A stretch of DNA of 64,000 bases, taken from a virus. Shown here in pieces: positions 1 through 64,000 of this stretch. Below the pieces are notes generated by a model that worked only from the letters and a program-made list of their open reading frames with translations, made no database searches and was not told where the DNA came from. The stretch is taken from positions 15,336-79,335 of the IMG/VR virus record IMGVR_UViG_3300032893_000025, one strand, 5' to 3'. Every line of letters begins with the position of its first letter. The stretch's first letter is position 1. The translations under genes were made by a program, and so were the position numbers.

Positions 1-39
1 TTAAGCCAAGGGGTGTAGGATCATTGCCTACCTCTCCCG
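1..39 (+). tRNA. Partial tRNA (3' half), anticodon NTT (Asn-GTT or Lys), truncated by the window edge
   Basis: Anticodon loop ends ..TTAA, followed by 3' stem GCCAA, variable GGGGT, T-arm GTAGG-ATCATTG-CCTAC and acceptor 3' strand CTCTCCC; lies in a tRNA array. Confidence 0.6.
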
Positions 40-49
40 CAGTACAAAT

Positions 50-121
50 GAATCATTGGTGTAATGGATAGCACAGGGGTCTTCTAAGCCCTTAGAAAGA
101 GTTCAAATCTTTTATGATTCG
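50..121 (+). tRNA. trnR: tRNA-Arg(TCT)
   Basis: Acceptor GAATCAT/ATGATTC, D-arm GTGT..GCAC, anticodon arm GGGGT-CTTCTAA-GCCCT, T-loop TTCAAAT. Confidence 0.9.
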
Positions 122-131
122 CTAAATACAT

Positions 132-201
132 TGAGGCACTCATAGGAGTGATAAGCAATCTCCAAAATTGTGACTTATAGGTTCGAGTCCTGTTGCCTCT
201 G
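132..201 (+). tRNA. trnW: tRNA-Trp(CCA), atypical D-arm
   Basis: Acceptor (T)GAGGCA/TGCCTC(T), anticodon arm GCAAT-CTCCAAA-ATTGT, T-arm ATAGG-TTCGAGT-CCTGT; D-arm non-canonical. Confidence 0.75.
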
Positions 202-206
202 CTAAT

Positions 207-281
207 GGTTTTGTAGGCCTCTTGGTGAGGAGCTTGACTGTCACTCAAGCAGAATAGAGGGATCGTACCCCTCCAGAACCG
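207..281 (+). tRNA. trnD: tRNA-Asp(GTC)
   Basis: Acceptor GGTTTTG/CAGAACC, anticodon arm CTTGA-CTGTCAC-TCAAG, T-arm GAGGG-ATCGTAC-CCCTC. Confidence 0.85.
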
Positions 282-287
282 CGATAT

Positions 288-359
288 GGGCCACTAGCAT
301 AAAGGATAATGCTCCTTACTTGCAATGAGGAAGATAGAGTTCGAGTCTCTGTGTGTCCA
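288..359 (+). tRNA. trnA: tRNA-Ala(TGC)
   Basis: D-arm GCAT..ATGC, anticodon arm CCTTA-CTTGCAA-TGAGG, T-loop TTCGAGT, G3:U70 Ala identity pair; acceptor stem imperfect. Confidence 0.85.
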
Positions 360-429
360 CTAATTCTTTATCTTTGATAGGAAATCCGTAAAGGTCTCAA
401 ATACTGAACCAGTTAATCAGTATTTAAAT

Positions 430-501
430 GCAGATATAGCACAATGGCTAGTGCGTCTGGCTTCCACCCAGAGGATGTGGTTTCAATTACCACTATCTGC
501 T
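430..501 (+). tRNA. trnG: tRNA-Gly(TCC)
   Basis: Acceptor GCAGATA/TATCTGC, anticodon arm TCTGG-CTTCCAC-CCAGA, T-arm GTGGT-TTCAATT-ACCAC. Confidence 0.92.
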
Positions 502-506
502 CTAAT

Positions 507-578
507 GCACCTTTAGTATAATGGTTATTATTTTTCCTTTGTAACGAGAAGATGAGGATTCAATTTCTTCAAGGTGCT
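507..578 (+). tRNA. trnT: tRNA-Thr(TGT)
   Basis: Acceptor GCACCTT/AAGGTGC, anticodon loop TTTGTAA, T-arm GAGGA-TTCAATT-TCTTC. Confidence 0.85.
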
Positions 579-582
579 CTAT

Positions 583-653
583 GACTCTTTAGCAAAGCGG
601 ATATGCTCCACTCTTTTAAAGTGGCGGGAATGGTTCAACTCCATTAAGAGTCA
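583..653 (+). tRNA. trnK: tRNA-Lys(TTT)
   Basis: Acceptor GACTCTT/AAGAGTC, anticodon arm CCACT-CTTTTAA-AGTGG, T-arm AATGG-TTCAACT-CCATT. Confidence 0.9.
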
Positions 654-659
654 CAAAAT

Positions 660-735
660 ACTTCCTTAGCTCAGTTGGTTTAGTAGCACTTGTTTTACAC
701 ACAAGATGTCAAAGGTTCGAATCCTTTAGGAAGTA
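660..735 (+). tRNA. trnV: tRNA-Val(TAC)
   Basis: Acceptor ACTTCCT/AGGAAGT, anticodon arm CTTGT-TTTACAC-ACAAG, T-arm AAAGG-TTCGAAT-CCTTT. Confidence 0.93.
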
Positions 736-755
736 CAAAAAATTTGTGTCTCAGA

Positions 756-3700
756 TTATTTATTTATTATCTGTTGTGTCAATGACTGAATTCTTGCAGT
801 AGTATTAGTTAAAGGAAACCAATTCTTTATAGCTACCCAAGTTTTAGATTGATCCTTATAAATTCCTTGATGATACATATCATCCCCTCCTGTTATTAAT
901 GTTGTAGCTCTTGCTAGTACTTTTTCTGTATCAGTAATTACTTTAGCCATTGGTAAAGGATCTCTTAATATAGTTTTAAATTGAATAGGATCAATATAAA
1001 AATCTATATCCATCTGCATCCTATTAAGTTGATTAATCCAGAAGAAAGATAAATATTTTATATCAGATTCATCATCGTCATCATTTAAAATGACTCCTTT
1101 AATTAATAAAGCCAATGCTGTAACAGCTATCATAGACATTATTTCTGTTAAATTAGCTCTCATATTAGCAGCATCTACATCATCTAATCTAGACAAATTA
1201 GTTTTCTGAAAAGCTATTTTTCTTAGTAACTGTAATGTACCGTTAAATACCCCACCAAAGTAGCCATATCTATCAAAAAACTGCCCATAACTTCTCCATC
1301 TACCTTTCTGTTCAATACCACTAATAGGATTCACCTTACCAGCGTCCATTTGTCCAAGTCTTGTATAATATGCATTAATCATCCATTTTCTAAATACTAA
1401 TAAGGATCTTCCTAATATTGTTGAATTAGCAGGTATTGGAGAGTCTGGATCATAGTTACCATGAATATCTTTTATAACCTTATCTATCTTTAATTTAGTA
1501 TTTGCCTCTAAATTTGATGGCATTTCAACTCCATTTAATAATTCTCCATTATCATTATAAGCTTCAAATAAAGATATATCTTTTCCATTTAATTTAACTT
1601 TAGTGTTTAATAACATAGCTATCATTACAGGAGCCTGATTTAAATATTCAGATCTACTCTGTAATGTAAAGGGAGCTAACCAATTAATTCCTTTTTTAAC
1701 TCTTTCAGATACATATATTTCATTTTGTAGTTCTTTTAGAGTATCATATCTATCCATTAAATGTCTAACTTTATTCATTTGAGATAAGGTTAAGTTATAC
1801 CCTTTATGAAGCTGAGCATTATTAAATCTTCTACCATCAGAGCCTTCTATAAGATTATTAACATAGCCCACTGTGGAATTCATTATAGGGGAGAAAAAAT
1901 TCCATCCTAATCCCTTTAATCTAACCCACATATTAAGTTGGTCTCCAATTTTAGAACCTGCTTTTACTCCTCCTAATTCAGATAATTGCTTTTCTAATTT
2001 TCTATCTATTTGTAGAAATTCTTTCTTAGTTATGTTATGTTCATCAAAATCTTTTATGTTTTGAGCCTTTAAAGCCTCTATTTCTTCTCTTACTTTTTGC
2101 TCTTTGGATGTATATACTTTTTTTCCAAATTTTAATTCTACCTTATGCATAGCTTCTCCATAAAACTTCTTCATAAAATATTCTACAGAATCTTTAAAGT
2201 TATTCAATCCTTTCTTAGAGATAGGATCTCCATATTGGTCATTTATAACTTCACCAGCATTATTAGTTTCTTGTTCTAAAGCATTATTAATAATACCCTG
2301 AGTAATACTCATAGCATCCTCAATTTTAGCTTTATGTTTAAACCCAATAGCCATTAATGAATAAGCTTTTACTAGTTTTTCTAAATCATTACTTCTTTCA
2401 TTAGCAACCTGATCTTTAATTTCTCTAGTCCATTCTTGTATTTGTTCTACAGTTGGAGTATTTCCAGTTTGTTGTTTAAGTTCTAAAGACTTTCTGAATA
2501 TATAATCTTTAATTATTTTATCAATATTGGTTATATATCTTACTCTTAACTCTCTTTCTCTCTCACCTTCAACATCTCTTTTTTCACTAGATTCTGTAGT
2601 TACAGATCCTTTAGTTCTTATACTTTCTTTCCATAAATCCCATATAGGAGTTAACCCACCACTCATACCATTTTGGGTATACTGTTCTATTAAAGTCTTT
2701 TCCATAAAAGGAAGAGTATTAACCTGAAACTCTTCGGTCATATCTGATGGTAAATAAGAATTTACTTCATGTAGAGTATCTATGATATAGTTATATAAAG
2801 CTAATAGCTTATCATTGTTTTCTATTTTTTCAAAGTTTTTATCATAAAATTCAGTATTCTTGCCATTAACAATTCTTCTAGGTACAGTCTTTGTATATCT
2901 ATTGCTTGGGGTTATATAATCTCCTGCTACTTTTTGTATAGTACCTTCAAAAAAGTTTTCTGCAACTAAATAAGGACTAAATTTAGCATCATATTCTCTT
3001 ATTTTTATTTCCTTAGCAGCATCTTCTAGTAAATCATCGTCTAATTGAGATATAAAAACATCTCTATCATCTTTAAATTGTTTAAGTTGCTTTTCAGCAG
3101 CTTCTAAATAAAATTTATATCCTTTTTGTCCCAAATTAGTTATTAATTCTTGTCTGTGATTCTGTATATCACTATCACTAAAGCTATTTTCATATAAATC
3201 CTTATTGGGAAACAATTTTCTAGCATCTAACATTAGAGAGTATTTCTTAGTTTCCGTAATATAATCTCTAATAAGTTTATTTTTTTGTTTTCTTCTTTCT
3301 TCTGGGTCAGCAATTTCATCAGCAAGGTTTAATTCTTTTTTAAAATTTCTGCTTCTAGCTTTATTCCAATCGAAATAAGCTTGGGTATATCTATAAGTTA
3401 AATCTCCAGTTTTCCTATTATCTGTATTACTTGCTCTTTGAGCAAACAATTCATTAATATCCTTTTTACTATAAGATTTACCTATTTCTTTAAATACATC
3501 ATCTAAACCATCAAATACATACTTAGCTTCTTTATGTGTTTCAAAGCTTGCTTCCTTATTCCATACAAACATACTTTTAGCTAAGATATTATCTGTTTCA
3601 CTAATATCTAAAGTAAGACTTGTTAATTTACCAACATCTGTTAGTAAAGCTTTATAATCAACATTAGCATCTTCTCCCCATTTTTCTTTAACTTTATCTT

Positions 3701-4352
3701 CAATTTTACTTTGAGCTATTTGTAACCATTTATTCCATAATCCCTCAGCCTTGGCTTGGTATCTTTTTAATTCTTCTCCTATAGGATACATTAAAGTATT
3801 CTTAGGGTCTTGTATTTGCTTTAATTCATTTTCATCGAAGAATATATGTCCTTCTTTAAAATCACCAGCAGCCATCCACAATCTTATAGGTCTTTTTATA
3901 TTAGTTAAATCCGATAAAGAAATATCCTTTTTATCTAATATTTTTCCTACTTCTTCTATATCTTGTTGAGCGAATTTTAAAGAATCTTCTAATACCTGAG
4001 ATTTAGAAAGTTCTCCTATTTTAGTATCAGTTTCTTCAACCTGTTTCTCAAGATAAGAAACTTCTTTATTGAGTTTTAATTTTTCTTCTCCAGATTTATC
4101 TTTAAGTTCAGCTCTTTTTGAACTTATTCTTTTGTATAATAAACTTTTCTTTTGTTGTAAATTATCTATAATAGTTTGAAATCTTGGTTTTTCAGTTTTA
4201 GCCTCAATTAAACCTTCATCAACGAGTTGTTCTAATGAAGGTATCTCTTCTCCATTAGCTAGCCATAATCTATAACTTTCAGCATCTGAACCAGTGATTT
4301 TAACTAATTTCTTCCATTCAGGAGTATTGCGATTTGGACATTTAACTGCCAT
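756..4352 (-). CDS. Large virion cargo/ejection protein (crAss-like, RNAP-associated block)
   Basis: 1198 aa, helical; N-terminal CPN..TPEWKKL motif; hydrophobic helix near the C-terminus; last gene of the giant-protein block, directly after the RNAP gene. Confidence 0.7.
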   Translation of the reverse strand: MAVKCPNRNTPEWKKLVKITGSDAESYRLWLANGEEIPSLEQLVDEGLIEAKTEKPRFQTIIDNLQQKKSLLYKRISSKRAELKDKSGEEKLKLNKEVSYLEKQVEETDTKIGELSKSQVLEDSLKFAQQDIEEVGKILDKKDISLSDLTNIKRPIRLWMAAGDFKEGHIFFDENELKQIQDPKNTLMYPIGEELKRYQAKAEGLWNKWLQIAQSKIEDKVKEKWGEDANVDYKALLTDVGKLTSLTLDISETDNILAKSMFVWNKEASFETHKEAKYVFDGLDDVFKEIGKSYSKKDINELFAQRASNTDNRKTGDLTYRYTQAYFDWNKARSRNFKKELNLADEIADPEERRKQKNKLIRDYITETKKYSLMLDARKLFPNKDLYENSFSDSDIQNHRQELITNLGQKGYKFYLEAAEKQLKQFKDDRDVFISQLDDDLLEDAAKEIKIREYDAKFSPYLVAENFFEGTIQKVAGDYITPSNRYTKTVPRRIVNGKNTEFYDKNFEKIENNDKLLALYNYIIDTLHEVNSYLPSDMTEEFQVNTLPFMEKTLIEQYTQNGMSGGLTPIWDLWKESIRTKGSVTTESSEKRDVEGERERELRVRYITNIDKIIKDYIFRKSLELKQQTGNTPTVEQIQEWTREIKDQVANERSNDLEKLVKAYSLMAIGFKHKAKIEDAMSITQGIINNALEQETNNAGEVINDQYGDPISKKGLNNFKDSVEYFMKKFYGEAMHKVELKFGKKVYTSKEQKVREEIEALKAQNIKDFDEHNITKKEFLQIDRKLEKQLSELGGVKAGSKIGDQLNMWVRLKGLGWNFFSPIMNSTVGYVNNLIEGSDGRRFNNAQLHKGYNLTLSQMNKVRHLMDRYDTLKELQNEIYVSERVKKGINWLAPFTLQSRSEYLNQAPVMIAMLLNTKVKLNGKDISLFEAYNDNGELLNGVEMPSNLEANTKLKIDKVIKDIHGNYDPDSPIPANSTILGRSLLVFRKWMINAYYTRLGQMDAGKVNPISGIEQKGRWRSYGQFFDRYGYFGGVFNGTLQLLRKIAFQKTNLSRLDDVDAANMRANLTEIMSMIAVTALALLIKGVILNDDDDESDIKYLSFFWINQLNRMQMDIDFYIDPIQFKTILRDPLPMAKVITDTEKVLARATTLITGGDDMYHQGIYKDQSKTWVAIKNWFPLTNTTARIQSLTQQIINK

Positions 4353-4367
4353 AATTCTAATTTTCTG

Positions 4368-4398
4368 TAAATTTACCTACATTTTTTCATTCTATCAA
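4368..4398 (-). promoter_or_regulatory. Bacteroidota sigmaA-type promoter (variant -7)
   Basis: TTG-N20-TAAATTTA immediately upstream of the ATG at 4352. Confidence 0.45.
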
Positions 4399-7300
4399 GT
4401 ATTTCTTCATTAGAAATTAAACTTATTTTATCTTTTAAATTTAACTCTCTCTGATCTAACTTGATATAATAATATTCTTTTTTATTATTTAATCCTATAT
4501 CTTCTCCTACAGTTGTTCCTATAGTAGCTTTATATAAGACTTGTTCTTTATTAATAGTTTGTGCCCTTTTAAGCATTGCTTTATATCTATCACCGTTGCT
4601 AAATCTATCATCAACCATTAATACTTTTTGCCTACCATCAGAGTTTAATTCTCCGAATCTATTTAAAGTATCTTCTTTACTTATTGTATTAGGTAATAAA
4701 TATACTTCTCTATCAGTTATTTTAGATAAATCTATCTCTCTCCATTGATTACCATATTCATCATTAATAATTTTAACATTGTCTTTACCAAATTGTTTCT
4801 CTAATATATTACCTACTTTAATTTCATAGAAAGCTTCAATAGGTTTGAGTTTTTCTATACCTTGAGATTTAAATTCAGCTTTTTTATCTTCTAGTCTTTT
4901 TATTTCACTAGGAGCTTCTTTTATTTCCCCAATTTTTTGATTTCTAACTGATATTTTATGTTCAAGAGCAATTACTTTTTGCCTATCTTCAACTAAATAT
5001 CTGTCACTATTAGAAGAATTATTAAATATTGCAATAGCTTCCTCTCTGGTGATTGGTAATATTTTAATTTGAGGTTTATTTCTTTCTGTATTATATCCAT
5101 GTATATAATACCCTTCATAATTTTCACCTAATGCATCTCTATGCTCTTGGTATGAATCATAACCAAAATAGGATTTATTATATATTTCTTTTCTACTATA
5201 AGTACTTTCTACTCTAACATAACTATAATCTTCAAATCCATATTTATTTGCAGTTTTTCTATCTACAGTTGGTTCTTGAGTTGTTAAATTGGAACTAAAA
5301 GTCTTTTTTAAAGTAGTTATTTCTTTACGAAGATTGTTTATCTCTTCTTCTAATCCTGGTATAGAATCTTCCTTACCTAAAAATGTTTGTGTATGTTCTA
5401 TAGCTCTATTTATATTTAATATCTCATTGGCCAATGTTTCGTGTCCTTCTACTTTAGCAGCAGTTTCACCTTTAGGAAATAATACTTTCTCATATCCTTT
5501 CTTAGCACTATCTTGAATAATAGATTTAATAAAGAATGTAACCCAGTTATTATCTTTGTTAAGGAGTTGGAGAAATTGATTTTCTGGACTATTATCAGAA
5601 ACAAAGTTCCATCTTTCTTTACCGGTTAAAGATTTATAATCTCTACCTTTCTGAAATAAATCAGATTGTATTTCTAATATACGTCTATCTTTAGTTATAT
5701 TCCCACCAATAGTATTTCTTTTAGTTCTAGGTTCACCTGTAGATAAATCTGGTTCCTCATCAGTAGTAATAGTAGCATTGTTTACTTTAGTATCACTTCT
5801 AAACCAACCTATACCTTTATCTGTACTAAATTGAGCATGCCCTTTAATATTAGGTGTAATTAATGGAGTAGATATTTCATTTTCAGTATAGTTAGTACCG
5901 CCCGGTACTGTTAGATTTGAATAATAAGATGTAGATTGTTGATTCTTATATCTCTTAGATTCTAAGTAAGTTTCAGCTTCTTTTCTTGTATTAAAAGAAA
6001 TATAAGCTCCATCATCTTCTTCAACAATATACTCAGTTTTTATAATTTTCCCTTCTTTATCTTTAAAATGCGATTCTTCTATGTTTCCAGTAAGAGAATC
6101 AAACTTTTTCTTAGCAGTATTAACTTCAACAGTATAACTATAATTAGCAAGAATAGAAGATATAATTTCTTCTTTGGTCATTCCATCTTTAGCAGATTCT
6201 TTGAACATATCAACCTGTTCTTTAGGAACTCCTTGTTTCTGAAGATCGTTTAACCAACCTTGTAATTTAGAAAATTCAAATTTATTACGTTGAATATTTT
6301 GTAAGCCTTTTATCAATTTTAAAGTATAACTAATAGCAGCTTCGTTAATTCCAGGATATAATGTTTCTATTGTCTGGCCTTCTTGTGTGAAAGCTTGAGT
6401 AGTATCATGTTCAATAATAGTTAATACATCATCTATAGCGGAAGCTAACATAGAGTTTTTATTTACATTTAATCCTAAAGCATTAAAGAATTGTTTTAAT
6501 TTATCTAAAAATACTTCAAACCAAGGTTTGCCTTCACTATTCGCAGGTATTTCATTAAGTATCTTCTGAAACTCACCATCAGTCATTAACATAGTTACAA
6601 ATTCTTCTAAATTTGTAGCTCCATAATATTTACTTAATTCTTCATCAGTCATAGATTCATACTTCTCAGTTCTTTTAGCTATAAACTTATCCATAACTTC
6701 TTTAGTAATGGATGATTTATGCCTATTAAAACTTTGATTTAAGCTATCTATAGCATCTTTAACTTTAGGATCTAGTTTTTCTCCTTTACTCCAAGCTTGA
6801 ATAGCAGGTATAGTAAATCCATGCAATACTTCATGTAATACAGTTTTACTTAATTCATTTACTGAAGTATGTTTTTCATTATCTAAATTAATTTTTACAG
6901 TACCATTAGCATATCTTCCTCTTACTTTTTCAAGTTCTGTAGATAATCTTAAATTTCTATCTCCGTAATTATTTAATAGTTCAGACGCTAATAATTGATA
7001 ATATTGGTCATCTGAATTAATAACTATATTTTCAAGTACCCTTTTAACATTACCTTTATCAACTATTTCAAGTATATCTCCAGGTTTCTTAACTTTAGTA
7101 GATTCTGGATTAATTGTAGTTTCTGAATAGTAGTTGTTATCTATTGGAAATCTTGAAGTAGATTTACTAACTTCAGCTTTATTTGTGTTAGTTATAAAAC
7201 TTGAAGTAGCTACTTCATCAGTATTAGCATTAAATTCATCTATACCGTTAAATCCTAAATTATCTACTCTAAAATACATAGGGTAACCTAAAGAATCATT

Positions 7301-10300
7301 TCTTCCATAATATCTAAATAATACATTCTTACTACTTCCTTTAGGTTTCATAGGATCATTAATAGCTAAAAATTCAGGAGGAACTTGGTCTTGCCCTCTT
7401 TTAACATAGAAATCATCATTCTTTAAACTAAATCTTGTAATACTAACTCTTCCTTTTGGTAAGTTTTTATCCTTAATTACATTATCTATATCCTTTGTTC
7501 CAACTCTTTCAACCTTATCAGCATTATGTTGTATATACTGTTCGATAAAGTTCTGTAACATCCAGTAAGGTAATTCAAATGAAGGAATCTTCATAAAATC
7601 TGAATCTTCGAATTTCTTATTAGAGTATAATTCAGATAAACTATCAGCAAATCCTATAGAATATAAATAAGATGGCGGTATGTGTTTAATATATTGAGTA
7701 GCTTCTTGTACACCCCCAGACAAATAAGCTGCTTCAACTAAGTCTTTGAATAACTTTCTTGTAGTGTAATTAGTTCCTTCAATAGCAGTATCATTCGTAT
7801 ATAAATCTATAAAAGAAGTATATGTAGCTAAATTAGCAGCGTCATCTCTTACAGCATCTATTTTAATTGTAGATGGTCTACCATTCTTATTTATATCAGG
7901 TTGTACTTTACTTAAAAAAGGATGATCTTTATATTTAGATTGAGCTTTTACTTGTTTAACTATAGAAGCTAAAGATTTATTACTGTCGCTATCTATAAAT
8001 AATCTTTCTCTTTCTAAATTAAGATCTCCTCCAAATAATCCTAAATTATTTAATGTATACAAATAAGATTTAAAATTATTCCATATATCTCTTCTAAAAT
8101 CAGCTTTACTAACTATACTTCTGTCTTCTCTACCAAGTAATTGTTCAATCTTGTTAAACATGTAAGTTATACCTTGTTCATTATAAGGTAGAAGTTGTTT
8201 CCACAGTTTATTATTTTGAAGTAACCCATAATATGTAGAAAAACCTTGGATTGTTGTTGGTTTAATTAAATTTCCTAAATTATCAAATTCTCCCAATATA
8301 GATTCTATATTTTCTATATTCACACTTTGTAATCTTTTAACTGCTTCTTCTTTAGATAAAGTTTCAAATAAATTCTTACCCAATCCTTTACTATCTGTAT
8401 TAATAGCTGATTGTATAGTACTTAAGGTTTGAGATGGTTTATCTAAATAAAGCATTTGATCTAAAGCAGTCAATTGTATATAATTAAAGTCTCCTGTTGG
8501 TTCTAATATAGAATTCTTTAAATTCTCTAAAGACAATCCTTTTCCTTTACTATATTTTTCATCATATAAATTACTATCATAATTTGTAGGTCTATATTTA
8601 GATAATATTTCTGAATATACTTCATTTTCTATATTAGGATTAAACTCTTTAATAGAAGATCTTTTAGATTTAAGTAAATTAAAGTAATCTTTTATAATAG
8701 GTTGAGCCATAAAATATCCGACTTCTTCTTCAAATCCTAATTGTGCTAGTAAGTTAGCATACCTAAAAGTTTGAGAATTTAAATTAAGTTTATCTAATAC
8801 TTGTAACTTTTCATTGTCTACAGATACAGACTGAAGACCTGATATAATTTCTGATTTATAATACTTACCACTTAATGTTTTATTTCCACTTAAATCTCCA
8901 TCAGATACTTTGTTACCAAATCTAACTCTAAATCTTTGTTTAATTCCTTCTGGAGTATTATAGAATAAATACATTCCTTTATCCTGTATAGCAGAATTAA
9001 ACATAGATGCATTACTTGTTATACCAGTACCAGATTTACCAGCTAATGCATTAAATCTCTTAGTCATTTGGTACTTATCTGATAAGGCAGTGAAGTATTC
9101 ATCTTTAGTCTTTTTATTCTGAATTTCTTTAGCTATTTCTTCGAACTTCCATGAACTTAAAGGAGTGTGTATTTGTTTTTGAACTTCTTGATTAATGTTT
9201 TTATGAACTGCAAGTCTTATATCTAATAGTTTGTTTTGTAGAGATTTGTTCCATACATCATCAGCCATTTCTAAGAATGATGCTTGTCTATTAAGTTGTC
9301 TACTTTTTCTTTCATCAAGTTCAAAAGCTAAATTTCTTAAAGTAGATTCTTCTAATTTTAATATATCTTCCTTAGAACTAAAATCTATCTTTTCTAACTT
9401 TTTACCATTAAGGTAAGTATTATACATATAGGTGTATAACTTATCCACATCAAAGTCAGAACCCATCTGAGCCAAGTAATCTCTTGTAGTAACAGCTATA
9501 TCCCCAGATGTTTTAGGTAAAAATCCTACTATTTCAACATAACTTTGAGAGTTTAATCCTTGATTAGGAATACGCATACCAAAGATTTGCAATATTTCTT
9601 CAGGTAATTTAGTCATATCTATTTTCCCATCTTTCACAAACCTATTTATATCTAATAAATTTCCATTATTATCTTTAAATTTCCAAGGTATTAGTATTTG
9701 TGCTGGTAATACCTTACCTTTTTCTACTCGAGATGGTAATAATTTACCTGTCCATTTATCTGTATAAATAATTCCTTGAATATCTTTAGAAGCTTCTTCA
9801 TCTACAACTTTAGCTTTTTGGTATCCTTCCTCTGTAGATAATACAAAAGAATTACCTTTAAACTTCATTTTTAGTACTCTATTCTTAACAATAGCGTTAA
9901 GTAAAGCTTCATATTTAATAGCTGAAGGACTATAAGGTAAGAAAGTTAAATACTTATCCAATTCTATACCTTCCATATCAGCTATAGAATACCCTCTTAA
10001 CATACCTTCTTCCTTAAGAATATCTCTTATTGCAGGTATATTTAAATTTCCAGACTCATCATAAACTTCTTTTTTTAAACCTTCAAATCCATTCTTATAA
10101 AGTTGTTCATAATGTTCTTGATAAATCTTTTCTAAATCTCTTCCTTTGTAAGAATTATTATTATATTCAAATCCATCTATATCATGTAAATTAGTAAATA
10201 TATTCTTATCAGCCTGAGAAACCCTATTAATAGCATCTTTAAGTTCATCATAGGGAACATCTTGTTGCAATCTAAATCCTTTTCTACTAAGTATTTTAGT

Positions 10301-13300
10301 TGAATTATTTATCTCTTCAGGTGTTAATTCTTTTATATTATTATCAGAATCCCATAATTTAACAGGAGTTTTATAATTTCCTGCTTTAATACCTGATGAA
10401 AAAGCTAATCTTTGAATATTATTCTTTTCCATCATTATTCTAATCTTATCTAAATCATTACCTTTAGTAAGTTCAGGGGTTAGCGGATAAGCAGATGTTT
10501 TAATGTAAATTCTTTCTCTTATACCAAGTTGTTGATTAAACTGATTATTTACATATACAGGTTTATGTACTTGATACACTAAATTTTCCCATTCTTTATT
10601 TCCACTTAATTCTTTATTTAGTGCTGAAGTATAGTAATAATCACCCTGGGATATTTTTTTCTTAATAAATTTAGTTGCTGCTTTGTACAAATCTTCACTA
10701 ATATTTCCAGATTTAAATTCTACATATAACCATTCGGGGAATGTAGTCCATTCTTGCGCATTTGTACCTTCTTTTAAAGTTCCTGTAGCAAGATAGTCCT
10801 TTGCTCCATCTTTTCCTAAAAGTTCTTGTAGTTGGTCTATATTTAAAGAATTTATAGCCCTATCATCTACCATTAATTGTCTGTAAAAACCTTTATTACT
10901 ATCAGCTATTTCAGTACCAGGAGCTATATCAGCAGCTAATCTCTTACCTACATTAATAAAAGTATCTTCTACTTGAGATAATATATTTGTTGCTTTTGAT
11001 TTGTAAAATAAAGCAGGATCTCCAACAATACTCATAAAAGTATTAGCATTACCTATTAGATACTGATAAACCATATCTGTAGCAATAGCTTTATTGTAGT
11101 TTTCTTTAGCTACTCCAAGTAATACTTTTTTATCTTGTAATACAGTAGTATCTATAAAGTTTGATTTATCTCCGTCTATAATACCATAAGAATTCCAATC
11201 AGTTAATTTTTCATTAACTAACTTATCTACATACTCTTTTATAGTATCCTTTAAAGTTGTATTCCATTTATCAGAGAATATATCAGAGTTTAAATTATCA
11301 TTGGAATCCCAAATATCTTTTAACTCGTTTAATTTTGGAAGTAGTAAAAATTTATGCCCACCTTGTTCAAATTCTTTATTATTAAATTCTACACCAGATT
11401 TCTTCAGTTCTTCCCATTTTCTTATTCTATTTATTTCAGGTAATACTAATTGGTCATATAAAAAATCTATACTATTATCTTTTAAATTTCCATCAGTAGT
11501 AAAATTAATAGGGGCTGCAATAGTTTTAATTGTCATTGCAGTAGTTTTATCTGATGTAGTAGGATACAATAGTATTATAACTCTACTATCAGTACCAGAA
11601 TTATCAGGTATAGATCCTGTTAGTAATCCTAACGAAGTTAATTCATACTCATCAGGATTAAGATTATATAATTCTCTTCCATCCCTTGTTTTAGTACCTA
11701 TTTTTTTAAAGGCTTCTAACCCTATAGTTCCAGCTTCAAAATTAGAATTAAACACATAGTTTCCTTCTCCTATATTATTTAACCACCAACTTTTCTTTTC
11801 AAATGGACTATTAGAATCAAGTATTTCTTTAGCTAAACCATTTTTAAGATCTCTTACAGTGTTGATTAAGTATTTATTTTTTCCAAAACTATAAATACTT
11901 TTACCGCCACTTCTAAAAGCATTGCTAAATACAGCGTTGTCATTATACTTAGCGTCCATTCTGGCTAAACTCTTTATAACACTTTCGTCTAAAATATTAT
12001 GTTCATCTAATGATAATTTACCTTGAGTAGTTAGTGCTTTATTTAATACATTAAATACAAAGTAATTATCTAATAATAATTTATCAAATTTAACAGTATA
12101 AGGTGCTCCAAATCTATCAGTTCTTTGTATACCTTTAGACACTAATTCATTCCAAGTTTGATTATTAATACCAATACCAAATTCTTCTAACCATTTTCTT
12201 GCATCATCAGTATTTTTAGATTCTTTTATCTTTTCATATCTATCTTTTAATTCTTTAACTTTATTTTCATCTAATATATATTGTCCTTCATTGTTAACTT
12301 TAAATAATCCTGTTTCTTTAACATTAGTATTCCAGTTATCAAGTACTGCATTATATATAGAATTCTCATTAACCAAAATAGTCTTTGTAGAATATTTTTT
12401 GGTTTCTTTATCCTGTGACCACATTACCATATAATGTTTTATCTGGTGATTAGTCATAGATGTTACAAAACCATTTTTTTCCTGTTCTTTAGATGATTCT
12501 AATTTAGTAATAACTTGTTCTACCCAAGGATGTGCTTTAGTATATTGTCTTAATACATCTGTAATTTGGTTAAAATCTGGTTCTAATCCAGCAGTCCAAG
12601 TTTGAAGTTTTTCATAAACTTCATTAAAATCCATTACTTCAGCTTCTTTAAGAATACCATATACAGGATTCCCAGAAGAATCTACTTTATTAATATCTGA
12701 AAAAAATCTCTTAACTTGTTGGGTTAAACTATCTTTAAGGTTGTGTTCGTAACTATTTTTATCCCAATCAGTTTTTTCATTATCTTTAGTTTCAGATATT
12801 TCCATATCTTCACCTTCAGGTAATGGAGTAACTATTCCTTCAATCTTATTAACTTTATAAATAACAGATCTCTCTATTACATTCCATTTATCTATAATGG
12901 GTTTAAAAAATTGATCTCTATACTTAATTTGTATAGGCTCTAATTCATTATCAGAATATTTATTAAGTTCTGATAAATCATCTTCAAATTGAGTTTTATA
13001 TTTATTTAAATAATCATTTCTAAGCTTTACAATATCTTGAGTAGGATTGTTGTATAAGTCTCTAATTATATTTCTTGTAATATGATTAGTAATAGATTCT
13101 TGTTTATAAGCTCCTAACTCACTAATTAAAAGTTTATCTGAAGACTTCTGCATTAAAGACTCATCCCCAACAGTAGTTGGTAAATCAAAAGCACTTTCAT
13201 TGAGATTGGTCTTAAGTTTTAACTTATTTTTCGTCTCAATTTTAGTAGATTTTTCAGACGAAACTTTAGTTTTCTTTTCTTCTATTTCTGGTGTTACTTC

Positions 13301-16300
13301 CTTACCTAATATATTACTATAATCTACTCTTACTACAGACTGTACTGCATAGATTCTTTTACCATTATCTAATTGTTGTCCTTTTACATTTGTCTTAGAA
13401 GTATTATATAAAAAGGTTTTGTAAGATATTGGACTGATTTTATCATCTTGTCCAATAAATGCAATATTTTGTGTATTGTTAAAAGCATTTAAATTAGTAT
13501 TAATTCTAAACTTATGTAAATTTAAAGCAAGTTGTCTTAATACCATTTCTTTATGTTCCTGATTTTCTTTATTAAGGAAGTAAACTTTTTGTTCATCTTT
13601 TTCATTTAATAAAGCAAACTCAATAGAACCTTTAACTGTTGTATAATAACTTCCTTTAGGAATATTATTTATAATATCTTTTAAATTACTTTTCCCAGTA
13701 TTATACCCATGAATAAATAATTTAATATAGTTATCTAATCCTCTTATATCAGATATGTCGTAACCTGTTATTTCAAGAACTTGTTTAACTACTTCAGGAT
13801 TTTCTCCAGATAAATAAGCATCTATAGCTTTTATTATAGATAGTTTAATTTGATTACTATATTCACTATTACCTATAGTATCTTTAAACACAGGATAAGC
13901 TAGCCTTTCTCCATTTTGCAATGGTAAAACTACATAGGTAGCACCACTAACCAATCCTTTAGAGTTACTTAAATCTTCTCTATAATTCTTTAAATCTCCT
14001 GTACTAGTAGCTATATCAATAACAATATTATCATTACCTAACGATTCAGTTAAATTAACTGTTTGCCCTTTAGTAAGAGTAAATAATTTACCGGAAGTTT
14101 TATCTGTTATATTTGTTTTAAAAGATCCATTTTTAACTATATAATCTCTTATAAGTTTTAAATTTTCTTTATCTTGGTCTAAATCTCCATAAACATTGGA
14201 ATCATTAATCCATTGTTCTGTATGTAAAAAAACATTTGTAGGATTGTTTTTATAGTATACTCTTATAGGAACAAGACTATTATATTTTTCAGGAGATAAT
14301 TTACCTTTTACAGAACCCCAGGTAACAGTTTTATTACTTGTTATGTCTTCTGTATATACTTCTATCTCAGGGTTATCTTCCAATCTTAACTCTACTTCAT
14401 CCCCAATATTAAAATTATCTGGGTCTAATATAACCTGATCTGCATTAGTATGCAATTCATTATTTACATTAGTTTTATATAGTGTTCCTAACATTACTCC
14501 TCTTTCATAATCTCTGGATAAATAAGCTAGAGCATTATACCCATCAGTTATTTTCTTTCCTTCATACACAGGAGTACCATCAAAATCTTTAGTTGTAGCA
14601 TAATTAGAATTAGAAACTTCTCTAACTATATCATCACTACTTGTATTTATTTGTTTAACTTTAGATTCATCAATATATTCTGGGTCAATAACTACTTTAC
14701 TATTTTCTTCAGTATCTACTTCATCTATTTCATTTTTAGTAACTGTTACAGGAGCAACTCCACTAGATATTATATTAGCAGTATGAATAGATCTATCTAA
14801 AGAAGATGAATAAACTTTAGGAGTTATCCCTAATTTATTATGTAAATCATTGGCTTCTTTTATACCTCTTTTATCTAGTTGTGCGTTATCACTTCTAAAG
14901 TTTCCTTTTTTATTATCTTCTGTTTCTCCATGTCTTACTACATGAATAGTTTTACCAGTATTCGTAGTTATATCAAATGTACTACCTGTATTACTATCCA
15001 TTTCTGAATATTCTTTTCTAAAATTTTTATCAGATAAAAAATCTACATTTTCATTATTATTCCAATATCCTTTATCTTTTAACAATTTAATTAAGTTAAA
15101 TATAGTATTATGAGTGGTAATAGTACTATTATTTTCTCCTTTATCTATAATATCTTTTACAACTGAAGTAACTCTATTATATGCATTGGAAAAACTTTCT
15201 CCTCCGCCTATCATAGATTTATCAGGATTATTAATTATATTATCTTTTACAATATTATCTTTTTCTTTTGTTTGTTTGGTTCCCGTTTCTGAACCTAAAT
15301 CTATAGTGTCTAATCTATTATCTACTTCAACATTATTATTTGGAGTAATTTTATTTATTTTAGGTTCTCTAGTTATAGGAATAGAAGTTTCTTTGGATTC
15401 TTCTTCTTGAGCCATTCTATCAAATTCTGCTGAATTCTCAGGAGAAATACCTTTTTCTGCTTCTTCTTGTTCTAATATAGCATCAAAATCATCCTTTTGT
15501 CTTTTCTTGTTTTTAATATTTTCAACTTTAGCAACCTTTTCCTGGCTCTTAATAGTTTCTTCAGTTTTATTTTGTGTTTCAGATGCTCTCTTATTATAAT
15601 TATCTGTAGTTTCTGTAACTCTTTTTTCAATTCTATTTAATCCTTCTTGAGTTATAGATTCTTTATAGGCATTTGCTAATTGAGTTCTCTTATTATTTAG
15701 TTGTATATAGTCTGTAACTAATTTAGTAGCATTTTCTCCTGTAGACTCTAAATTAATTGCATGATCTTTTACAACCTTATCTAAATTATCTAGGTTTTCT
15801 TTAGTTTTATTTAGTAAATAAGTTTGAGTAGCACTAAATATTTCAGGAGATTTAGCAATCTGTAAATTTAATTCTCCAATTCTTTTATTTACATTATCTA
15901 TGTTTCCAGCCATATCCCATAATACAGTTCTTGCATCATTAGAAATAGTAGGAAATCTTAAATCTAAATTTTCTTTAAGTTTTGTTAAGTTTTTAGCTTC
16001 GGTTATTAACTTATCTATATATTCTCCAGTACTTTTTTTATCACTAGTAGTAGGATCAATACCAAAAGTTTTTTCAAATTCTTCTTTGGGCAATTGTTTT
16101 AAATCATTTAATTCATCTTCAATTAAATCTCCTTTACCGGTTTCAATTCTACTAAGTACATAGTTTTTAAATAAATCATGTTGCAGATTTTTATATTGGT
16201 AAATATCCCCAGACTTTATAGCTTCATCCATATCTCTTCCAATAGATTCGGATCTTATCGCTTCATCTATTAAAGGTTCATTCTTTTTAAATATATCTGA

Positions 16301-17701
16301 AACTTTATATTTATTAAGATAATCTACTGCATTTTTAGTAGCTTCATCTTTTTCTCTATTCTCTTTTAATTCCTCTTTTATTTCTCCAGTAGCAACTCCT
16401 GATAATATACCAGTTAACCCCCCAAGAATCATTGATTCTACACCACTTTTAGTACCAAAAGACTGATTAAACCCATAACCTATAGAGTTTAATTTATCTG
16501 CAAATGTATTTCTAGCGGGGTCATCATACTTTCTAGTCCAATAATCTGTAGATGCGTTTTGTGCAATAGTTTGCATATTTTCTTCATTAGACTCCGTAAT
16601 AAGTCCTTTAAAGTATGGAGACAGTTTATTAAATTTTGATGTAGGTTCAGGAATAAAAGTTCCTTCAGCATCTCTAGTAATGCCATTTAATAATGCTTTG
16701 CTTTCATTTTTAGCCCCAGACAATATTCTACCAAATTGTATATAATCAGATGCACCTAATATTGCTAAGTTAGTTAAATAATCAATATTACCAGCAGCAG
16801 AAGAATATTTATCAATTTCGTTTAACTCCTCTGCATTAGGATCTCTTTTATTCTTTTCTTTAAAATGATTTATTATTTCTTCTGTGGTTTGTTGTTTAGT
16901 TTGTAATCCTTCAAAAGATGCCTCATTACCAGCAGCTATTAAAGTTGATCCTAAAGTTTGTATACCATTTGTTAATTTAATTCCTTTGCCTACTTGATTT
17001 AAAGCTCGTGTAAAAGCTTCATCCTCTCCAACCCCCTGTTCAACTAAACTACCTGCTAATTTATTTACTGCTGCCAATTCTTCTTCATATTTGCCAGCCA
17101 TTGCTAATTTGCCTAAAGCACTTAATCCTCTACCCATTACAGCACCAGATCCAATAGCTCCTACTGTAAATCCTGCATTCTTTAATAATTTATCTGCTAA
17201 AAAATTAACTGTAAACCAGTTATTAGGACTAAAAGCATCTGCATTCTTTTCTTTATCTGTATAATAATTAGGAAACCATTTTTCCATATTCTTACTAAAC
17301 TGGTCATAAGCATTACTTATAGGATTATCGTATACTTCTGACAAAGCCTGTGCTTCAGTTTTATTTGGATTAAAGGAATTTACTATCCCAGAAAGTATCC
17401 CATAAGGTAAACTTGTAACTGTTGTAGCAAAAGTTGTGGCAGCCAACCCGGCACCTTTAATAACACCATTAGCAAATTGTTCCATTGCTGGTTGTCTTGT
17501 TCCTCTAATATCTTCTATATTGGGGAGATCATATACAGTAGTATTTAAATCAAATTTAGTATTTAATGTATCTCCAATATACTCTCCTTGAGAATCTTTG
17601 TTATTATAATTACTTATAATACTTTTATAATATTCTGTTGGGAAAATTGAAGGTTCTTCCTTACTTCCGTAAAGAGAATCGTAGTCTATATTATTAGGCA
17701 T
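4373..17701 (-). CDS. Giant virion-packaged DNA-dependent RNA polymerase polyprotein (two-barrel, crAss-type) with zincin protease and other accessory domains
   Basis: 4442 aa; RIPNQG and catalytic GSDFDVDK motifs (9443-9457), as in crAss-like virion RNAPs (DFDID in phi14:2); HEVLH..E zincin motif (6821-6835); RHGET histidine-phosphatase motif (14927-14935); hydrophobic Gly/Ala-rich N-terminal region. Confidence 0.92.
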   Translation of the reverse strand: MPNNIDYDSLYGSKEEPSIFPTEYYKSIISNYNNKDSQGEYIGDTLNTKFDLNTTVYDLPNIEDIRGTRQPAMEQFANGVIKGAGLAATTFATTVTSLPYGILSGIVNSFNPNKTEAQALSEVYDNPISNAYDQFSKNMEKWFPNYYTDKEKNADAFSPNNWFTVNFLADKLLKNAGFTVGAIGSGAVMGRGLSALGKLAMAGKYEEELAAVNKLAGSLVEQGVGEDEAFTRALNQVGKGIKLTNGIQTLGSTLIAAGNEASFEGLQTKQQTTEEIINHFKEKNKRDPNAEELNEIDKYSSAAGNIDYLTNLAILGASDYIQFGRILSGAKNESKALLNGITRDAEGTFIPEPTSKFNKLSPYFKGLITESNEENMQTIAQNASTDYWTRKYDDPARNTFADKLNSIGYGFNQSFGTKSGVESMILGGLTGILSGVATGEIKEELKENREKDEATKNAVDYLNKYKVSDIFKKNEPLIDEAIRSESIGRDMDEAIKSGDIYQYKNLQHDLFKNYVLSRIETGKGDLIEDELNDLKQLPKEEFEKTFGIDPTTSDKKSTGEYIDKLITEAKNLTKLKENLDLRFPTISNDARTVLWDMAGNIDNVNKRIGELNLQIAKSPEIFSATQTYLLNKTKENLDNLDKVVKDHAINLESTGENATKLVTDYIQLNNKRTQLANAYKESITQEGLNRIEKRVTETTDNYNKRASETQNKTEETIKSQEKVAKVENIKNKKRQKDDFDAILEQEEAEKGISPENSAEFDRMAQEEESKETSIPITREPKINKITPNNNVEVDNRLDTIDLGSETGTKQTKEKDNIVKDNIINNPDKSMIGGGESFSNAYNRVTSVVKDIIDKGENNSTITTHNTIFNLIKLLKDKGYWNNNENVDFLSDKNFRKEYSEMDSNTGSTFDITTNTGKTIHVVRHGETEDNKKGNFRSDNAQLDKRGIKEANDLHNKLGITPKVYSSSLDRSIHTANIISSGVAPVTVTKNEIDEVDTEENSKVVIDPEYIDESKVKQINTSSDDIVREVSNSNYATTKDFDGTPVYEGKKITDGYNALAYLSRDYERGVMLGTLYKTNVNNELHTNADQVILDPDNFNIGDEVELRLEDNPEIEVYTEDITSNKTVTWGSVKGKLSPEKYNSLVPIRVYYKNNPTNVFLHTEQWINDSNVYGDLDQDKENLKLIRDYIVKNGSFKTNITDKTSGKLFTLTKGQTVNLTESLGNDNIVIDIATSTGDLKNYREDLSNSKGLVSGATYVVLPLQNGERLAYPVFKDTIGNSEYSNQIKLSIIKAIDAYLSGENPEVVKQVLEITGYDISDIRGLDNYIKLFIHGYNTGKSNLKDIINNIPKGSYYTTVKGSIEFALLNEKDEQKVYFLNKENQEHKEMVLRQLALNLHKFRINTNLNAFNNTQNIAFIGQDDKISPISYKTFLYNTSKTNVKGQQLDNGKRIYAVQSVVRVDYSNILGKEVTPEIEEKKTKVSSEKSTKIETKNKLKLKTNLNESAFDLPTTVGDESLMQKSSDKLLISELGAYKQESITNHITRNIIRDLYNNPTQDIVKLRNDYLNKYKTQFEDDLSELNKYSDNELEPIQIKYRDQFFKPIIDKWNVIERSVIYKVNKIEGIVTPLPEGEDMEISETKDNEKTDWDKNSYEHNLKDSLTQQVKRFFSDINKVDSSGNPVYGILKEAEVMDFNEVYEKLQTWTAGLEPDFNQITDVLRQYTKAHPWVEQVITKLESSKEQEKNGFVTSMTNHQIKHYMVMWSQDKETKKYSTKTILVNENSIYNAVLDNWNTNVKETGLFKVNNEGQYILDENKVKELKDRYEKIKESKNTDDARKWLEEFGIGINNQTWNELVSKGIQRTDRFGAPYTVKFDKLLLDNYFVFNVLNKALTTQGKLSLDEHNILDESVIKSLARMDAKYNDNAVFSNAFRSGGKSIYSFGKNKYLINTVRDLKNGLAKEILDSNSPFEKKSWWLNNIGEGNYVFNSNFEAGTIGLEAFKKIGTKTRDGRELYNLNPDEYELTSLGLLTGSIPDNSGTDSRVIILLYPTTSDKTTAMTIKTIAAPINFTTDGNLKDNSIDFLYDQLVLPEINRIRKWEELKKSGVEFNNKEFEQGGHKFLLLPKLNELKDIWDSNDNLNSDIFSDKWNTTLKDTIKEYVDKLVNEKLTDWNSYGIIDGDKSNFIDTTVLQDKKVLLGVAKENYNKAIATDMVYQYLIGNANTFMSIVGDPALFYKSKATNILSQVEDTFINVGKRLAADIAPGTEIADSNKGFYRQLMVDDRAINSLNIDQLQELLGKDGAKDYLATGTLKEGTNAQEWTTFPEWLYVEFKSGNISEDLYKAATKFIKKKISQGDYYYTSALNKELSGNKEWENLVYQVHKPVYVNNQFNQQLGIRERIYIKTSAYPLTPELTKGNDLDKIRIMMEKNNIQRLAFSSGIKAGNYKTPVKLWDSDNNIKELTPEEINNSTKILSRKGFRLQQDVPYDELKDAINRVSQADKNIFTNLHDIDGFEYNNNSYKGRDLEKIYQEHYEQLYKNGFEGLKKEVYDESGNLNIPAIRDILKEEGMLRGYSIADMEGIELDKYLTFLPYSPSAIKYEALLNAIVKNRVLKMKFKGNSFVLSTEEGYQKAKVVDEEASKDIQGIIYTDKWTGKLLPSRVEKGKVLPAQILIPWKFKDNNGNLLDINRFVKDGKIDMTKLPEEILQIFGMRIPNQGLNSQSYVEIVGFLPKTSGDIAVTTRDYLAQMGSDFDVDKLYTYMYNTYLNGKKLEKIDFSSKEDILKLEESTLRNLAFELDERKSRQLNRQASFLEMADDVWNKSLQNKLLDIRLAVHKNINQEVQKQIHTPLSSWKFEEIAKEIQNKKTKDEYFTALSDKYQMTKRFNALAGKSGTGITSNASMFNSAIQDKGMYLFYNTPEGIKQRFRVRFGNKVSDGDLSGNKTLSGKYYKSEIISGLQSVSVDNEKLQVLDKLNLNSQTFRYANLLAQLGFEEEVGYFMAQPIIKDYFNLLKSKRSSIKEFNPNIENEVYSEILSKYRPTNYDSNLYDEKYSKGKGLSLENLKNSILEPTGDFNYIQLTALDQMLYLDKPSQTLSTIQSAINTDSKGLGKNLFETLSKEEAVKRLQSVNIENIESILGEFDNLGNLIKPTTIQGFSTYYGLLQNNKLWKQLLPYNEQGITYMFNKIEQLLGREDRSIVSKADFRRDIWNNFKSYLYTLNNLGLFGGDLNLERERLFIDSDSNKSLASIVKQVKAQSKYKDHPFLSKVQPDINKNGRPSTIKIDAVRDDAANLATYTSFIDLYTNDTAIEGTNYTTRKLFKDLVEAAYLSGGVQEATQYIKHIPPSYLYSIGFADSLSELYSNKKFEDSDFMKIPSFELPYWMLQNFIEQYIQHNADKVERVGTKDIDNVIKDKNLPKGRVSITRFSLKNDDFYVKRGQDQVPPEFLAINDPMKPKGSSKNVLFRYYGRNDSLGYPMYFRVDNLGFNGIDEFNANTDEVATSSFITNTNKAEVSKSTSRFPIDNNYYSETTINPESTKVKKPGDILEIVDKGNVKRVLENIVINSDDQYYQLLASELLNNYGDRNLRLSTELEKVRGRYANGTVKINLDNEKHTSVNELSKTVLHEVLHGFTIPAIQAWSKGEKLDPKVKDAIDSLNQSFNRHKSSITKEVMDKFIAKRTEKYESMTDEELSKYYGATNLEEFVTMLMTDGEFQKILNEIPANSEGKPWFEVFLDKLKQFFNALGLNVNKNSMLASAIDDVLTIIEHDTTQAFTQEGQTIETLYPGINEAAISYTLKLIKGLQNIQRNKFEFSKLQGWLNDLQKQGVPKEQVDMFKESAKDGMTKEEIISSILANYSYTVEVNTAKKKFDSLTGNIEESHFKDKEGKIIKTEYIVEEDDGAYISFNTRKEAETYLESKRYKNQQSTSYYSNLTVPGGTNYTENEISTPLITPNIKGHAQFSTDKGIGWFRSDTKVNNATITTDEEPDLSTGEPRTKRNTIGGNITKDRRILEIQSDLFQKGRDYKSLTGKERWNFVSDNSPENQFLQLLNKDNNWVTFFIKSIIQDSAKKGYEKVLFPKGETAAKVEGHETLANEILNINRAIEHTQTFLGKEDSIPGLEEEINNLRKEITTLKKTFSSNLTTQEPTVDRKTANKYGFEDYSYVRVESTYSRKEIYNKSYFGYDSYQEHRDALGENYEGYYIHGYNTERNKPQIKILPITREEAIAIFNNSSNSDRYLVEDRQKVIALEHKISVRNQKIGEIKEAPSEIKRLEDKKAEFKSQGIEKLKPIEAFYEIKVGNILEKQFGKDNVKIINDEYGNQWREIDLSKITDREVYLLPNTISKEDTLNRFGELNSDGRQKVLMVDDRFSNGDRYKAMLKRAQTINKEQVLYKATIGTTVGEDIGLNNKKEYYYIKLDQRELNLKDKISLISNEEILDRMKKCR

Positions 17702-19599
17702 TAGTATTCAACTTTATTTTGTTGTCTTAAAGGTAACCATTTATAAGTATACTCACTCTTTAAATTCATCTCATTAAGCTTCTCTATATGGTCTTCCAAA
17801 TCATTTATAGAAAATACTACCTTATTACCATTTCTATCTAGTAAAGGACTACCACTTCTTCTATCATATACATCTATCCTTGGAAGATCTTTATCTGTTT
17901 TTAACCCCTTATAACTTGGGTTATAAACATAAGATAAAATATCTCCAGTAGGATTAATAGATAGTGGTTTATCATCCCCAGATGCTACAGCATTTTTTAT
18001 TGCTTTTAATCCCATAGAATATTCGGCAGTTGGTTCATCAGGAGAGAAGTATAATTTTTTATAGTTAGTTTTTGAATCCACAGCTAATTTACCAGTAGTT
18101 TTATTTACAGCGGCATTAGTAGGAATATTGATATAATATTCCCCGCTAACTTTATTATATCTTGGGTTATATTCTTCTGAGTCTAATACTTCTCTAATTA
18201 CTGATTCATTAACTCCAATTTTTTTAGAAATATCTCCTAAAGACCTAGCATTTATATTTTCATTTTCCACTCTAAAATTTGGGCTAGTCATTTCCTTTAC
18301 TGTAGTTTTTAACATTTTAGATGTTAAAGGATTTAAAATAGGTCTGGTAACTGTATATTCTCTCTTAACAGCTTCTGAATCCTGATCTATAAATTGAGCT
18401 AATTCATAATCACTTTTAGGGTCTCTTCCCATTTTCATTTTAAATAGATCCTTATTTTTTTCCAAAATAGGTTCTATAGAATTTATTTTATCTAGATCAT
18501 CTTGAGTTATTTTTATTAGTCCTTCCATATATGATTTATTATATGGATTAACACTCTTAGGATCACTTGCTACTCTTAACCCTTCTTCCTGTTGTTCAAG
18601 TTTATCATTAAGTTCTTTTTTAACTTTTTTAACATCTACATCCTTACTTGACATCCCTGTTATATTTAATCCTTCAGTAACAGATTTACCAGTATCTAAA
18701 AAAGTATTCTCTACTGTATCCTGAGCTTTAGGACCAAATACATATATATCTGACAAATCAGATTGTGCTTTTTTCTTTCTCATGGCATCTTCGTATTGTA
18801 ATTTAGCCATAAAGTCATCTATAATGTGTCTATCTTCTCCTTTACTTACCATACTCCTTAAAGCATCTTCAATAAATCGTTTAGTATCCCCTTTATATTG
18901 TTCTTGCATTAAAGGATCTATATTAAATGGAGTTTTAGCTTCGAATTCTGGTACATATTTTTCAATTCTACTCTTCAGTTCTTCATTGTCAATAGCATTT
19001 AAACCTTTTTCAGATATAGTTTGTAAATATCCCCATTTTTCAGTAGGTTGTAATTTACCTTCTACAACCATCTGATCCATAGTTTTACCAATATCTCTAT
19101 ACACTATATCCCAATAATCTGGTCTTGCTATAGGTTTATAAGTAGGAATATTTAATTGCCCCTGTTCATTATATGTAGGAGATGTTAAAGCTTGTTGTAA
19201 TTCTGGAGTTTCTATCAATTGTTTTTTAGCCCTCAATTCAGTAAGAGTAGGTAATATTTTCTGATACTCATCATATCTTCTCTTTAAATTAGAAATGATA
19301 GGTTGAGTTTGAGCTATATTTCTTACAATCTCTTTAGAGGCAGCTCCATAATCCCCAGCATATTTATTTTTAACTAAATCTTCAACATTATTTTTAAATC
19401 CTTCTAGTGTTTTATTTAGATAGTTTACATCAGGAGAAACTACAGGAATAGATCCTATATTAGCCTCAGCTTCTGCTGTAGTTTGATAAGCTTGATTAAA
19501 TTTTTCATTTTTTTTAGCAGTTTCATCAGCTATCATTGAAAATACCTGATCGTCATATCTTGGGTCATATTGTACCCCTTGTAATATATCGTATGGCAT
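17701..19599 (-). CDS. Virion cargo/internal protein
   Basis: 632 aa from the ATG at 19599, chosen over 19650 to avoid overlap with the upstream gene; TAATG-coupled to the RNAP gene; positioned between cargo protein and RNAP as in crAss-like phages. Confidence 0.65.
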   Translation of the reverse strand: MPYDILQGVQYDPRYDDQVFSMIADETAKKNEKFNQAYQTTAEAEANIGSIPVVSPDVNYLNKTLEGFKNNVEDLVKNKYAGDYGAASKEIVRNIAQTQPIISNLKRRYDEYQKILPTLTELRAKKQLIETPELQQALTSPTYNEQGQLNIPTYKPIARPDYWDIVYRDIGKTMDQMVVEGKLQPTEKWGYLQTISEKGLNAIDNEELKSRIEKYVPEFEAKTPFNIDPLMQEQYKGDTKRFIEDALRSMVSKGEDRHIIDDFMAKLQYEDAMRKKKAQSDLSDIYVFGPKAQDTVENTFLDTGKSVTEGLNITGMSSKDVDVKKVKKELNDKLEQQEEGLRVASDPKSVNPYNKSYMEGLIKITQDDLDKINSIEPILEKNKDLFKMKMGRDPKSDYELAQFIDQDSEAVKREYTVTRPILNPLTSKMLKTTVKEMTSPNFRVENENINARSLGDISKKIGVNESVIREVLDSEEYNPRYNKVSGEYYINIPTNAAVNKTTGKLAVDSKTNYKKLYFSPDEPTAEYSMGLKAIKNAVASGDDKPLSINPTGDILSYVYNPSYKGLKTDKDLPRIDVYDRRSGSPLLDRNGNKVVFSINDLEDHIEKLNEMNLKSEYTYKWLPLRQQNKVEY

Positions 19600-19600
19600 A

Positions 19601-22015
19601 TTATCTAGTTCTAACTTTAAACTTAGGTCTTGGGTTATACCAAGGAGCATTGGGATCTTTAATTATATTGTAGTTCTCATTTGTTGCATTAAGAACATCA
19701 TATTTTTCTTTTTGTTGCAAATATTGAGGAATTGCCTGTGCTATATTTTGCCAATATTGCATATTCTGTCTTTTATATGCATTTTCATTTTCTCTGTTAG
19801 CTAACTGAGTATTTAAATAATTTGATATATTAGTTAGTTTAGATTGTTGTTTAGCTTGTGCATTAAACTGCTCTTCTCGTGATAAACTATCTAATATAGT
19901 ATTATTAACTCCTTCATCTATATCTGTATCTACTCCTGGTAATACTGATGCATACTGAGTTGGACTAATTCCACTATTTCTTAAAGCAGCAATTCTATTA
20001 GCTCTTGAAGTAACTCCTTGTTGTCTAGCAGATGTTCTAGCTCCTTCTAAGTTAATTAACTCAGGAGATATTGTAGGACTTTGTATATCGGGTAATCTAT
20101 TATTTCTATTTGCTAATAATAAAGCTAAATTAGCACCAACTGTTCCTACTAATCCTAAAGCATTACCCCTATATGGACTATCTTCTTCAGTTTCTGGTTT
20201 AAATTGTGGTAATTTTGGAACATTTATTGGATCTCCATATTCATACTTAGGTAGTCCTGAATTTAAAGTACCACCAATAGCTTTCATATATCCTCCACAA
20301 TTCATTTTACCACCACAATCCATACAACCACCACCACAATATTGTTCTAATTCTCCCCCATCTTCTTTTTTATGAAACCCATGATGTTTTTTAAATGTTA
20401 AAGCTAAAGCGCGTCTACGTCCTGTGCAGGTACTTTTAGTCATAGGTGTACAATACCCCTTATGGGCTGGGTTTACAGCTTTTTTAATCCATCCACCTTT
20501 AGCATATTCAGTTTCATCTCCATTACTATAATTAAACTCTAATTCTCCACCTTCTTCTAACATTTTTTCTCTAATAGCATTTGCTCTGGCTTCATATAAC
20601 CATTCTGGCAATTCTCCACCCCTTTCAAACTCTACCCCTTCTAAACCTCCACCAAGTTCATGTTTCCAATTTGCAGCATTTTTTGCAAAATTTGCCCTCT
20701 TAATTATTGTTGAACTGTATTTGTCTTTATGAGCCATTACATGTTTGGCAGCTTCTTGAACTCCCATTCCATGAGTATTAGCCCAATCTGTGAACTTTCC
20801 TTTATTCTCAGGTTTTATATGAATAGACCCCCCATCTCTATACTCTACAGAATTCATGTGTTCATCTAATCCCTTTTTGTATTCTTCTTGAGAATTTGCT
20901 ATTCCACCTAATTCCATATACATAGCATCTTGACTAATTTTATCATTAGGTCTACGAGAATACTTTTTAATTACTTTTCTTGCTTTATCTGAATAACCAA
21001 GTTTATCTGAAAAAATAAATGGGGATTCTTCATTAGGAAATTTAACTCCTATTTCATTACCTTCTACTTCAGCTCCTGGTTTACCACCTAATATATATGA
21101 AGGATTTCCTGTAAATGAATCTACTGGAATACCACCACCTTTATGAGATGCTCCTTTATAATCTATAGTATACCCACCTGATTCGTACCCTTTAGTACCT
21201 TCTCCACTTCTAAATTTAACAGTAGGTTTAGGAGGAGTATAAAAAGTATTCCAAGAATTTGGAATAGTTTTATACTGATTCTCCATTGTTTTATATAATG
21301 GATTATCTTGTTCTATATGTCTTACTCCAGCATTATTTGGATCAATAAAATATCCCTTATCTTTTCCAAATCTTTGATTCCAATTATTTATATAAGATTT
21401 AAATAAATCATTTACAGTAGCTTGTTGCATATCATCTTTAGGTCTTAATAATACTGTAGCATAATGACCTATACTATCTGGAGATTGATATAAACGAGGA
21501 TCATTAATATCACCTATATTGTTTATATATCTTGCTCTTTGTGCCATATTACCTTCTGTACGTGGAGTAACTAAGGTACCACCACCTGGAAATGTGGGAA
21601 TATTTGCAACTCTGGGAGCATTAGTTGTACTAAATTTTGCTTTAGCTTGCATTATTCTGTTTTCAAATTCTTCCTTTTCAGCTTCCCTTTTTCTATCCCC
21701 AGGTTTAACTCCTGAAAATAAATCAGATAACATATTAACTTTAGCCATAGGATTAATTATCATATCTAAAGCACCAGCTCCTTTACTATTATACTCTCCA
21801 TATTTATCTTTAAGTAAATTACTAGAAGTAGAATCTACTCCTTGTAATACAGAACCGGCTCCTGGTAATGCACTATTAGCTACAGAACCTAAAGTTTGTT
21901 TTCCAAATTGGGAGTACTGATCTGAGTCGTCAAACCCACCATTGTAATATTGAACTAATGGAGGGTAACCATTAGAGTTGTAAGGATCTCTCCATGAGTA
22001 TTTTCTCTTTTTCAT
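19601..22015 (-). CDS. Cargo protein (C1-like) with repeated xxxGG motifs and small basic modules
   Basis: 804 aa, directly after the muzzle gene; G.SH..GG.P..AEVEG.E motif; IHIKPENKGKF..KRANFA module; hydrophobic helix near the C-terminus. Confidence 0.7.
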   Translation of the reverse strand: MKKRKYSWRDPYNSNGYPPLVQYYNGGFDDSDQYSQFGKQTLGSVANSALPGAGSVLQGVDSTSSNLLKDKYGEYNSKGAGALDMIINPMAKVNMLSDLFSGVKPGDRKREAEKEEFENRIMQAKAKFSTTNAPRVANIPTFPGGGTLVTPRTEGNMAQRARYINNIGDINDPRLYQSPDSIGHYATVLLRPKDDMQQATVNDLFKSYINNWNQRFGKDKGYFIDPNNAGVRHIEQDNPLYKTMENQYKTIPNSWNTFYTPPKPTVKFRSGEGTKGYESGGYTIDYKGASHKGGGIPVDSFTGNPSYILGGKPGAEVEGNEIGVKFPNEESPFIFSDKLGYSDKARKVIKKYSRRPNDKISQDAMYMELGGIANSQEEYKKGLDEHMNSVEYRDGGSIHIKPENKGKFTDWANTHGMGVQEAAKHVMAHKDKYSSTIIKRANFAKNAANWKHELGGGLEGVEFERGGELPEWLYEARANAIREKMLEEGGELEFNYSNGDETEYAKGGWIKKAVNPAHKGYCTPMTKSTCTGRRRALALTFKKHHGFHKKEDGGELEQYCGGGCMDCGGKMNCGGYMKAIGGTLNSGLPKYEYGDPINVPKLPQFKPETEEDSPYRGNALGLVGTVGANLALLLANRNNRLPDIQSPTISPELINLEGARTSARQQGVTSRANRIAALRNSGISPTQYASVLPGVDTDIDEGVNNTILDSLSREEQFNAQAKQQSKLTNISNYLNTQLANRENENAYKRQNMQYWQNIAQAIPQYLQQKEKYDVLNATNENYNIIKDPNAPWYNPRPKFKVRTR

Positions 22016-22036
22016 AACTTATAAGTTAACTTAGTG

Positions 22037-22068
22037 TAAAAATAAATATTATTTGGGTAATATGCAAA
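22037..22068 (-). promoter_or_regulatory. Bacteroidota sigmaA-type promoter
   Basis: TTTG-N20-TATTTTTA upstream of 22015; an overlapping TATATTTG at 22065-22072 is an alternative -7 element. Confidence 0.5.
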
Positions 22069-22076
22069 TATATTTT

Positions 22077-25000
22077 CTAATAAGGTTTAGTAGAAGAGTA
22101 TGTAGTAATTATATCATTTACTACTAATTTCTTATTTGCATTATTTGTAAATGATAGTTCTACAATAATATAACTATCTTTTAGTCTTTGTTCAGATGAA
22201 TCAAATACTTGATTAAATCTCCAAGTTCTAAATAATCTACCTACATTAGTTCCAAGAGTTAAAGAAATATTTCCAGAATCTTGCCAATCATTATAAAATC
22301 TAATAGTATTAAAAGTCTCTTGCAGGTTACTACCAACTTCTGTTAACCACTCAAATATATCAAATCTATTTACAAGATTACCATCTGGGTTTATTAACAA
22401 AGAAATTTTACTATCATAGTAACTTCCATAGAATTGTCCATAATTACCATAATTTTCTAAATATATATCTATTCCATTGAGAGATGTATATAAGAAATCA
22501 TCTGTAGTAATATATCTAAAAGGAATTACTTTATTTATTTGAGAGAAAGAATTTTGTTGCTCATTAAATACTAATGTTCTCTTGTATCCATCAGGCCAAG
22601 AACTAGCAATAAATGTAAAGAATATATTATTAAATTTTCTATCATACCCTGTAATTACATCTATTAAATTAGTTCCAGTAATATTTTTATTAAGGTATGA
22701 TTGAATTCCTAACATTTTAGATATATTCTGTTCTCCTGATGCTTTATTGAATCTATAAATGGAGTTATTTCTTGTATCATACCAATATAGAATATTTAAT
22801 CCTGTAATAATTCCATTTCTATGACTACACCCTGCGGCAGTTGTAAAATAATCAAATCTATCTAATATACCTCCTGTGCCTATACGTAACTGAGATGAGT
22901 TACTTCCTTGAGTTACTTCTCTTTCTTCTACAGATAAAATGCAAATACCATTGGGTTGAAAACATATTAAATCAGAATTATGATTTATAAGCGCAGTTAT
23001 AGACCCATATTGAGAATCTACATCTTTATAATTTAAAGGTCTCCACTTAGTCCAACTATCAGATATTTCATTATTAAACTTCCTATTACTATACTGTACT
23101 CTAATATCAAAGGTAGGGGTATCTATAATATCTAAAGGTTTAGCATAATACTTTAAAGTAGTATTTTGATGAGAGTAAACTGAATTATATTTATATAAAT
23201 CATCTACTTGAGTAAATGATAAAGGACTCTTTGCATATATTCCTGAGACTTCCTGTATTAATGCAGCATCAGAACTTATTACTCCATTTCCAATATTAGA
23301 ATATAATTGTGTAAAATTTTTATTAGACTGCCATCTGGTATTTATAGTAGTCTCTACAGGAAATTTAAAAGTTTCATTATAGAATTCATTTACCGCAGTT
23401 GTTCCTACTAATCCAGAAACCATTGCCCTTTGATATTCAAATAAAGATACAAAAGTATCTCCATTATAAATATCTATAGTGGTATTAGAGTTTCCTGTTT
23501 GTATATCAGAACATGATATATAATATCTTCTTGATCTGGCTTCAAATGTTCCTCCTCCATAACCAGCAACGGCTCTTTTATAATTAGCGAGTATATACTT
23601 ACTTCCATAAGTAAAAGATGTATCTGTTATACCTGAGAAGTCTAAATCTGCCCCAGAATGTTCTATAATTCCAATAGTTCCATGATACCCCTGTAAATTA
23701 CCAGAACCATATTTTCTAATATAGTTTTCGTAACTACTAGTTCCAATAGTAACTTTATTTAATGGGGGTATTGCAGCTTCTACATCTTCAAATTTATTTA
23801 CTATATTAAACCCAGTAACTACATTTCTTCTTAATGTTCCTACTAATGTAGATGTAGATGTACTAGTTACTTTAGATATTGTAATAAGATTTGTTAAATT
23901 AAAGTTTAAATTTCTGTTATCAATAAAAGGAACAGATGTTAATGTAGTTTTATAATATCTATAAGCTAAATTACAGACATCAATTAATTCTACTTGATCT
24001 CCCCCAGAATATGTTAAATTTTTATTATAGTTTATTTCGGGAGATATAAATTCAGATAGTCTTTTATTTAAAGTTTGGCCTCTTGTAGCAACTCCATTAT
24101 ATTCAGCTACAGTTGGTAAAGTTACAGCAGGAGTATTCCATGTATATCCACTTTCATTATAAGATCTTATACCACTTATAAGTCCTTGTGCTAATATGGT
24201 TCTATCATCAGTCTTTCTCTCACATCTTACTATTTGCCAATGAGTACAATCTGCTGGTAAATTTCTTACATTAAATCTAATCCCTAATAATCTAGCATCT
24301 CCTTCAGCACTTTTATTTATTCCATAAGTAGCAGCATCTTGCATTCTAGGAAATCTTATATCTCCTATCCATAAGGGATAACTTCTTTGAGTTCCTCTCC
24401 ATAATACTATTGAAAAAGGGTATACTTCATCTCTTTGATACCCTCTATTTTCTGATGCATAAATAGGATTAACCCAATATGCACTATTAGTTTCGTCTAC
24501 TACAGATGCAGTACTGTCAACACTAATATCTTTTGTTATAAAACTATAACTTATATTTAACCCACTTCCTCCTAATGTAGTACCATTAGATTGGTATTTA
24601 AAATTTTTATCTCCAGTTATACCAGTCATAGCAACTCCATCCAATGTAAAATTATTATATGGATTCCAAGCATCGTGTGTTTCTGGTATATTAGTATAAT
24701 CCGGTGATGGGCCTATTAATTCTACAACTCCAGTTGGACTAATCATTGGAGTGTTAAAATCACAGGGATAGGCTCTCTGATTAGAATTGAATCTATATGT
24801 TCTTGCATCATAAGTTACATTCCATATATTTTCTTTAATATTAGCGGCAAATAAAATATTATTTTTAGTTTCTAAGTCCTGACAGGTAAAATCATACTTT
24901 AACAAATTAAATTCATCTAAAGTAAGAGTTCCTAAATTAGACAAACCTGTATCTGTAAACGTCATAGAAGTATCTGTTGTGGTTTCTTCTATAACAGTTA

Positions 25001-25802
25001 TTTCAGGACTTACTAATATATTTGTATAAAATATTCTAACTACTCTTATTCTATTAAAAGTAGTATCTACATTATCTACTGTAAATGTAACAGATTTACC
25101 CGCAGATTCTCCTTCATTGTTTCCTTTAAATAATATATCGCTTCCTGTTGTAGGTGAGTCTGATAAAGGAAGTAAAGATGATGGTGGTATAAAATTACTT
25201 TCAGCCCCATATAGATTATATAACTGATATGAGTATTGCACCATCCCAGCTTTTAAAGCCCCAATTCCTATAGAATTTATAACTATAGGATCAAATGTTA
25301 CTGATGGTATAGAATCAAAATCTTTAGCAGTTAAACTTGAAATATTAGGATCTTCTATATTACAAAACTTAATATTACTATTTCCATCTGTCCAATATAT
25401 TTTAATAATTTCATCTGATTCATATCTACTAATAACTCTTAGAATTGGATAAGATGAACCAAATCCTAAATTTCCAGTATAAATATAAGAACCAGTTAAT
25501 CCTCCTGTAGATCCTATTGTATACTTATATATTCTATCATTTACTCCAGGATTATTTCCTATAGCTAATATAATTAAATAATTTCTTACGGTAGTATATG
25601 CTTGTACACCATGCATACTCCATCCACTATCTAAACTAACAGACAAAGAATTACCTTTGGGATTAACTAAAGCAAAACTGCTTAGTCCATCGTCAGTGAT
25701 TAATCTAAGCAGCTCAACATCATAGCAATGTTCGTTATCATACTTATTTTTAGAAAGATCTCTGTTTATACCTTTCTGAAAAGTATTAAAAGTTTTTTTC
25801 AT
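22077..25802 (-). CDS. Tail muzzle/stabilization protein (P22 gp10-like, beta-propeller)
   Basis: 1241 aa, beta-rich; N-terminal NTFQKGINRD, IYWTDG and RGYQRDEVY.F motifs typical of the crAss-like muzzle protein; synteny. Confidence 0.85.
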   Translation of the reverse strand: MKKTFNTFQKGINRDLSKNKYDNEHCYDVELLRLITDDGLSSFALVNPKGNSLSVSLDSGWSMHGVQAYTTVRNYLIILAIGNNPGVNDRIYKYTIGSTGGLTGSYIYTGNLGFGSSYPILRVISRYESDEIIKIYWTDGNSNIKFCNIEDPNISSLTAKDFDSIPSVTFDPIVINSIGIGALKAGMVQYSYQLYNLYGAESNFIPPSSLLPLSDSPTTGSDILFKGNNEGESAGKSVTFTVDNVDTTFNRIRVVRIFYTNILVSPEITVIEETTTDTSMTFTDTGLSNLGTLTLDEFNLLKYDFTCQDLETKNNILFAANIKENIWNVTYDARTYRFNSNQRAYPCDFNTPMISPTGVVELIGPSPDYTNIPETHDAWNPYNNFTLDGVAMTGITGDKNFKYQSNGTTLGGSGLNISYSFITKDISVDSTASVVDETNSAYWVNPIYASENRGYQRDEVYPFSIVLWRGTQRSYPLWIGDIRFPRMQDAATYGINKSAEGDARLLGIRFNVRNLPADCTHWQIVRCERKTDDRTILAQGLISGIRSYNESGYTWNTPAVTLPTVAEYNGVATRGQTLNKRLSEFISPEINYNKNLTYSGGDQVELIDVCNLAYRYYKTTLTSVPFIDNRNLNFNLTNLITISKVTSTSTSTLVGTLRRNVVTGFNIVNKFEDVEAAIPPLNKVTIGTSSYENYIRKYGSGNLQGYHGTIGIIEHSGADLDFSGITDTSFTYGSKYILANYKRAVAGYGGGTFEARSRRYYISCSDIQTGNSNTTIDIYNGDTFVSLFEYQRAMVSGLVGTTAVNEFYNETFKFPVETTINTRWQSNKNFTQLYSNIGNGVISSDAALIQEVSGIYAKSPLSFTQVDDLYKYNSVYSHQNTTLKYYAKPLDIIDTPTFDIRVQYSNRKFNNEISDSWTKWRPLNYKDVDSQYGSITALINHNSDLICFQPNGICILSVEEREVTQGSNSSQLRIGTGGILDRFDYFTTAAGCSHRNGIITGLNILYWYDTRNNSIYRFNKASGEQNISKMLGIQSYLNKNITGTNLIDVITGYDRKFNNIFFTFIASSWPDGYKRTLVFNEQQNSFSQINKVIPFRYITTDDFLYTSLNGIDIYLENYGNYGQFYGSYYDSKISLLINPDGNLVNRFDIFEWLTEVGSNLQETFNTIRFYNDWQDSGNISLTLGTNVGRLFRTWRFNQVFDSSEQRLKDSYIIVELSFTNNANKKLVVNDIITTYSSTKPY

Positions 25803-25803
25803 C

Positions 25804-26610
25804 TTATATTTTTCTTAATCTTTCTATCTCTCCTGAATATTTAAATCCTGTAGCATGTTCATTAGGTTTAGGAATAAGTCTCATCCTCATATTCTTTATA
25901 GCTTCCATCATATCTATATCAGGTATAATGGCTTTTCCTTTAGCAGCACCAGCAGCAAAGCAATATTGAGAATCTATGTCATCTTTGATAGCTTTAGACA
26001 TTTCTCCTCTATAATAACCACGTGTAGCTAATCTTGCTGCTATATAAGTTACAACTGCTCTAATGTATTGTGGGTCATCTGGAATCTTAGGTTCTCCGTC
26101 ATCTGTAACAGGAAATGCACTATAACTTATTTCTACATCTCCATCTTTAAACCCAAAGTAAATAGAACCATTATGTTCCTGATAAGTTAACTGCTCGGGT
26201 ATTACTGGGCCATTACCCCACTGTGCCACAAATACTGTTGTGTTGTTTATATCCACAGAACCATTAGCATCTATTACAATTGTTGGGCCTTCAAATACTG
26301 TAGTTGTACCAATACCAGAGTCATTACTACTATTTAATCTATGAAATAAATCTGTAGTTTTTCTAAGTAATACTCCTGTAGTTTTTTCTCTAATATTCTC
26401 AATTTTATACATATCTACAGGAATAATAGTTTTCCACTCAACTATAGGTAAATGTCTAAATTTAGATTCTAATGCTGAATATATATTTAAAACCCCCATA
26501 ACATCCCAAATCCATTCCATAACTTCAGACTTGTTTATATTAACAAACCCAAAATCTCTATAGACATTTTCTATAACCCTATCAACAGTTGTATAACTAG
26601 TTGTTAACAT
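25804..26610 (-). CDS. Tail ring/tubular protein (P22 gp4-like)
   Basis: 268 aa; ISYSAFP.TDDGEP.IPDD motif; adjacent to the muzzle gene. Confidence 0.78.
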   Translation of the reverse strand: MLTTSYTTVDRVIENVYRDFGFVNINKSEVMEWIWDVMGVLNIYSALESKFRHLPIVEWKTIIPVDMYKIENIREKTTGVLLRKTTDLFHRLNSSNDSGIGTTTVFEGPTIVIDANGSVDINNTTVFVAQWGNGPVIPEQLTYQEHNGSIYFGFKDGDVEISYSAFPVTDDGEPKIPDDPQYIRAVVTYIAARLATRGYYRGEMSKAIKDDIDSQYCFAAGAAKGKAIIPDIDMMEAIKNMRMRLIPKPNEHATGFKYSGEIERLRKI

Positions 26611-26612
26611 TT

Positions 26613-26888
26613 TTATACATTTAATTCTTTCATAATACTTTCTAATGTTTCATCTTTATTAGGGTCTTCATCCAATGGATTAGTTTTAGAAAAGTACTTA
26701 TTGGATTTATAATTCCAATTACCATTTTTATCTCTTCCCTCTGTACTAAGAGTAATTAAGAACCCGCCATTATCTAGTTCTTCAACATCTACATTTTTGC
26801 TATTATCTCCAACTTTGGTTCTTTGAGACCAAGTTTTTACTTTTTTATCAGGTAACTTAGTTGTTACTTCTTTTGCTTTATTGTTCAT
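26613..26888 (-). CDS. Hypothetical protein
   Basis: 91-aa ORF tightly packed in the operon. Confidence 0.6.
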   Translation of the reverse strand: MNNKAKEVTTKLPDKKVKTWSQRTKVGDNSKNVDVEELDNGGFLITLSTEGRDKNGNWNYKSNKYFSKTNPLDEDPNKDETLESIMKELNV

Positions 26889-27435
26889 AATAATTTCTAT
26901 ATAAATCAGTATTTTCTCTTAATGCTCTATTTAATGTTAATTTAGCTGTCCTGTTCATTTTAAACCTATATACCTTTTTATTAGGTACATTGCAGGATAT
27001 TTTATTCCATTTAAATACACATCTATATCTATCCGTATGTTCATTCCAATTATAAATTAATCCTTTCTCTTCTATAGGTATTTTAGCAATCTCTTCCGCA
27101 GTAAGATTAGGATATTTCTCAACCCACATTTCTTTTGTTTCTTTCCATTTAACAGGAATTTTATTTCTATTTACTTTATCTCCTATTACTTTTATTCTTA
27201 ACTTTCTCCTCATTAACTCAATTTCCCCAAGTCTAAAAGGCATTACAAATGGAGTACCAAAATAAATCATGTTAAAAACAACTTCACAAAAGAAATCTCT
27301 CATTATAGTTTTATATAGTTTATAAGAAATAGGTTTTTCTCCTTTAGATTCTTTCTTTTCTTTATAAAATCTATATAAATCTTTTATTCCATAATCTGCT
27401 ATATATCTTCTTTCTCCCCTTTTAAAAGCAAGCAT
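26878..27435 (-). CDS. IHF/HU-like DNA-binding protein (crAss-type)
   Basis: Basic 185 aa; F.MPFRLG.I and WKETKEMW...NEHTD.Y motifs; conserved position between ring genes. Confidence 0.7.
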   Translation of the reverse strand: MLAFKRGERRYIADYGIKDLYRFYKEKKESKGEKPISYKLYKTIMRDFFCEVVFNMIYFGTPFVMPFRLGEIELMRRKLRIKVIGDKVNRNKIPVKWKETKEMWVEKYPNLTAEEIAKIPIEEKGLIYNWNEHTDRYRCVFKWNKISCNVPNKKVYRFKMNRTAKLTLNRALRENTDLYRNYYEQ

Positions 27436-27436
27436 A

Positions 27437-28147
27437 TTAGTTTTCCTTAGCCAAAGTTTGTGGATTAGCTGGAGATGGATCTATAGGAGGTTTATAATCT
27501 AATCTAAATTCTCTACTTAATATCATCTCCTTCATATCACTTATTAAATTTAAATTAATTGGGTATTCATCATCGTCTGTATAAGTAGAACTATTTAAAG
27601 TAGATACTTCTACAGGATTACTAAAAACTCCTCTTATATTTAATCCTTGTATACCAGATATAGATTGAAAGTTTTTACTCATTAATAATATTTTATCTCC
27701 ATAAACAACAGCAAAAACTGTATCATGGTTAAACTTACCATTCCCAGAGAATAAAGCTTGGTCATAAGGAACTATAGTGTAATTAATTCTTAACTTGTCT
27801 GCTGGGCCTATTCTTACAAAAGTATGATTATATGCATTTCTTTCTATAGTCTTTGGTATAGATATTGTAGTCTCTGCAAAATAATTATTAGATGGCAATG
27901 TTGTATAAATAGAACTATCTATCATTTGTAAAGCTACCGGGTTACCACCGGGAGCTAAAGTTTGTATATATGCTTCATCAATTGGTAACATAGAGTACTT
28001 ATCAAACTTTTGTTTTAAAAGTTTAGCCCTCATTGTGTTTACCCAAAACTTTATTTGGCGTATATCAACATTATCTGTATCCTTAACATTCTGAGAGTAA
28101 AACTCAAAAACATCATAGGCAGCTTCATTAAGTGTTATAGATGCCAT
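27437..28147 (-). CDS. Tail ring protein
   Basis: 236 aa; RQIKFWVN..RA.LL and IRGVFSNP..DDEYPI motifs; synteny with crAss-like ring proteins. Confidence 0.75.
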   Translation of the reverse strand: MASITLNEAAYDVFEFYSQNVKDTDNVDIRQIKFWVNTMRAKLLKQKFDKYSMLPIDEAYIQTLAPGGNPVALQMIDSSIYTTLPSNNYFAETTISIPKTIERNAYNHTFVRIGPADKLRINYTIVPYDQALFSGNGKFNHDTVFAVVYGDKILLMSKNFQSISGIQGLNIRGVFSNPVEVSTLNSSTYTDDDEYPINLNLISDMKEMILSREFRLDYKPPIDPSPANPQTLAKEN

Positions 28148-28149
28148 TT

Positions 28150-28728
28150 TTATTTAACTATTTTAATATTTTGTATCACAGGTACTTCTATACCACTACA
28201 TTTTAAATAGGCTTTTGTAGAAATACTTTTCTTCCATTTTATAAATAGAATCCTATGTTCCCATTTCTTGTATTCAAATACTTCTAAACTATCGTTAAAT
28301 TCTCTATTAGTTATTTCAGTAATAAGTTTCTTATTTGCATAATCTATATAACTATTTCCTTCTACTTTAAAACATTTACTATTATCTACAAATTTATACT
28401 TTTTTAAAATAGGGTTATTATATGTAGTATCTAAAATAGATAAATTTTTGATTCTGGTACTATCCTTAATGTTAATTTCAGTTGTGACTACATTTGTTAC
28501 ATCTTTTAATTTTAGTTTTAATTTAGATAGTTCAGATTGAAAATTTTCAGAATAATATTCTTTAAATTCTTTTTCTTTTAATTCTTGTTGTCTTGCATTA
28601 TCTTTTATAATAGCAATAATATTATTATCTTTTCTATCTACTTCAGATTTAAGATAAAACACTCCTTTAGTAAGTCCTACTAATATTATTGATAAAATAA
28701 TTACAGTTAATATTAAATATTTATTCAT
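28150..28728 (-). CDS. Spanin-like (Rz-like) lysis protein
   Basis: N-terminal TM helix plus coiled coil; follows the endolysin; W..R.LF..W.K motif. Confidence 0.6.
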   Translation of the reverse strand: MNKYLILTVIILSIILVGLTKGVFYLKSEVDRKDNNIIAIIKDNARQQELKEKEFKEYYSENFQSELSKLKLKLKDVTNVVTTEINIKDSTRIKNLSILDTTYNNPILKKYKFVDNSKCFKVEGNSYIDYANKKLITEITNREFNDSLEVFEYKKWEHRILFIKWKKSISTKAYLKCSGIEVPVIQNIKIVK

Positions 28729-29204
28729 TTGAATTTTGTATTATTTACTCTTGTTATCCATCCTCTTAAAAATTTAAGAAGAGTTGGCTTTTTCTTAACT
28801 AAATCTCCATAGTATTCTATTCTACTACTTTTATATTCTTCCACAATATCTCCTTTATATTCATTGGCTAATTTAGATGTAACTGGCCCCAAGTCTCCAT
28901 CTTCTTTGCAATTTAATATTCTTTGTAGTAGTTTAATAGCTGTACCTATTCCAGCATTAACCCCCATATCAAATAAGTGAAGTTTAAGTAATTCATTCTG
29001 AATTAAATCTAACTTCATAGGTTTCCAATATTTTTCTAAATAAATTCCTCTCGCTTGGTTTACAGTAAGATTCTTTATATCAAGTTCTGGAAATTGCCTT
29101 TTACAAATACCAAAATTAGTTTCTCCACCTGGATCATTTGGGTCATTTACACACCCACCTTCATGTTCTAATATAACATCAATATACTCACTTACGTTTC
29201 TCAT
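28725..29204 (-). CDS. Endolysin, glycoside hydrolase family 108 with peptidoglycan-binding domain
   Basis: HEGG.VNDPNDPGGETNFGI, FDMGVNAG, DG.LGP.T and FLRGW..R motifs. Confidence 0.92.
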   Translation of the reverse strand: MRNVSEYIDVILEHEGGCVNDPNDPGGETNFGICKRQFPELDIKNLTVNQARGIYLEKYWKPMKLDLIQNELLKLHLFDMGVNAGIGTAIKLLQRILNCKEDGDLGPVTSKLANEYKGDIVEEYKSSRIEYYGDLVKKKPTLLKFLRGWITRVNNTKFK

Positions 29205-29488
29205 GTAGTTAAATAATCAATTACATTATAATCTGTTACAAATAAAGAATTTAATCTTTCTTGTATATCTTGCATTTGTGGTACAGTAAAGAAATTAGAA
29301 TCACTTGCTCCTTCAACTATGGGAGTATATTCCATCATAATTTCTATATATCCTTTGGCTGTCTTAAGTAAAAATAGATCATTTTTCCAATCCTTATCTA
29401 TTCTTATCTTATTACACATAAGACTTACCTTATTAGAGTATAAATCTAATAAAGCAAGTCTATATGAGTTAAAATCTGCAATTAACAT
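29201..29488 (-). CDS. Small helical protein, possibly a tail hub component
   Basis: 95-aa ORF in the operon; function inferred only from position. Confidence 0.5.
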   Translation of the reverse strand: MLIADFNSYRLALLDLYSNKVSLMCNKIRIDKDWKNDLFLLKTAKGYIEIMMEYTPIVEGASDSNFFTVPQMQDIQERLNSLFVTDYNVIDYLTT

Positions 29489-29490
29489 TG

Positions 29491-29697
29491 TTATTTCTTT
29501 TTAACTGTTTCTTTTGTAGTTTCAGGAGTATCTTCTCCTTTTTCTGCTTCGAGTAAACTATCGAGTAAACCAATAGCCCCCTCAGACTTTAGTAATATCT
29601 GATTAACTTTATCAAGTTCTGCTAAAAGTTTACCTTTATACTCAGAAGTAGATTGATACTTCTTAACTAATTCTTCTCTTTCTTTTTGTAAGTCCAT
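29491..29697 (-). CDS. Small coiled-coil protein
   Basis: 68 aa, heptad pattern, EGAI.LL motif; directly downstream of a promoter. Confidence 0.6.
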   Translation of the reverse strand: MDLQKEREELVKKYQSTSEYKGKLLAELDKVNQILLKSEGAIGLLDSLLEAEKGEDTPETTKETVKKK

Positions 29698-29727
29698 TGT
29701 CTTAAAATTATTAATTAATTAATAGTA

Positions 29728-29758
29728 CAAATATAAAAATATTTTTGTAAAAAACAAA
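29728..29758 (-). promoter_or_regulatory. Bacteroidota sigmaA promoter driving lysis genes
   Basis: TTTG-N19-TATATTTG, exact -33/-7 consensus. Confidence 0.7.
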
Positions 29759-29770
29759 TTTTATTTTATA

Positions 29771-30037
29771 CTACTCTTTAGGAGTAATTTTTCCTTCCTC
29801 TTTAGTTACTTCTGGTATAACTTTATTTTTAAAAAATTCAGAAGTAACCATACCAAGCCCTGCTAAAACTAAACCTACTATTCCCCAGTATATTTCCATA
29901 TTTATAACCACACCCTTAGTAGCTTTTATAGTCATATATGTTAATAATCCCATTGCCCAATAGAGTATAGCTCTCTTAGAACTAGCTCCATTTTCTTGAT
30001 CCTCAAAGAATCCTTTAAACCAATTGAAAAATTTCAT
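29771..30037 (-). CDS. Holin-like two-TM protein
   Basis: 88 aa; GFFE...G.SSKR followed by two TM helices and a charged tail; upstream of the endolysin. Confidence 0.65.
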   Translation of the reverse strand: MKFFNWFKGFFEDQENGASSKRAILYWAMGLLTYMTIKATKGVVINMEIYWGIVGLVLAGLGMVTSEFFKNKVIPEVTKEEGKITPKE

Positions 30038-30049
30038 AATATTTATTTT

Positions 30050-32887
30050 TTAGAGTTGATATAATTCTAGTTGTGTAATAGTAGCAGTTCCTGTTCCATC
30101 TCCATCTGTATATCTGATATAAATATTAGTTACACTAGCACCCGCAGTAAACTCTACTGTTCCTGGAGAATCTAAAATATAAGTTCTATTTGAACCATCT
30201 GTATAAGAAACAGCTATCCTAACATCAATTCCAGAATTTTCTATCCAATTACCTATTAATCTATAACTTACTCCAGGAGTCAAAATAGTTTTCCTTGTTC
30301 CACCACTTGTTGATGATATACTTATATCATGTATACCTGTTGGTGTACAATTTACTTCTGTCCATGTAGCATCTGTTAAATCATACCCAGATAATAAATT
30401 TGATCCTAAAGAAACACTTGAGTCTCTTACTTCACCTCTATATATTCCAATAACAGCATTACCTGGAGAACTTCCACTTGATGCTCTTGGAGTAACTTCT
30501 GGTGCAATATAATGAAGACTATCTGCTGCTACTAATAAATAACTACTGGCAGTTGCTCCATTAATTACTATACTTCCTGATCCATTTATATCATTCGCTC
30601 TCATCCATCTAAAAGAAGTTCCACTTTGTGGATCATTTTCTGTATCTGAATATGTATAACTTGCTGTTAACGTTTGCCCAACTTTTAATGTTCCAGTAGA
30701 TGTAACATTCGATGCAATTGGAACATTATTTGACCCTGCTCTACTTCTAATCCATACTTTACCTCTATATGGAAGAATTGTATCTACAGTTACTATATCT
30801 CCCATTACATTATAATAAGAATAACCAGGTGTCTTTATATTAGATAAATATACAGGATTACTTGACCAATTGTAATACCAATGATACATACTATCTATTG
30901 TAGATAATCCTGTTTCTGAATAATCTATTTCATCAGTATATTCATTATCACTTGCCCATGTAGTTGCTCTCCAAGTAGATATATTATTGTAATCATCATA
31001 AGTATCTAAATGAATAAAATAAGTAGATTCATAGTTATCATTTGGTAAAAGATAATGGTTTCTATCAAATATTGTCCCATCCAAAGTAGAACTTAATGAA
31101 TACATTGGAAATATAGAAGTTGTTCCTCCAAGATATGGAGAAATCCATATATTATCTTGTACCTTAAAATTTCTTCCTCTACCAGATATATAAAAAGCAA
31201 TTCTATTAGTATTTAATGCAATATTATTTTTAACTGTAATGGTATCATTAAGATGTAAAAATAATCCTGCTCTACCTCCAAGAATTAAATTATTTTCTAT
31301 ATATGTATTTTCTGTGTAATTATCTCCATATATCCCATAGATTGCTTGATATGTATCTGATGGTCTATTCTTACCATTACCATTTGTATAAACATTACGC
31401 ATGTCTACAAAATTATTTCTTATAAAATTCTTATTCCAGGTATCTCCATGCCAATAAAAATCTGAATTTGTAACATGATATATTCCTCCATAATCACTTA
31501 ATAACCAAGTTGCATCAGACACATAGTTACTATCAACATAAGTAGCATTACTTCTAGTAAATACTATTCCTGCTGATCCAGTCTTATCTATTCTATTCCT
31601 ATAAATAAATGTAGAATCACACCCCTCATCAAATGTTGTAAACTCACTAACAACAGCTATTCCCCTACCTGTTGCGGACATAGAATATTGTCCAGGATGT
31701 GTATTTATATTGTTGATATAATTATCATGGAATCTCATTACATTAGAACGTCCTGTTCTAATACCTTCACTCAAACAGTAAGATATATTAGAATGACTTA
31801 CCTCTGAATAACTTGACCCTGCTGTAAAATAAACTCCACTTAAACAGTAGGATATATTGGAATTTTTAACTATGATGTTAGAAGAAGCATTTACATCTAT
31901 CCCATTTGCATTAGATAGTTTTATATCTAGTCCATCAAAAGTTAAATAACTACTACCATTACTTACAGATATTATGTTTTGGGTGTTGGGAATTTCTACA
32001 ATTGAATCATTTAAAGTTGTAGTAGAATAAATATATATTATATGATTTGTTCTATCATAACTCCATTCTCCTTGGTGATCTAAACAGTTTCTATGATTAC
32101 ATATTAAATAATAATGATTTGCTGTATTAGGATAGAACCCATTTGCTAAATTTGGACTCAATAAAAATACTCCAGTTGCCCCAATATAATCTGATACATG
32201 AGTTCGGTTGGAAGTCCAATCTTCACATCTTACCCAAACATCTGCCCCATTCCAATAATCATCTGCTTGTAATCTAGTATTATCTGCTATAGAATCATAA
32301 GGAGCAGTATAAGATATTGTAGATGTATACCACAATGAATCATTATCTGGTTCTCTACCTACTATTTTATTTTTACTATTTATTTGTAAAAACCATAAAT
32401 CTGAGTATGTTGGAGCAGAATGAGAATAAATATTATTACCTTCATTTGTCCAACTTCCTGTAATTGTATAACTATTTTTAATAATAGGTTTGTTTCCACT
32501 TCCATAAGAACCTATTACTATTGGATTAGATATAGTTCCATGAATATTAGAAAAAGATAAATACCCATTAAATGTATCATTTTTTTTAAAAGCTATAGTA
32601 TCTCCTGCTATAAAAGTACCTTTTGCAATTTCTGTGTTAACCTTATCTACAGTCTGCCAAGCAGTTGCAGGAGTCTTACCATTAGCATTATCATTTCCAG
32701 TAGCTGATATATAATAATCTGCATGAGAATACCCAGTTTGTGATTCTCGATTATAAGTAAGATTTAAACTCTTCTTAACTCCTTTATGATAATAATATTG
32801 ACGTACTCCTTTTAATTGAGGAATAGTCTGAGCTTGTACTAATAATACTACAAATAAAGTTATTATAGATAACAAATATTTCTTCAT
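30050..32887 (-). CDS. Signal-peptide-bearing right-handed beta-helix (pectate-lyase-like/tail-spike-like) protein with Ig-like and C-terminal beta domain
   Basis: MKKYLLSIITLFVVLLVQA|Q signal; YYIS.TGND.ANG..PA.AW.T motif; Asn-rich beta-helix repeats; P.ASNV..TG...VG.TLT.SY.Y.D Ig-like domain. Confidence 0.75.
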   Translation of the reverse strand: MKKYLLSIITLFVVLLVQAQTIPQLKGVRQYYYHKGVKKSLNLTYNRESQTGYSHADYYISATGNDNANGKTPATAWQTVDKVNTEIAKGTFIAGDTIAFKKNDTFNGYLSFSNIHGTISNPIVIGSYGSGNKPIIKNSYTITGSWTNEGNNIYSHSAPTYSDLWFLQINSKNKIVGREPDNDSLWYTSTISYTAPYDSIADNTRLQADDYWNGADVWVRCEDWTSNRTHVSDYIGATGVFLLSPNLANGFYPNTANHYYLICNHRNCLDHQGEWSYDRTNHIIYIYSTTTLNDSIVEIPNTQNIISVSNGSSYLTFDGLDIKLSNANGIDVNASSNIIVKNSNISYCLSGVYFTAGSSYSEVSHSNISYCLSEGIRTGRSNVMRFHDNYINNINTHPGQYSMSATGRGIAVVSEFTTFDEGCDSTFIYRNRIDKTGSAGIVFTRSNATYVDSNYVSDATWLLSDYGGIYHVTNSDFYWHGDTWNKNFIRNNFVDMRNVYTNGNGKNRPSDTYQAIYGIYGDNYTENTYIENNLILGGRAGLFLHLNDTITVKNNIALNTNRIAFYISGRGRNFKVQDNIWISPYLGGTTSIFPMYSLSSTLDGTIFDRNHYLLPNDNYESTYFIHLDTYDDYNNISTWRATTWASDNEYTDEIDYSETGLSTIDSMYHWYYNWSSNPVYLSNIKTPGYSYYNVMGDIVTVDTILPYRGKVWIRSRAGSNNVPIASNVTSTGTLKVGQTLTASYTYSDTENDPQSGTSFRWMRANDINGSGSIVINGATASSYLLVAADSLHYIAPEVTPRASSGSSPGNAVIGIYRGEVRDSSVSLGSNLLSGYDLTDATWTEVNCTPTGIHDISISSTSGGTRKTILTPGVSYRLIGNWIENSGIDVRIAVSYTDGSNRTYILDSPGTVEFTAGASVTNIYIRYTDGDGTGTATITQLELYQL

Positions 32888-32888
32888 A

Positions 32889-33458
32889 TTATTTTTCCCT
32901 TCTAATATCTACTATTATCAAAGTAACTAATAATACAAAGAATACTATTAGATCTACCTCTAATTTATTCACTTTACTCTCTAACCTAGCTATATATCTT
33001 TTATTAATTTCAGATGATGCCATTAAAGATTGTAATTGATAGGAAGGTCTTAAACCCGATAAGTTATAAGTATATTTAACTCCAGTTGTATCTTTGTAAT
33101 ACCATCTAATTTCTCCATTCACTGTATCAACTAAATATTTAGCAGCACTGCTAGGAATATCTGTAGATAGTCCAAATGTAGCTGTGGATAAACTATCTGC
33201 AATTACTGCACCAAATGTATTAAGTCCCAACCACTGTAAATGATTTTTTCTAAGTTTCATTAATCTAAGAGTATCAGTTATAGTAACTGGTTTATCAAAA
33301 GAAAATTTTACTTGGTTTGTATGAAATTTTACTGTATCTACGTCAATAAACATTTTAAATGTATCTGTCCCAATAATCATTCTAAATGGGACTTTCGTAA
33401 TTTGTGAAAAACAAACTGTTGATATAAATAATCCTAATAATATTAAAAGTTTTTTCAT
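32889..33458 (-). CDS. Signal-peptide protein with C-terminal coiled coil and TM anchor
   Basis: MKKLLILLGLFISTVCFS|Q signal; C-terminal RYIARLESKVNKLE coil followed by LIVFFVLLVTLIIV. Confidence 0.65.
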   Translation of the reverse strand: MKKLLILLGLFISTVCFSQITKVPFRMIIGTDTFKMFIDVDTVKFHTNQVKFSFDKPVTITDTLRLMKLRKNHLQWLGLNTFGAVIADSLSTATFGLSTDIPSSAAKYLVDTVNGEIRWYYKDTTGVKYTYNLSGLRPSYQLQSLMASSEINKRYIARLESKVNKLEVDLIVFFVLLVTLIIVDIRREK

Positions 33459-33461
33459 TTA

Positions 33462-36400
33462 TTATGATATTGGTATTTCAAATAATGTTGTATAAGTTCC
33501 ACTTACTCTAAATTGAAAATAAAAACCATTAGCATCTGCATAAGTTCTCCAATCCCCATCTGTATCACTCCCCATAGTTTGTCTATGATAATGATATTGT
33601 CCTCTTAGTGTTTCTTCTGATCCTGATGCAAATAAACTATATATTGAAGAACTATTATTTTGTACAGATAATAATTTAGATCCTGCTGTAGATAAGGTGG
33701 TTGTTGTATTAAATAAATTGGCTATAGCATTTGCTCCATCTACAACCACTGGATTTATTGCTGAAACAATATTTCCTGATCTTTTTATAGACAAAAATCC
33801 AGATGTCAATAATCCATAATCTCCAGATTTAGAACCACTATATACTCCAGATAAAAATACTCCATAACCATCTTTATCAAAAGATACTTTTTCACTTCCT
33901 TGATTTCTCCAAGATGATAATAATGCTCCTGTTGTAGTTAAATTATTATGTGTATCTAATATACATGCAACAGCACTTGCTCCATTCGCAACTCTCGGAT
34001 TAAAACTAATTCTTTCTGTTGTTCCGGCACTATAAGAAAATGCTTTACCAGATATAGTTCCAGATGTAGTTGGATTATCTAAAATATTGATTAAATTTCC
34101 AGTAGCATCGCCTGTTCCTGATAATAATCTCTCAACTAATAAAACATCATTTCCATTATTATTTGAACCTAAAGAACCAGATTGTTTTATATCTGCCCCT
34201 ATTCCACGTATAGTAGATAAATTTAATCCTGTACCCGTTGATGTACTTGTTACAGATAAACATGTTCCTGTAGTTGTATTTACTGTAATACCTGTACCTT
34301 GAACATTTACCCCAGTACTATATAAATATCCATTTAAATTTAATCTATTTGTTCCATCTGGATCAGTAGTTCCGGTATAAAAATTAATTCCCGATTGCTT
34401 AGATGCATAAGGAGTATATTTATTAGTATTCCAATCTAATATATCATCTGTAGGTAATGCAGCAGTTATATCTGAAGTTAAAGCTAAAGTTCCTGTAGCT
34501 GTAGGTAACGTTAAAGTAGGTGTTCCTGCTATAGATGGAACAACTATTATAGCTGTACCAGATGTTGCTCCTGCTAATGATAATGATCCTGATGATGTTC
34601 CTGCTGTCCCTATAGTTAAAGTAGCAGATGGAGTTAAATTATTTAATCCTAATTTCCCATTAATAGTTAATATCTGAGTTGAAGTAGTAGTATCCATTAC
34701 TCCATAGAGCAAAGCTTTACTTCTTTGATCTGATTCATTTGCCCTAAGAATACTATCTATAATTAATTTTCTATTTCCTGTTTCATAATAACCTGCCGCA
34801 AATCCTATAAATATAGAGTTATCTACTGTTGTTCCATTATATCCTGTTATATTACCAAGAAATACATTACTAGCACCATCATGTAAACTTTTACCAGAAT
34901 AATTTCCTAATAATAAATTATCATCTCCACCTACATTAGCTTCTCCAGCCTTATATCCTATCATTACATTATCTAATGTATTGATAGTATTATATCCAGC
35001 ATTTTTACCTATAAAAAGACATTGAGTGTTATCTCCAGAAAATCCAGCTTGATCCCCTAATATTGTATTATTTGATCCTAATGAAATATTAGTACCAGCC
35101 ATATTACCAACAATGGTATTACCTGTAAAATCTGTATCTGAGTTTATAGTAGTGGCTTCTCCTAATAATAAATTCTCTATACCAGTATTAAATCTTAAAG
35201 ATGAAGATATTCCTCCAACTGTTAAATTTGTTACAGCAAATAAATTAGTAACATGTAAATCTCCATCATAGTTTAATCTAATTGTTGCATCTGGGTTAGA
35301 TGTCCCTAAATAAAATTTACCATCACTTGCAACTCCACCAGCTTCAGTCTTACTACTATAAGGTCTGTAGTAAAAATTAGGAGTTCCATCCCATTTAAAT
35401 ACATTATCTGTAGGAGTTACTCCTGACCCTGAATTTGGAACCCATGATCTAACTCCACCAGTTGTAGATGATAATATATAACCACTTACACTAGGATTCC
35501 CTAATCCTGATTCTTTAGAATTCCATGAAGATACGTCTCCCGCATCAATACCTGTAACAGTAGAATATGCACTAAAATCTGATTTTTTAGCATTAATAGT
35601 TCCATCTATAAATGCTGAGAAGGATAAAGGACTTCCTGAATTTATAACAGTATCTTGTATGTATAGAATTCCTAAATCTGAAAATATCTTTTGATTTCCA
35701 TTTTCAAAATTAACTATTCCATAAGTAGTAGTAATCTCTCCATTTATATTTAATACTTTTCCAAGTGTGTCCCCATCTATTAAAGGAAATGTAGAATATG
35801 CCGTATCTATAATAATTCTACTGGAATTTGTAGTATCTACCCCTACCCCTATTAAAAGATTATTATCTTTATATCTTATATAATTGCTATCAAAATCATC
35901 TGCTACTATATGCCCGGTTATATCTAACTCAGCAGTAGGATTAGTATGATTACTAATATAGTTGGAATAATATATACCACCTGTTGTGGTAGTCCAATGA
36001 TTTGTAGCTCCAGCTATCAATGCAGCTAGAGTAGATGTATTAGATAAAGAATCTGTAAATACTAAATTCCCAGCAGTTTCTATTATTGTGGATCCAGTAC
36101 CTATATTTAGAGTATTAGATATAGTTAAGTTTACGGATGTTAAAATATTTAAAGTTGGGTCATAAGTTAAATCTGCATCTGATCCTAAAGAAGAACCTCC
36201 AGTTGTATATACTAAAGATCCTGTTCCAGAAGGTATTACAAATTGTTTATATGTTCCATCATTAGATAGGAAATATGTACCATCTCCAGAGTTTAGTATA
36301 GAATCTAATAAAGTTTTATTAGTATGAGTATGAGTATTGGTGTAGGCAGTATTCCAATTAGTTATATTAGTACTCGTTATTGTATAAGCAGCACTAATTT

Positions 36401-37118
36401 GAAATATAGGATCTGTTTCTGATAATAGATACCCAGCATCAGCATGATTCCCCCACCCATAAGCAGTATTCCAATGATTATAATCATCTAACACTATTGC
36501 ACTTGCTACAGAAGAATTAAATACTGGATCAACTTCTGCAATTAAATACCCAACTAAACTATGATCTCCCCAACTAAAAGCAGTATTCCAATTAGTAATA
36601 TCTGATGATAATATAGTATTTAAGGCTGTTAAATCAGTATGAGTATGTGAATTTCCTATAGTAGTACCTATAGAAGCATTTGTATATGAATATGTATCTA
36701 ATAATGCCTGATTAGCAAAAGTATGTATATCACTGGTTAATGCTAAAGTTCCTGCTGCATTTGGGATAGTAATATTTCTTGTAGCTGTTAAACTAGTTGA
36801 TAGATTAGCATAAAAACTGCCACTTCTTACTCTAACTGTATCTATATAAGCATCGGCAGTTCTTAAGGATGTAGTATTAGTTTCTCCCGAGACTCTCAGT
36901 CTCTCACTACCTACAAATGAAGTAGTACCTAAAGAAACCTTATCAGTTATTGTTGTAGGATAAATTTGTCCTGATACTATTCTTGTCCAAATACTATCAG
37001 TTATGGTAGAAGAACTTCCACCTTCTTGAGTTATACTAACAGGATTAGGTAAGTTTCCTACATTTACTAATCCTTCCTTAAGTAAATACGGATCTATAGG
37101 GCCACCTACTGTTATCAT
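33462..37118 (-). CDS. Tail fibre protein
   Basis: 1218 aa, Thr/Gly/Ser-rich; HTH and WNTA(Y/F).WG.H...E.DP repeats; N...G..AG beta-roll repeats. Confidence 0.8.
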   Translation of the reverse strand: MITVGGPIDPYLLKEGLVNVGNLPNPVSITQEGGSSSTITDSIWTRIVSGQIYPTTITDKVSLGTTSFVGSERLRVSGETNTTSLRTADAYIDTVRVRSGSFYANLSTSLTATRNITIPNAAGTLALTSDIHTFANQALLDTYSYTNASIGTTIGNSHTHTDLTALNTILSSDITNWNTAFSWGDHSLVGYLIAEVDPVFNSSVASAIVLDDYNHWNTAYGWGNHADAGYLLSETDPIFQISAAYTITSTNITNWNTAYTNTHTHTNKTLLDSILNSGDGTYFLSNDGTYKQFVIPSGTGSLVYTTGGSSLGSDADLTYDPTLNILTSVNLTISNTLNIGTGSTIIETAGNLVFTDSLSNTSTLAALIAGATNHWTTTTGGIYYSNYISNHTNPTAELDITGHIVADDFDSNYIRYKDNNLLIGVGVDTTNSSRIIIDTAYSTFPLIDGDTLGKVLNINGEITTTYGIVNFENGNQKIFSDLGILYIQDTVINSGSPLSFSAFIDGTINAKKSDFSAYSTVTGIDAGDVSSWNSKESGLGNPSVSGYILSSTTGGVRSWVPNSGSGVTPTDNVFKWDGTPNFYYRPYSSKTEAGGVASDGKFYLGTSNPDATIRLNYDGDLHVTNLFAVTNLTVGGISSSLRFNTGIENLLLGEATTINSDTDFTGNTIVGNMAGTNISLGSNNTILGDQAGFSGDNTQCLFIGKNAGYNTINTLDNVMIGYKAGEANVGGDDNLLLGNYSGKSLHDGASNVFLGNITGYNGTTVDNSIFIGFAAGYYETGNRKLIIDSILRANESDQRSKALLYGVMDTTTSTQILTINGKLGLNNLTPSATLTIGTAGTSSGSLSLAGATSGTAIIVVPSIAGTPTLTLPTATGTLALTSDITAALPTDDILDWNTNKYTPYASKQSGINFYTGTTDPDGTNRLNLNGYLYSTGVNVQGTGITVNTTTGTCLSVTSTSTGTGLNLSTIRGIGADIKQSGSLGSNNNGNDVLLVERLLSGTGDATGNLINILDNPTTSGTISGKAFSYSAGTTERISFNPRVANGASAVACILDTHNNLTTTGALLSSWRNQGSEKVSFDKDGYGVFLSGVYSGSKSGDYGLLTSGFLSIKRSGNIVSAINPVVVDGANAIANLFNTTTTLSTAGSKLLSVQNNSSSIYSLFASGSEETLRGQYHYHRQTMGSDTDGDWRTYADANGFYFQFRVSGTYTTLFEIPIS

Positions 37119-37119
37119 A

Positions 37120-37302
37120 TTATTCGTTTATTATTATAATGCCTGTACTTATTAAATCTATATTTCCATCATTACTAAAAGTAGTTCCTACTTCTGTTAC
37201 ATCTCCTTGAATACTTATTGTATTTATACTATACTGACTTTGAGATATATTTTCAAGTATAACGGGATCTTCTAATTTATTACCATTTAATACAGTTATC
37301 AT
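37120..37302 (-). CDS. Small putative tail protein
   Basis: 60 aa; N-terminus (MITV..G...DP..L) resembles that of the adjacent tail fibre. Confidence 0.5.
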   Translation of the reverse strand: MITVLNGNKLEDPVILENISQSQYSINTISIQGDVTEVGTTFSNDGNIDLISTGIIIINE

Positions 37303-37853
37303 ATTATGGTATTATCGTAAAAATTCTGCAATTTAAAGTTTTCTATAACTCCAAGAATGTTATCTACTCTTGTTAATTGCCCTACTGTAGCGGCGGACTG
37401 AACTCCAAATAATAAAACATCAAAAACTATATATTTTTCAACATCTTTATTATATTTGAAATCATTATTAGCTATATCTATAGGAAGATTATAAATTATC
37501 TGATACTTATAATACTTAGTGTTATAATCCAATAATACATTTGAATTGACTGGATCACTCGCAGGTGATGTAGTATAAGTAATTATTATATTATAAACAT
37601 CATCTGCAAATGGTTGAGTTGCCCCAAATCCACAATCAGATGATGGTATTGTCCATGTTAAATCTGTATAGGCAGCAGGTTGGGATATAGCATCATCAAC
37701 TACTGTATATACTGTTACTTCCCCTCTTCTTTGTATAGTAATCTTAGAGTGAGTTACTCCTGTATTAGAAGAATCCGCCCATTGTGTATAGTCTGTAACT
37801 ACTAAGTTAAGACCATCATCACTCTGATTAAGTTGTACTTTAATTGTTGCCAT
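37299..37853 (-). CDS. Putative tail hub protein
   Basis: 184 aa, beta domain plus C-terminal helices; located after the auxiliary capsid gene and before the fibres, as in crAss-like phages. Confidence 0.5.
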   Translation of the reverse strand: MATIKVQLNQSDDGLNLVVTDYTQWADSSNTGVTHSKITIQRRGEVTVYTVVDDAISQPAAYTDLTWTIPSSDCGFGATQPFADDVYNIIITYTTSPASDPVNSNVLLDYNTKYYKYQIIYNLPIDIANNDFKYNKDVEKYIVFDVLLFGVQSAATVGQLTRVDNILGVIENFKLQNFYDNTII

Positions 37854-38337
37854 AGTTTATATTTTTCCCAGCATCTACTAATCTTGTACTATCAGATTTT
37901 ATAGTAAAATCTATATAATTTAATGTGTTAATTTGATGTAATATATCTTCTATTACCTTTTGATTATTTTTAAAATCTTTAAATAAAAGTAGTTCATTCT
38001 CTAAGTGAGATGTATAACTAACTTTAAAGTTTTTCATTTGATAGGTTAAATTCTTTGTATCTTTAGAAATATTAGAAACAGAATCATCTAACTTATTTAA
38101 TCTGTTAAAAAATGTTTCAGCCAATTTATCTACCTTATCTATAATTATAGAATCACTAGATGTAGATTTCTTAGCTAAACTTTCCGCTATTTTTGCTCTA
38201 GTTACTATATTAGAAATAAATAAAGTTGCTGGAATAATAATTGCACATACACCAATAACTCCTCCTATTTTGCTCCAAGCCTTAGGAGTAAATATCTTTT
38301 TAAAAAAAGAAAAATCTGGATTAAAATTAATTAACAT
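37840..38337 (-). CDS. Membrane-anchored coiled-coil protein
   Basis: One N-terminal TM helix (IGGVIGVCAIIIPATLFI) followed by a coiled coil. Confidence 0.6.
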   Translation of the reverse strand: MLINFNPDFSFFKKIFTPKAWSKIGGVIGVCAIIIPATLFISNIVTRAKIAESLAKKSTSSDSIIIDKVDKLAETFFNRLNKLDDSVSNISKDTKNLTYQMKNFKVSYTSHLENELLLFKDFKNNQKVIEDILHQINTLNYIDFTIKSDSTRLVDAGKNINYGNN

Positions 38338-38344
38338 AACACTG

Positions 38345-38376
38345 TAAATTTACTAAACTATATAATTAAAACCAAA
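38345..38376 (-). promoter_or_regulatory. Bacteroidota sigmaA-type promoter (variant -7)
   Basis: TTTG-N20-TAAATTTA upstream of 38337, just after a terminator. Confidence 0.5.
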
Positions 38377-38420
38377 TTTAATTTCTATGAATATTTATCA
38401 GTATTACTCATAGATAATAT

Positions 38421-38448
38421 AAAAGAAAGGGGATAGGAGACCTACCCC
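38421..38448 (-). terminator. Intrinsic terminator after the auxiliary capsid gene
   Basis: GGGG(A)TAGG-AGA-CCTACCCC hairpin with TTTCTTTT tail on the minus strand. Confidence 0.7.
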
Positions 38449-38470
38449 CAATCTTGGTATTATTTCAGGA

Positions 38471-40105
38471 TTAAGAAACCCCAAATACAGTTTGCATTAC
38501 AGTATTATCATTTGTTGTAAGCAGAACGTCTATTGCAATATTTATAGTTATAAAACTATCACTTGCACCAACTAAAGGAGCAGTTGTTCTTTTTGCTCTT
38601 AAAGTTGTTAAAGCATATTGTTTACTTGAACTTGCTTCCTTGATATAGTTAGCAGGTGGATAAGCTTGGTGAGCAAAAGTCCTATTTTGGAACTGACTTA
38701 AGATTTCCATTTCAGCTACCTGTTTCCAAGTACCAGTACCAGCTTTAGCAGATTGTCCATCACCATAAGTTAATGTACTGTCAAAACCTAAATCATAAGT
38801 ATAACCAGTACCAGTGTAAGGGTTAATATATGTGCTATTAGTTAATTTAGGTTTAACATAGAATTTAACTAACTCATGTCTACCAGTAATAGCATCAAAA
38901 CTAACTGGAAGAGCTGAAAGTTTTAAACCCCAAATACCAGCAGTTGTAAAGGTTGTTACACCAGTATTAGTTGCTTCAGTTGTACCTTCATACAAATAAC
39001 CAGTTTCACCTTGGAACGGTTCATCTAAAGTAAATGTAGCAGCACTAGTTGTAGCAGTATCTACTAAATATTTAGTAGCTACAGATTCACCAGTTGCAAT
39101 AGTTACAGCAACGTTTGTCCATGTTGAATCATCAGCAGATGTTAAAACTAAAGGTGGTAAATAATACTTTTCTGGATTATATGTAATAGTTACAGTAGTA
39201 GTACCGGATGCAACAGCTTGAGTACCAGCATTAATAGCAGCTACAATAGCAGCACCATTAGCAGCAGCATCACCAGCATCAGCAACTAAATATAAAGTTT
39301 CTCCAATATAAATAGCTGTATGACCAGCACCAGAACCTAAAGCAGACGTACTAAATGTGAAACTTCTACCATTAGAAGTAGGAACATTAATAGCTGTTAA
39401 AGTTGTTGAAGCAGCTACAGTAGCTGTAGAAGCAGTAAAAGTACCTGTACCATCAGCAGTTACTGTATAAACAGAAACTGTAGTAGATCCTTTTGTATAT
39501 TTATATACAGTTGAACTTCCTGTAAAAGCAGCAGTGGATGTTCCACCTGAACCTGTTGCAATACGTTCTGTTCTAATTATAGCTTCAGGAACTCTACTAT
39601 CAAGATTTCTCTTAGCAGATTCAAATAAACCTTTAGCTACAGTTGCTTGTGTATCACTTGAGGTAGCCTGATAAGCCATACTCTTAATATAAGGAGAAGT
39701 ATATGTGTCTCCTAAACCACGTAAGAATTCAAGATCAAATACATAAGCTTTACCAGCAGTAATTGTACCTAATCCACCAATTGTACCAGCAGCATTAGCA
39801 CCTAAATAAGATACTTGTGTTACATCTTGTACAGCAGTTTGATATTCTTTGCTTACTAATTGTTCACCCCTAAATGTAGGAGAAAACATCAGTGTTCCAT
39901 CAGCTCTTCTTTGAACAATACGGATATTGCTAGTTAAATTATAACTACCTGATCCTACTGCATCAACAACTGATTCAGTTATAATAGTACCTTCTTCATC
40001 AATTACAGCTACTGCTCCCGCAGGAAGAGTTGCAATAGTGGTATTGGTACTTCTTGTTACGTTGCCTATAAATTGATATAGACTTGCATCATTAAATGTT
40101 GCCAT
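38471..40105 (-). CDS. Auxiliary capsid (decoration) protein
   Basis: 544 aa, Thr/Ala-rich; G.GTWKQVAEME motif; follows the ring genes and is followed by a terminator, as in crAss-like gene order. Confidence 0.7.
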   Translation of the reverse strand: MATFNDASLYQFIGNVTRSTNTTIATLPAGAVAVIDEEGTIITESVVDAVGSGSYNLTSNIRIVQRRADGTLMFSPTFRGEQLVSKEYQTAVQDVTQVSYLGANAAGTIGGLGTITAGKAYVFDLEFLRGLGDTYTSPYIKSMAYQATSSDTQATVAKGLFESAKRNLDSRVPEAIIRTERIATGSGGTSTAAFTGSSTVYKYTKGSTTVSVYTVTADGTGTFTASTATVAASTTLTAINVPTSNGRSFTFSTSALGSGAGHTAIYIGETLYLVADAGDAAANGAAIVAAINAGTQAVASGTTTVTITYNPEKYYLPPLVLTSADDSTWTNVAVTIATGESVATKYLVDTATTSAATFTLDEPFQGETGYLYEGTTEATNTGVTTFTTAGIWGLKLSALPVSFDAITGRHELVKFYVKPKLTNSTYINPYTGTGYTYDLGFDSTLTYGDGQSAKAGTGTWKQVAEMEILSQFQNRTFAHQAYPPANYIKEASSSKQYALTTLRAKRTTAPLVGASDSFITINIAIDVLLTTNDNTVMQTVFGVS

Positions 40106-40135
40106 TTTTAAAATATATTTAGTTAAACAATAGGG

Positions 40136-40810
40136 TTATTCCCCTTCTTTTATTAATTCACTTTGTTGTATACTTGAGTTAAGTTTATATGCTTTTTCTG
40201 TTAATAATACAGCAGTATCTATTACTTCATCATGTAAACTTAAATCTAATTCAGATGTGTTATTTGTAGCCAAACTAATTGCTGTAGGGTATTTTACATA
40301 ATATAAATAATAATATACTATAGAATACCCTGGTGGAATTATTAATTCATGTGCTTCAGCAGGTAATGCTGTTTCTCCTACACCATAATTCATTCTCCAT
40401 ACCATATCCTTATAAGGATTTTTAAATGGGTTTTTTTCATTTAAATTATAATGCGGGTCAGTTACAAATTTTACCCTTACCCTTCTAGGAGTAGTTCCAT
40501 CTGTAATTGTAATTTCTTCTACATCTACATATTTAAGATCTACTGGTAATTCAAAATAAGTACCATAATCTCTATTAGTATTTGTATTGTATCCTTCTGT
40601 AGCATCATATCTTTTGGCTTTCAACAATTTTGTTAAAAATGTCTTGGCTTTAGGATCTTTTTCAATTAGTTCAAAATATTTCTTCGTTACTAATTCCTGT
40701 GCTTGGTTTAAGAACAATTCTACTTCATTAGACGGAATATGTATTCCAGCTAATTTAGTGTGGTTCTTAATCCTATTTTCATAGTTATATTGCATTTCTA
40801 TAGCAGTCAT
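40136..40810 (-). CDS. Tail ring protein paralog 3
   Basis: MT..EM...; FLNQAQ; YVKYP..I..SEL..LH.E.ID.AV. Confidence 0.75.
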   Translation of the reverse strand: MTAIEMQYNYENRIKNHTKLAGIHIPSNEVELFLNQAQELVTKKYFELIEKDPKAKTFLTKLLKAKRYDATEGYNTNTNRDYGTYFELPVDLKYVDVEEITITDGTTPRRVRVKFVTDPHYNLNEKNPFKNPYKDMVWRMNYGVGETALPAEAHELIIPPGYSIVYYYLYYVKYPTAISLATNNTSELDLSLHDEVIDTAVLLTEKAYKLNSSIQQSELIKEGE

Positions 40811-40812
40811 AA

Positions 40813-41505
40813 TTAATTCTGTTTAGTTTGCAACATATATTTATACTCTTTTAAATAAATATCCACAGCCAATCTTATCATTTCTTCATGGTTATAGTTT
40901 TGTAACTCACAAGTTAGTGTTGTGTTACCTGATGCAGTTAATCCCATATATTTAGGACTTCTTAAGTAAGTTAAACTTATACTGTCACTATTTGTATCAA
41001 CTGTAGTGTAACTATCTACTATTACCAGCATTACATCACTTCCTTCAAAATATACTATTGGTTCATTTAATATAGGTTTATTATAAATATTACTTGTAAT
41101 TTTACCTACATCACTATAATTATCCCCAACAATATTATTAGTCCATCCTGTTACAGATATTGGTTGTGTTCTTGTTACATAAGAATCTGATCTTATATAA
41201 TGTAAAAAAGATATACCCGTTAATCCTACCCTAAACCCTATTCCAGTTAATGGCCCAGTAGTTATACTATCTGGAGTTATTAATTCTGAAACAATTAAAT
41301 TTCTTAAATCCCCGAAGTTTTTCTGTATACTTTCTATATTTTCTTTAAAAGTTGGTTTATTAAGATACTTATTATATAAATATCTTGTTTGAGCTATATT
41401 TATCATTATAAGTTTGGTATCTGTATCAACAGGTTCTTCCTTGAACTTTGGATCTACAGTTTCAATTAACTTATCAAATTCATATAAAAACTCATATACA
41501 TTCAT
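40813..41505 (-). CDS. Tail ring protein paralog 2
   Basis: MN..EF..EFD; IN.AQ; YLRSP..CEL...HEE.I.LAV. Confidence 0.75.
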   Translation of the reverse strand: MNVYEFLYEFDKLIETVDPKFKEEPVDTDTKLIMINIAQTRYLYNKYLNKPTFKENIESIQKNFGDLRNLIVSELITPDSITTGPLTGIGFRVGLTGISFLHYIRSDSYVTRTQPISVTGWTNNIVGDNYSDVGKITSNIYNKPILNEPIVYFEGSDVMLVIVDSYTTVDTNSDSISLTYLRSPKYMGLTASGNTTLTCELQNYNHEEMIRLAVDIYLKEYKYMLQTKQN

Positions 41506-42140
41506 TAGTTACTACTTTGGGTTTCTTGTATATTAAATACAACTTTTGATATATCTATAGCTTTATCTACTATTCTTCTATGTAAACTTTCTTGCAATTC
41601 ACAATTATTAATAGAACTTATATCTGTTCTTTTTTTAACATATATTAAAGAGATATTAGTAATTGTTGTATAATCATCTCCTAAAACTGTTAATTTATTA
41701 TCTTCTATATAACATTTAGGATTTTTAAATATCCTACTTGAATTAAATACAGAAGATAATATTTCTGTTGCTTTATCTCTTGATACTACAAAATTCTTTA
41801 ATGGTTGGGCAGATGATATAAATTGTGTAGGAATAAATCCTGTTGCTGACATTGCCGTTCTAGTTAAAGAAGAATAAGAGTCTATGTATAGCCAGTAATC
41901 TGCTGGTAAAGCCCTATAATAAACTTTATTGGATCCTGTGTAAGTTGCTGCTACAGAATCTGTAGTTACTATCTCTTCTAATAAGAGATAATTTTTTTCA
42001 TTATATAAATCTTTTATAATATAATCCTGAGATCTATTAAGTAACGCATACACCTGAGTATCTGTGAACCCAGGTGCTGCTCCTGAAGCAATTACATCTG
42101 CTCCAAGTCTAAATTCATATAACATCTCAGTATTAGTCAT
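41505..42140 (-). CDS. Tail ring protein paralog 1
   Basis: MTN.EM..EF..AAPGF; LN.SQ; YVK..CEL.ESLH..IVD.A. Confidence 0.75.
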   Translation of the reverse strand: MTNTEMLYEFRLGADVIASGAAPGFTDTQVYALLNRSQDYIIKDLYNEKNYLLLEEIVTTDSVAATYTGSNKVYYRALPADYWLYIDSYSSLTRTAMSATGFIPTQFISSAQPLKNFVVSRDKATEILSSVFNSSRIFKNPKCYIEDNKLTVLGDDYTTITNISLIYVKKRTDISSINNCELQESLHRRIVDKAIDISKVVFNIQETQSSN

Positions 42141-43114
42141 TATTCAGCTTCTACTTTTTTACTAGTTGATTTTCCTATAGGATTATATACTCCATTAGCC
42201 AAATCTATTCTTTCTAAAAGAATTAAATAAGTATCATCCTTATCTTTATTCTTTTCTGCTAAAGCTAAATAACTAATCATTTCTTCCATAGTATATTTAC
42301 TTCCACCAGGAAGATTATAACTATCTACCCCATTCTTTGTTATTGCACCAGCAGTTACTCCATTAAGTAAAAGAATCTTGTATTTCTTATCAGGATCATC
42401 TATAATGGCTAAAAATCCTTTTTTATCTTTAGATATTATTTCATCTATATCCTGAACAAGTCTATTACTTGTTATATTTTTAGGTACTTCTATAAAGTCT
42501 TTTTTGCTTAAATGATATAATCTTAAGAATTCTACCATTCTGTCAATATTACTTTGTAGTTTACCAAATTCAGTGTAACATTTAGTTAATACTTCAGCAG
42601 CAGTCTTTTTAGATGTATCTTCATATTCTCCATCTTTTAATGCCCAAACATAATGTTGTTTGTCTAATCTTTGTTCCCAGGATGGAGCTATATCATGCCA
42701 CATCTTTAGTATTTTATACTTTATCATATCCTCAGGAATGGATAAGTCTAACATATAACCATTTAATTTTATAGAAGCATCTACTTCAAATTTTACTCTG
42801 GTTAGATTACTTTTTCCTGTATTCCAAACACAGTTTGGGTCATTACTGTTAGGTGTTAAATCTATACCTATAACACTCTCAAAGAATTCTTTTTCTTCTG
42901 GTGATTCAAAAGGATTAAAATAATACCCTTTATCTGATATTGGTAAACATCTTTCAAACATAGCCCCATCATACATAAAACTGTGTATTGAATTTGAACT
43001 AGATTTAATAAGAGTTAAATCTTTTCCATCAATTGGCTTTAAAGCCACTTTCTTGTTTTTTAAAAATCCTTTTTTAATTCCTTCCTCAATTGTCCAAGTT
43101 TTCTTACTTTCCAT
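42140..43114 (-). CDS. Conserved crAss-like protein downstream of the major capsid gene
   Basis: 324 aa; LDLS.PED.IKYK.L and IAPSW motifs; synteny. Confidence 0.65.
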   Translation of the reverse strand: MESKKTWTIEEGIKKGFLKNKKVALKPIDGKDLTLIKSSSNSIHSFMYDGAMFERCLPISDKGYYFNPFESPEEKEFFESVIGIDLTPNSNDPNCVWNTGKSNLTRVKFEVDASIKLNGYMLDLSIPEDMIKYKILKMWHDIAPSWEQRLDKQHYVWALKDGEYEDTSKKTAAEVLTKCYTEFGKLQSNIDRMVEFLRLYHLSKKDFIEVPKNITSNRLVQDIDEIISKDKKGFLAIIDDPDKKYKILLLNGVTAGAITKNGVDSYNLPGGSKYTMEEMISYLALAEKNKDKDDTYLILLERIDLANGVYNPIGKSTSKKVEAE

Positions 43115-43142
43115 AGTTTACTTTAATTTAAATTTATAAAAT

Positions 43143-43174
43143 AAAGTAAAGGTGCATTTCTACACCTTTACTTT
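43143..43174 (-). terminator. Intrinsic terminator/hairpin after the major capsid gene
   Basis: Perfect 12-bp inverted repeat AAAGTAAAGGTG-N8-CACCTTTACTTT. Confidence 0.7.
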
Positions 43175-43184
43175 TTAGTTTTTA

Positions 43185-44693
43185 TTAATAACCAAGTGCT
43201 TTATAAGTAGATGGCATGTAACGTCCTGTACGTAAAGGATTTTTAATCCTGACAGAAGTTATACACATTTTACTTAATTGGTAAGCATCTTGCATATCAG
43301 CTACAGGATGTGGTACAGATCCTAGTCCGCCTGGGCTATAAGGATCACGGAATCCAGGTCTATAAGCCATGAATTCTTCCCAACCTTTAATACCTACTTT
43401 AGCAATATTAGGTTCTCCTTTATCTGAACCAAAATCCCAGATATTGTAAATGTAAGAACTGATATAACCACCATTTGGATTAGAAATCTTACCAGCGGTT
43501 ACTGGACTATCTAACATCTTATCAACCATCATTTCAATAGTAATACCATTGATCCAGTCAAATTTAGTTATTTGTCCTTCAGTTACATTAACTTTACCAT
43601 TAACAACTTGAACGTTATGGTCACTTCTTAACCAAGCATAAGTAGCCATTTTAGCGGCAACAGCTTTATGGAATTGATACATACCAAATTCTCCAGTTGT
43701 TACTAAGAAACGTCTATCACTTTCATCTAACTTGTTATAAGAGATACCCATTAAGAAATCTGTAAAGCCATCTAAGTTAAATACATTGTAAAAACCTAAG
43801 TTAGAACCAGCCATTTGGTCATAAAGACCATAACCAGCTTTAACAGGATTACCAGATTCACCAAAGATTTGAGTAGTACCATCAAGACCTACAGTATTTT
43901 TACCATAAAGAATAACTCTTGCCTGATCTCTCTTAGCTTGTTTGTAGAATTCCCATTCTAATTTATTAATCCATGCTTCCTGAATTTTACCTTTATCATC
44001 TTGGAATTTAAAAGCTAAAGGAATATTCTTACCAGCAGCAATTATAGAAGAAGGAATAGTCACACTTTTTCTAATATGAGTGATCCAGTTTTGTAGTTCA
44101 AACATACTTTCAAAATGTATATCACTACCACGCAATGACATATCTTCTTCAACAGGAGCATAAAGTGATCCATAAGGTACACCAGCTAGTAATTCTTCTA
44201 CAGGCATGTAAGATGTTGGGCTACTTCCGTAAACCTGAACTTTATACCTCCAATAAGAACCAACTTGTGTAGGATCTTCCATAATACGTACCTGATAATC
44301 TTCAGGTCTTAACCCTGCTATAACAGATGGAGCACTAAACCATTTTTCTGCAAAATACAGATAGAATGGTTGAAAGTTTTCCCCTACTTTAGCAGTAGTA
44401 GATGAACTTACTTCAGTTTCTGATAACCCATAGGTAGCTTTTACCAATGGAATATTTCTTTCAGATGTACCGCGTAAGTACCATTTATATACTGGTTGAT
44501 CTGTATAGATAGTAGGATACTTATCTACTACAGCAACGAGATTATCATCCCCGTTAACCATACTATATAAATTATCAATAGTTTGTGATAGAACTGCCGG
44601 CCCTTTAGTGTATCCTATATAGGCCAGATTGTTCCACTTTGTAAAACCAGCCCAGTATTTGGGATTGGTCACTTGAGTTACCGCAATTTTCAT
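43185..44693 (-). CDS. Major capsid protein (HK97 fold, crAss-type)
   Basis: 502 aa; W.G.T..NNL, NIPLVKA, GESGN...G.GL..Q and TGE.G..QFH motifs; follows the scaffold gene and precedes a terminator. Confidence 0.9.
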   Translation of the reverse strand: MKIAVTQVTNPKYWAGFTKWNNLAYIGYTKGPAVLSQTIDNLYSMVNGDDNLVAVVDKYPTIYTDQPVYKWYLRGTSERNIPLVKATYGLSETEVSSSTTAKVGENFQPFYLYFAEKWFSAPSVIAGLRPEDYQVRIMEDPTQVGSYWRYKVQVYGSSPTSYMPVEELLAGVPYGSLYAPVEEDMSLRGSDIHFESMFELQNWITHIRKSVTIPSSIIAAGKNIPLAFKFQDDKGKIQEAWINKLEWEFYKQAKRDQARVILYGKNTVGLDGTTQIFGESGNPVKAGYGLYDQMAGSNLGFYNVFNLDGFTDFLMGISYNKLDESDRRFLVTTGEFGMYQFHKAVAAKMATYAWLRSDHNVQVVNGKVNVTEGQITKFDWINGITIEMMVDKMLDSPVTAGKISNPNGGYISSYIYNIWDFGSDKGEPNIAKVGIKGWEEFMAYRPGFRDPYSPGGLGSVPHPVADMQDAYQLSKMCITSVRIKNPLRTGRYMPSTYKALGY

Positions 44694-44711
44694 ATTTATT
44701 TATAATTAAGC

Positions 44712-45884
44712 TTATCTTCTTGTATTAATTGTACCAAACAGACTGTCTAAAGTTCCCTTTCCTGATTCATCATCTTCTGTATCCATTACTGGATTACCAC
44801 CTTTCCTTGGTGTAGTTTTAAGGATATTTTCTAATTCTTCAGTTGCTTTAGTTTTAGCTTTTGCTAAAGGCTTATCAAACTTTCCATCTAATAATCCATT
44901 TTTAATAGCATAAGCAACCATAGTATCAAATTTAATAGGATCTTTTTGTCTTAAAGACCACATATTTCCTGAAAGTACATCTTTCTTTAAAGCATCTTTA
45001 GTTTGCTTATTAATCTTTACCCCAGGAATAGGTTCTTCAAGTTTATCAATAAATTCCGTGTATTTAGCTACAATTTGTTTCTTCTGTTCTTCCTTTACTT
45101 TAGCTTCTTCAACTTTAGCCTTTTCAGCCTGTTTAATTTGCTCTTTAGTAAATTCTTTAACATTTTTAAGAGATTGTTTGGATTCTTCAATATCTTCTCC
45201 AGATTTAACAATTCTCTCTACTTCTTTTTTAATCTTTTCTTCAGAGAAGTTTGTAGAGTTGTAAAGATCTTGGGCAATTATTTTCTTTCTTAAATCTTCT
45301 TTATCTTCTCCTAACAAATCTTCTTCTTTAATACTATCGTATTGAATTTTAGAAGCTATAAGAGAAGTTGCTGTTGCAGTATCTAAACCAAGATCTTTTA
45401 ATCTTACATATTCTTTAGCATCATCTTCAAGTTCTTCTATTACACTTTGTCTTGCAATAGTAGCCTCTTTAGCAAATACTTCTTTTACTGCTTCTGCTGT
45501 ACCTACTTCTTCAACTCTTTTTTCAAAATCTTCTTTACTAAATTCACTAAGGACTTCCTCCTCTACCAGACTTTGGAAAACAAGACTATGGACATTGGAA
45601 GAAGATTTAATATTTTTGGTAGAAGGAGGAGCCTTAGTTGTAACTTTAGGTTCTTTCTCTAACTCTTCTTCATCTTTTTCATCCTTTCCAGGATTATCTT
45701 GCTTTTCTTTTATTTCTTCAGTTTCTTCTGGAAACTCATCTTCAGTTCCAGTTTTATCTATCTTTTCTATTTCTCCAGACTCAACTCCTTGTTGAACCTG
45801 TTCTTCCATTAAAGAAAACATATCAGTTCCAATTTCTGAATTATTTTCCATTAAGTTTGTAAAATCAATTGTGTCTCTTTCCAT
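44712..45884 (-). CDS. Putative capsid scaffolding protein
   Basis: 390 aa, acidic disordered N-terminus plus coiled coils; immediately upstream of the MCP gene. Confidence 0.65.
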   Translation of the reverse strand: MERDTIDFTNLMENNSEIGTDMFSLMEEQVQQGVESGEIEKIDKTGTEDEFPEETEEIKEKQDNPGKDEKDEEELEKEPKVTTKAPPSTKNIKSSSNVHSLVFQSLVEEEVLSEFSKEDFEKRVEEVGTAEAVKEVFAKEATIARQSVIEELEDDAKEYVRLKDLGLDTATATSLIASKIQYDSIKEEDLLGEDKEDLRKKIIAQDLYNSTNFSEEKIKKEVERIVKSGEDIEESKQSLKNVKEFTKEQIKQAEKAKVEEAKVKEEQKKQIVAKYTEFIDKLEEPIPGVKINKQTKDALKKDVLSGNMWSLRQKDPIKFDTMVAYAIKNGLLDGKFDKPLAKAKTKATEELENILKTTPRKGGNPVMDTEDDESGKGTLDSLFGTINTRR

Positions 45885-45904
45885 ATTGTCTTGTTATTTG
45901 TTAG

Positions 45905-45935
45905 CAAATATATCTATAAGTTAAAAGTTTAACAA
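45905..45935 (-). promoter_or_regulatory. Bacteroidota sigmaA promoter for the scaffold/capsid operon
   Basis: TTG-N20-TATATTTG upstream of 45884. Confidence 0.65.
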
Positions 45936-45979
45936 CTTAATAAGTTATTATTTCAGTTTATTATAACTAAAAGTTTAAA

Positions 45980-46205
45980 CTATAATTTAGATAATAAAAT
46001 TATTACCTCTAGAAATGCAACTACTATTCTAAGTAAAGTATTGTTTAAAAATGGCATTTTATTCAATACCCAATCAAATACTGATGTTTTACCTTCTGAT
46101 TTATCACTAGATATATTAGTATAAAGTAAATCCTATATCTCTAAGTTGTTGTAATATATATATATTGTAATTCTATTATTTATTATATAAGATTTATAAA
46201 AACAT
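45980..46205 (-). pseudogene. Possible decayed small membrane-protein gene
   Basis: An ATG overlaps the upstream stop (TAATG) but is followed by stops; a downstream 50-codon frame DLLYTNISSDKSEGKTSVFDW...LRIVVAFLEVIILL has no start. Confidence 0.3.
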
Positions 46206-46453
46206 TAATTAGGTTTAGTTATACTATCATCCTTTAATCCTGATTTTAATTCTGCTAATTTATGTAAATATTTAGGGGTAAATATAGCTAGTAGTATCAT
46301 AAAAGAATAAAATATAAAATCCCCAGAAATAGGATTTTTACTATATAACCAAAACAAGGTAAGTATAAAATAAAATATAAGTAATAAAAAAGATTGTAAT
46401 CGTGTTGAACTCTTTACACCTTCTGATTCTTCAAAGAACCCTATTTTTTTCAT
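46205..46453 (-). CDS. Holin-like two-TM protein (paralog of 29771..30037)
   Basis: GFFEE..G.KSSTR followed by two TM helices and a charged tail. Confidence 0.62.
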   Translation of the reverse strand: MKKIGFFEESEGVKSSTRLQSFLLLIFYFILTLFWLYSKNPISGDFIFYSFMILLAIFTPKYLHKLAELKSGLKDDSITKPN

Positions 46454-46479
46454 AATATTAATTATTTAAGTTAAACATC

Positions 46480-48582
46480 TTATTGTTCAGTTCGTACCAG
46501 TATCAACCATTCATAAGGTGCAATCGTAATTGGATAGGTTGGCGTTGTGCCATCCAATTTAATATAATCATTATGTGGCATATCACTCAATTTTACAATC
46601 TTATTATTTCTTGTAAAATTTACAAGTGGATAAACGTAATTGGTTTTACTTTTTGTAGAATTCACCCATAACGAAGGAGTTATTATTTGTTCATTTGTTC
46701 TATGCCAATTATAAGTTGTCTGGTCTGTAACTGTCCAGAAATGCAAATTTTGTGCTCTCATTGTTTCTGTATTGTGCGACATATAAAAAATACTGTCATT
46801 TTTTGCAGGGGCCTGCCCAAATGGTAAGTAATAACGATTATTGTTAAAAATATTACTTCCGCGCACTGCTCCTAAATCATAAGCATATACTGGATTATCA
46901 ACATATTGTAAAATAAAATCATTATATTCAACATCATTATTCCCCCCACTTAAGGGAGTTTGATTTCCATTAATCCATAATCCAACATTTTTATCAGAGC
47001 CCACCCCTGTTGTTATAAAAGTATTATTTTTAATAATATGCGAATCCCCTTCAATGGTTGCCGCAAAATGTGAATTTGTTGAATAATTATATTGTGCATC
47101 AATAAATGAAGAACCCTCATCGCAATAAATACCATACTTATAAATTGCAATAGTAGGCATTCTGTCAATTATATTATTTTTGATCTGGCAATAGTTAAAA
47201 CTATAAGGATTCTTGTGGTAAACATTATTATAAGAATAATTGCAATAAAATGTCCTTATTCCCCCACAATCTATCATATTTGTAGCATAATTCCATACAT
47301 AATTATGATGAATATTAACTGCATTGGTTGTTAAAAATTCAATGCCGGCATATCCTGTATTTTTAACTATATTGTAGGATAATTCTATAAGATAACAACG
47401 AAGCATATAAATACCTTGTCCAATCATACCCATCATTGCATCGTAAGTAATATCATAACGCCCCCAACCTATAATAGAATCACAACGATCTATATAATTA
47501 TTCATAATCAATGCATTATGAGATGTCCTCAAGTAAATAGCACGATTATTACTATCTATAATTGAATCATTTTTTATGACAATATTTTGGCATGAATCTA
47601 ATAAAAATCCATGCCTACCAGAATTGGATATGGTTAAATTATTAAATGAAATTTGAGAACAGTTGTATGCATCTATAGTATTATCAGATGCTCCGGCAAA
47701 ATTTATATTATTAAAAGCAATGTTATTGCAATTAACCAATTTAATACCATGTTTATAATAACTTACGGAAATGTTACTCGGTGAACCAGATGAATAAATA
47801 TAAATAGTTTTTGCAATTGAATCATAAGCCCATTCATTTGCTGTTGTAATGCAATTTTTATGATTTTGAATAAAATAAAGAGTCCCATTAGTCGCTCCAA
47901 ACGCACCATAATATCCATGTCCGGGAGTTAATCCTGCATAAATTGTTCCATCAAAATTGTGATAAGAATTAGTATCATTGGCCCAAAAATTAAAAGTTTT
48001 ATTACTATAAGTTGTACATCTGATTACCTTAATATACCATGTAAATGGTGCTGTTACTAATTCACAACCATTCCAGTAATTATCGGCTCTGGCACTCGTA
48101 TCATTTGCAATTAATGAATATACTGTTCCACCTGTTGCAGATTTATAATTAATTTTTGGGTATCTGGCTAAGATTCCTCGCGTTGAGCCAAAAAATACAG
48201 TGGTTATTTCTGGTGGAAAATGACTATCTTGAACATGCCAAATATTCCCAGCATTTGTCCATCCTATAATTGTTTTAAATAAATTAACAACGGGATTTGC
48301 ACCAATTCCATAGGCCCCAATCGAAATATTATTCTTTGAATAAAAACTTATGGTATCCTGAAAAACACTGCCCCTTTCCAACCCAATACTTTGATTAGAT
48401 TGAACTGTAGTTATTGCCTTATTTATTGTTTGAAAAGGAAGACTTTTTGTTCCAGGATTATTATCACTTCCATTATTTGAGACATAATAATTAAAAATTT
48501 CCCTATTTTTTAACGAAACGTGAAAAGTCTGAGACATTAAATCCCCGCATATAGATAATAATAAAAAAAATATAATTTTCAT
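46480..48582 (-). CDS. Signal-peptide-bearing right-handed beta-helix protein (paralog of 30050..32887)
   Basis: MKIIFFLLLSICGDLMS|Q; YYVSNNGSDNNPG...PFQT; shares AD(D/N)YWNG, NH(K/R)NC and EW(A/S)YD...IYIYS motifs with the 30050 protein. Confidence 0.75.
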   Translation of the reverse strand: MKIIFFLLLSICGDLMSQTFHVSLKNREIFNYYVSNNGSDNNPGTKSLPFQTINKAITTVQSNQSIGLERGSVFQDTISFYSKNNISIGAYGIGANPVVNLFKTIIGWTNAGNIWHVQDSHFPPEITTVFFGSTRGILARYPKINYKSATGGTVYSLIANDTSARADNYWNGCELVTAPFTWYIKVIRCTTYSNKTFNFWANDTNSYHNFDGTIYAGLTPGHGYYGAFGATNGTLYFIQNHKNCITTANEWAYDSIAKTIYIYSSGSPSNISVSYYKHGIKLVNCNNIAFNNINFAGASDNTIDAYNCSQISFNNLTISNSGRHGFLLDSCQNIVIKNDSIIDSNNRAIYLRTSHNALIMNNYIDRCDSIIGWGRYDITYDAMMGMIGQGIYMLRCYLIELSYNIVKNTGYAGIEFLTTNAVNIHHNYVWNYATNMIDCGGIRTFYCNYSYNNVYHKNPYSFNYCQIKNNIIDRMPTIAIYKYGIYCDEGSSFIDAQYNYSTNSHFAATIEGDSHIIKNNTFITTGVGSDKNVGLWINGNQTPLSGGNNDVEYNDFILQYVDNPVYAYDLGAVRGSNIFNNNRYYLPFGQAPAKNDSIFYMSHNTETMRAQNLHFWTVTDQTTYNWHRTNEQIITPSLWVNSTKSKTNYVYPLVNFTRNNKIVKLSDMPHNDYIKLDGTTPTYPITIAPYEWLILVRTEQ

Positions 48583-48583
48583 A

Positions 48584-50170
48584 TTAAAACGGATTTCTAT
48601 GTAAAGCAGTTTCTAAAGCATTTACGCGTAAATAAAATTTATTTATGTGATAATTTTGTAAAGCTGTTCTCCAAATAGCAAAAAAAGCATCTCTGTTTAA
48701 AGTAAAATTTTCAGCAGTATTGGCATTATCATTAGCTAAAATATAAACTGGATACGTAGGAGTTGGAGAAACATAAGGAGCCGTCACAGAAGTAGTATAG
48801 TACCCTCCATTTGAAGCAATAATAGTTCCACCTGTTGATGATGTATTATATCTTGAAATAGAAAAATAACCCGGAGAAATTTGAGTTCCTTGTAATGCCA
48901 CAGTTGTAAAAGGACACGCAAGCCAATTCGTAGTGTATCTCCCTGTACCCATTTGAAAATATTTAGTTCCTTTTGTCCCCATATCGACTTGCTCACCAGC
49001 ATTTACATTTACAGTCTGGCAATAATAGAAAAGTCCTCCGACTGTATCTGTCGAATTAAATGTAAAATGTGTATTTCCATATCCTGAACTTGTTCCTACC
49101 ATTCCTAATGCGCTATGGGTAATAGAACCATTAAAAGTTATTCTATAAGCTTCATCCAGATCTCGTGGATCTTTCGCATTCCATTTATCTGAAGATGCAG
49201 TACCGCCAATAATTAAATACATTGCTGCAATTTTAGTATAAAGCGTATCTAGTTTTACTCCTACAAAAAAATTATTGACGGCTGTCCATATTTCTGCTCC
49301 CGTTATTTGCTGAGCTGTACTTGGATAATAAACAGTTGCATCATTAGGAATTCCCGCAGCAGTTAAATATGCAGTAGCATCAGGATCATTGTTCGATATT
49401 TGCACATAAGAACTTGAAGTCTGATAACCAGGCGAAATTCCTGTTAAAGCTGTAGGAGTAACATTAAATTTTATAAATTTATTAACATCTGCTATAGTTG
49501 GTATATATAAATTAGTGGTAGCCCCAGTTATGGCAGTATAACTACCCCCTGATGTTGATGATTCAGTCCATGAATAAGTAGGAGTTCCAATTACATCTCC
49601 ATCATTATCAGAATAAATATAATGGCCTCTTAGTGTATCGCCATAATTATTATTTCCTGTAATTTTTACCCCCGAAGCAACTGGTGCAGTATTTTCAGTT
49701 GTAAGGCGTTGTTGAATAATCCGATAGTTAAAAAATCTCCCATCATACGAGAAAACAAAAATATTTTCCATATTAAGAGTATTATCGAAATTAATTATGT
49801 CATAATTAACAAAACCAGACAACGATAAATAATGCTCTCCATCACCAATAAATCTAATTATAGCACCATTGCCAATATGCTTACCAACAGTATCTAATCT
49901 AACAATTGAATCTTTATTAACTATAACTGAGCCATAATTTGTTATTAAATTCGAAAATGTTATAGTATCTAAAAATTGCTTGGTTATACTTGAAACATTT
50001 CCACCATTTAAAAACAATAAACTATCATTATGATTTAAAACTCTTCTTACTTCTCGTAAATTAGCTGTACTTCCTGGATTAGCAACATTTGGATTCAATG
50101 TTTGCTGTTGTGAATTATTTATTCCATATAAAATAAATAATCCTAATAATAATAATAATAATTTTTTCAT
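48584..50170 (-). CDS. Signal-peptide-bearing multi-domain adhesin-like protein (beta-sandwich + Ig-like + LamG/lectin-like)
   Basis: Start at MKKLLLLLLGLFILYG (50170); APVASGV.ITG...GDTL Ig-like domain; DPDA.AYL.AAG...K.....K..A.Y..GG C-terminal domain. Confidence 0.7.
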   Translation of the reverse strand: MKKLLLLLLGLFILYGINNSQQQTLNPNVANPGSTANLREVRRVLNHNDSLLFLNGGNVSSITKQFLDTITFSNLITNYGSVIVNKDSIVRLDTVGKHIGNGAIIRFIGDGEHYLSLSGFVNYDIINFDNTLNMENIFVFSYDGRFFNYRIIQQRLTTENTAPVASGVKITGNNNYGDTLRGHYIYSDNDGDVIGTPTYSWTESSTSGGSYTAITGATTNLYIPTIADVNKFIKFNVTPTALTGISPGYQTSSSYVQISNNDPDATAYLTAAGIPNDATVYYPSTAQQITGAEIWTAVNNFFVGVKLDTLYTKIAAMYLIIGGTASSDKWNAKDPRDLDEAYRITFNGSITHSALGMVGTSSGYGNTHFTFNSTDTVGGLFYYCQTVNVNAGEQVDMGTKGTKYFQMGTGRYTTNWLACPFTTVALQGTQISPGYFSISRYNTSSTGGTIIASNGGYYTTSVTAPYVSPTPTYPVYILANDNANTAENFTLNRDAFFAIWRTALQNYHINKFYLRVNALETALHRNPF

Positions 50171-50172
50171 AT

Positions 50173-50643
50173 TTAAATATCTAAGCATGTTATATTATAA
50201 AAAAAAATTCCACTGATTACTTCAAATTCAATCAAATTTCTATTACCATTTGTTGGATCAAAAATATCTGATTTAGGATTTGGAGTGAATGCATTTAAAT
50301 TAGGTAAGGTAGATTCATTGCCTATACAAATAAAATAAGCCTTACCTCTTTCAATACTTCCAGGTGCAACTGTTAAAGTTAATGCTCCTGAAGCCATATC
50401 ATAAGGATGGTATTCTTTACCATAAGCATTCGTTAAATCTATTGCATTTGAACCTGTTGTTAAAGTTCCTACTGCTGGAAGAGTTACTACTCCTCCCTCT
50501 CCAAAATAACTTAGAGAATTCCAACGAGTTGTCCCATCTCCTAACTTAACTCTATTAGTATCAGTTTCTACACCAAATACTTCATCTGGTAAAACTGGAT
50601 TTCCAGCAGTCCAATTAACTGCTAAATTTTTAATAAAATCCAT
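50173..50643 (-). CDS. Virion fibre/adaptor protein with hyaluronidase/Mtd-type N-terminal domain
   Basis: WTA.NPVL...GVETDT...KLGDG.T.WN.L.Y motif, typical of Mtd N-terminal and head-fibre domains. Confidence 0.7.
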   Translation of the reverse strand: MDFIKNLAVNWTAGNPVLPDEVFGVETDTNRVKLGDGTTRWNSLSYFGEGGVVTLPAVGTLTTGSNAIDLTNAYGKEYHPYDMASGALTLTVAPGSIERGKAYFICIGNESTLPNLNAFTPNPKSDIFDPTNGNRNLIEFEVISGIFFYNITCLDI

Positions 50644-50644
50644 T

Positions 50645-51151
50645 TTATTTAAATTTTTTAGATTTGTGTTTAAATTCTTTATCTAAGTCTCCTAAAGGTT
50701 TATTAGTTTCTTTATACATTTCAACTTTATCAATCCAGAATAATGCATCAGATTCTTCTGAAATTTGTTCATTAATAAACCAATTTAAAGCTTGGTATGT
50801 AACTAAATCTCCTTCATCTATACTTACCTTAGCAATATTAACTATATTCTTAGTAGTATCTAATTCCTTTTCATAAGTTTTATTAAGAATATCTTCTATA
50901 TCTTTAAAATCTCTTTGGGGTAATTCTGGAGAAGGAGTTATAGGAAGTGCATCTCTATCTTGCAAATAGTTAGCGAATCTTATACCATGACCTCTTTCTT
51001 CTTCTGAATGTTTAGCATATAATTCCGCTCCACCAAACCATCCATTATAGTTTAACCATTCAGACATGGCTTGATATAACATTGAATTATTATACTCTCT
51101 TTTTATCTGGTCATTTATAAGACCTTCTATTTTTGAACTTACTTGTTTCAT
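50645..51151 (-). CDS. Non-heme ferritin
   Basis: 168 aa; N.QI..E...LY.AM..W, EEE..H, E..T and WF..EQ..EE ferroxidase-centre pattern. Confidence 0.9.
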   Translation of the reverse strand: MKQVSSKIEGLINDQIKREYNNSMLYQAMSEWLNYNGWFGGAELYAKHSEEERGHGIRFANYLQDRDALPITPSPELPQRDFKDIEDILNKTYEKELDTTKNIVNIAKVSIDEGDLVTYQALNWFINEQISEESDALFWIDKVEMYKETNKPLGDLDKEFKHKSKKFK

Positions 51152-51657
51152 ACTTTAAAAATTTCTTTTAGTCTTTCATAATTAAGCCAAACATCCCCAC
51201 CTTTTTCTATAACTTCTAACTCTTCTTTTGTTAGAAACTTAGAATAATAAGATATTACTTTTTTATTTTTAATCTCTATATATTCTTTTAGCAATACTTC
51301 TTCAGAGAATTTATTCATACTATTTCTAATAGACATAGGAAAATCTCCATTGTGAATCATACCCAAAACTGTAGGTAATAATTTCTTCTTCCCTTTAAAG
51401 TTTCTAAATATTTCTAATCCATTGGAAGCCAATACACCATAAGCTACTAACTCCACTAAGTTTTTATTATTATTAAGAATATCTATTACAACTTCAGCAT
51501 AAATATCTGGGCCCCCTTCGCAAGAAAAATATACTGTAGTAATCATATCAGAAGTAGGTATAACAGATAATTTCTCTATTAATTTATCTATATCTTCGTT
51601 CTCTATTCCACCCTTTATAAAAATAAATGGACTATTATCCAACATCTCATCTTTCAT
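51148..51657 (-). CDS. ClpP-like serine protease
   Basis: FSCEGG (INSPGG-like), GVLASNG (Ser), MIH (His), GDVWL (Asp). Confidence 0.75.
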   Translation of the reverse strand: MKDEMLDNSPFIFIKGGIENEDIDKLIEKLSVIPTSDMITTVYFSCEGGPDIYAEVVIDILNNNKNLVELVAYGVLASNGLEIFRNFKGKKKLLPTVLGMIHNGDFPMSIRNSMNKFSEEVLLKEYIEIKNKKVISYYSKFLTKEELEVIEKGGDVWLNYERLKEIFKV

Positions 51658-51677
51658 AATATAATAAATTTAAGTTA

Positions 51678-54170
51678 TTACTTTGAGTATTTATTTCTAT
51701 TAGTTTTTGCAATTTTAAGTTTAGTATTTATATCTTTTTCTCTTAATTTTAATTCTTTTTTCTTTAAATCTACATTATCCTTCTGCTCTTTTTCTTTAAG
51801 TTGTAATTCCTTATTTTTAAAGGCAGTTTCATAAGAATGTTTGCTTTGTTCTAAAAATAGTTTACCTTGCTCTAATACATCAGGGATATTATTGGCATTC
51901 TCATCCTTATTAACATCAAATCCCAATGCTTGTATTTGAGCTTTCTGTAAATCTACTTCTCTATCTAATTGTTTATTTAAATCTTCTCTATCTAATTTTT
52001 CATACTCAAGTTGCATTTTTGCATCGTATTCTGCTTTTCTTTGATCTAACTCCATTTGAGTCTTTTGCATTTCCTGTTCTTGAGTTTGTTGATCCATTTC
52101 TTGTTTCTTTTGTTCCCAAGCTTCAATTTTCTTTTGTAACACCCCAGGATCTTTAGTTCTTCCTAAATCCATTATAATAGATAGAGGAGTTCCATTTTGA
52201 AGTAATCTGTCTATATTACTTCTAAGATTTTGTAACATTTGTTGATCTTCAGCATTATCATTTGTACTAATATTATATTCTGTTTCTGCAAACACATCTC
52301 CATCAAAATCTAATACTGCTAAACTACCATCATCTAAAACATACTGTTTAGTAAAGGATTTACCTTTCCAAGCTATTTTACAAGTTTCTACAAATGCCCT
52401 TAAAGCTTTTATTCTAGTATAATTATGTATAGCAAATTGTCTCTCTGTACTTAAACTACTTTGAGTTACTGCTATTTCTACTCCACCTTTAGTTTCTCTA
52501 TTATCTACAGCTCCACGTCTTTGTGGTGTGATTCCCATTAATTCATCACATTCTCTTTTAATAAGTTCCAACATTTGAATATGAGTTTGTATTTCAGCAC
52601 CAAAACTCATATCAATTTCTGTAGGAACATTCTGCATACTACCAGCTAATTTACCTGTAGCTACACCTTTATTCCCCTCGTTAAAAGCATCATAAGGTAT
52701 CCATCCTAATTGAGTAGCATAATACATTATCTTATCCATCGGCCAATCAGCAGGTAATAAATGTAATGGTAATATACCAATTTTACCAACAGATTTTATA
52801 AGAAAATGTTGTAGTCTATACATATAAGCATTATAAGCATATTGATATTGCTTAGCCATACTTACTATAGATTTAGATTTATTACCAGCTAAATTTATAG
52901 CAGTACCTACAATACCAGGACTACATATAGATGGATTATCTCTATGTCTACTCTGAAATGGAAGTACTTGCATTTTAGCATATTTATCATACCCTATTTT
53001 AGTACCTTCATACCATTCAGAAATCCAAATCCACTTTACATTTTCTCCTTTATCTTTATTAGGTTTATATTGTTCTGGGACAAACTTTTTAAGTTCATTC
53101 CTATCTTTATCAAAATAGGTTAATACTCCTATTTTTCTCATACCTCTCCAGAGAACTCTTATTACCCTAACATTACCTTCAGCATCATAATAACCACCAA
53201 ATGCTGACGTTAAACTTCTACTTGCATATAATATATCTTCAGGATCTCCTTCAGCAGTAAATCCTTGCCCCAGCATACTTTCCCCGAAATTAACTGGATA
53301 GTTATACAAAGAATTAACTATACCCCCCTTACTTACAGAGTGGTGTTCCTCTAAATCTTGTATATCTTGATCTGTTAAATATTCGTGGTATCTGTCAATA
53401 ACTTCTCCTACAGGGAAAAACTGATCTATAATAATAGCGTCAGCATCTTCTATATCTTGGGATGTACCACTTCTTAAAGTATGCACAAATTTGGGATCTA
53501 TTCTTTCGAGTACTGGTTCCCCACCAAGTATATCTGTAATATATATTTCTTCTCCTTGTATCTCTAAATCTTCAAATCCTCTACTAAATGTTTCTTTAAA
53601 GAATTTAGTTTCAAATCCCCAATCAATAAGTTGTTGAACCATTCTTTCATGTCTGGTTCTATAATCTAATCTCCACTTATTAAAATCTCCTAATTCTTTT
53701 TCAGTTTGTTTTTTATCAAAGTTATCTGCTACTAATCTTTGTAATGCCCAGGAATCAAATTCCTTTTGTACAGTTTCCAATTTCTCATTTACAACATCTT
53801 CATTAACAACTGTAGTAACCGGAATGAAATTTCTTTTTCTTTCTTCCCCAAAAAGTATTTCAAGGTTTTTATTTATAATAGGATAATTCTTGTAAGTAGA
53901 TGGAAATTCAAAATCTCCATTAAGTTTTAAAGGGTTCATAACAGATTCCATTTCAGCTCTGTCAAGAATACCATTAATAAGATTTGAGTTAATTATTTTT
54001 TCTCTCCTGGATGCACGTATATTTGTAAAACTACTCTGATTCCACCAAAGTATATTTATACCTGCTTCTATGCAGTCTCTAAAATACTTTTGGTCATTAG
54101 CATATTTTTGATTATCAGATCTACTATGGTATGGAAAATATGTAGGACTCTTTTGAATATAAGTTTCCAT
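51678..54170 (-). CDS. Portal protein
   Basis: 830 aa; NYPII...L.GEE..R, WYEGTKIG, GIT.QR.G and ET.GGVE motifs; follows the terminase gene. Confidence 0.9.
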   Translation of the reverse strand: METYIQKSPTYFPYHSRSDNQKYANDQKYFRDCIEAGINILWWNQSSFTNIRASRREKIINSNLINGILDRAEMESVMNPLKLNGDFEFPSTYKNYPIINKNLEILFGEERKRNFIPVTTVVNEDVVNEKLETVQKEFDSWALQRLVADNFDKKQTEKELGDFNKWRLDYRTRHERMVQQLIDWGFETKFFKETFSRGFEDLEIQGEEIYITDILGGEPVLERIDPKFVHTLRSGTSQDIEDADAIIIDQFFPVGEVIDRYHEYLTDQDIQDLEEHHSVSKGGIVNSLYNYPVNFGESMLGQGFTAEGDPEDILYASRSLTSAFGGYYDAEGNVRVIRVLWRGMRKIGVLTYFDKDRNELKKFVPEQYKPNKDKGENVKWIWISEWYEGTKIGYDKYAKMQVLPFQSRHRDNPSICSPGIVGTAINLAGNKSKSIVSMAKQYQYAYNAYMYRLQHFLIKSVGKIGILPLHLLPADWPMDKIMYYATQLGWIPYDAFNEGNKGVATGKLAGSMQNVPTEIDMSFGAEIQTHIQMLELIKRECDELMGITPQRRGAVDNRETKGGVEIAVTQSSLSTERQFAIHNYTRIKALRAFVETCKIAWKGKSFTKQYVLDDGSLAVLDFDGDVFAETEYNISTNDNAEDQQMLQNLRSNIDRLLQNGTPLSIIMDLGRTKDPGVLQKKIEAWEQKKQEMDQQTQEQEMQKTQMELDQRKAEYDAKMQLEYEKLDREDLNKQLDREVDLQKAQIQALGFDVNKDENANNIPDVLEQGKLFLEQSKHSYETAFKNKELQLKEKEQKDNVDLKKKELKLREKDINTKLKIAKTNRNKYSK

Positions 54171-54212
54171 TATAAATTATTATCAGGTAAAATTATTACT
54201 TAATTTTCACAA

Positions 54213-56447
54213 TTAATTATTAGTTGGTGAATATTTTTGTTTATTATAACTAAAATATTTGTCTTGGTCATTATAAATAGGTTTATACATTCTATTAAAA
54301 AAATCACTATCTGCTAAAGTTTTTACTTTCTCTTGCATTTTTCTTACTTCATATTTAGCTAAGTCTTCTCTATAGATCATAAGCATAATCATAGAAGAAA
54401 CTCTATCGAAGTTTCCATCTGGATTCCAACAAATAAGTTCATTTAAATATCCTATACTTCTTATTTTATGCAGATTTAACTTACCAGTTTCTTCTTCCCC
54501 ATAAGCAGAACTTACTAACCAATCTGCTTGTAATCTTCTTCCCCAAGCATTAACTTGAGCACTAGCATTAGTACCTTTAGCTCTATTACCAGTTAAAGAT
54601 CCTTTAGCATAATCCATATCCTTTAATATTTGAGGGGTATCACATAATAAATGTAGACAATTATGATGGTCAAAATAACTAAATAACCCCTTTTTATTAT
54701 TTTCATAATTAGCAGTAGCTCCATAAAATAATAACAATCTCCTACATATCTCAAAAAACTCATTAGCTGTTCTTGGTCTTCCCGTATATTCCGCTACAAT
54801 CCTATCTGTTAGTCTATCAAATATAAATATAGATGGCAAAGAATCTGTACTCACACCAGAGTCATCATCAATTGGGTCAATTCCAGCTATATATCTAAAT
54901 CTTGATGTTATACCTTCACTATTCTTTATAGGCATTTCAAATATTTCTAATGCTCCAGTTTTATCTGTATTATCTTTTAATGGATAATCCCTTATAGGTA
55001 ATAAGATAGGATCTGGTCTAAATTCTATACCATTAGATGGGGTTATAATTAAATTACCTATATTATGTACTCTGGTAAAGTGTACAATATTTGGCATTAT
55101 ATCCGATAGATATTCTTTTAAATCTAATACTGGAAATATAGAACCTTCTCTCCTCATTACAGCTTCCTGAGGAGTAATTGGACTTTCAGCTTTTTCCTGT
55201 ACTAATGCATTGGGATCTGTAGTACCTTTACGTACAGTTTCCCTCTGTATCATTATTTCTATTAATGCTTTTATAACATCACTATTTCCATCTTTATCAT
55301 AACAACCAGATCTATTTAAATACTCAGGCACAAAAAAGGAACATTCTCCTACCCCATTAAGCTTATCATAGACATTTCTTAATGGTTTTATACCATAACC
55401 TCTAGGACTATAAAAAAACTTTAAGGCAGCTTCAAAATTAGCTCCTATAGTACCACCAGTACCTGTTGCTAACATAAACCCAAATACAAATCTTCCCTGT
55501 TCTACAGATTTTCTTGCAATACCCCAAGTAGTTTCTAACCCTGGAAAATCTCCAGATTCATCAAAATCTAATAGTTTCCCCCTCTTACCACGTCCTTTAC
55601 TTGGATCATCTTTACAAGTTATAGCAAATACCTCACTCATCATACCTTTTTCAGTTCTGAGTTCAATATCTTTATAAGATGCTTTCTTATACATTTCTGT
55701 ATCTTTATACTCTCTAGGTTGAGTAAACGGAGTATTATCATCTACAAAATTTATACAATCTATAGCTTTAGACATAATACCATCTCTAATAAGAAACTCT
55801 GACTCTGACGCAAAAAGAAAAGTTTTACTTCTTTTTATATGGTGATAGTTTCTATCAGCCATAGATCCTCCTTTATAGGAATACCCTCTTCCTCTGGTCT
55901 TGAGTACATTTCCATGTTTTCCATTAGCTTCAGCATCTTCTACATAATGAAAAAACCAATAATCCCCATCCCAAACATCAGGAAAATCTTCTATACGATC
56001 AGATCTGGCACCTTCTATTACTCTCACTAATTGTATTCTAGTATAGTTCAGATAATGATAATAATATCCAGGAATCCACTCTCCATCATCTCTAACATAA
56101 CCTTCTAAACATCTTCTTCTCTCTTCATCCCAAAACTTTCTGTAATCACTATTAGGATTAGTGTTTGGGTAAAGATGTGTGTAAACTCCATGTTTTTTAT
56201 AGTATAGAGCAGCAGGTCTAAAATAATCCATATCTTCCAATATATGAGGATTCTCTAAATCTACTATAACTCTTCCCAACTTATCTTTAGGCATATCTTT
56301 AACCTTACGTCTTTTAGTAGAAGTTAAGTTTTTAATAAGTAATATCTTTTCTAAACACTCCATAAATTCTCCTTTAGATCTACTGTCTATAGTTGACAAC
56401 AGTTCTTCAGTAATTGGAGTATTATATTTGTTTACAATTATATCCAT
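54213..56447 (-). CDS. terL: Terminase large subunit
   Basis: Walker A KTRGRGYS, Walker B FDESG, GTGG motif, RNase-H IDPID, NFDRVS; no intein or intron. Confidence 0.93.
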   Translation of the reverse strand: MDIIVNKYNTPITEELLSTIDSRSKGEFMECLEKILLIKNLTSTKRRKVKDMPKDKLGRVIVDLENPHILEDMDYFRPAALYYKKHGVYTHLYPNTNPNSDYRKFWDEERRRCLEGYVRDDGEWIPGYYYHYLNYTRIQLVRVIEGARSDRIEDFPDVWDGDYWFFHYVEDAEANGKHGNVLKTRGRGYSYKGGSMADRNYHHIKRSKTFLFASESEFLIRDGIMSKAIDCINFVDDNTPFTQPREYKDTEMYKKASYKDIELRTEKGMMSEVFAITCKDDPSKGRGKRGKLLDFDESGDFPGLETTWGIARKSVEQGRFVFGFMLATGTGGTIGANFEAALKFFYSPRGYGIKPLRNVYDKLNGVGECSFFVPEYLNRSGCYDKDGNSDVIKALIEIMIQRETVRKGTTDPNALVQEKAESPITPQEAVMRREGSIFPVLDLKEYLSDIMPNIVHFTRVHNIGNLIITPSNGIEFRPDPILLPIRDYPLKDNTDKTGALEIFEMPIKNSEGITSRFRYIAGIDPIDDDSGVSTDSLPSIFIFDRLTDRIVAEYTGRPRTANEFFEICRRLLLFYGATANYENNKKGLFSYFDHHNCLHLLCDTPQILKDMDYAKGSLTGNRAKGTNASAQVNAWGRRLQADWLVSSAYGEEETGKLNLHKIRSIGYLNELICWNPDGNFDRVSSMIMLMIYREDLAKYEVRKMQEKVKTLADSDFFNRMYKPIYNDQDKYFSYNKQKYSPTNN

Positions 56448-57004
56448 TAATCTACGTACATTCCTTTCTTTCTACCAGCTCTAAGAGTATTACCAGCATC
56501 CATTTCTTTCTTTACCTCATCTTCTAACTCTTTTAGAGCAGCTAATATTGCAGGTACTTGTTTTATAGTATCGGCATATTTCTTTATGTCGTGCTTGGGT
56601 TTTATATCCCCAGTCTTTTCATTAATCTCAACTTCATTAAAATTAATATCTCGTATATAAGTACTGAGTTTGCTTATACCATTTCTAGCATCTTCTAATA
56701 ATTGTAAGGCAACACTTCTATTTCTTTCTCTATAGAACTCTACAGCATCTAAAACAATTTTATCTGGTTTCCAAGATTTATTTAAATCAGTGTATTTTAT
56801 TACTTCTATAGACCTTTCTATTTCATCTAAAATATTACTAAAGTCTGATTTAAAATCGCACATAAAGAAAACATAAGCTAACTCTTTTAAAGCTACATCT
56901 TTATCCTTAGATTTATCCCTATCCCATATTTTCTTAAATGGAGTAAGACTATAAGCTTCCGGTTGTATCTCCAGTTTGTAATTCTTCAGTTGAAATAGTT
57001 GCAT
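56447..57004 (-). CDS. Conserved crAss-like protein upstream of terL (possible small terminase)
   Basis: 185 aa; FKKIWDRDKSKDK..A..EL motif; TAATG-coupled to terL. Confidence 0.6.
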   Translation of the reverse strand: MQLFQLKNYKLEIQPEAYSLTPFKKIWDRDKSKDKDVALKELAYVFFMCDFKSDFSNILDEIERSIEVIKYTDLNKSWKPDKIVLDAVEFYRERNRSVALQLLEDARNGISKLSTYIRDINFNEVEINEKTGDIKPKHDIKKYADTIKQVPAILAALKELEDEVKKEMDAGNTLRAGRKKGMYVD

Positions 57005-57239
57005 TCTTTTTAATATAATATTCTTTTAATTTCTTTCTTAAATCTTTAGGAACATAAAATATTCCCCAATAAGGAATTCTTAATGTGGGGAATATATCCT
57101 TTGTTCCATCTGTATCATTTCTCATAGATTCTACCTGGAATTCAAAGATACTATTTATAATATCTAGAACTTCTCCTCTAGGAATCTTATGAGTATTTGA
57201 TACATTGATTATAGATTGTCTTGTCTTCTCATGTCTCAT
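56949..57239 (-). CDS. IHF/HU-like DNA-binding protein
   Basis: 96 aa; two helices followed by LRIPYWGIFYV (HU-like G.F). Confidence 0.55.
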   Translation of the reverse strand: MRHEKTRQSIINVSNTHKIPRGEVLDIINSIFEFQVESMRNDTDGTKDIFPTLRIPYWGIFYVPKDLRKKLKEYYIKKNATISTEELQTGDTTGSL

Positions 57240-57369
57240 ACCATAATATTATTCACAAAGTACTATACAAAAACTCTTTAATATATATACTTTCTCTTTA
57301 TTATAAAGAACCACATAAAACTCATGTGTTTCATTAATAACATTTCTAATAGTATTTAAAGGAATTACA

Positions 57370-57528
57370 TTATTCCTTTTTGTTACTTTTATCTTCATGT
57401 ATTATAGGATCAAGTTCTATAGAATATATTTTGCTATGTGTATCACATAAGGGAACATTATCTACTACTTTAGTAGCTTTAACCTTTTTATTCTCTATAT
57501 CACATGCTACACAATATTGTGTTTTCAT
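57370..57528 (-). CDS. Small Zn-finger-like protein (not in ORF track)
   Basis: 52 aa MKTQYCVACDIENKKVKATKVVDNVPLCDTH...; CxxC...CxxH. Confidence 0.5.
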   Translation of the reverse strand: MKTQYCVACDIENKKVKATKVVDNVPLCDTHSKIYSIELDPIIHEDKSNKKE

Positions 57529-57536
57529 AATATTAC

Positions 57537-58541
57537 TTATCTTGGTATTGCTGAAATTACTTTCTTATTTATAAATTTATCTCCTTGTTTGGCTCTACTT
57601 AAACTACCACAGTCTTTACATCTGTAAAGTTGGTACTGTACTGCCTGAGTATAAAACTTCTTATCAACTTCTATCATTAAATTTTGGCTTCCACAGGAAG
57701 GACAGTGTGGTAAATTATCATCAAAATAAAGATCTAGGTTTGGTAATCCTTTGGCAAAAGGTCTTAACTTAATAAACACATCTTCTAAAACTTCTACGTC
57801 ATGTTTATTATAAAGTTCCATATATTCTAAGGACTCTTCATCTCCTTGTAAACATTTAACCCATAATTCAAAATCTGTATCATACTTACCTTCTATACCT
57901 AGAAGATTAGCAAGATGTTGCAGTTTATTACTACTAAACCCAAATTGATTCTTTGCTATTATCTTTGTATCTATTTGTTTGTAACTTGATGGGGAAGATA
58001 ATCCGGTCACTAAAAATCTTGAATTAATTTTAGGTATATCAAAAGTATTACCATTATGCGCGATAACCATATCTGCATCATCTAATAATGACCAAAGTTT
58101 CTTCACAATTCTTTTATCATTTTCAGATTTTGCCTCATCTCCAGTAAGTCTTTCAGATAAAATAGTAGATTCTCCTAACCATTTCGCACTCCACGTAAGC
58201 ATAAACCAATCTGAAATTATTTGTGGTAAAGAAATATCTTGTTTCCAAAGTCTCCACACATAAGCTTTTATTGGAGCCGTTTCAATATCAAGTAATAGTA
58301 TCTTAGGTTTATTTGTAATATTTTTACCAACTCTTCTTGACTCTTTCCAAATTACTTTTCCACTATTATATTCATCGTTAAATTTCCACACAAATCCAAA
58401 ACTTCTTCTCTCTAAATTTATAGCTCTTCTTATCGTACTTTCATTACAACCCATAACTCTGGCAGCATTAGCGATACTGTCATACTCTTTTACAAAAGTT
58501 CCATCTAGTTTAAACTGAGATACTTTCCTTCTGTTATCCAT
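57537..58541 (-). CDS. RNase H-fold (DEDD-type) 3'-5' exonuclease with N-terminal NUMOD1-like HTH and C-terminal Zn ribbon
   Basis: V.QF.LDG.F.KEY.S...AAR; LLDIET; HNG..FD; YN..DV; CPSCG...CKDCG. Confidence 0.82.
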   Translation of the reverse strand: MDNRRKVSQFKLDGTFVKEYDSIANAARVMGCNESTIRRAINLERRSFGFVWKFNDEYNSGKVIWKESRRVGKNITNKPKILLLDIETAPIKAYVWRLWKQDISLPQIISDWFMLTWSAKWLGESTILSERLTGDEAKSENDKRIVKKLWSLLDDADMVIAHNGNTFDIPKINSRFLVTGLSSPSSYKQIDTKIIAKNQFGFSSNKLQHLANLLGIEGKYDTDFELWVKCLQGDEESLEYMELYNKHDVEVLEDVFIKLRPFAKGLPNLDLYFDDNLPHCPSCGSQNLMIEVDKKFYTQAVQYQLYRCKDCGSLSRAKQGDKFINKKVISAIPR

Positions 58542-58726
58542 ATATAATTATCATAAGTTACTGTTTTTACTTGATTCCTGTTTGGTATTACTTCTAATAC
58601 AACTGTGTATCTATTATTCTTTTGAAACAATTTAGTTGTTTCAGATACATAATTCACTAACTCTTCAGTAGTATTGAAGTAAGTATATTTAATATCACAA
58701 GGATCAAGTTCCGTTAGTTGTATCAT
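58505..58726 (-). CDS. Hypothetical protein
   Basis: 73-aa ORF overlapping both neighbours. Confidence 0.45.
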   Translation of the reverse strand: MIQLTELDPCDIKYTYFNTTEELVNYVSETTKLFQKNNRYTVVLEVIPNRNQVKTVTYDNYIWITEGKYLSLN

Positions 58727-59108
58727 TTGGAATTAAGTTGAATGTTATTTTCATTGAAACTGGTATAATTAGTTTCTTATTTAAACAACTGTGTCCATAT
58801 TGGTCTTCAATTACAAAGTTTTTACTTCTTAAGTAAGTTATAAGACTTAAAATACCTTGCCTATTCATAGGATAATTTTCTGTAGATAATTTATCAGCTA
58901 TTTCCTGGTAAGTATCATAATCAAAGATTAATCTATTTCTTTCCCTTTCTGGGAGATTTATATATTTATAATGTTTCTCAAATAGTAAAGCCAACACATC
59001 TTTTCCCCTAGGTCTTAACTCTGAGAAGGGTGGAATGAAATCAAATATTTCTACTAAATCTCTCCAATAATTTTTTGTCTTTATTGGTATTGTAATACCT
59101 TTATCCAT
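58704..59108 (-). CDS. Winged-HTH DNA-binding protein (RepL-like)
   Basis: LRP...DVLA.L; FDYDT..EIA.KL...I..LR.K pattern; has its own promoter. Confidence 0.6.
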   Translation of the reverse strand: MDKGITIPIKTKNYWRDLVEIFDFIPPFSELRPRGKDVLALLFEKHYKYINLPERERNRLIFDYDTYQEIADKLSTENYPMNRQGILSLITYLRSKNFVIEDQYGHSCLNKKLIIPVSMKITFNLIPNDTTNGT

Positions 59109-59127
59109 AGTCTTGTATTTTCCGATT

Positions 59128-59159
59128 CAAACATACGAAATAAATCTGATATTTCCAAA
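59128..59159 (-). promoter_or_regulatory. Bacteroidota sigmaA promoter
   Basis: TTTG-N20-TATGTTTG upstream of 59108. Confidence 0.7.
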
Positions 59160-59191
59160 TTTATTTTAAATAAAAAGAAAAATCCTAAGTT

Positions 59192-59548
59192 TTACTTAGG
59201 ATTCTCTTTCTCCAGTTGTTCCAATTCTTGTTTTAACTCAGCAATTTTAATTTCTTTTTCCTTATTAGTTTCAGTTTCCTTACAAATACTATCTTTATAT
59301 TCTTTAATCCATAAATTACCTAGTTTAATTTCTCTTTCTAAAATAGAAATCTGTTCTTTAACTCTAGTAATTTTGGCTTCTTTCTTTTCAACTAATTCAT
59401 GTGTTTCTAGGTTGTAGATTTTCCAATCTGTTGTTGTAGTAATATAAGGCATACTCCAAAAATTCCAGTAATTACTCCATGATTCTGGGTTATTTAAACA
59501 ACATCTACAAGCACTAGTTCCTGCTAATATACAATTACATATTGACAT
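59192..59548 (-). CDS. Cys-rich N-terminus/coiled-coil protein
   Basis: CNC....ACRCC.NNP followed by a coiled coil. Confidence 0.6.
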   Translation of the reverse strand: MSICNCILAGTSACRCCLNNPESWSNYWNFWSMPYITTTTDWKIYNLETHELVEKKEAKITRVKEQISILEREIKLGNLWIKEYKDSICKETETNKEKEIKIAELKQELEQLEKENPK

Positions 59549-59549
59549 A

Positions 59550-59852
59550 TTATTTCTCCTTTTTATTTTTAATATAAGTTATTCCTTTTCCTTTAGGTAC
59601 TCTTACTTCAATATCTTCTCCTTTATCATTTTTAGCCATTACAGTAGTACTACTATGAAATAAATACCCCTTTAAATGTTTTCTATTCAATCTATTCATC
59701 CAGGATCTCATCATCTTAAATTCTTCATATCCTAAGTTCTTTGGCCTGATGCCACAAAAGATTAAATTTAAGTCTTCTCTACTTAGTTTTTCTTTAGGAT
59801 TATCTTCCAACACTTTGTCATCAATTTCTATACCATTATCAACTTCTGTCAT
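59550..59852 (-). CDS. Hypothetical protein
   Basis: 100-aa ORF in the operon. Confidence 0.6.
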   Translation of the reverse strand: MTEVDNGIEIDDKVLEDNPKEKLSREDLNLIFCGIRPKNLGYEEFKMMRSWMNRLNRKHLKGYLFHSSTTVMAKNDKGEDIEVRVPKGKGITYIKNKKEK

Positions 59853-59860
59853 ATTGTCTA

Positions 59861-60112
59861 TTATTTTTTGTTGTTACGTGTTTTAAAGGCATACATAACT
59901 TTGTGCCTATAACTTTCAATTCTTTTATCTAAATCTTGTAAAGGAACAGTAATATCCTCAAATGAATAATAATTATTTTTAGGTTGACTCCATATAACCA
60001 TAAAGTCTTTACCAGAAATTATAAGATCTACTTTAGAGTAGTGTCTATTAAACTTTAGATATACATTTAGTAATCTTCTTAAATACTCAATCTTATCTTC
60101 CTGTGTCTTCAT
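59861..60112 (-). CDS. Hypothetical protein
   Basis: 83-aa ORF in the operon. Confidence 0.55.
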   Translation of the reverse strand: MKTQEDKIEYLRRLLNVYLKFNRHYSKVDLIISGKDFMVIWSQPKNNYYSFEDITVPLQDLDKRIESYRHKVMYAFKTRNNKK

Positions 60113-60407
60113 ACTCTGCTGTTATATCTGATTGTCTTAATAATTTAGCAAATATATCCACAAACTTTTCATTACATGATAATTTATATTCTTTCATATA
60201 ATCTAAAATCATGTGCACTTTTTCATGATAGAAAACATCCATTATCTTATCTTCTGGTAAAGGTTCTATACCTTGAGTAGTAGCTAAGAAAATTAAATTC
60301 TGTCCATAAGTAGATTCTCCATAATTCTTTCCATAATTCATCTTCTCATTATCCCAAACTATATCTATAGTGGAACCAAATAATTTAAATCTTTTCGGTA
60401 TGTTCAT
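60093..60407 (-). CDS. Small zincin-like metallopeptidase
   Basis: FYHEKVH (HExxH) followed by NEKFV. Confidence 0.7.
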   Translation of the reverse strand: MNIPKRFKLFGSTIDIVWDNEKMNYGKNYGESTYGQNLIFLATTQGIEPLPEDKIMDVFYHEKVHMILDYMKEYKLSCNEKFVDIFAKLLRQSDITAEYEDTGR

Positions 60408-60579
60408 TATAAGTTGGATTTAAAAATTCTATAAATTTATCAAGTCTTAATATTCCTTTCATTACTAATATCTGTAGAAATACTTCCTTAGTCAACTGCT
60501 GTTCCAAAGGAATCTTTGGCATTCTCTCATTAAATTCTTTGTCAAATTCTTCTTTAGTTAATTCATTAATTTCTTTCAT
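60385..60579 (-). CDS. Hypothetical protein
   Basis: 64-aa ORF downstream of a promoter-like motif. Confidence 0.5.
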   Translation of the reverse strand: MKEINELTKEEFDKEFNERMPKIPLEQQLTKEVFLQILVMKGILRLDKFIEFLNPTYNEHTEKI

Positions 60580-60583
60580 TCTA

Positions 60584-60614
60584 CAAATATAAACAAATTA
60601 TATTAAATTCCAAA
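60584..60614 (-). promoter_or_regulatory. Bacteroidota sigmaA promoter (near-leaderless)
   Basis: TTTG-N19-TATATTTG ending 4 nt before the ATG at 60579. Confidence 0.55.
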
Positions 60615-60795
60615 ATTCTTTATTTATAATTTCTTGGAATTCATCATCAATACTAGTTTGATTACTCAGTAATTTCTTTAAAAAATTATGATAAATTATT
60701 TCCTCTCCTTCTGCAATAGTTACAGATGGATTACAATAACATCCTAAATCTTCTATATGGTTGTACCCATCTTCTGGTATAATATGTTGTATCAT
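60598..60795 (-). CDS. Small His/Cys metal-binding protein
   Basis: H.IP.D...H....C.C.P...H motif. Confidence 0.55.
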   Translation of the reverse strand: MIQHIIPEDGYNHIEDLGCYCNPSVTIAEGEEIIYHNFLKKLLSNQTSIDDEFQEIINKEFWNLI

Positions 60796-61019
60796 TTCTT
60801 TATAAAATTAAAATAAATTCCCTGCATCCAACTATAAGTATATATCATACTTAACCCAAACATCCCCCACTGTCCATTTTTATAAGTTAAATATAACCAG
60901 ATTGGTTGTCCTGTTAATCCAAATACACATCCCCATTTACTCCATTTTTCTTTTCTATTCACCAACCATATAGCAGGAACTCCTGTTAATACTATTAATA
61001 TTTGAAGAATGTTATTCAT
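60792..61019 (-). CDS. Small PnuC-like membrane protein
   Basis: Three short TM helices; KWG..FGL.GQP.W...QWG motif. Confidence 0.55.
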   Translation of the reverse strand: MNNILQILIVLTGVPAIWLVNRKEKWSKWGCVFGLTGQPIWLYLTYKNGQWGMFGLSMIYTYSWMQGIYFNFIKK

Positions 61020-61191
61020 CCTTAACTCTTATTTCTAATTGTTTATCTAATTCAGGATTACTATTAATTAACCATGCAGTTAACTCACTTGTTTCGTCAT
61101 TGAATTGAACAACTATATTCCATAGTTCATCAACTCTCTTCATAGTACTCTTATCTACGAATTCTACTTTTAAAGGTTTTGGTGGTCTCAT
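61012..61191 (-). CDS. Hypothetical protein (59 aa, not in ORF track)
   Basis: MRPPKPLKVEF... fills the gap between neighbouring ORFs. Confidence 0.45.
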   Translation of the reverse strand: MRPPKPLKVEFVDKSTMKRVDELWNIVVQFNDETSELTAWLINSNPELDKQLEIRVKDE

Positions 61192-61192
61192 A

Positions 61193-61723
61193 CTAATTAG
61201 TTAAATTATAATGTTCAAATAAATCAGATTCAAATAAACTCTTAGGAGTTGCCTCATACCAATCTTTAAATAATATATCTTTAGATAATATATGATAGAC
61301 ATAAGCAACAAACTCTCCACATATAACTCTACGAAGTTTATCATTAGTATCTACTTTTCCTACCCATATATGAAACACTTGCCATATAATTTGAACTATA
61401 ATTAACTTAAAAAAATTATATCTATGTTTACCTGCCATAGATATTACTTGTTTACTTAACTCAATAGAATCATAATTAAACTTAGGTCTTAATAATAATA
61501 TTTCATTTCCCTTTATAGAATCCTCAATTTTATTAATTACTAGTCCTTCTATCTCTGCTTCTTCTGTAAAGTTAGTATCCCAAATATTTATTACTAAACT
61601 TGTGTGACTCCATTTACATTTTTCAAACCATTGTATCGCCTTACTTAAAAATTTCCTGTCTCTATAAAGAAGTACATCCCCTGTTCTTAAATCTTTTAAT
61701 TCCATACTAATCAATATATTCAT
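61193..61723 (-). CDS. Permuted papain-like NlpC/P60 (YaeF/YiiX, C92) enzyme
   Basis: L.TGDVLL, WSH (His) and C-terminal ICGEFVAYVY (Cys). Confidence 0.8.
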   Translation of the reverse strand: MNILISMELKDLRTGDVLLYRDRKFLSKAIQWFEKCKWSHTSLVINIWDTNFTEEAEIEGLVINKIEDSIKGNEILLLRPKFNYDSIELSKQVISMAGKHRYNFFKLIIVQIIWQVFHIWVGKVDTNDKLRRVICGEFVAYVYHILSKDILFKDWYEATPKSLFESDLFEHYNLTN

Positions 61724-62015
61724 TTACACATTCTGGATGATAACCTAATCCTAAAACTATCTCTTTCCAATTTTGCATTAAATTTTCAATATCACTATCT
61801 ACATCTACTTCTTTAATGATAGTAGTACCATAATCTGATTCTACTGTAATTCTAATTATTTTTTCTTTCATACTTTTTTATTTTATAAAATTGTTCTATT
61901 GCTTCATCGGTATAATCAAAAATATACCAGACTTCTTCTCCACAGGTTTTTGCCCACTCTATAAATTTTTTTAATAAATCTTTTTCTTTACTCATATCTA
62001 TTTATTTTAACTCTA

Positions 62016-62046
62016 CAAATATACAACAATATTCTAAATAATCAAA
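62016..62046 (-). promoter_or_regulatory. Bacteroidota sigmaA promoter
   Basis: TTTG-N19-TATATTTG. Confidence 0.65.
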
Positions 62047-62062
62047 ATGTTATAAAACATAT

Positions 62063-62091
62063 AAAATAAAAACCCCATTCTTTAGATGGGG
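62063..62091 (-). terminator. Intrinsic terminator after 62138..62398
   Basis: CCCCAT-N7-ATGGGG hairpin with TTTTTATTTT tail on the minus strand. Confidence 0.65.
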
Positions 62092-62137
62092 CTAAACTCT
62101 TTTAGAGTCAGTCTGTAAATACTATTTACAGTGGAAG

Positions 62138-62398
62138 TTACTTATAACTTATATTAGCAAATGTTTTACCATCGCTCGTCATAATGTAATAAGATGAGTC
62201 TTCATAAAGAGGCATAATAAAATTAGTATCATTAAAACATACTAATCCATAACAACTTTTTTTATCTTCTTCATCCCATGCTTTGAGTCTTTCATTAAAC
62301 TCTTCTTGGTTCTTTTCTTTTAGAATTAACACATATTCTATATCTAAACATGTGTTGATCTCTAATTTTTCCTGTGTAATTCTTCTTAGTATAAACAT
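62138..62398 (-). CDS. Hypothetical protein
   Basis: 86 aa; MF.LRRI...PLY....YYIMT.DGKTF; flanked by its own promoter and terminator. Confidence 0.65.
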   Translation of the reverse strand: MFILRRITQEKLEINTCLDIEYVLILKEKNQEEFNERLKAWDEEDKKSCYGLVCFNDTNFIMPLYEDSSYYIMTSDGKTFANISYK

Positions 62399-62422
62399 AT
62401 CTGTATGTATTTATTTATGATA

Positions 62423-62454
62423 CAAATATAATATATTAAAATATAACTTCCAAA
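62423..62454 (-). promoter_or_regulatory. Bacteroidota sigmaA promoter
   Basis: TTTG-N20-TATATTTG upstream of 62398. Confidence 0.7.
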
Positions 62455-62521
62455 TATTTTGTTAATTATTTTTAAATAAAATAATTTATGTTATATCTTC
62501 TAAAAATAAATCATTTTTTTC

Positions 62522-62552
62522 TTGCGTATATTATAAAAATATATTAACTTTG
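62522..62552 (+). promoter_or_regulatory. Bacteroidota sigmaA promoter (divergent, + strand)
   Basis: TTG-N20-TAACTTTG. Confidence 0.55.
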
Positions 62553-62703
62553 CAAGACCCAATTGCAGAAAGACTATTTAATATATTATATTATATTACT
62601 TTAATAATAGTATGTAATTCTTTTCTTTGGTACTTTCTTTTCTTGTAAAATTTTTTCCTTGATTTTACTATCTTTGATACCTATTTCTTAAATACTTTTC
62701 CTT

Positions 62704-62751
62704 TATCGGGTAAAAACACGATAATTTAAAATATCGGGTAATTAGACGATA
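62704..62751. repeat. Two 20-bp palindromic direct repeats (operator-like)
   Basis: TATCGGGTAA-aaac-ACGATA (62704-62723) and TATCGGGTAA-ttag-ACGATA (62732-62751). Confidence 0.75.
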
Positions 62752-62951
62752 TTACTTATAATAAAAAGTATCAATATTCTAAAAAAATTTTTTATAATTT
62801 TTTTTAAGTAATTGAAAATGAGATGTAATATTTTTTTATAAAAAATTTTTAAATAGATGAATGTTTAAACTAACTACAACTTACCACCTCCTCTCAGCTT
62901 TGATTGGGCTCCTACTGGGGCCTTTGGATGTCTAATTTAAAACATATTGCC

Positions 62952-63212
62952 ATGAAATTTGGGAAAAAACTTAGCGTTGTTGCATTCAAGGAATTGCACA
63001 AAGCTGATAAACTGGATATTGTGAAGAACCCCAAAACTGATAAACTATTTGTCAGTGCTAACGGTTCTACTGTAGCATCAGTAAGTAAAAACTACGATTC
63101 TACCAAGGATAAAGAGTTTGTAGAGTTATTGGTTGAAGATGAAGAAGGCACACCCAAAACTATTTGGTGTTTGCATAATCCATCCGATGCAAATGTTGTA
63201 GAAACATTGTAA
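62952..63212 (+). CDS. First early-region protein (crAss-like)
   Basis: 86 aa from the ATG at 62952; FKE......DIV.NPKT.KLF...V...LH motif; followed by a terminator. Confidence 0.7.
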   Translation: MKFGKKLSVVAFKELHKADKLDIVKNPKTDKLFVSANGSTVASVSKNYDSTKDKEFVELLVEDEEGTPKTIWCLHNPSDANVVETL

Positions 63213-63216
63213 CATT

Positions 63217-63254
63217 GAAAGGCTGTACCTTAATTGGTATGGCCTTTTCCTTTT
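63217..63254 (+). terminator. Intrinsic terminator
   Basis: GAAAGGCTGTACC-TTAATT-GGTATGGCCTTTT followed by CCTTTT. Confidence 0.75.
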
Positions 63255-63291
63255 GGTTAATAAATCAATTTCACATTTAAATCTATATATT

Positions 63292-63537
63292 ATGTCAACA
63301 ACGTTTGGAATTAAGTTACCTAATGGTAATATAACTAAGGTAGCTTTTAGACATGGAATAGGTAATAGTAAAGTACAAATAGATATATCAAATCCTTTAG
63401 TACAATTATTGCCAGGTGAAACAGAATTAATTGCTATAGATAACTCAAATCAAGGCATTAGCACTGTTAAAGATCTGTTAGAAAAAGACTCAAATAAAAT
63501 AATACAATTTGATTCTGATAGACCTTACAATATATAA
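63292..63537 (+). CDS. Hypothetical early protein
   Basis: 81 aa from the ATG at 63292 (MSTTFGIK...IAIDNSNQGI.TV.DL). Confidence 0.65.
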   Translation: MSTTFGIKLPNGNITKVAFRHGIGNSKVQIDISNPLVQLLPGETELIAIDNSNQGISTVKDLLEKDSNKIIQFDSDRPYNI

Positions 63538-63539
63538 AT

Positions 63540-63744
63540 AATACCTTAGAGTTAACTAACTGGTTTGGTCAGACCAGTAGATTCACAAGACCATATACAA
63601 GCCTAGTTATGAGACGTGCTTATTTAACTGATATTGGTAGCAACATTATATACTAAACTGCCCTCATAGCAGAGTATATATAGCATAATTCCAATTAGTA
63701 CAGATTAAATGGACAGTATAAATGGTGATTAACTCTTTGGTATT
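63540..63744 (+). ncRNA. Candidate structured ncRNA (multi-stem, pseudoknot)
   Basis: ORF-free gap whose ends pair (AATACC-TT-AGAGTTAA / TTAACTCT-TT-GGTATT), with five further helices inside and a 6-bp loop pseudoknot. Confidence 0.6.
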
Positions 63745-63774
63745 TCTTTTGTAACTAATTAAAACTTAAATAAT

Positions 63775-63969
63775 ATGAAACTGTTAGATATTTTTTTGAT
63801 TGCTTTATTGCTTCTTTTTATTGGAGTTTTATACTCTGTTAAAAAAGATTCTGTATACAATATTATACATTCCCGTACCAATCTTAAGTATAAAGTATAC
63901 TATGAGTATAATGTTTATAACTTGCAGGATACTATTCCAGTAGACACTGTATACATTAAAATTAAATAA
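63775..63969 (+). CDS. Small membrane-anchored protein
   Basis: 64 aa; N-terminal TM helix; DSV, DTI and DTV sequons. Confidence 0.6.
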   Translation: MKLLDIFLIALLLLFIGVLYSVKKDSVYNIIHSRTNLKYKVYYEYNVYNLQDTIPVDTVYIKIK

Positions 63970-64000
63970 TATTTAGGGTAGTTAGAACTTAACCTGTATA

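Follow-up and report, generated by a model that had tools for sequence, protein, structure and literature searches.

Signal-bearing glycan-enzyme-like and fibre-like proteins in the late operon of a divergent crAss-like phage: candidates for periplasmic action at lysis

Introduction

Phage proteins that carry N-terminal signals and act in the envelope of the infected cell include T5 Llp, Cor, T4 Sp, P1 Sim and T1 gp11; several of their genes are neighbors of receptor-binding or lysis genes. Llp, Cor and gp11 have canonical lipoboxes and are true lipoproteins, and gp11, a unimolecular spanin, has a signal at one end and a membrane helix at the other. These coliphage exclusion and lysis proteins are small and have no glycan-enzyme domains.

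In the phage crAss001, the tailspike depolymerases gp22 and gp23 belong to a beta-helix, glycan-enzyme-like fold class, and their genes come after the portal and head-fibre genes and beside the lysis genes (PMC10172136). Residues 1-26 of gp22 form a cytoplasmic docking peptide that sits in the tail hub (PMC10172136). The Pantoea stewartii protein WceF, a tailspike-like beta-helix EPS glycanase, leaves the cytoplasm via a cleavable signal and probably cuts exopolysaccharide made by its own cell, either while it passes through the periplasm or afterwards (PMC7949094). In Bacteroidota, prophages of Porphyromonas gingivalis encode proteins with signal peptidase I (SPase I) signals that expose Gln, and the authors regarded these secreted Q-rule proteins as a case of a phage using the host secretion system (PMC10367356). 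The presence of Gln at +1, known as the Q-rule, is specific to SPase I substrates of Bacteroidetes (PMC5837995, PMC10653852).

Here we analyze a window of 64,000 nucleotides (positions 15,336 to 79,335 of IMG/VR virus record IMGVR_UViG_3300032893_000025), whose late operon encodes four signal-bearing proteins. They are comparable to gp22 and gp23 in fold class and in genomic setting, but start with a signal and match no phage tail family. Two of them are, like WceF, tailspike-like beta-helix proteins with a signal for leaving the cytoplasm; WceF is the product of a bacterial gene in an EPS synthesis cluster, has a Tat signal and is a trimer with a solved structure. The P. gingivalis proteins are likewise phage-encoded in a Bacteroidota host, but they come from temperate siphovirus-type prophages and from five genes of unknown function (PMC10367356), whereas the proteins described here are large, glycan-enzyme-like or fibre-like, and encoded in the late operon of a crAss-like phage. 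None of the four is known to be similar in sequence to the coliphage exclusion and lysis proteins. Signal-bearing proteins of these kinds in a late virion operon are unusual; that they represent a new mechanism is not proven.

Results

By its gene content, the window comes from a divergent member of the Crassvirales; its host is probably a member of the Bacteroidota. A crAss-type MCP, portal, large terminase, muzzle protein and giant virion RNA polymerase are all present in the usual order. The MCP is 32% identical to that of phi14:2 and is matched by 118 crAss-like records; portal, terminase and muzzle were matched in PHROG profile searches, and an ORF of 4442 aa was counted as the giant virion RNA polymerase.

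The four signal-bearing ORFs were confirmed on the minus strand at 30050-32887 (945 aa), 32889-33458 (189 aa), 46480-48582 (700 aa) and 48584-50170 (528 aa, or 534 aa from an alternative start at 50188). Each begins 0-2 nt past the upstream stop codon, no promoter-like motif was found immediately upstream of any of them, and together they take up about 7 kb of the compact late operon, in the slot used in crAss001 for the head fibre and tailspikes. The sequence-only reading had placed them inside the virion gene block. This holds with a qualification: the pair at 30050-33458 sits between a tail fibre gene and the lysis cassette, and the block at 46205-51657 is missing from both the closest portal relative and phi14:2.

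The neighboring genes, also on the minus strand, include two of fibre type. The 1218-aa protein (33462..37118), encoded directly upstream of the 189-aa gene, matches a tail fibre family (phrog_9729, E 1e-12), lacks a signal, has repeats in common with fibre ORFs of another contig (L011) and is presumed to be a virion fibre. Directly upstream of the 528-aa gene lies a gene for a signal-less 156-aa protein (50173..50643) with a tail/head-fibre type N-terminus. Its matches include 12 tail-fibre families in PHROGs (best E 3e-10), and BLASTP detected no resemblance to the 528-aa protein. In contrast to these two neighbors, none of the four signal-bearing proteins has a PHROG tail-family match. The lysis cassette starts immediately behind the 945-aa gene with a gene for a holin-like 88-aa protein with two TM helices and a charged C-terminal tail (29771..30037); in a related crAss-like contig (L006) an 83-aa membrane protein holds the same position after a beta-helix gene. 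The cassette further contains (28150..29204) an endolysin (28725-29204; phrog_315, E 4e-46) and a 192-aa protein with an N-terminal membrane anchor (28150-28728), and no o-spanin-like lipoprotein ORF was found in 27000-30100. An 82-aa protein with two TM helices (46205..46453) is encoded directly after the 700-aa gene; its layout is the same as that of the 88-aa protein, with no detectable sequence similarity between them.

All four proteins begin with MK(K), after which come a hydrophobic core and then a small residue, Ser or Ala in every case, with Gln directly behind it: MKKYLLSIITLFVVLLVQA/Q in the 945-aa, MKKLLILLGLFISTVCFS/Q in the 189-aa and MKIIFFLLLSICGDLMS/Q in the 700-aa protein, and MKKLLLLLLGLFILYGINNS/QQQ in the 534-aa ORF when read from the ATG at 50170 (slashes mark the putative cleavage sites). 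To score signals we used a simple home-made n/h/c-region script, a heuristic that looks for a basic n-region, an uncharged hydrophobic h-region at least 8 residues long close to the N-terminus, and a small residue at both -1 and -3. Among the 36 minus-strand ORFs of at least 100 aa it flagged only five, namely, the four proteins and the N-terminal membrane anchor at 28150-28728, compared with a mean of 0.29 signal-like N-termini in composition-matched shuffles. For signal-like N-termini with +1 Gln, three were observed against 0.013 in the shuffles. The same script detected no signal-like N-termini in the other 15 kb of the phage record. The 945-aa, 189-aa and 700-aa proteins conform in all three regions; the 528-aa protein does so in its n- and h-regions, but has Asn at -3, so that its exact cleavage site is uncertain. 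Signals are kept in relatives at 31-45% identity, and +1 Gln recurs in three of these (P0003, P0004 and P0104). A public gene call begins the 189-aa ORF at M27 and thereby omits the signal; the first ATG of the ORF lies immediately after the upstream stop, and relatives keep the signal.

The signals resemble those of Bacteroidota SPase I substrates with +1 Gln (PMC5837995), as had been read from the sequence at the outset. Export to the periplasm, part of the same proposal, is well supported by the type of signal, its conservation in diverged relatives and the cellular Sec/T9SS ancestry of the beta-helix pair. Two of the signals contain a Cys at the end of the h-region, C16 in the 189-aa protein (preceded by S-T-V) and C12 in the 700-aa protein (preceded by L-S-I). 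The lipobox is non-canonical in both, Val or Ile at -1 being atypical, and these two proteins could be lipoproteins rather than soluble. Among relatives of the 700-aa protein, a Cys at this position is found in P0002 and P0004, but not in P0003.

The 945-aa and 700-aa proteins are paralogues (26% identity over about 620 aa, E 1.5e-23), and both match PF13229 (E 2.6e-10 and 1.1e-11) with bit scores (40.6 and 45.1) above the Pfam gathering cut-off of 25.9. In the 945-aa protein, the signal (VQA/Q) is followed by a linker of about 40 aa, a right-handed beta-helix, an Ig-like domain (~704-809) and a C-terminal beta-rich domain. In the 700-aa protein the signal (LMS/Q) leads directly into the right-handed beta-helix; because only about 14 residues separate it from the beta-helix cap, there is no room for a docking domain. 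Based on PDB sequence matches of the 700-aa protein to GH120 xylosidase 3vst, GH136 6kqs and BT_1002, the pair is predicted to be glycosidase-like. The exported beta-helix proteins contain 12 and 7 Cys versus 3 in the 1218-aa cytoplasmic fibre, which is weak evidence. The closest relatives of the 700-aa protein (P0002-P0004, 31-42% identity) retain the signal, and a signal-like N-terminus is present in 33 of its 39 relatives.

Wider relatives of both beta-helix proteins come from cellular Bacteroidota (Spirosoma, Paludibacter, Cyclobacterium) and combine a signal peptide with PF18962. These type IX secretion (T9SS) cargo proteins resemble both phage proteins in sequence: the signal runs straight into a YYVS..G.D.N.G cap, with the beta-helix after it, and in all of them the catalytic body has the same C-terminal end, 'PY.SLIL'. 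They differ in having the PF18962 sorting domain, which the phage copies, encoded in a late phage operon, lack, and most of them have Thr or Asn at +1, where the phage copies have Gln. None of the four proteins was matched in searches for the T9SS sorting domain (PF18962/TIGR04183), with E-values allowed up to 0.01 for Pfam and 0.1 for NCBIfam. On this evidence, the pair derives from a cellular family of Sec/T9SS-secreted proteins, and the phage copies have evidently kept the signal and lost the type IX C-terminal domain.

In the 528-aa protein, the signal (NNS/QQQ) is followed by a conserved mature N-terminal peptide, an Ig-like domain of the AIR9/ZirU type and a C-terminal domain typical of phage proteins, possibly ConA-like. 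The Ig-like domain (PF23197) of the 534-aa ORF is common to the 945-aa protein (34% identity, E 4e-10). Beta-helix, Ig-like and lectin-like domains had been proposed from the sequence alone; the beta-helix in two proteins and the Ig-like domain were recovered, whereas 'lectin-like' rests on a lead only and the AlphaFold model of the 528-aa protein (pLDDT 36) lends it no support. A relative with 43% identity (P0104) retains a signal ending in A/Q. Between these two proteins the mature N-terminus is far more conserved than the remainder, which is what a docking peptide would show and counts against a non-virion role. Four further sequences (P0105-P0108) match in the C-terminal domain alone and have no signal.

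The 189-aa protein (signal CFS/Q; AlphaFold pLDDT 83.5) continues with a disordered linker, a small conserved beta module, a long helix (coiled coil), a C-terminal transmembrane anchor and a basic tail. It has 62 relatives, with the conserved module C-terminal in every one; the longest has 1343 aa, and fibre-like or beta-helix bodies occur among them. Signal-like N-termini were found in 44 of 61 relatives, 35 of these with +1 Gln, and a C-terminal TM helix in 36/61. The protein belongs to a metagenomic family defined by a signal, a fibre-like body, the conserved module, a coiled coil and a C-terminal anchor. The module also occurs in signal-less, ordinary-looking fibres. Taken together with the signal-less sequences that share the C-terminal domain of the 528-aa protein, this is a pattern expected of virion receptor-binding parts and speaks against a non-virion role.

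Signal-bearing proteins recur in at least three other phage-like contigs: a beta-helix protein in L007, a beta-helix protein and an SGNH esterase in the crAss-like L008, and a fibre and a ConA-like protein in L011. Signal-less versions of the same beta-helix domain are present in L006, L003-L005 and L009. The L006 relative occupies the same position as its counterpart here, suggesting that the signal is dispensable for the role of that protein there. No signals were found on crAss001 gp22-26, which are spikes from the same genomic slot, or on the mass-spectrometry-verified virion proteins of Cellulophaga phages phi14:2 and phi13:1.

Discussion

Most likely, the four proteins are sent to the periplasm and are not built into the virus particle. 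More specifically, we put at about one in two the probability that these exported late proteins act on envelope glycans at lysis. Of the three uses after export that the sequence-only reading had offered, degradation of capsule or EPS at release and destruction or masking of receptors are equally compatible with a position in the late operon. Least favored is attachment to virions at lysis, because the 700-aa protein has no space for docking, no PHROG tail family is matched and crAss001 gp22-26 have no signals. According to the attachment scenario, the proteins would reach their folded state in the periplasm and, only once lysis brings the two compartments together, join completed particles as tailspikes or receptor-binding proteins. 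Their genes indeed hold the head fibre/tailspike position of crAss001 and adjoin a tail fibre gene, the domains (beta-helix, Ig-like, phage-typical C-terminal) are of receptor-binding type, conservation between the 528-aa protein and P0104 is very high at the mature N-terminus, and the signal-less fibre-type 156-aa protein encoded directly upstream could be an adaptor. Yet the latter is dissimilar to the 528-aa protein, a docking region is absent from the 700-aa protein, and no signal-bearing protein is among the verified virion proteins of phi14:2 and phi13:1. Moreover, dilution at lysis opposes assembly and the 189-aa protein would remain membrane-bound. We know of no precedent for virion arming after export in tailed phages, which further counts against it, and we regard this scenario as quite improbable. 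We would give equally little weight to the view that the genes were recently captured from hosts and carry leftover signals, being exported without adapted benefit or on their way to signal-less spikes. The beta-helix family is chiefly cellular, the closest relatives lack the 46205-51657 block, and the same domain occurs without a signal in L006, L003-L005 and L009; however, signals persist in phage-side relatives at only 31-43% identity, the signal was retained where the type IX domain was lost, signals are found on phage-typical domains and not on captured ones alone, and about 7 kb of a compact late operon is given to the four genes.

Two further alternatives, both doubtful, concern the envelope itself. 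Llp and Cor follow a known pattern of exported phage proteins whose genes adjoin those for receptor binding, and the proteins described here might, as do T5 Llp, Cor, T4 Sp and P1 Sim, cause superinfection exclusion from inside by modifying, covering or removing the receptor on the infected cell. Their putative glycan-binding or glycan-cutting domains and the predicted anchoring of the 189-aa protein in the inner membrane, facing the periplasm, are consistent with this. On the other hand, exclusion is most useful early in infection, and these genes lack their own promoter and are coupled to late structural ones; with neither a type IX domain nor a clear lipid anchor, the proteins have no evident route to the surface, and enzymes of 700-945 aa are unlike known exclusion proteins, which are small. 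The 189-aa protein alone could instead be a spanin-like lysis protein, with its C-terminal helix in the inner membrane and its N-terminal part directed toward the outer membrane, replacing the missing outer-membrane spanin. Like T1 gp11, it has a signal (with Cys) at one end and a transmembrane helix at the other, next to which lies a coiled coil; its gene is two genes upstream of the holin-like gene and the endolysin, in a lysis region without an o-spanin-like lipoprotein ORF. This is at odds with the non-canonical lipobox (Val at -1) and with its relatives, most of which are of the SPase I type with +1 Gln, some of which reach 1343 aa with fibre-like or beta-helix bodies or are ordinary fibres without a signal, and about 40% of which lack the membrane helix.

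Under the preferred reading of periplasmic action on envelope glycans, we infer the following course of events. The four proteins would be made late, from the operon that also holds virion genes, moved across the inner membrane by the host Sec system and cut by SPase I, which would expose their N-terminal Gln. Having lost the type IX C-terminal domain, the beta-helix copies should wait in the periplasm, where the 528-aa protein, with its Ig-like and putative lectin-like domains, would also be soluble, while the C-terminal helix of the 189-aa protein would keep it attached to the inner membrane, on the periplasmic side. As lysis proceeds, they may act on envelope glycans of the infected cell, be it capsule, EPS, O-antigen or others at the surface, and then be released as soluble enzymes and binders. 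The freed proteins would loosen the surrounding matrix at the site of the burst, and receptors on debris would be destroyed or covered by them. If this is true, the benefit to the phage would be that its progeny escape trapping by matrix and debris.

Genomic setting of the signal-bearing proteins

The source record is a 79-kb IMG/VR virus contig with an estimated completeness of 82%. GC content is low (about 29%), and the genes considered here are all encoded by the minus strand. Matches to the major capsid protein (43185-44693) were found in 118 crAss-like phage records, with Cellulophaga phage phi14:2 (32%) at the top. A 4442-aa ORF and the genes of the portal, large terminase and muzzle protein keep the usual crAss order. 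The phage is a divergent member of the Crassvirales and its host is some member of the Bacteroidota.

The sequence-only reading had singled out four spike- or adhesin-like proteins with Sec signals followed by Gln, of 945 aa (30050-32887), 189 aa (32889-33458), 700 aa (46480-48582) and 528 aa (48584-50170; 534 aa if read from 50188), and their N-termini are indeed as it described them. The start codons of all four ORFs lie 0 to 2 nt past the stop of the preceding gene and no Bacteroidota-type promoter motif was found ahead of them; they are therefore members of the late operon rather than self-standing inserts. The only promoter-like motif nearby (29728-29758, minus strand) is located between the gene of an 88-aa membrane protein (29771-30037) and the lysis genes. 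It is the sole TTTG-N-TAnnTTTG motif in the structural half, and the gap it occupies precedes the genes of a 68-aa protein, a 95-aa protein and the endolysin (28725-29204), so that the lysis genes may have their own late promoter; the count of this motif in the whole window (five, against 2.8 expected by chance) is not above chance.

The 700-aa and 528/534-aa proteins are encoded between the portal and scaffold genes, in a block (46205-51657) that also includes genes of a ferritin-like protein (50645-51151) and a ClpP-like protease (51148-51657). This block is absent from phi14:2 and from contig L012, which has the closest portal relative. Since in both of these the portal gene is directly followed by the scaffold and capsid genes, the block is an accessory insertion. 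A 156-aa fibre-type protein (50173-50643) encoded next to the 528-aa protein shows no similarity to it in BLASTP. Between its portal and scaffold genes, crAss001 carries the head fibre, tailspikes gp22-26 and lysis genes. Unlike the four signal-bearing proteins, these spikes have no signal; gp22 docks to the tail hub via its first 26 residues (PMC10172136).

Several small membrane proteins are encoded around these loci. Three two-helix proteins each follow a beta-helix gene: two in the window (29771-30037 and 46205-46453, both minus strand) and one in the crAss-like contig L006 (11956-12207, plus strand). Ahead of the first helix, all three have the short motif Ser-Ser-(Lys/Thr)-Arg, and BLASTP detects no relation between the two from the window. 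The N-terminally anchored 192-aa protein of the lysis cassette (28150-28728) has no similarity to crAss001 gp27 or phi14:2 gp087. A second membrane-anchored protein (165 aa; 37840-38337, minus strand), with an N-terminal anchor and a helical body, is encoded among the tail genes, upstream of the fibre gene.

Signal-like N-termini

Signals were flagged with a simple script that looked for basic residues at the start, a hydrophobic core free of charges and small residues at positions -1 and -3. Applied to the 36 minus-strand ORFs that are 100 aa or longer, it picked out only the four proteins and the N-terminal membrane anchor encoded at 28150-28728. Residue shuffles of the same proteins yielded on average 0.29 signal-like N-termini, or 0.013 if Gln at +1 was included, and the same script found none in the remaining 15 kb of the phage record. 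The predicted signal of the 528/534-aa protein has Asn at -3, and two of the four predicted signals contain a Cys in a non-canonical lipobox. Signal-arrest-release sequences were considered and rejected, because the hydrophobic cores are rich in Leu, Ile, Phe and Val instead of Gly and Ala.

Two of the ORFs have internal Met codons near the signal. The copy of the 189-aa protein in the clustered protein database (P0041, 163 aa; ORF 32889-33458, minus strand) starts at Met27 and lacks the signal peptide; use of both starts would yield a cytoplasmic tail-anchored version alongside the exported one. In the 700-aa ORF (46480-48582, minus strand), an in-frame Met16 lies two residues ahead of the predicted cleavage site, and a start there would yield a signal-less cytoplasmic copy.

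Domains and relatives

Of the domains that the sequence-only reading had proposed, the beta-helix (PF13229, above threshold in both the 945-aa and 700-aa proteins) and the Ig-like domain (PF23197, together with a ZirU-type match, in the 528/534-aa protein) were recovered, whereas the lectin-like domain is a lead only.

The 945-aa and 700-aa proteins are paralogues. Both match by sequence solved glycosidases of the beta-helix fold, namely GH120 xylosidase, GH136 lacto-N-biosidase and BT_1002, and neither has a PHROG family. A tblastn search with the four proteins against 50,697 phage records returned almost no matches. The named relatives of the beta-helix pair in a large protein database are cellular proteins of Bacteroidota (Spirosoma, Paludibacter, Prolixibacteraceae, Cyclobacterium), in which a signal peptide is directly followed by the same helix cap as in the phage proteins; PF18962, the sorting domain of type IX secretion, is present in many. 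A signal-like N-terminus is present in 33 of 39 relatives of the 700-aa protein. Its closest relatives (P0002-P0004; 669-718 aa, 31-42% identity) retain the signal, lack the sorting domain and end where the phage protein ends. No type IX sorting domain was found in the proteins of the window. The simplest reading is that the pair belongs to a secreted cellular enzyme family acquired by phages, with the Sec signal retained and the type IX address lost.

The Ig-like domain of the 528/534-aa protein is shared with the 945-aa protein (34% identity, E = 4e-10). In one relative of the 528/534-aa protein, at 43% identity, the signal is retained with Ala|Gln at its end, and the mature N-terminal peptide is almost the same. 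Another four relatives have only the C-terminal domain in common, and their N-termini are those of ordinary cytoplasmic phage fibres. In a language-model search this C-terminal domain grouped with viral clusters; the closest lead that has a name is a concanavalin-like family. The AlphaFold model of the 528-aa protein has a pLDDT of 36.

A full HMMER search with the 189-aa protein collected 62 relatives, which range from 96 to 1343 aa. The match covers a module of about 110 residues, which is C-terminal in all of them except for a few short ones (96-175 aa), which are probably fragments. Signal peptides are predicted in 44 of 61 relatives and Gln occupies +1 in 35; a C-terminal transmembrane helix with a basic tail is present in 36 of 61, while the rest end in a coiled coil. 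The middle parts resemble tail fibres, P0070 bears a beta-helix cap, and a minority of relatives are signal-less and look like plain fibres. In the AlphaFold model of the 189-aa protein (pLDDT 83.5), a disordered linker connects the signal helix with a small beta domain, which is followed by a helix of 50 residues. Fold searches with this model (Foldseek, VIA-align) returned only generic long helices and, at E of about 1, the intramolecular chaperone 3gw6, none of them meaningful. An Atlas search gave no usable match, and the family was absent from the matches of pattern scans in GTDB genomes and IMG/VR. Its single recovered genomic context is the metagenome contig L011, where a fibre ORF related to the 1218-aa fibre of the window (33462-37118) is followed by a small membrane protein, a signal-bearing fibre of 906 aa that includes the module, and a signal-bearing concanavalin-like protein.

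Signal-bearing proteins in other phages

In addition to the two signal-bearing proteins of L011, contig L007 encodes two consecutive ones. In the crAss-like contig L008, the portal gene is immediately followed by genes of a signal-bearing 294-aa protein and a signal-bearing beta-helix protein; further along, the same contig encodes a protein of more than 1482 aa (14599-19045, plus strand), which has an SGNH/GDSL esterase domain and whose signal peptide ends in Ser|Gln. A protein of the same kind, gp024 of Cellulophaga phage phi13:1, is virion-associated and has no signal. In L006, a beta-helix relative occupies the slot of the 945-aa gene, after the fibre and before the small membrane protein, and is devoid of any signal. 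None of the mass spectrometry-verified virion proteins of phi14:2 and phi13:1 bears a signal.

Possible function

The best-supported step is the predicted export of the four proteins by Sec and their cleavage by signal peptidase I, because the signals are unlikely to arise by chance, are retained across deep divergence and conform to the Q-rule (Gln at +1) of Bacteroidetes (PMC5837995, PMC10653852). The signals of the beta-helix pair would have been inherited from secreted ancestors. The soluble proteins, having neither a type IX domain nor a clear lipid anchor, would be expected to stay in the periplasm until lysis, and the 189-aa protein would be held in the inner membrane. Late expression together with virion genes, and the closeness of the lysis genes, suggest that the proteins act at lysis or later, when they might cut or bind envelope glycans of the dying cell and its surroundings. 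Precedents are WceF, a bacterial exported tailspike-like EPS glycanase (PMC7949094), and secreted proteins of P. gingivalis prophages that conform to the Q-rule (PMC10367356).

Alternatively, the exported proteins could dock onto virions after lysis. We disfavour this possibility, since the 700-aa protein lacks a docking region, no tail family matches any of the four proteins and such docking has no known precedent. For the 189-aa protein, a spanin-like role is possible and would fit with the finding of no outer-membrane spanin candidate in the lysis region; as a general answer, however, it is opposed by the size range and make-up of the family. Bolder proposals, to which we give little credence, are that depolymerases and receptor-binding proteins are assembled in two compartments, folding in the periplasm (some of them anchored in the inner membrane through a C-terminal helix) and joining the cytoplasm-built virions only at lysis, or else that the signal-fibre-anchor family is a new periplasm-spanning device for lysis or exclusion.

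Phage depolymerases and receptor-binding proteins are usually viewed as virion components. Exported proteins and free depolymerases encoded by phages are already known, and a literature search found no paper linking Crassvirales with signal peptides; signal-bearing depolymerase- or fibre-like proteins in the crAss-like spike slot look like a novel version of these, as does the signal-fibre-anchor family. In the present case, a lytic crAss-like phage devotes about 7 kb of its late operon to depolymerase- and receptor-binding-type proteins addressed to host secretion, a habit also seen in further phage contigs from the environment and in an unnamed protein family of considerable size. Signals, Q-rule cleavage and location are all measurable, which makes the idea open to direct testing. 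If these proteins are free or membrane-held tools for envelope glycans, they would add an extra step to lysis and release in capsule-rich Bacteroidota, host-range prediction from genomes would miscount their genes as virion spikes, and the genes would be a source of soluble glycan-cutting enzymes.

Follow-up and report, generated by a model that had tools for sequence, protein, structure and literature searches.

The window analysed here spans 64,000 nucleotides, from base 15336 to base 79335, of an IMG/VR record 79.3 kb long, which comes to an end 256 nt past the element that is the subject of this work. The terminase of the phage matches its counterparts in the crAss-like phages cr111_1 and IAS virus at 44% identity. 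This match, together with a portal gene, a giant open reading frame of 4442 aa and seven tRNAs, places the phage within the Crassvirales. The giant ORF (4373-17701, minus strand) is unusually long, even beside the giant proteins that crAss-like phages package in their virions. The sequencing runs that contain the sequence are wetland metagenomes, with no RNA run listed among them.

The element sits in a rightward arm of small genes (Table 1) that starts at an AT-rich divergent control region, which fits the early-region setting proposed in the initial annotation. At the head of the arm are two TAnnTTTG motifs, of the -7 type found in Bacteroidota. They lie about 260-380 nt 5' of the first gene, a distance that implies a long AT-rich untranslated leader. 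The same region holds the twin palindromes (62704-62751) pointed out in the initial annotation. Directly upstream of the element itself, no host-type TAnnTTTG promoter is found in any of the three homologues. None of the proteins neighbouring the element has an informative Pfam or PHROG annotation. The gene immediately upstream, encoding 81 aa, belongs to a family present in 78 aquatic phage loci, and six of its proteins, when aligned (alignment A1), share 25 invariant residues, again with no Pfam or PHROG annotation. Most relatives that carry this gene lack the element and have their next gene only 0-50 nt further on; the element is therefore not common to the neighbourhood as a whole. A closer relative is represented by a 683-nt ENA contig carrying P0004, a neighbour protein at 90% identity.

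Table 1. Features of the small-gene arm around the element (window coordinates).
Feature	Position	Strand	Remarks
TAnnTTTG motifs (Bacteroidota -7 type), two	62545-62552, 62669-62676	+	head of rightward arm
94-aa gene	62928-63212		first in local order before terminator
Intrinsic terminator, strong	63217-63248		13-bp stem, T-rich tail; from terminator scan; 3' of 94-aa gene
81-aa gene	63292-63537		start MSTTFGIK; directly upstream of element
P1 5' strand (AATACC-TT-AGAGTTAA)	63540-63555	+	pairs with 63729-63744
5' core	63556-63592	+	CUA, P2, AGAU junction, UCACAA, GACC
P2 hairpin	63559-63578	+	within 5' core; invariant GGUC loop at 63567-63570
UCACAA	63583-63588	+	within 5' core; candidate 5' strand of Pc
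Invariant GACC	63589-63592	+	end of 5' core
Variable inner arm	63593-63717	+	distal half of P3, all of P4-P6, both halves of the pseudoknot first proposed
3' core (ATAAATGGTGA)	63718-63728	+	UGGUGA (63723-63728) is candidate 3' strand of Pc; contains mini-ORF ATG
P1 3' strand (TTAACTCT-TT-GGTATT)	63729-63744	+	pairs with 63540-63555
U-rich tail (TCTTTTGT; TCTTTTG)	63745-63752	+	after P1; from sequence
64-aa membrane-like ORF	63775-63969		next ORF after element

The gap between the flanking reading frames (63538-63774) had been described as free of ORFs, and it is: no ORF of at least 30 aa exists on either strand. A coding reading of the gap was rejected, as stops interrupt every frame, whether the code is the standard one or one in which TGA or TAG does not end translation. 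Folded as RNA, the 205 nt from end to end of the closing stem P1 attain a minimum free energy of -49.7 kcal/mol (z = -3.0), and 0 of 200 dinucleotide shuffles are as good. The minus strand of the same 205 nt folds almost equally well (z = -2.9). P1 consists of 6 bp, a 2x2 U.U mismatch and 8 bp, and P2, in the window copy, is a hairpin of 8 bp without mismatch, capped by a GGTC loop. The initial annotation saw here a nest of helices, P1 to P6, crossed by a pseudoknot between CTCATA and TATGAG. Its strings and coordinates are correct throughout, and the helices and the complement are literally present, as is a U-rich tract 3' of P1 (the corresponding tract reads ACTTTTAT in the homologue L225 and CTTATAAC in L007). 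P1 with its tail was considered as an intrinsic terminator and rejected: the scan that flags the terminator 3' of the 94-aa gene does not flag it, and the arms of P1 stand 173 nt apart in the window.

The 3' core contains an ATG, from which a mini-ORF of 10 codons, MVINSLVFLL*, runs through 63722-63754. The same frame is open from the ATG in L225 (17 codons) and in L007 (22 codons), and both its length and its sequence diverge after about six codons from one version to another. Since nucleotide changes in the mini-ORF are matched by compensating ones in the 5' strand of P1, RNA pairing is a likelier constraint on this stretch than a peptide.

Five versions of the element are known, three full and two partial. 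Apart from the window, full homologues occur at syntenic spots in L225 (2911-3063, 153 nt) and in L007 (501-620, 120 nt). In L007 the element comes after a copy of the 81-aa gene at 71% identity. In L225, where there is no 81-aa gene, it is preceded by a copy of the 94-aa gene, at 71% identity, and by that gene's terminator. The L225 hairpin at 2784-2812 is the equivalent of the window terminator, which means that the element always lies 3' of a terminator in those versions that have the 94-aa gene. The element is co-oriented with the flanking genes at all loci, which represent three phage lineages. The genes downstream are unrelated from one locus to another; L225 has no further ORF for about 290 nt.

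The two partial versions are strain variants from metagenome contigs. In X2, a wetland contig of 184 nt, the whole 81-aa gene is replaced by 15 nt. The contig is at similar depth, and the gene (63280-63537 region) is a presence/absence polymorphism. X2 retains 63538-63592 with five changes, then has an unrelated 40 nt in place of 63593-63717, then resumes with 63718-63747. X3 retains 63541-63592 with three changes, continues with 62 other letters and resumes at 63717; its downstream gene differs from that of the window. Neighbours and interior are thus exchanged while the element survives, the mark of an autonomous module.

The L225 phage offers several other stem-closed gaps in its small-gene arm. 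One, on the same contig (L230, 9863-9983), is an intergenic module with a perfect 14-bp inverted repeat, AAGCTACTTAACTC / GAGTTAAGTAGCTT, and TTTTAT after it. Its match to R1, the covariance model built for the element, is no better than E = 1.7. Just downstream of the element in L225, at 3090-3160, is a pair of AT-rich palindromes, TTGATTAGTAATTAATCA / TGATTAGTTATTAATCAA, a 29-nt inverted repeat. These look like operators and recall the twin palindromes at the head of the arm in the window.

What evolution has kept can be judged from an alignment of the three full versions (A5: window, L225, L007), trimmed flush to the closing stem. The aligned part of P1 (63544-55/63729-40) forms 12 bp in all three, and at 7 of the 12 pairs both sides have changed in compensation. 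In P1 94% of the alignment cells are paired. For the whole model the figure is 88.7%, compared with 24-45% when the partners are slid out of register, and none of 500 shuffles reaches the observed values on any measure. P2 persists as a hairpin in all three versions, always with GGUC in the loop and always with a U.G pair; it has two pairs with double changes, and internal mismatches in L225 and L007. Comparison of the homologues thus strongly supports P1 as a helix and lends moderate support to P2. That the element is a truly conserved base-paired structure is very probable.

Within the stem, the 37-nt 5' core (P2 with its invariant loop, a conserved GUAGAUUCA, and GACC) is 76% identical to the window in L225 and 70% in L007. 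The flanking coding genes give 78% and 71.5%, so that the core is, by nucleotide identity, about as conserved as the genes next to it. The 3' core, 11 nt in length (AUAAAUGGUGA), is with its immediate border (63716-28) 85% identical in L225 and 62% in L007, and the contigs of X2 and X3 cover it with no mismatch. Its TAAATGGTGA is identical in L225 and reads AAACGATGA in L007. Across the arm (63593-63715), identity is 48% in L225 and 27% in L007. The arm also differs in length, about 80 nt in L225 and about 50 nt in L007, and it is replaced by unrelated inserts of 40 nt in X2, 62 nt in X3 and about 50 nt in L007. The mosaics formed by the strains break exactly at the borders between core and arm. 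On this comparison, the conserved unit is a closing stem of 12-16 bp with a core of about 50 nt, and the inner arm is freely swapped between strains and seems to be dispensable.

This has consequences for the fold first proposed. The phage does have a nested fold, of which only the base has been kept in evolution. The architecture of about 205 nt is not supported as a unit: the distal half of P3 and all of P4-P6 are specific to the strain and are replaced in the variants, and P3 as drawn is not in register across the homologues. The pseudoknot has the complement claimed for it but not the conservation. L225 lacks a 35-nt block containing TATGAG (63608-13) along with the 5' strands of P4 and P5, so that the partner is lost, and the loop sequence differs there as well. 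A match of six nucleotides between a loop and AT-rich sequence is by itself unremarkable. Only the helix at the tip of the arm survives in L225, where the CUGC/GCAG of the window has become CUGU/ACAG.

How the base of the molecule is arranged can be modelled in more than one way. RNAalifold brings UCAYMA of the 5' core together with UGRUGA of the 3' core as a helix, Pc, that stacks on P1, and one of its pairs reads C-G, U-G and U-A in the three sequences. The stack of P1 and Pc would amount to about 18-22 pairs, in the range of the stems of some 20 bp or more that RNase III cuts. In this model Pc and P2 could make a three-way junction in which the GGUC loop may reach the GACC just beyond Pc. 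GGUC:GACC is therefore a candidate pseudoknot, distinct from the one first proposed, and since both of its strands are invariant it cannot covary. Forcing Pc costs +1.8, +5.7 and +5.2 kcal/mol over the nested minimum in the three sequences. This is energetically unfavourable within the nested model, so Pc is kept as tentative. In the minimum-energy folds of L225 and L007, GGUC and GACC instead form a plain helix that encloses the conserved GUAGAUUCA. P3, Pc and GGUC:GACC are mutually exclusive pairings. In either model of the core, as predicted for the three sequences, the base of the molecule would be formed by conserved nucleotides that are mostly unpaired.

The structure might act as RNA or as DNA. 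The pairs of P1 are all Watson-Crick, with no G.U, and P1 alone cannot separate RNA from single-stranded DNA; G.U pairs do occur in P2 and Pc. The z-scores of the plus strand are -3.0, -2.85 and -1.44 (window, L225 and L007), against -2.9, -1.75 and -0.66 for the minus strand. The arms of P1 are 100-170 nt apart across the versions, a spacing that rules out cruciform extrusion from duplex DNA. A palindrome bound by protein and the ends of a MITE were both rejected, as the stems change sequence and covary. Taken together, the shared orientation with the genes, the better fold of the plus strand, the G.U pairs in P2 and Pc, the spacing of the arms and the covariation make RNA the better reading.

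The element was sought well beyond the loci in which it was found, and it is rare. A blastn search with 63200-64000 found no match in 50,697 phage records. Exact-motif scans of IMG/VR, of JGI metagenomes and of prokaryote genomes returned the L225 contig and chance hits, the latter removed by requiring co-occurring motifs and by R1. The search of about 0.4 Mb of relatives' loci with an nhmmer profile of the 5' core and with R1 gave no more members, nor did R1 when run over five whole viral records. Each genome has one copy. When the phage's own genome was searched for sequence complementary to the inner arm and to the X2 insert, no significant target came up.

Rfam 15, searched at E ≤ 10 over 62800-64000, L007 and L225, gave only chance-level hits, the best at 22 bits (the cut-off being 55.8 bits), and none of them was shared between any two of the three homologues. 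The initial annotation had called the element undescribed and had recognised in it no hammerhead, twister, pistol or tRNA; indeed neither the Rfam models nor ARAGORN find any at the site. ARAGORN reports no tRNA or tmRNA near 63540, and the seven tRNAs are all at 50-736. Given no Rfam family and a covarying P1, the annotation withstood the comparisons that were made. Its observation was partly confirmed and its interpretation partly supported. What emerges is a genuine new family of structured RNA, uncatalogued and rare, in environmental crAss-like phages.

What might such a molecule do? The reading favoured here is a stable early non-coding RNA, though it is held with less than even confidence. 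It would be a modular RNA, read on the plus strand within the rightward and presumably early transcription unit of small genes. The 12-16 bp of P1 would clamp the 5' and 3' ends together and present, on that clamp, P2 with its GGUC loop, the single-stranded GUAGAUUCA, GACC and the 3' AUAAAUGGUGA. The clamped, U-tailed molecule would then be released from the early transcript or stabilised within it, and the core, probably in the form of a three-way junction or a GGUC:GACC pseudoknot, would bind a factor of the host or of the phage. The distal arm would be dispensable or fast-evolving, exchanged between strains. Transcription, processing, action in trans and the partner are all supposition drawn from the sequence. 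That the genes downstream differ between loci argues against a regulator acting in cis on a specific gene. Against the favoured reading count the absence of a TAnnTTTG promoter just 5' of the element and the terminator scan's silence on P1 with its tail. Perhaps the core, by means of the invariant GGUC and GACC, captures a host protein (a defence or RNA-processing factor, Ro/Rsr-like proteins being present in Bacteroidota) while the arm diversifies under the selection of an arms race. This extension, which would turn the element into a small RNA decoy or guide that is reprogrammed by exchanging a cassette on a constant scaffold, is improbable.

A humbler role, unlikely though less so than the capture of a host protein, would be that of a cis-acting element for processing, stability or insulation of early mRNA, akin to the RNase III sites of T7, with no product acting in trans. 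On this reading cleavage of the stem, or its resistance to exonucleases, would separate the neighbouring cistrons and make them more stable. The position of the element between co-oriented genes and its long irregular stem fit this well, as do the further intergenic modules closed by inverted repeats on the L225 contig (e.g., L230 9863-9983), and a purely structural role would tolerate swaps of the arm. A site defined by structure, however, has no need of a largely unpaired core of about 50 nt kept at the level of coding genes, and most relatives with the same neighbour gene do without the element, their next gene following at 0-50 nt. A leader that regulates in cis is less probable than either, be it a switch of the riboswitch kind, a processive antiterminator or a leader-peptide switch from the conserved AUG. 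The element does follow shortly after a strong intrinsic terminator in L225 and X2, its pairings P3, Pc and GGUC:GACC exclude each other, and in all versions an AUG preceded by A-rich sequence opens the same frame. Alternative pairings of the UGGU/ACCA repeats could, on this improbable reading, gate translation of downstream early genes or read-through into them. The genes to be gated are unrelated across loci, though, with the next ORF of L225 about 290 nt off, and the mini-ORF differs after about six codons, with compensating changes in the 5' strand of P1.

Action at the level of DNA has a lower probability still. The element would then be a module boundary prone to recombination, or a hairpin in single-stranded DNA serving as promoter or priming signal for the virion RNA polymerase. 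The virion polymerase of the crAss-like phage phi14:2 transcribes denatured DNA in vitro, and in favour of this reading the early promoters of crAss-like virion polymerases show no sequence motif (bioRxiv 10.1101/2020.03.07.982082). It would also be congenial to it that in the window there is little to choose between the folds of the two strands, that P1 has no G.U and that strain mosaics break exactly where core meets arm. However, the arms of P1 are too far apart (100-170 nt) for cruciform extrusion, L225 and L007 fold better as the plus strand, and P2 retains a U.G pair. With its core mostly in the 5' half, the element is moreover asymmetric, unlike palindromes bound by protein, and its single copy per genome speaks against a MITE. 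Very improbable, finally, is an undescribed kind of small ribozyme that cleaves itself, built of a conserved junction or pseudoknot core and a variable peripheral stem. Small ribozymes are common in intergenic regions of phages, and the closing stem, the hairpin with an invariant loop able to pair with an invariant tetranucleotide further 3' and the arm of variable length resemble theirs, but hammerhead, twister, twister-sister, pistol, hatchet and HDV models give no match even at E ≤ 10.

The matter is of some consequence because crAss-like phages are among the most abundant of viruses, and their early programme is driven by an injected RNA polymerase. The element has a core, a covarying stem and natural variants with swapped arms, in a molecule small enough to be probed for structure, used in pull-downs and mutated. 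Should a host factor bind the core, the element offers a tractable entry to RNA-based takeover of the host, or to counter-defence, in the Crassvirales; if it binds none, it still adds an uncatalogued family of RNA.

Several known systems bear comparison with the element. In shape it is like the msr-msd of retrons, P1 enclosing P2 and a long arm as the a1/a2 terminal repeat would. The likeness is one of shape only: the neighbours of the element are small phage ORFs, and RVT_1 (PF00078) is found neither in this genome (82% complete) nor in the L225 record (45% complete). With no reverse transcriptase in these parts of the two genomes, the retron reading fails. A MITE or other insertion element was likewise rejected, given a single copy per genome and a P1 that differs in sequence and covaries between homologues. 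A mimic of a CRISPR repeat was sought in 185,579 prokaryote genomes. The strict exact scan for the core motifs found no match, and the relaxed exact-pattern scan gave 22 single-copy matches, none of them in a CRISPR array and none scoring with R1.

Y RNA and YrlA (RF00019 and related families) share with the element an end-to-end stem, a conserved module near the base and a variable distal part. The UGGUC...GACCA motif of the element recalls the Ro-binding helix of Y RNA, but UGGUC and GACC lie inside the 5' core rather than in the terminal stem. There is no Rfam hit to Y RNA or YrlA at E ≤ 10, and no TROVE gene in the record of this genome or that of L225. The control search for TROVE does match B. 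thetaiotaomicron, and Bacteroidota can thus encode Ro/Rsr.

GOLLD (RF01998) and ROOL (RF03087) are, like the element, structured RNAs borne by phages and found by comparative analysis. They have 500-800 nt and multiple domains, the element being far smaller, and neither gives anything in the window at gathering score or any hit over the element at E ≤ 10. The RNase III hairpins of T7 early genes are also long, irregular intergenic stems in an early polycistronic unit. Those sites, however, are simple hairpins of about 60 nt set by the shape of the helix, whereas the element has a partly unpaired core conserved in sequence, a side hairpin and a swappable arm.

The nearest precedent in biology is phi14:2, a crAss-like phage of Cellulophaga. 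Two of its early intergenic regions (g004-g005 and g005-g006), about 700 nt each, yield abundant and unusually stable non-coding RNAs (bioRxiv 10.1101/2020.03.07.982082). At the level of sequence there is no resemblance: the nhmmer profile of the core has no hit in g004-g006, blastn finds only chance words there, and R1 has no hit at E ≤ 5 in bases 1-7000 of phi14:2 (L231). The phi14:2 regions have been shown to be transcribed and their RNAs to be stable, whereas the element, at 120-205 nt, is a predicted RNA. The two are nevertheless alike in being non-coding, in lying where the early arm, directed rightward, has its first small genes and in being co-oriented with those genes, and the element would be a compact representative of this kind of crAss-like early non-coding RNA.
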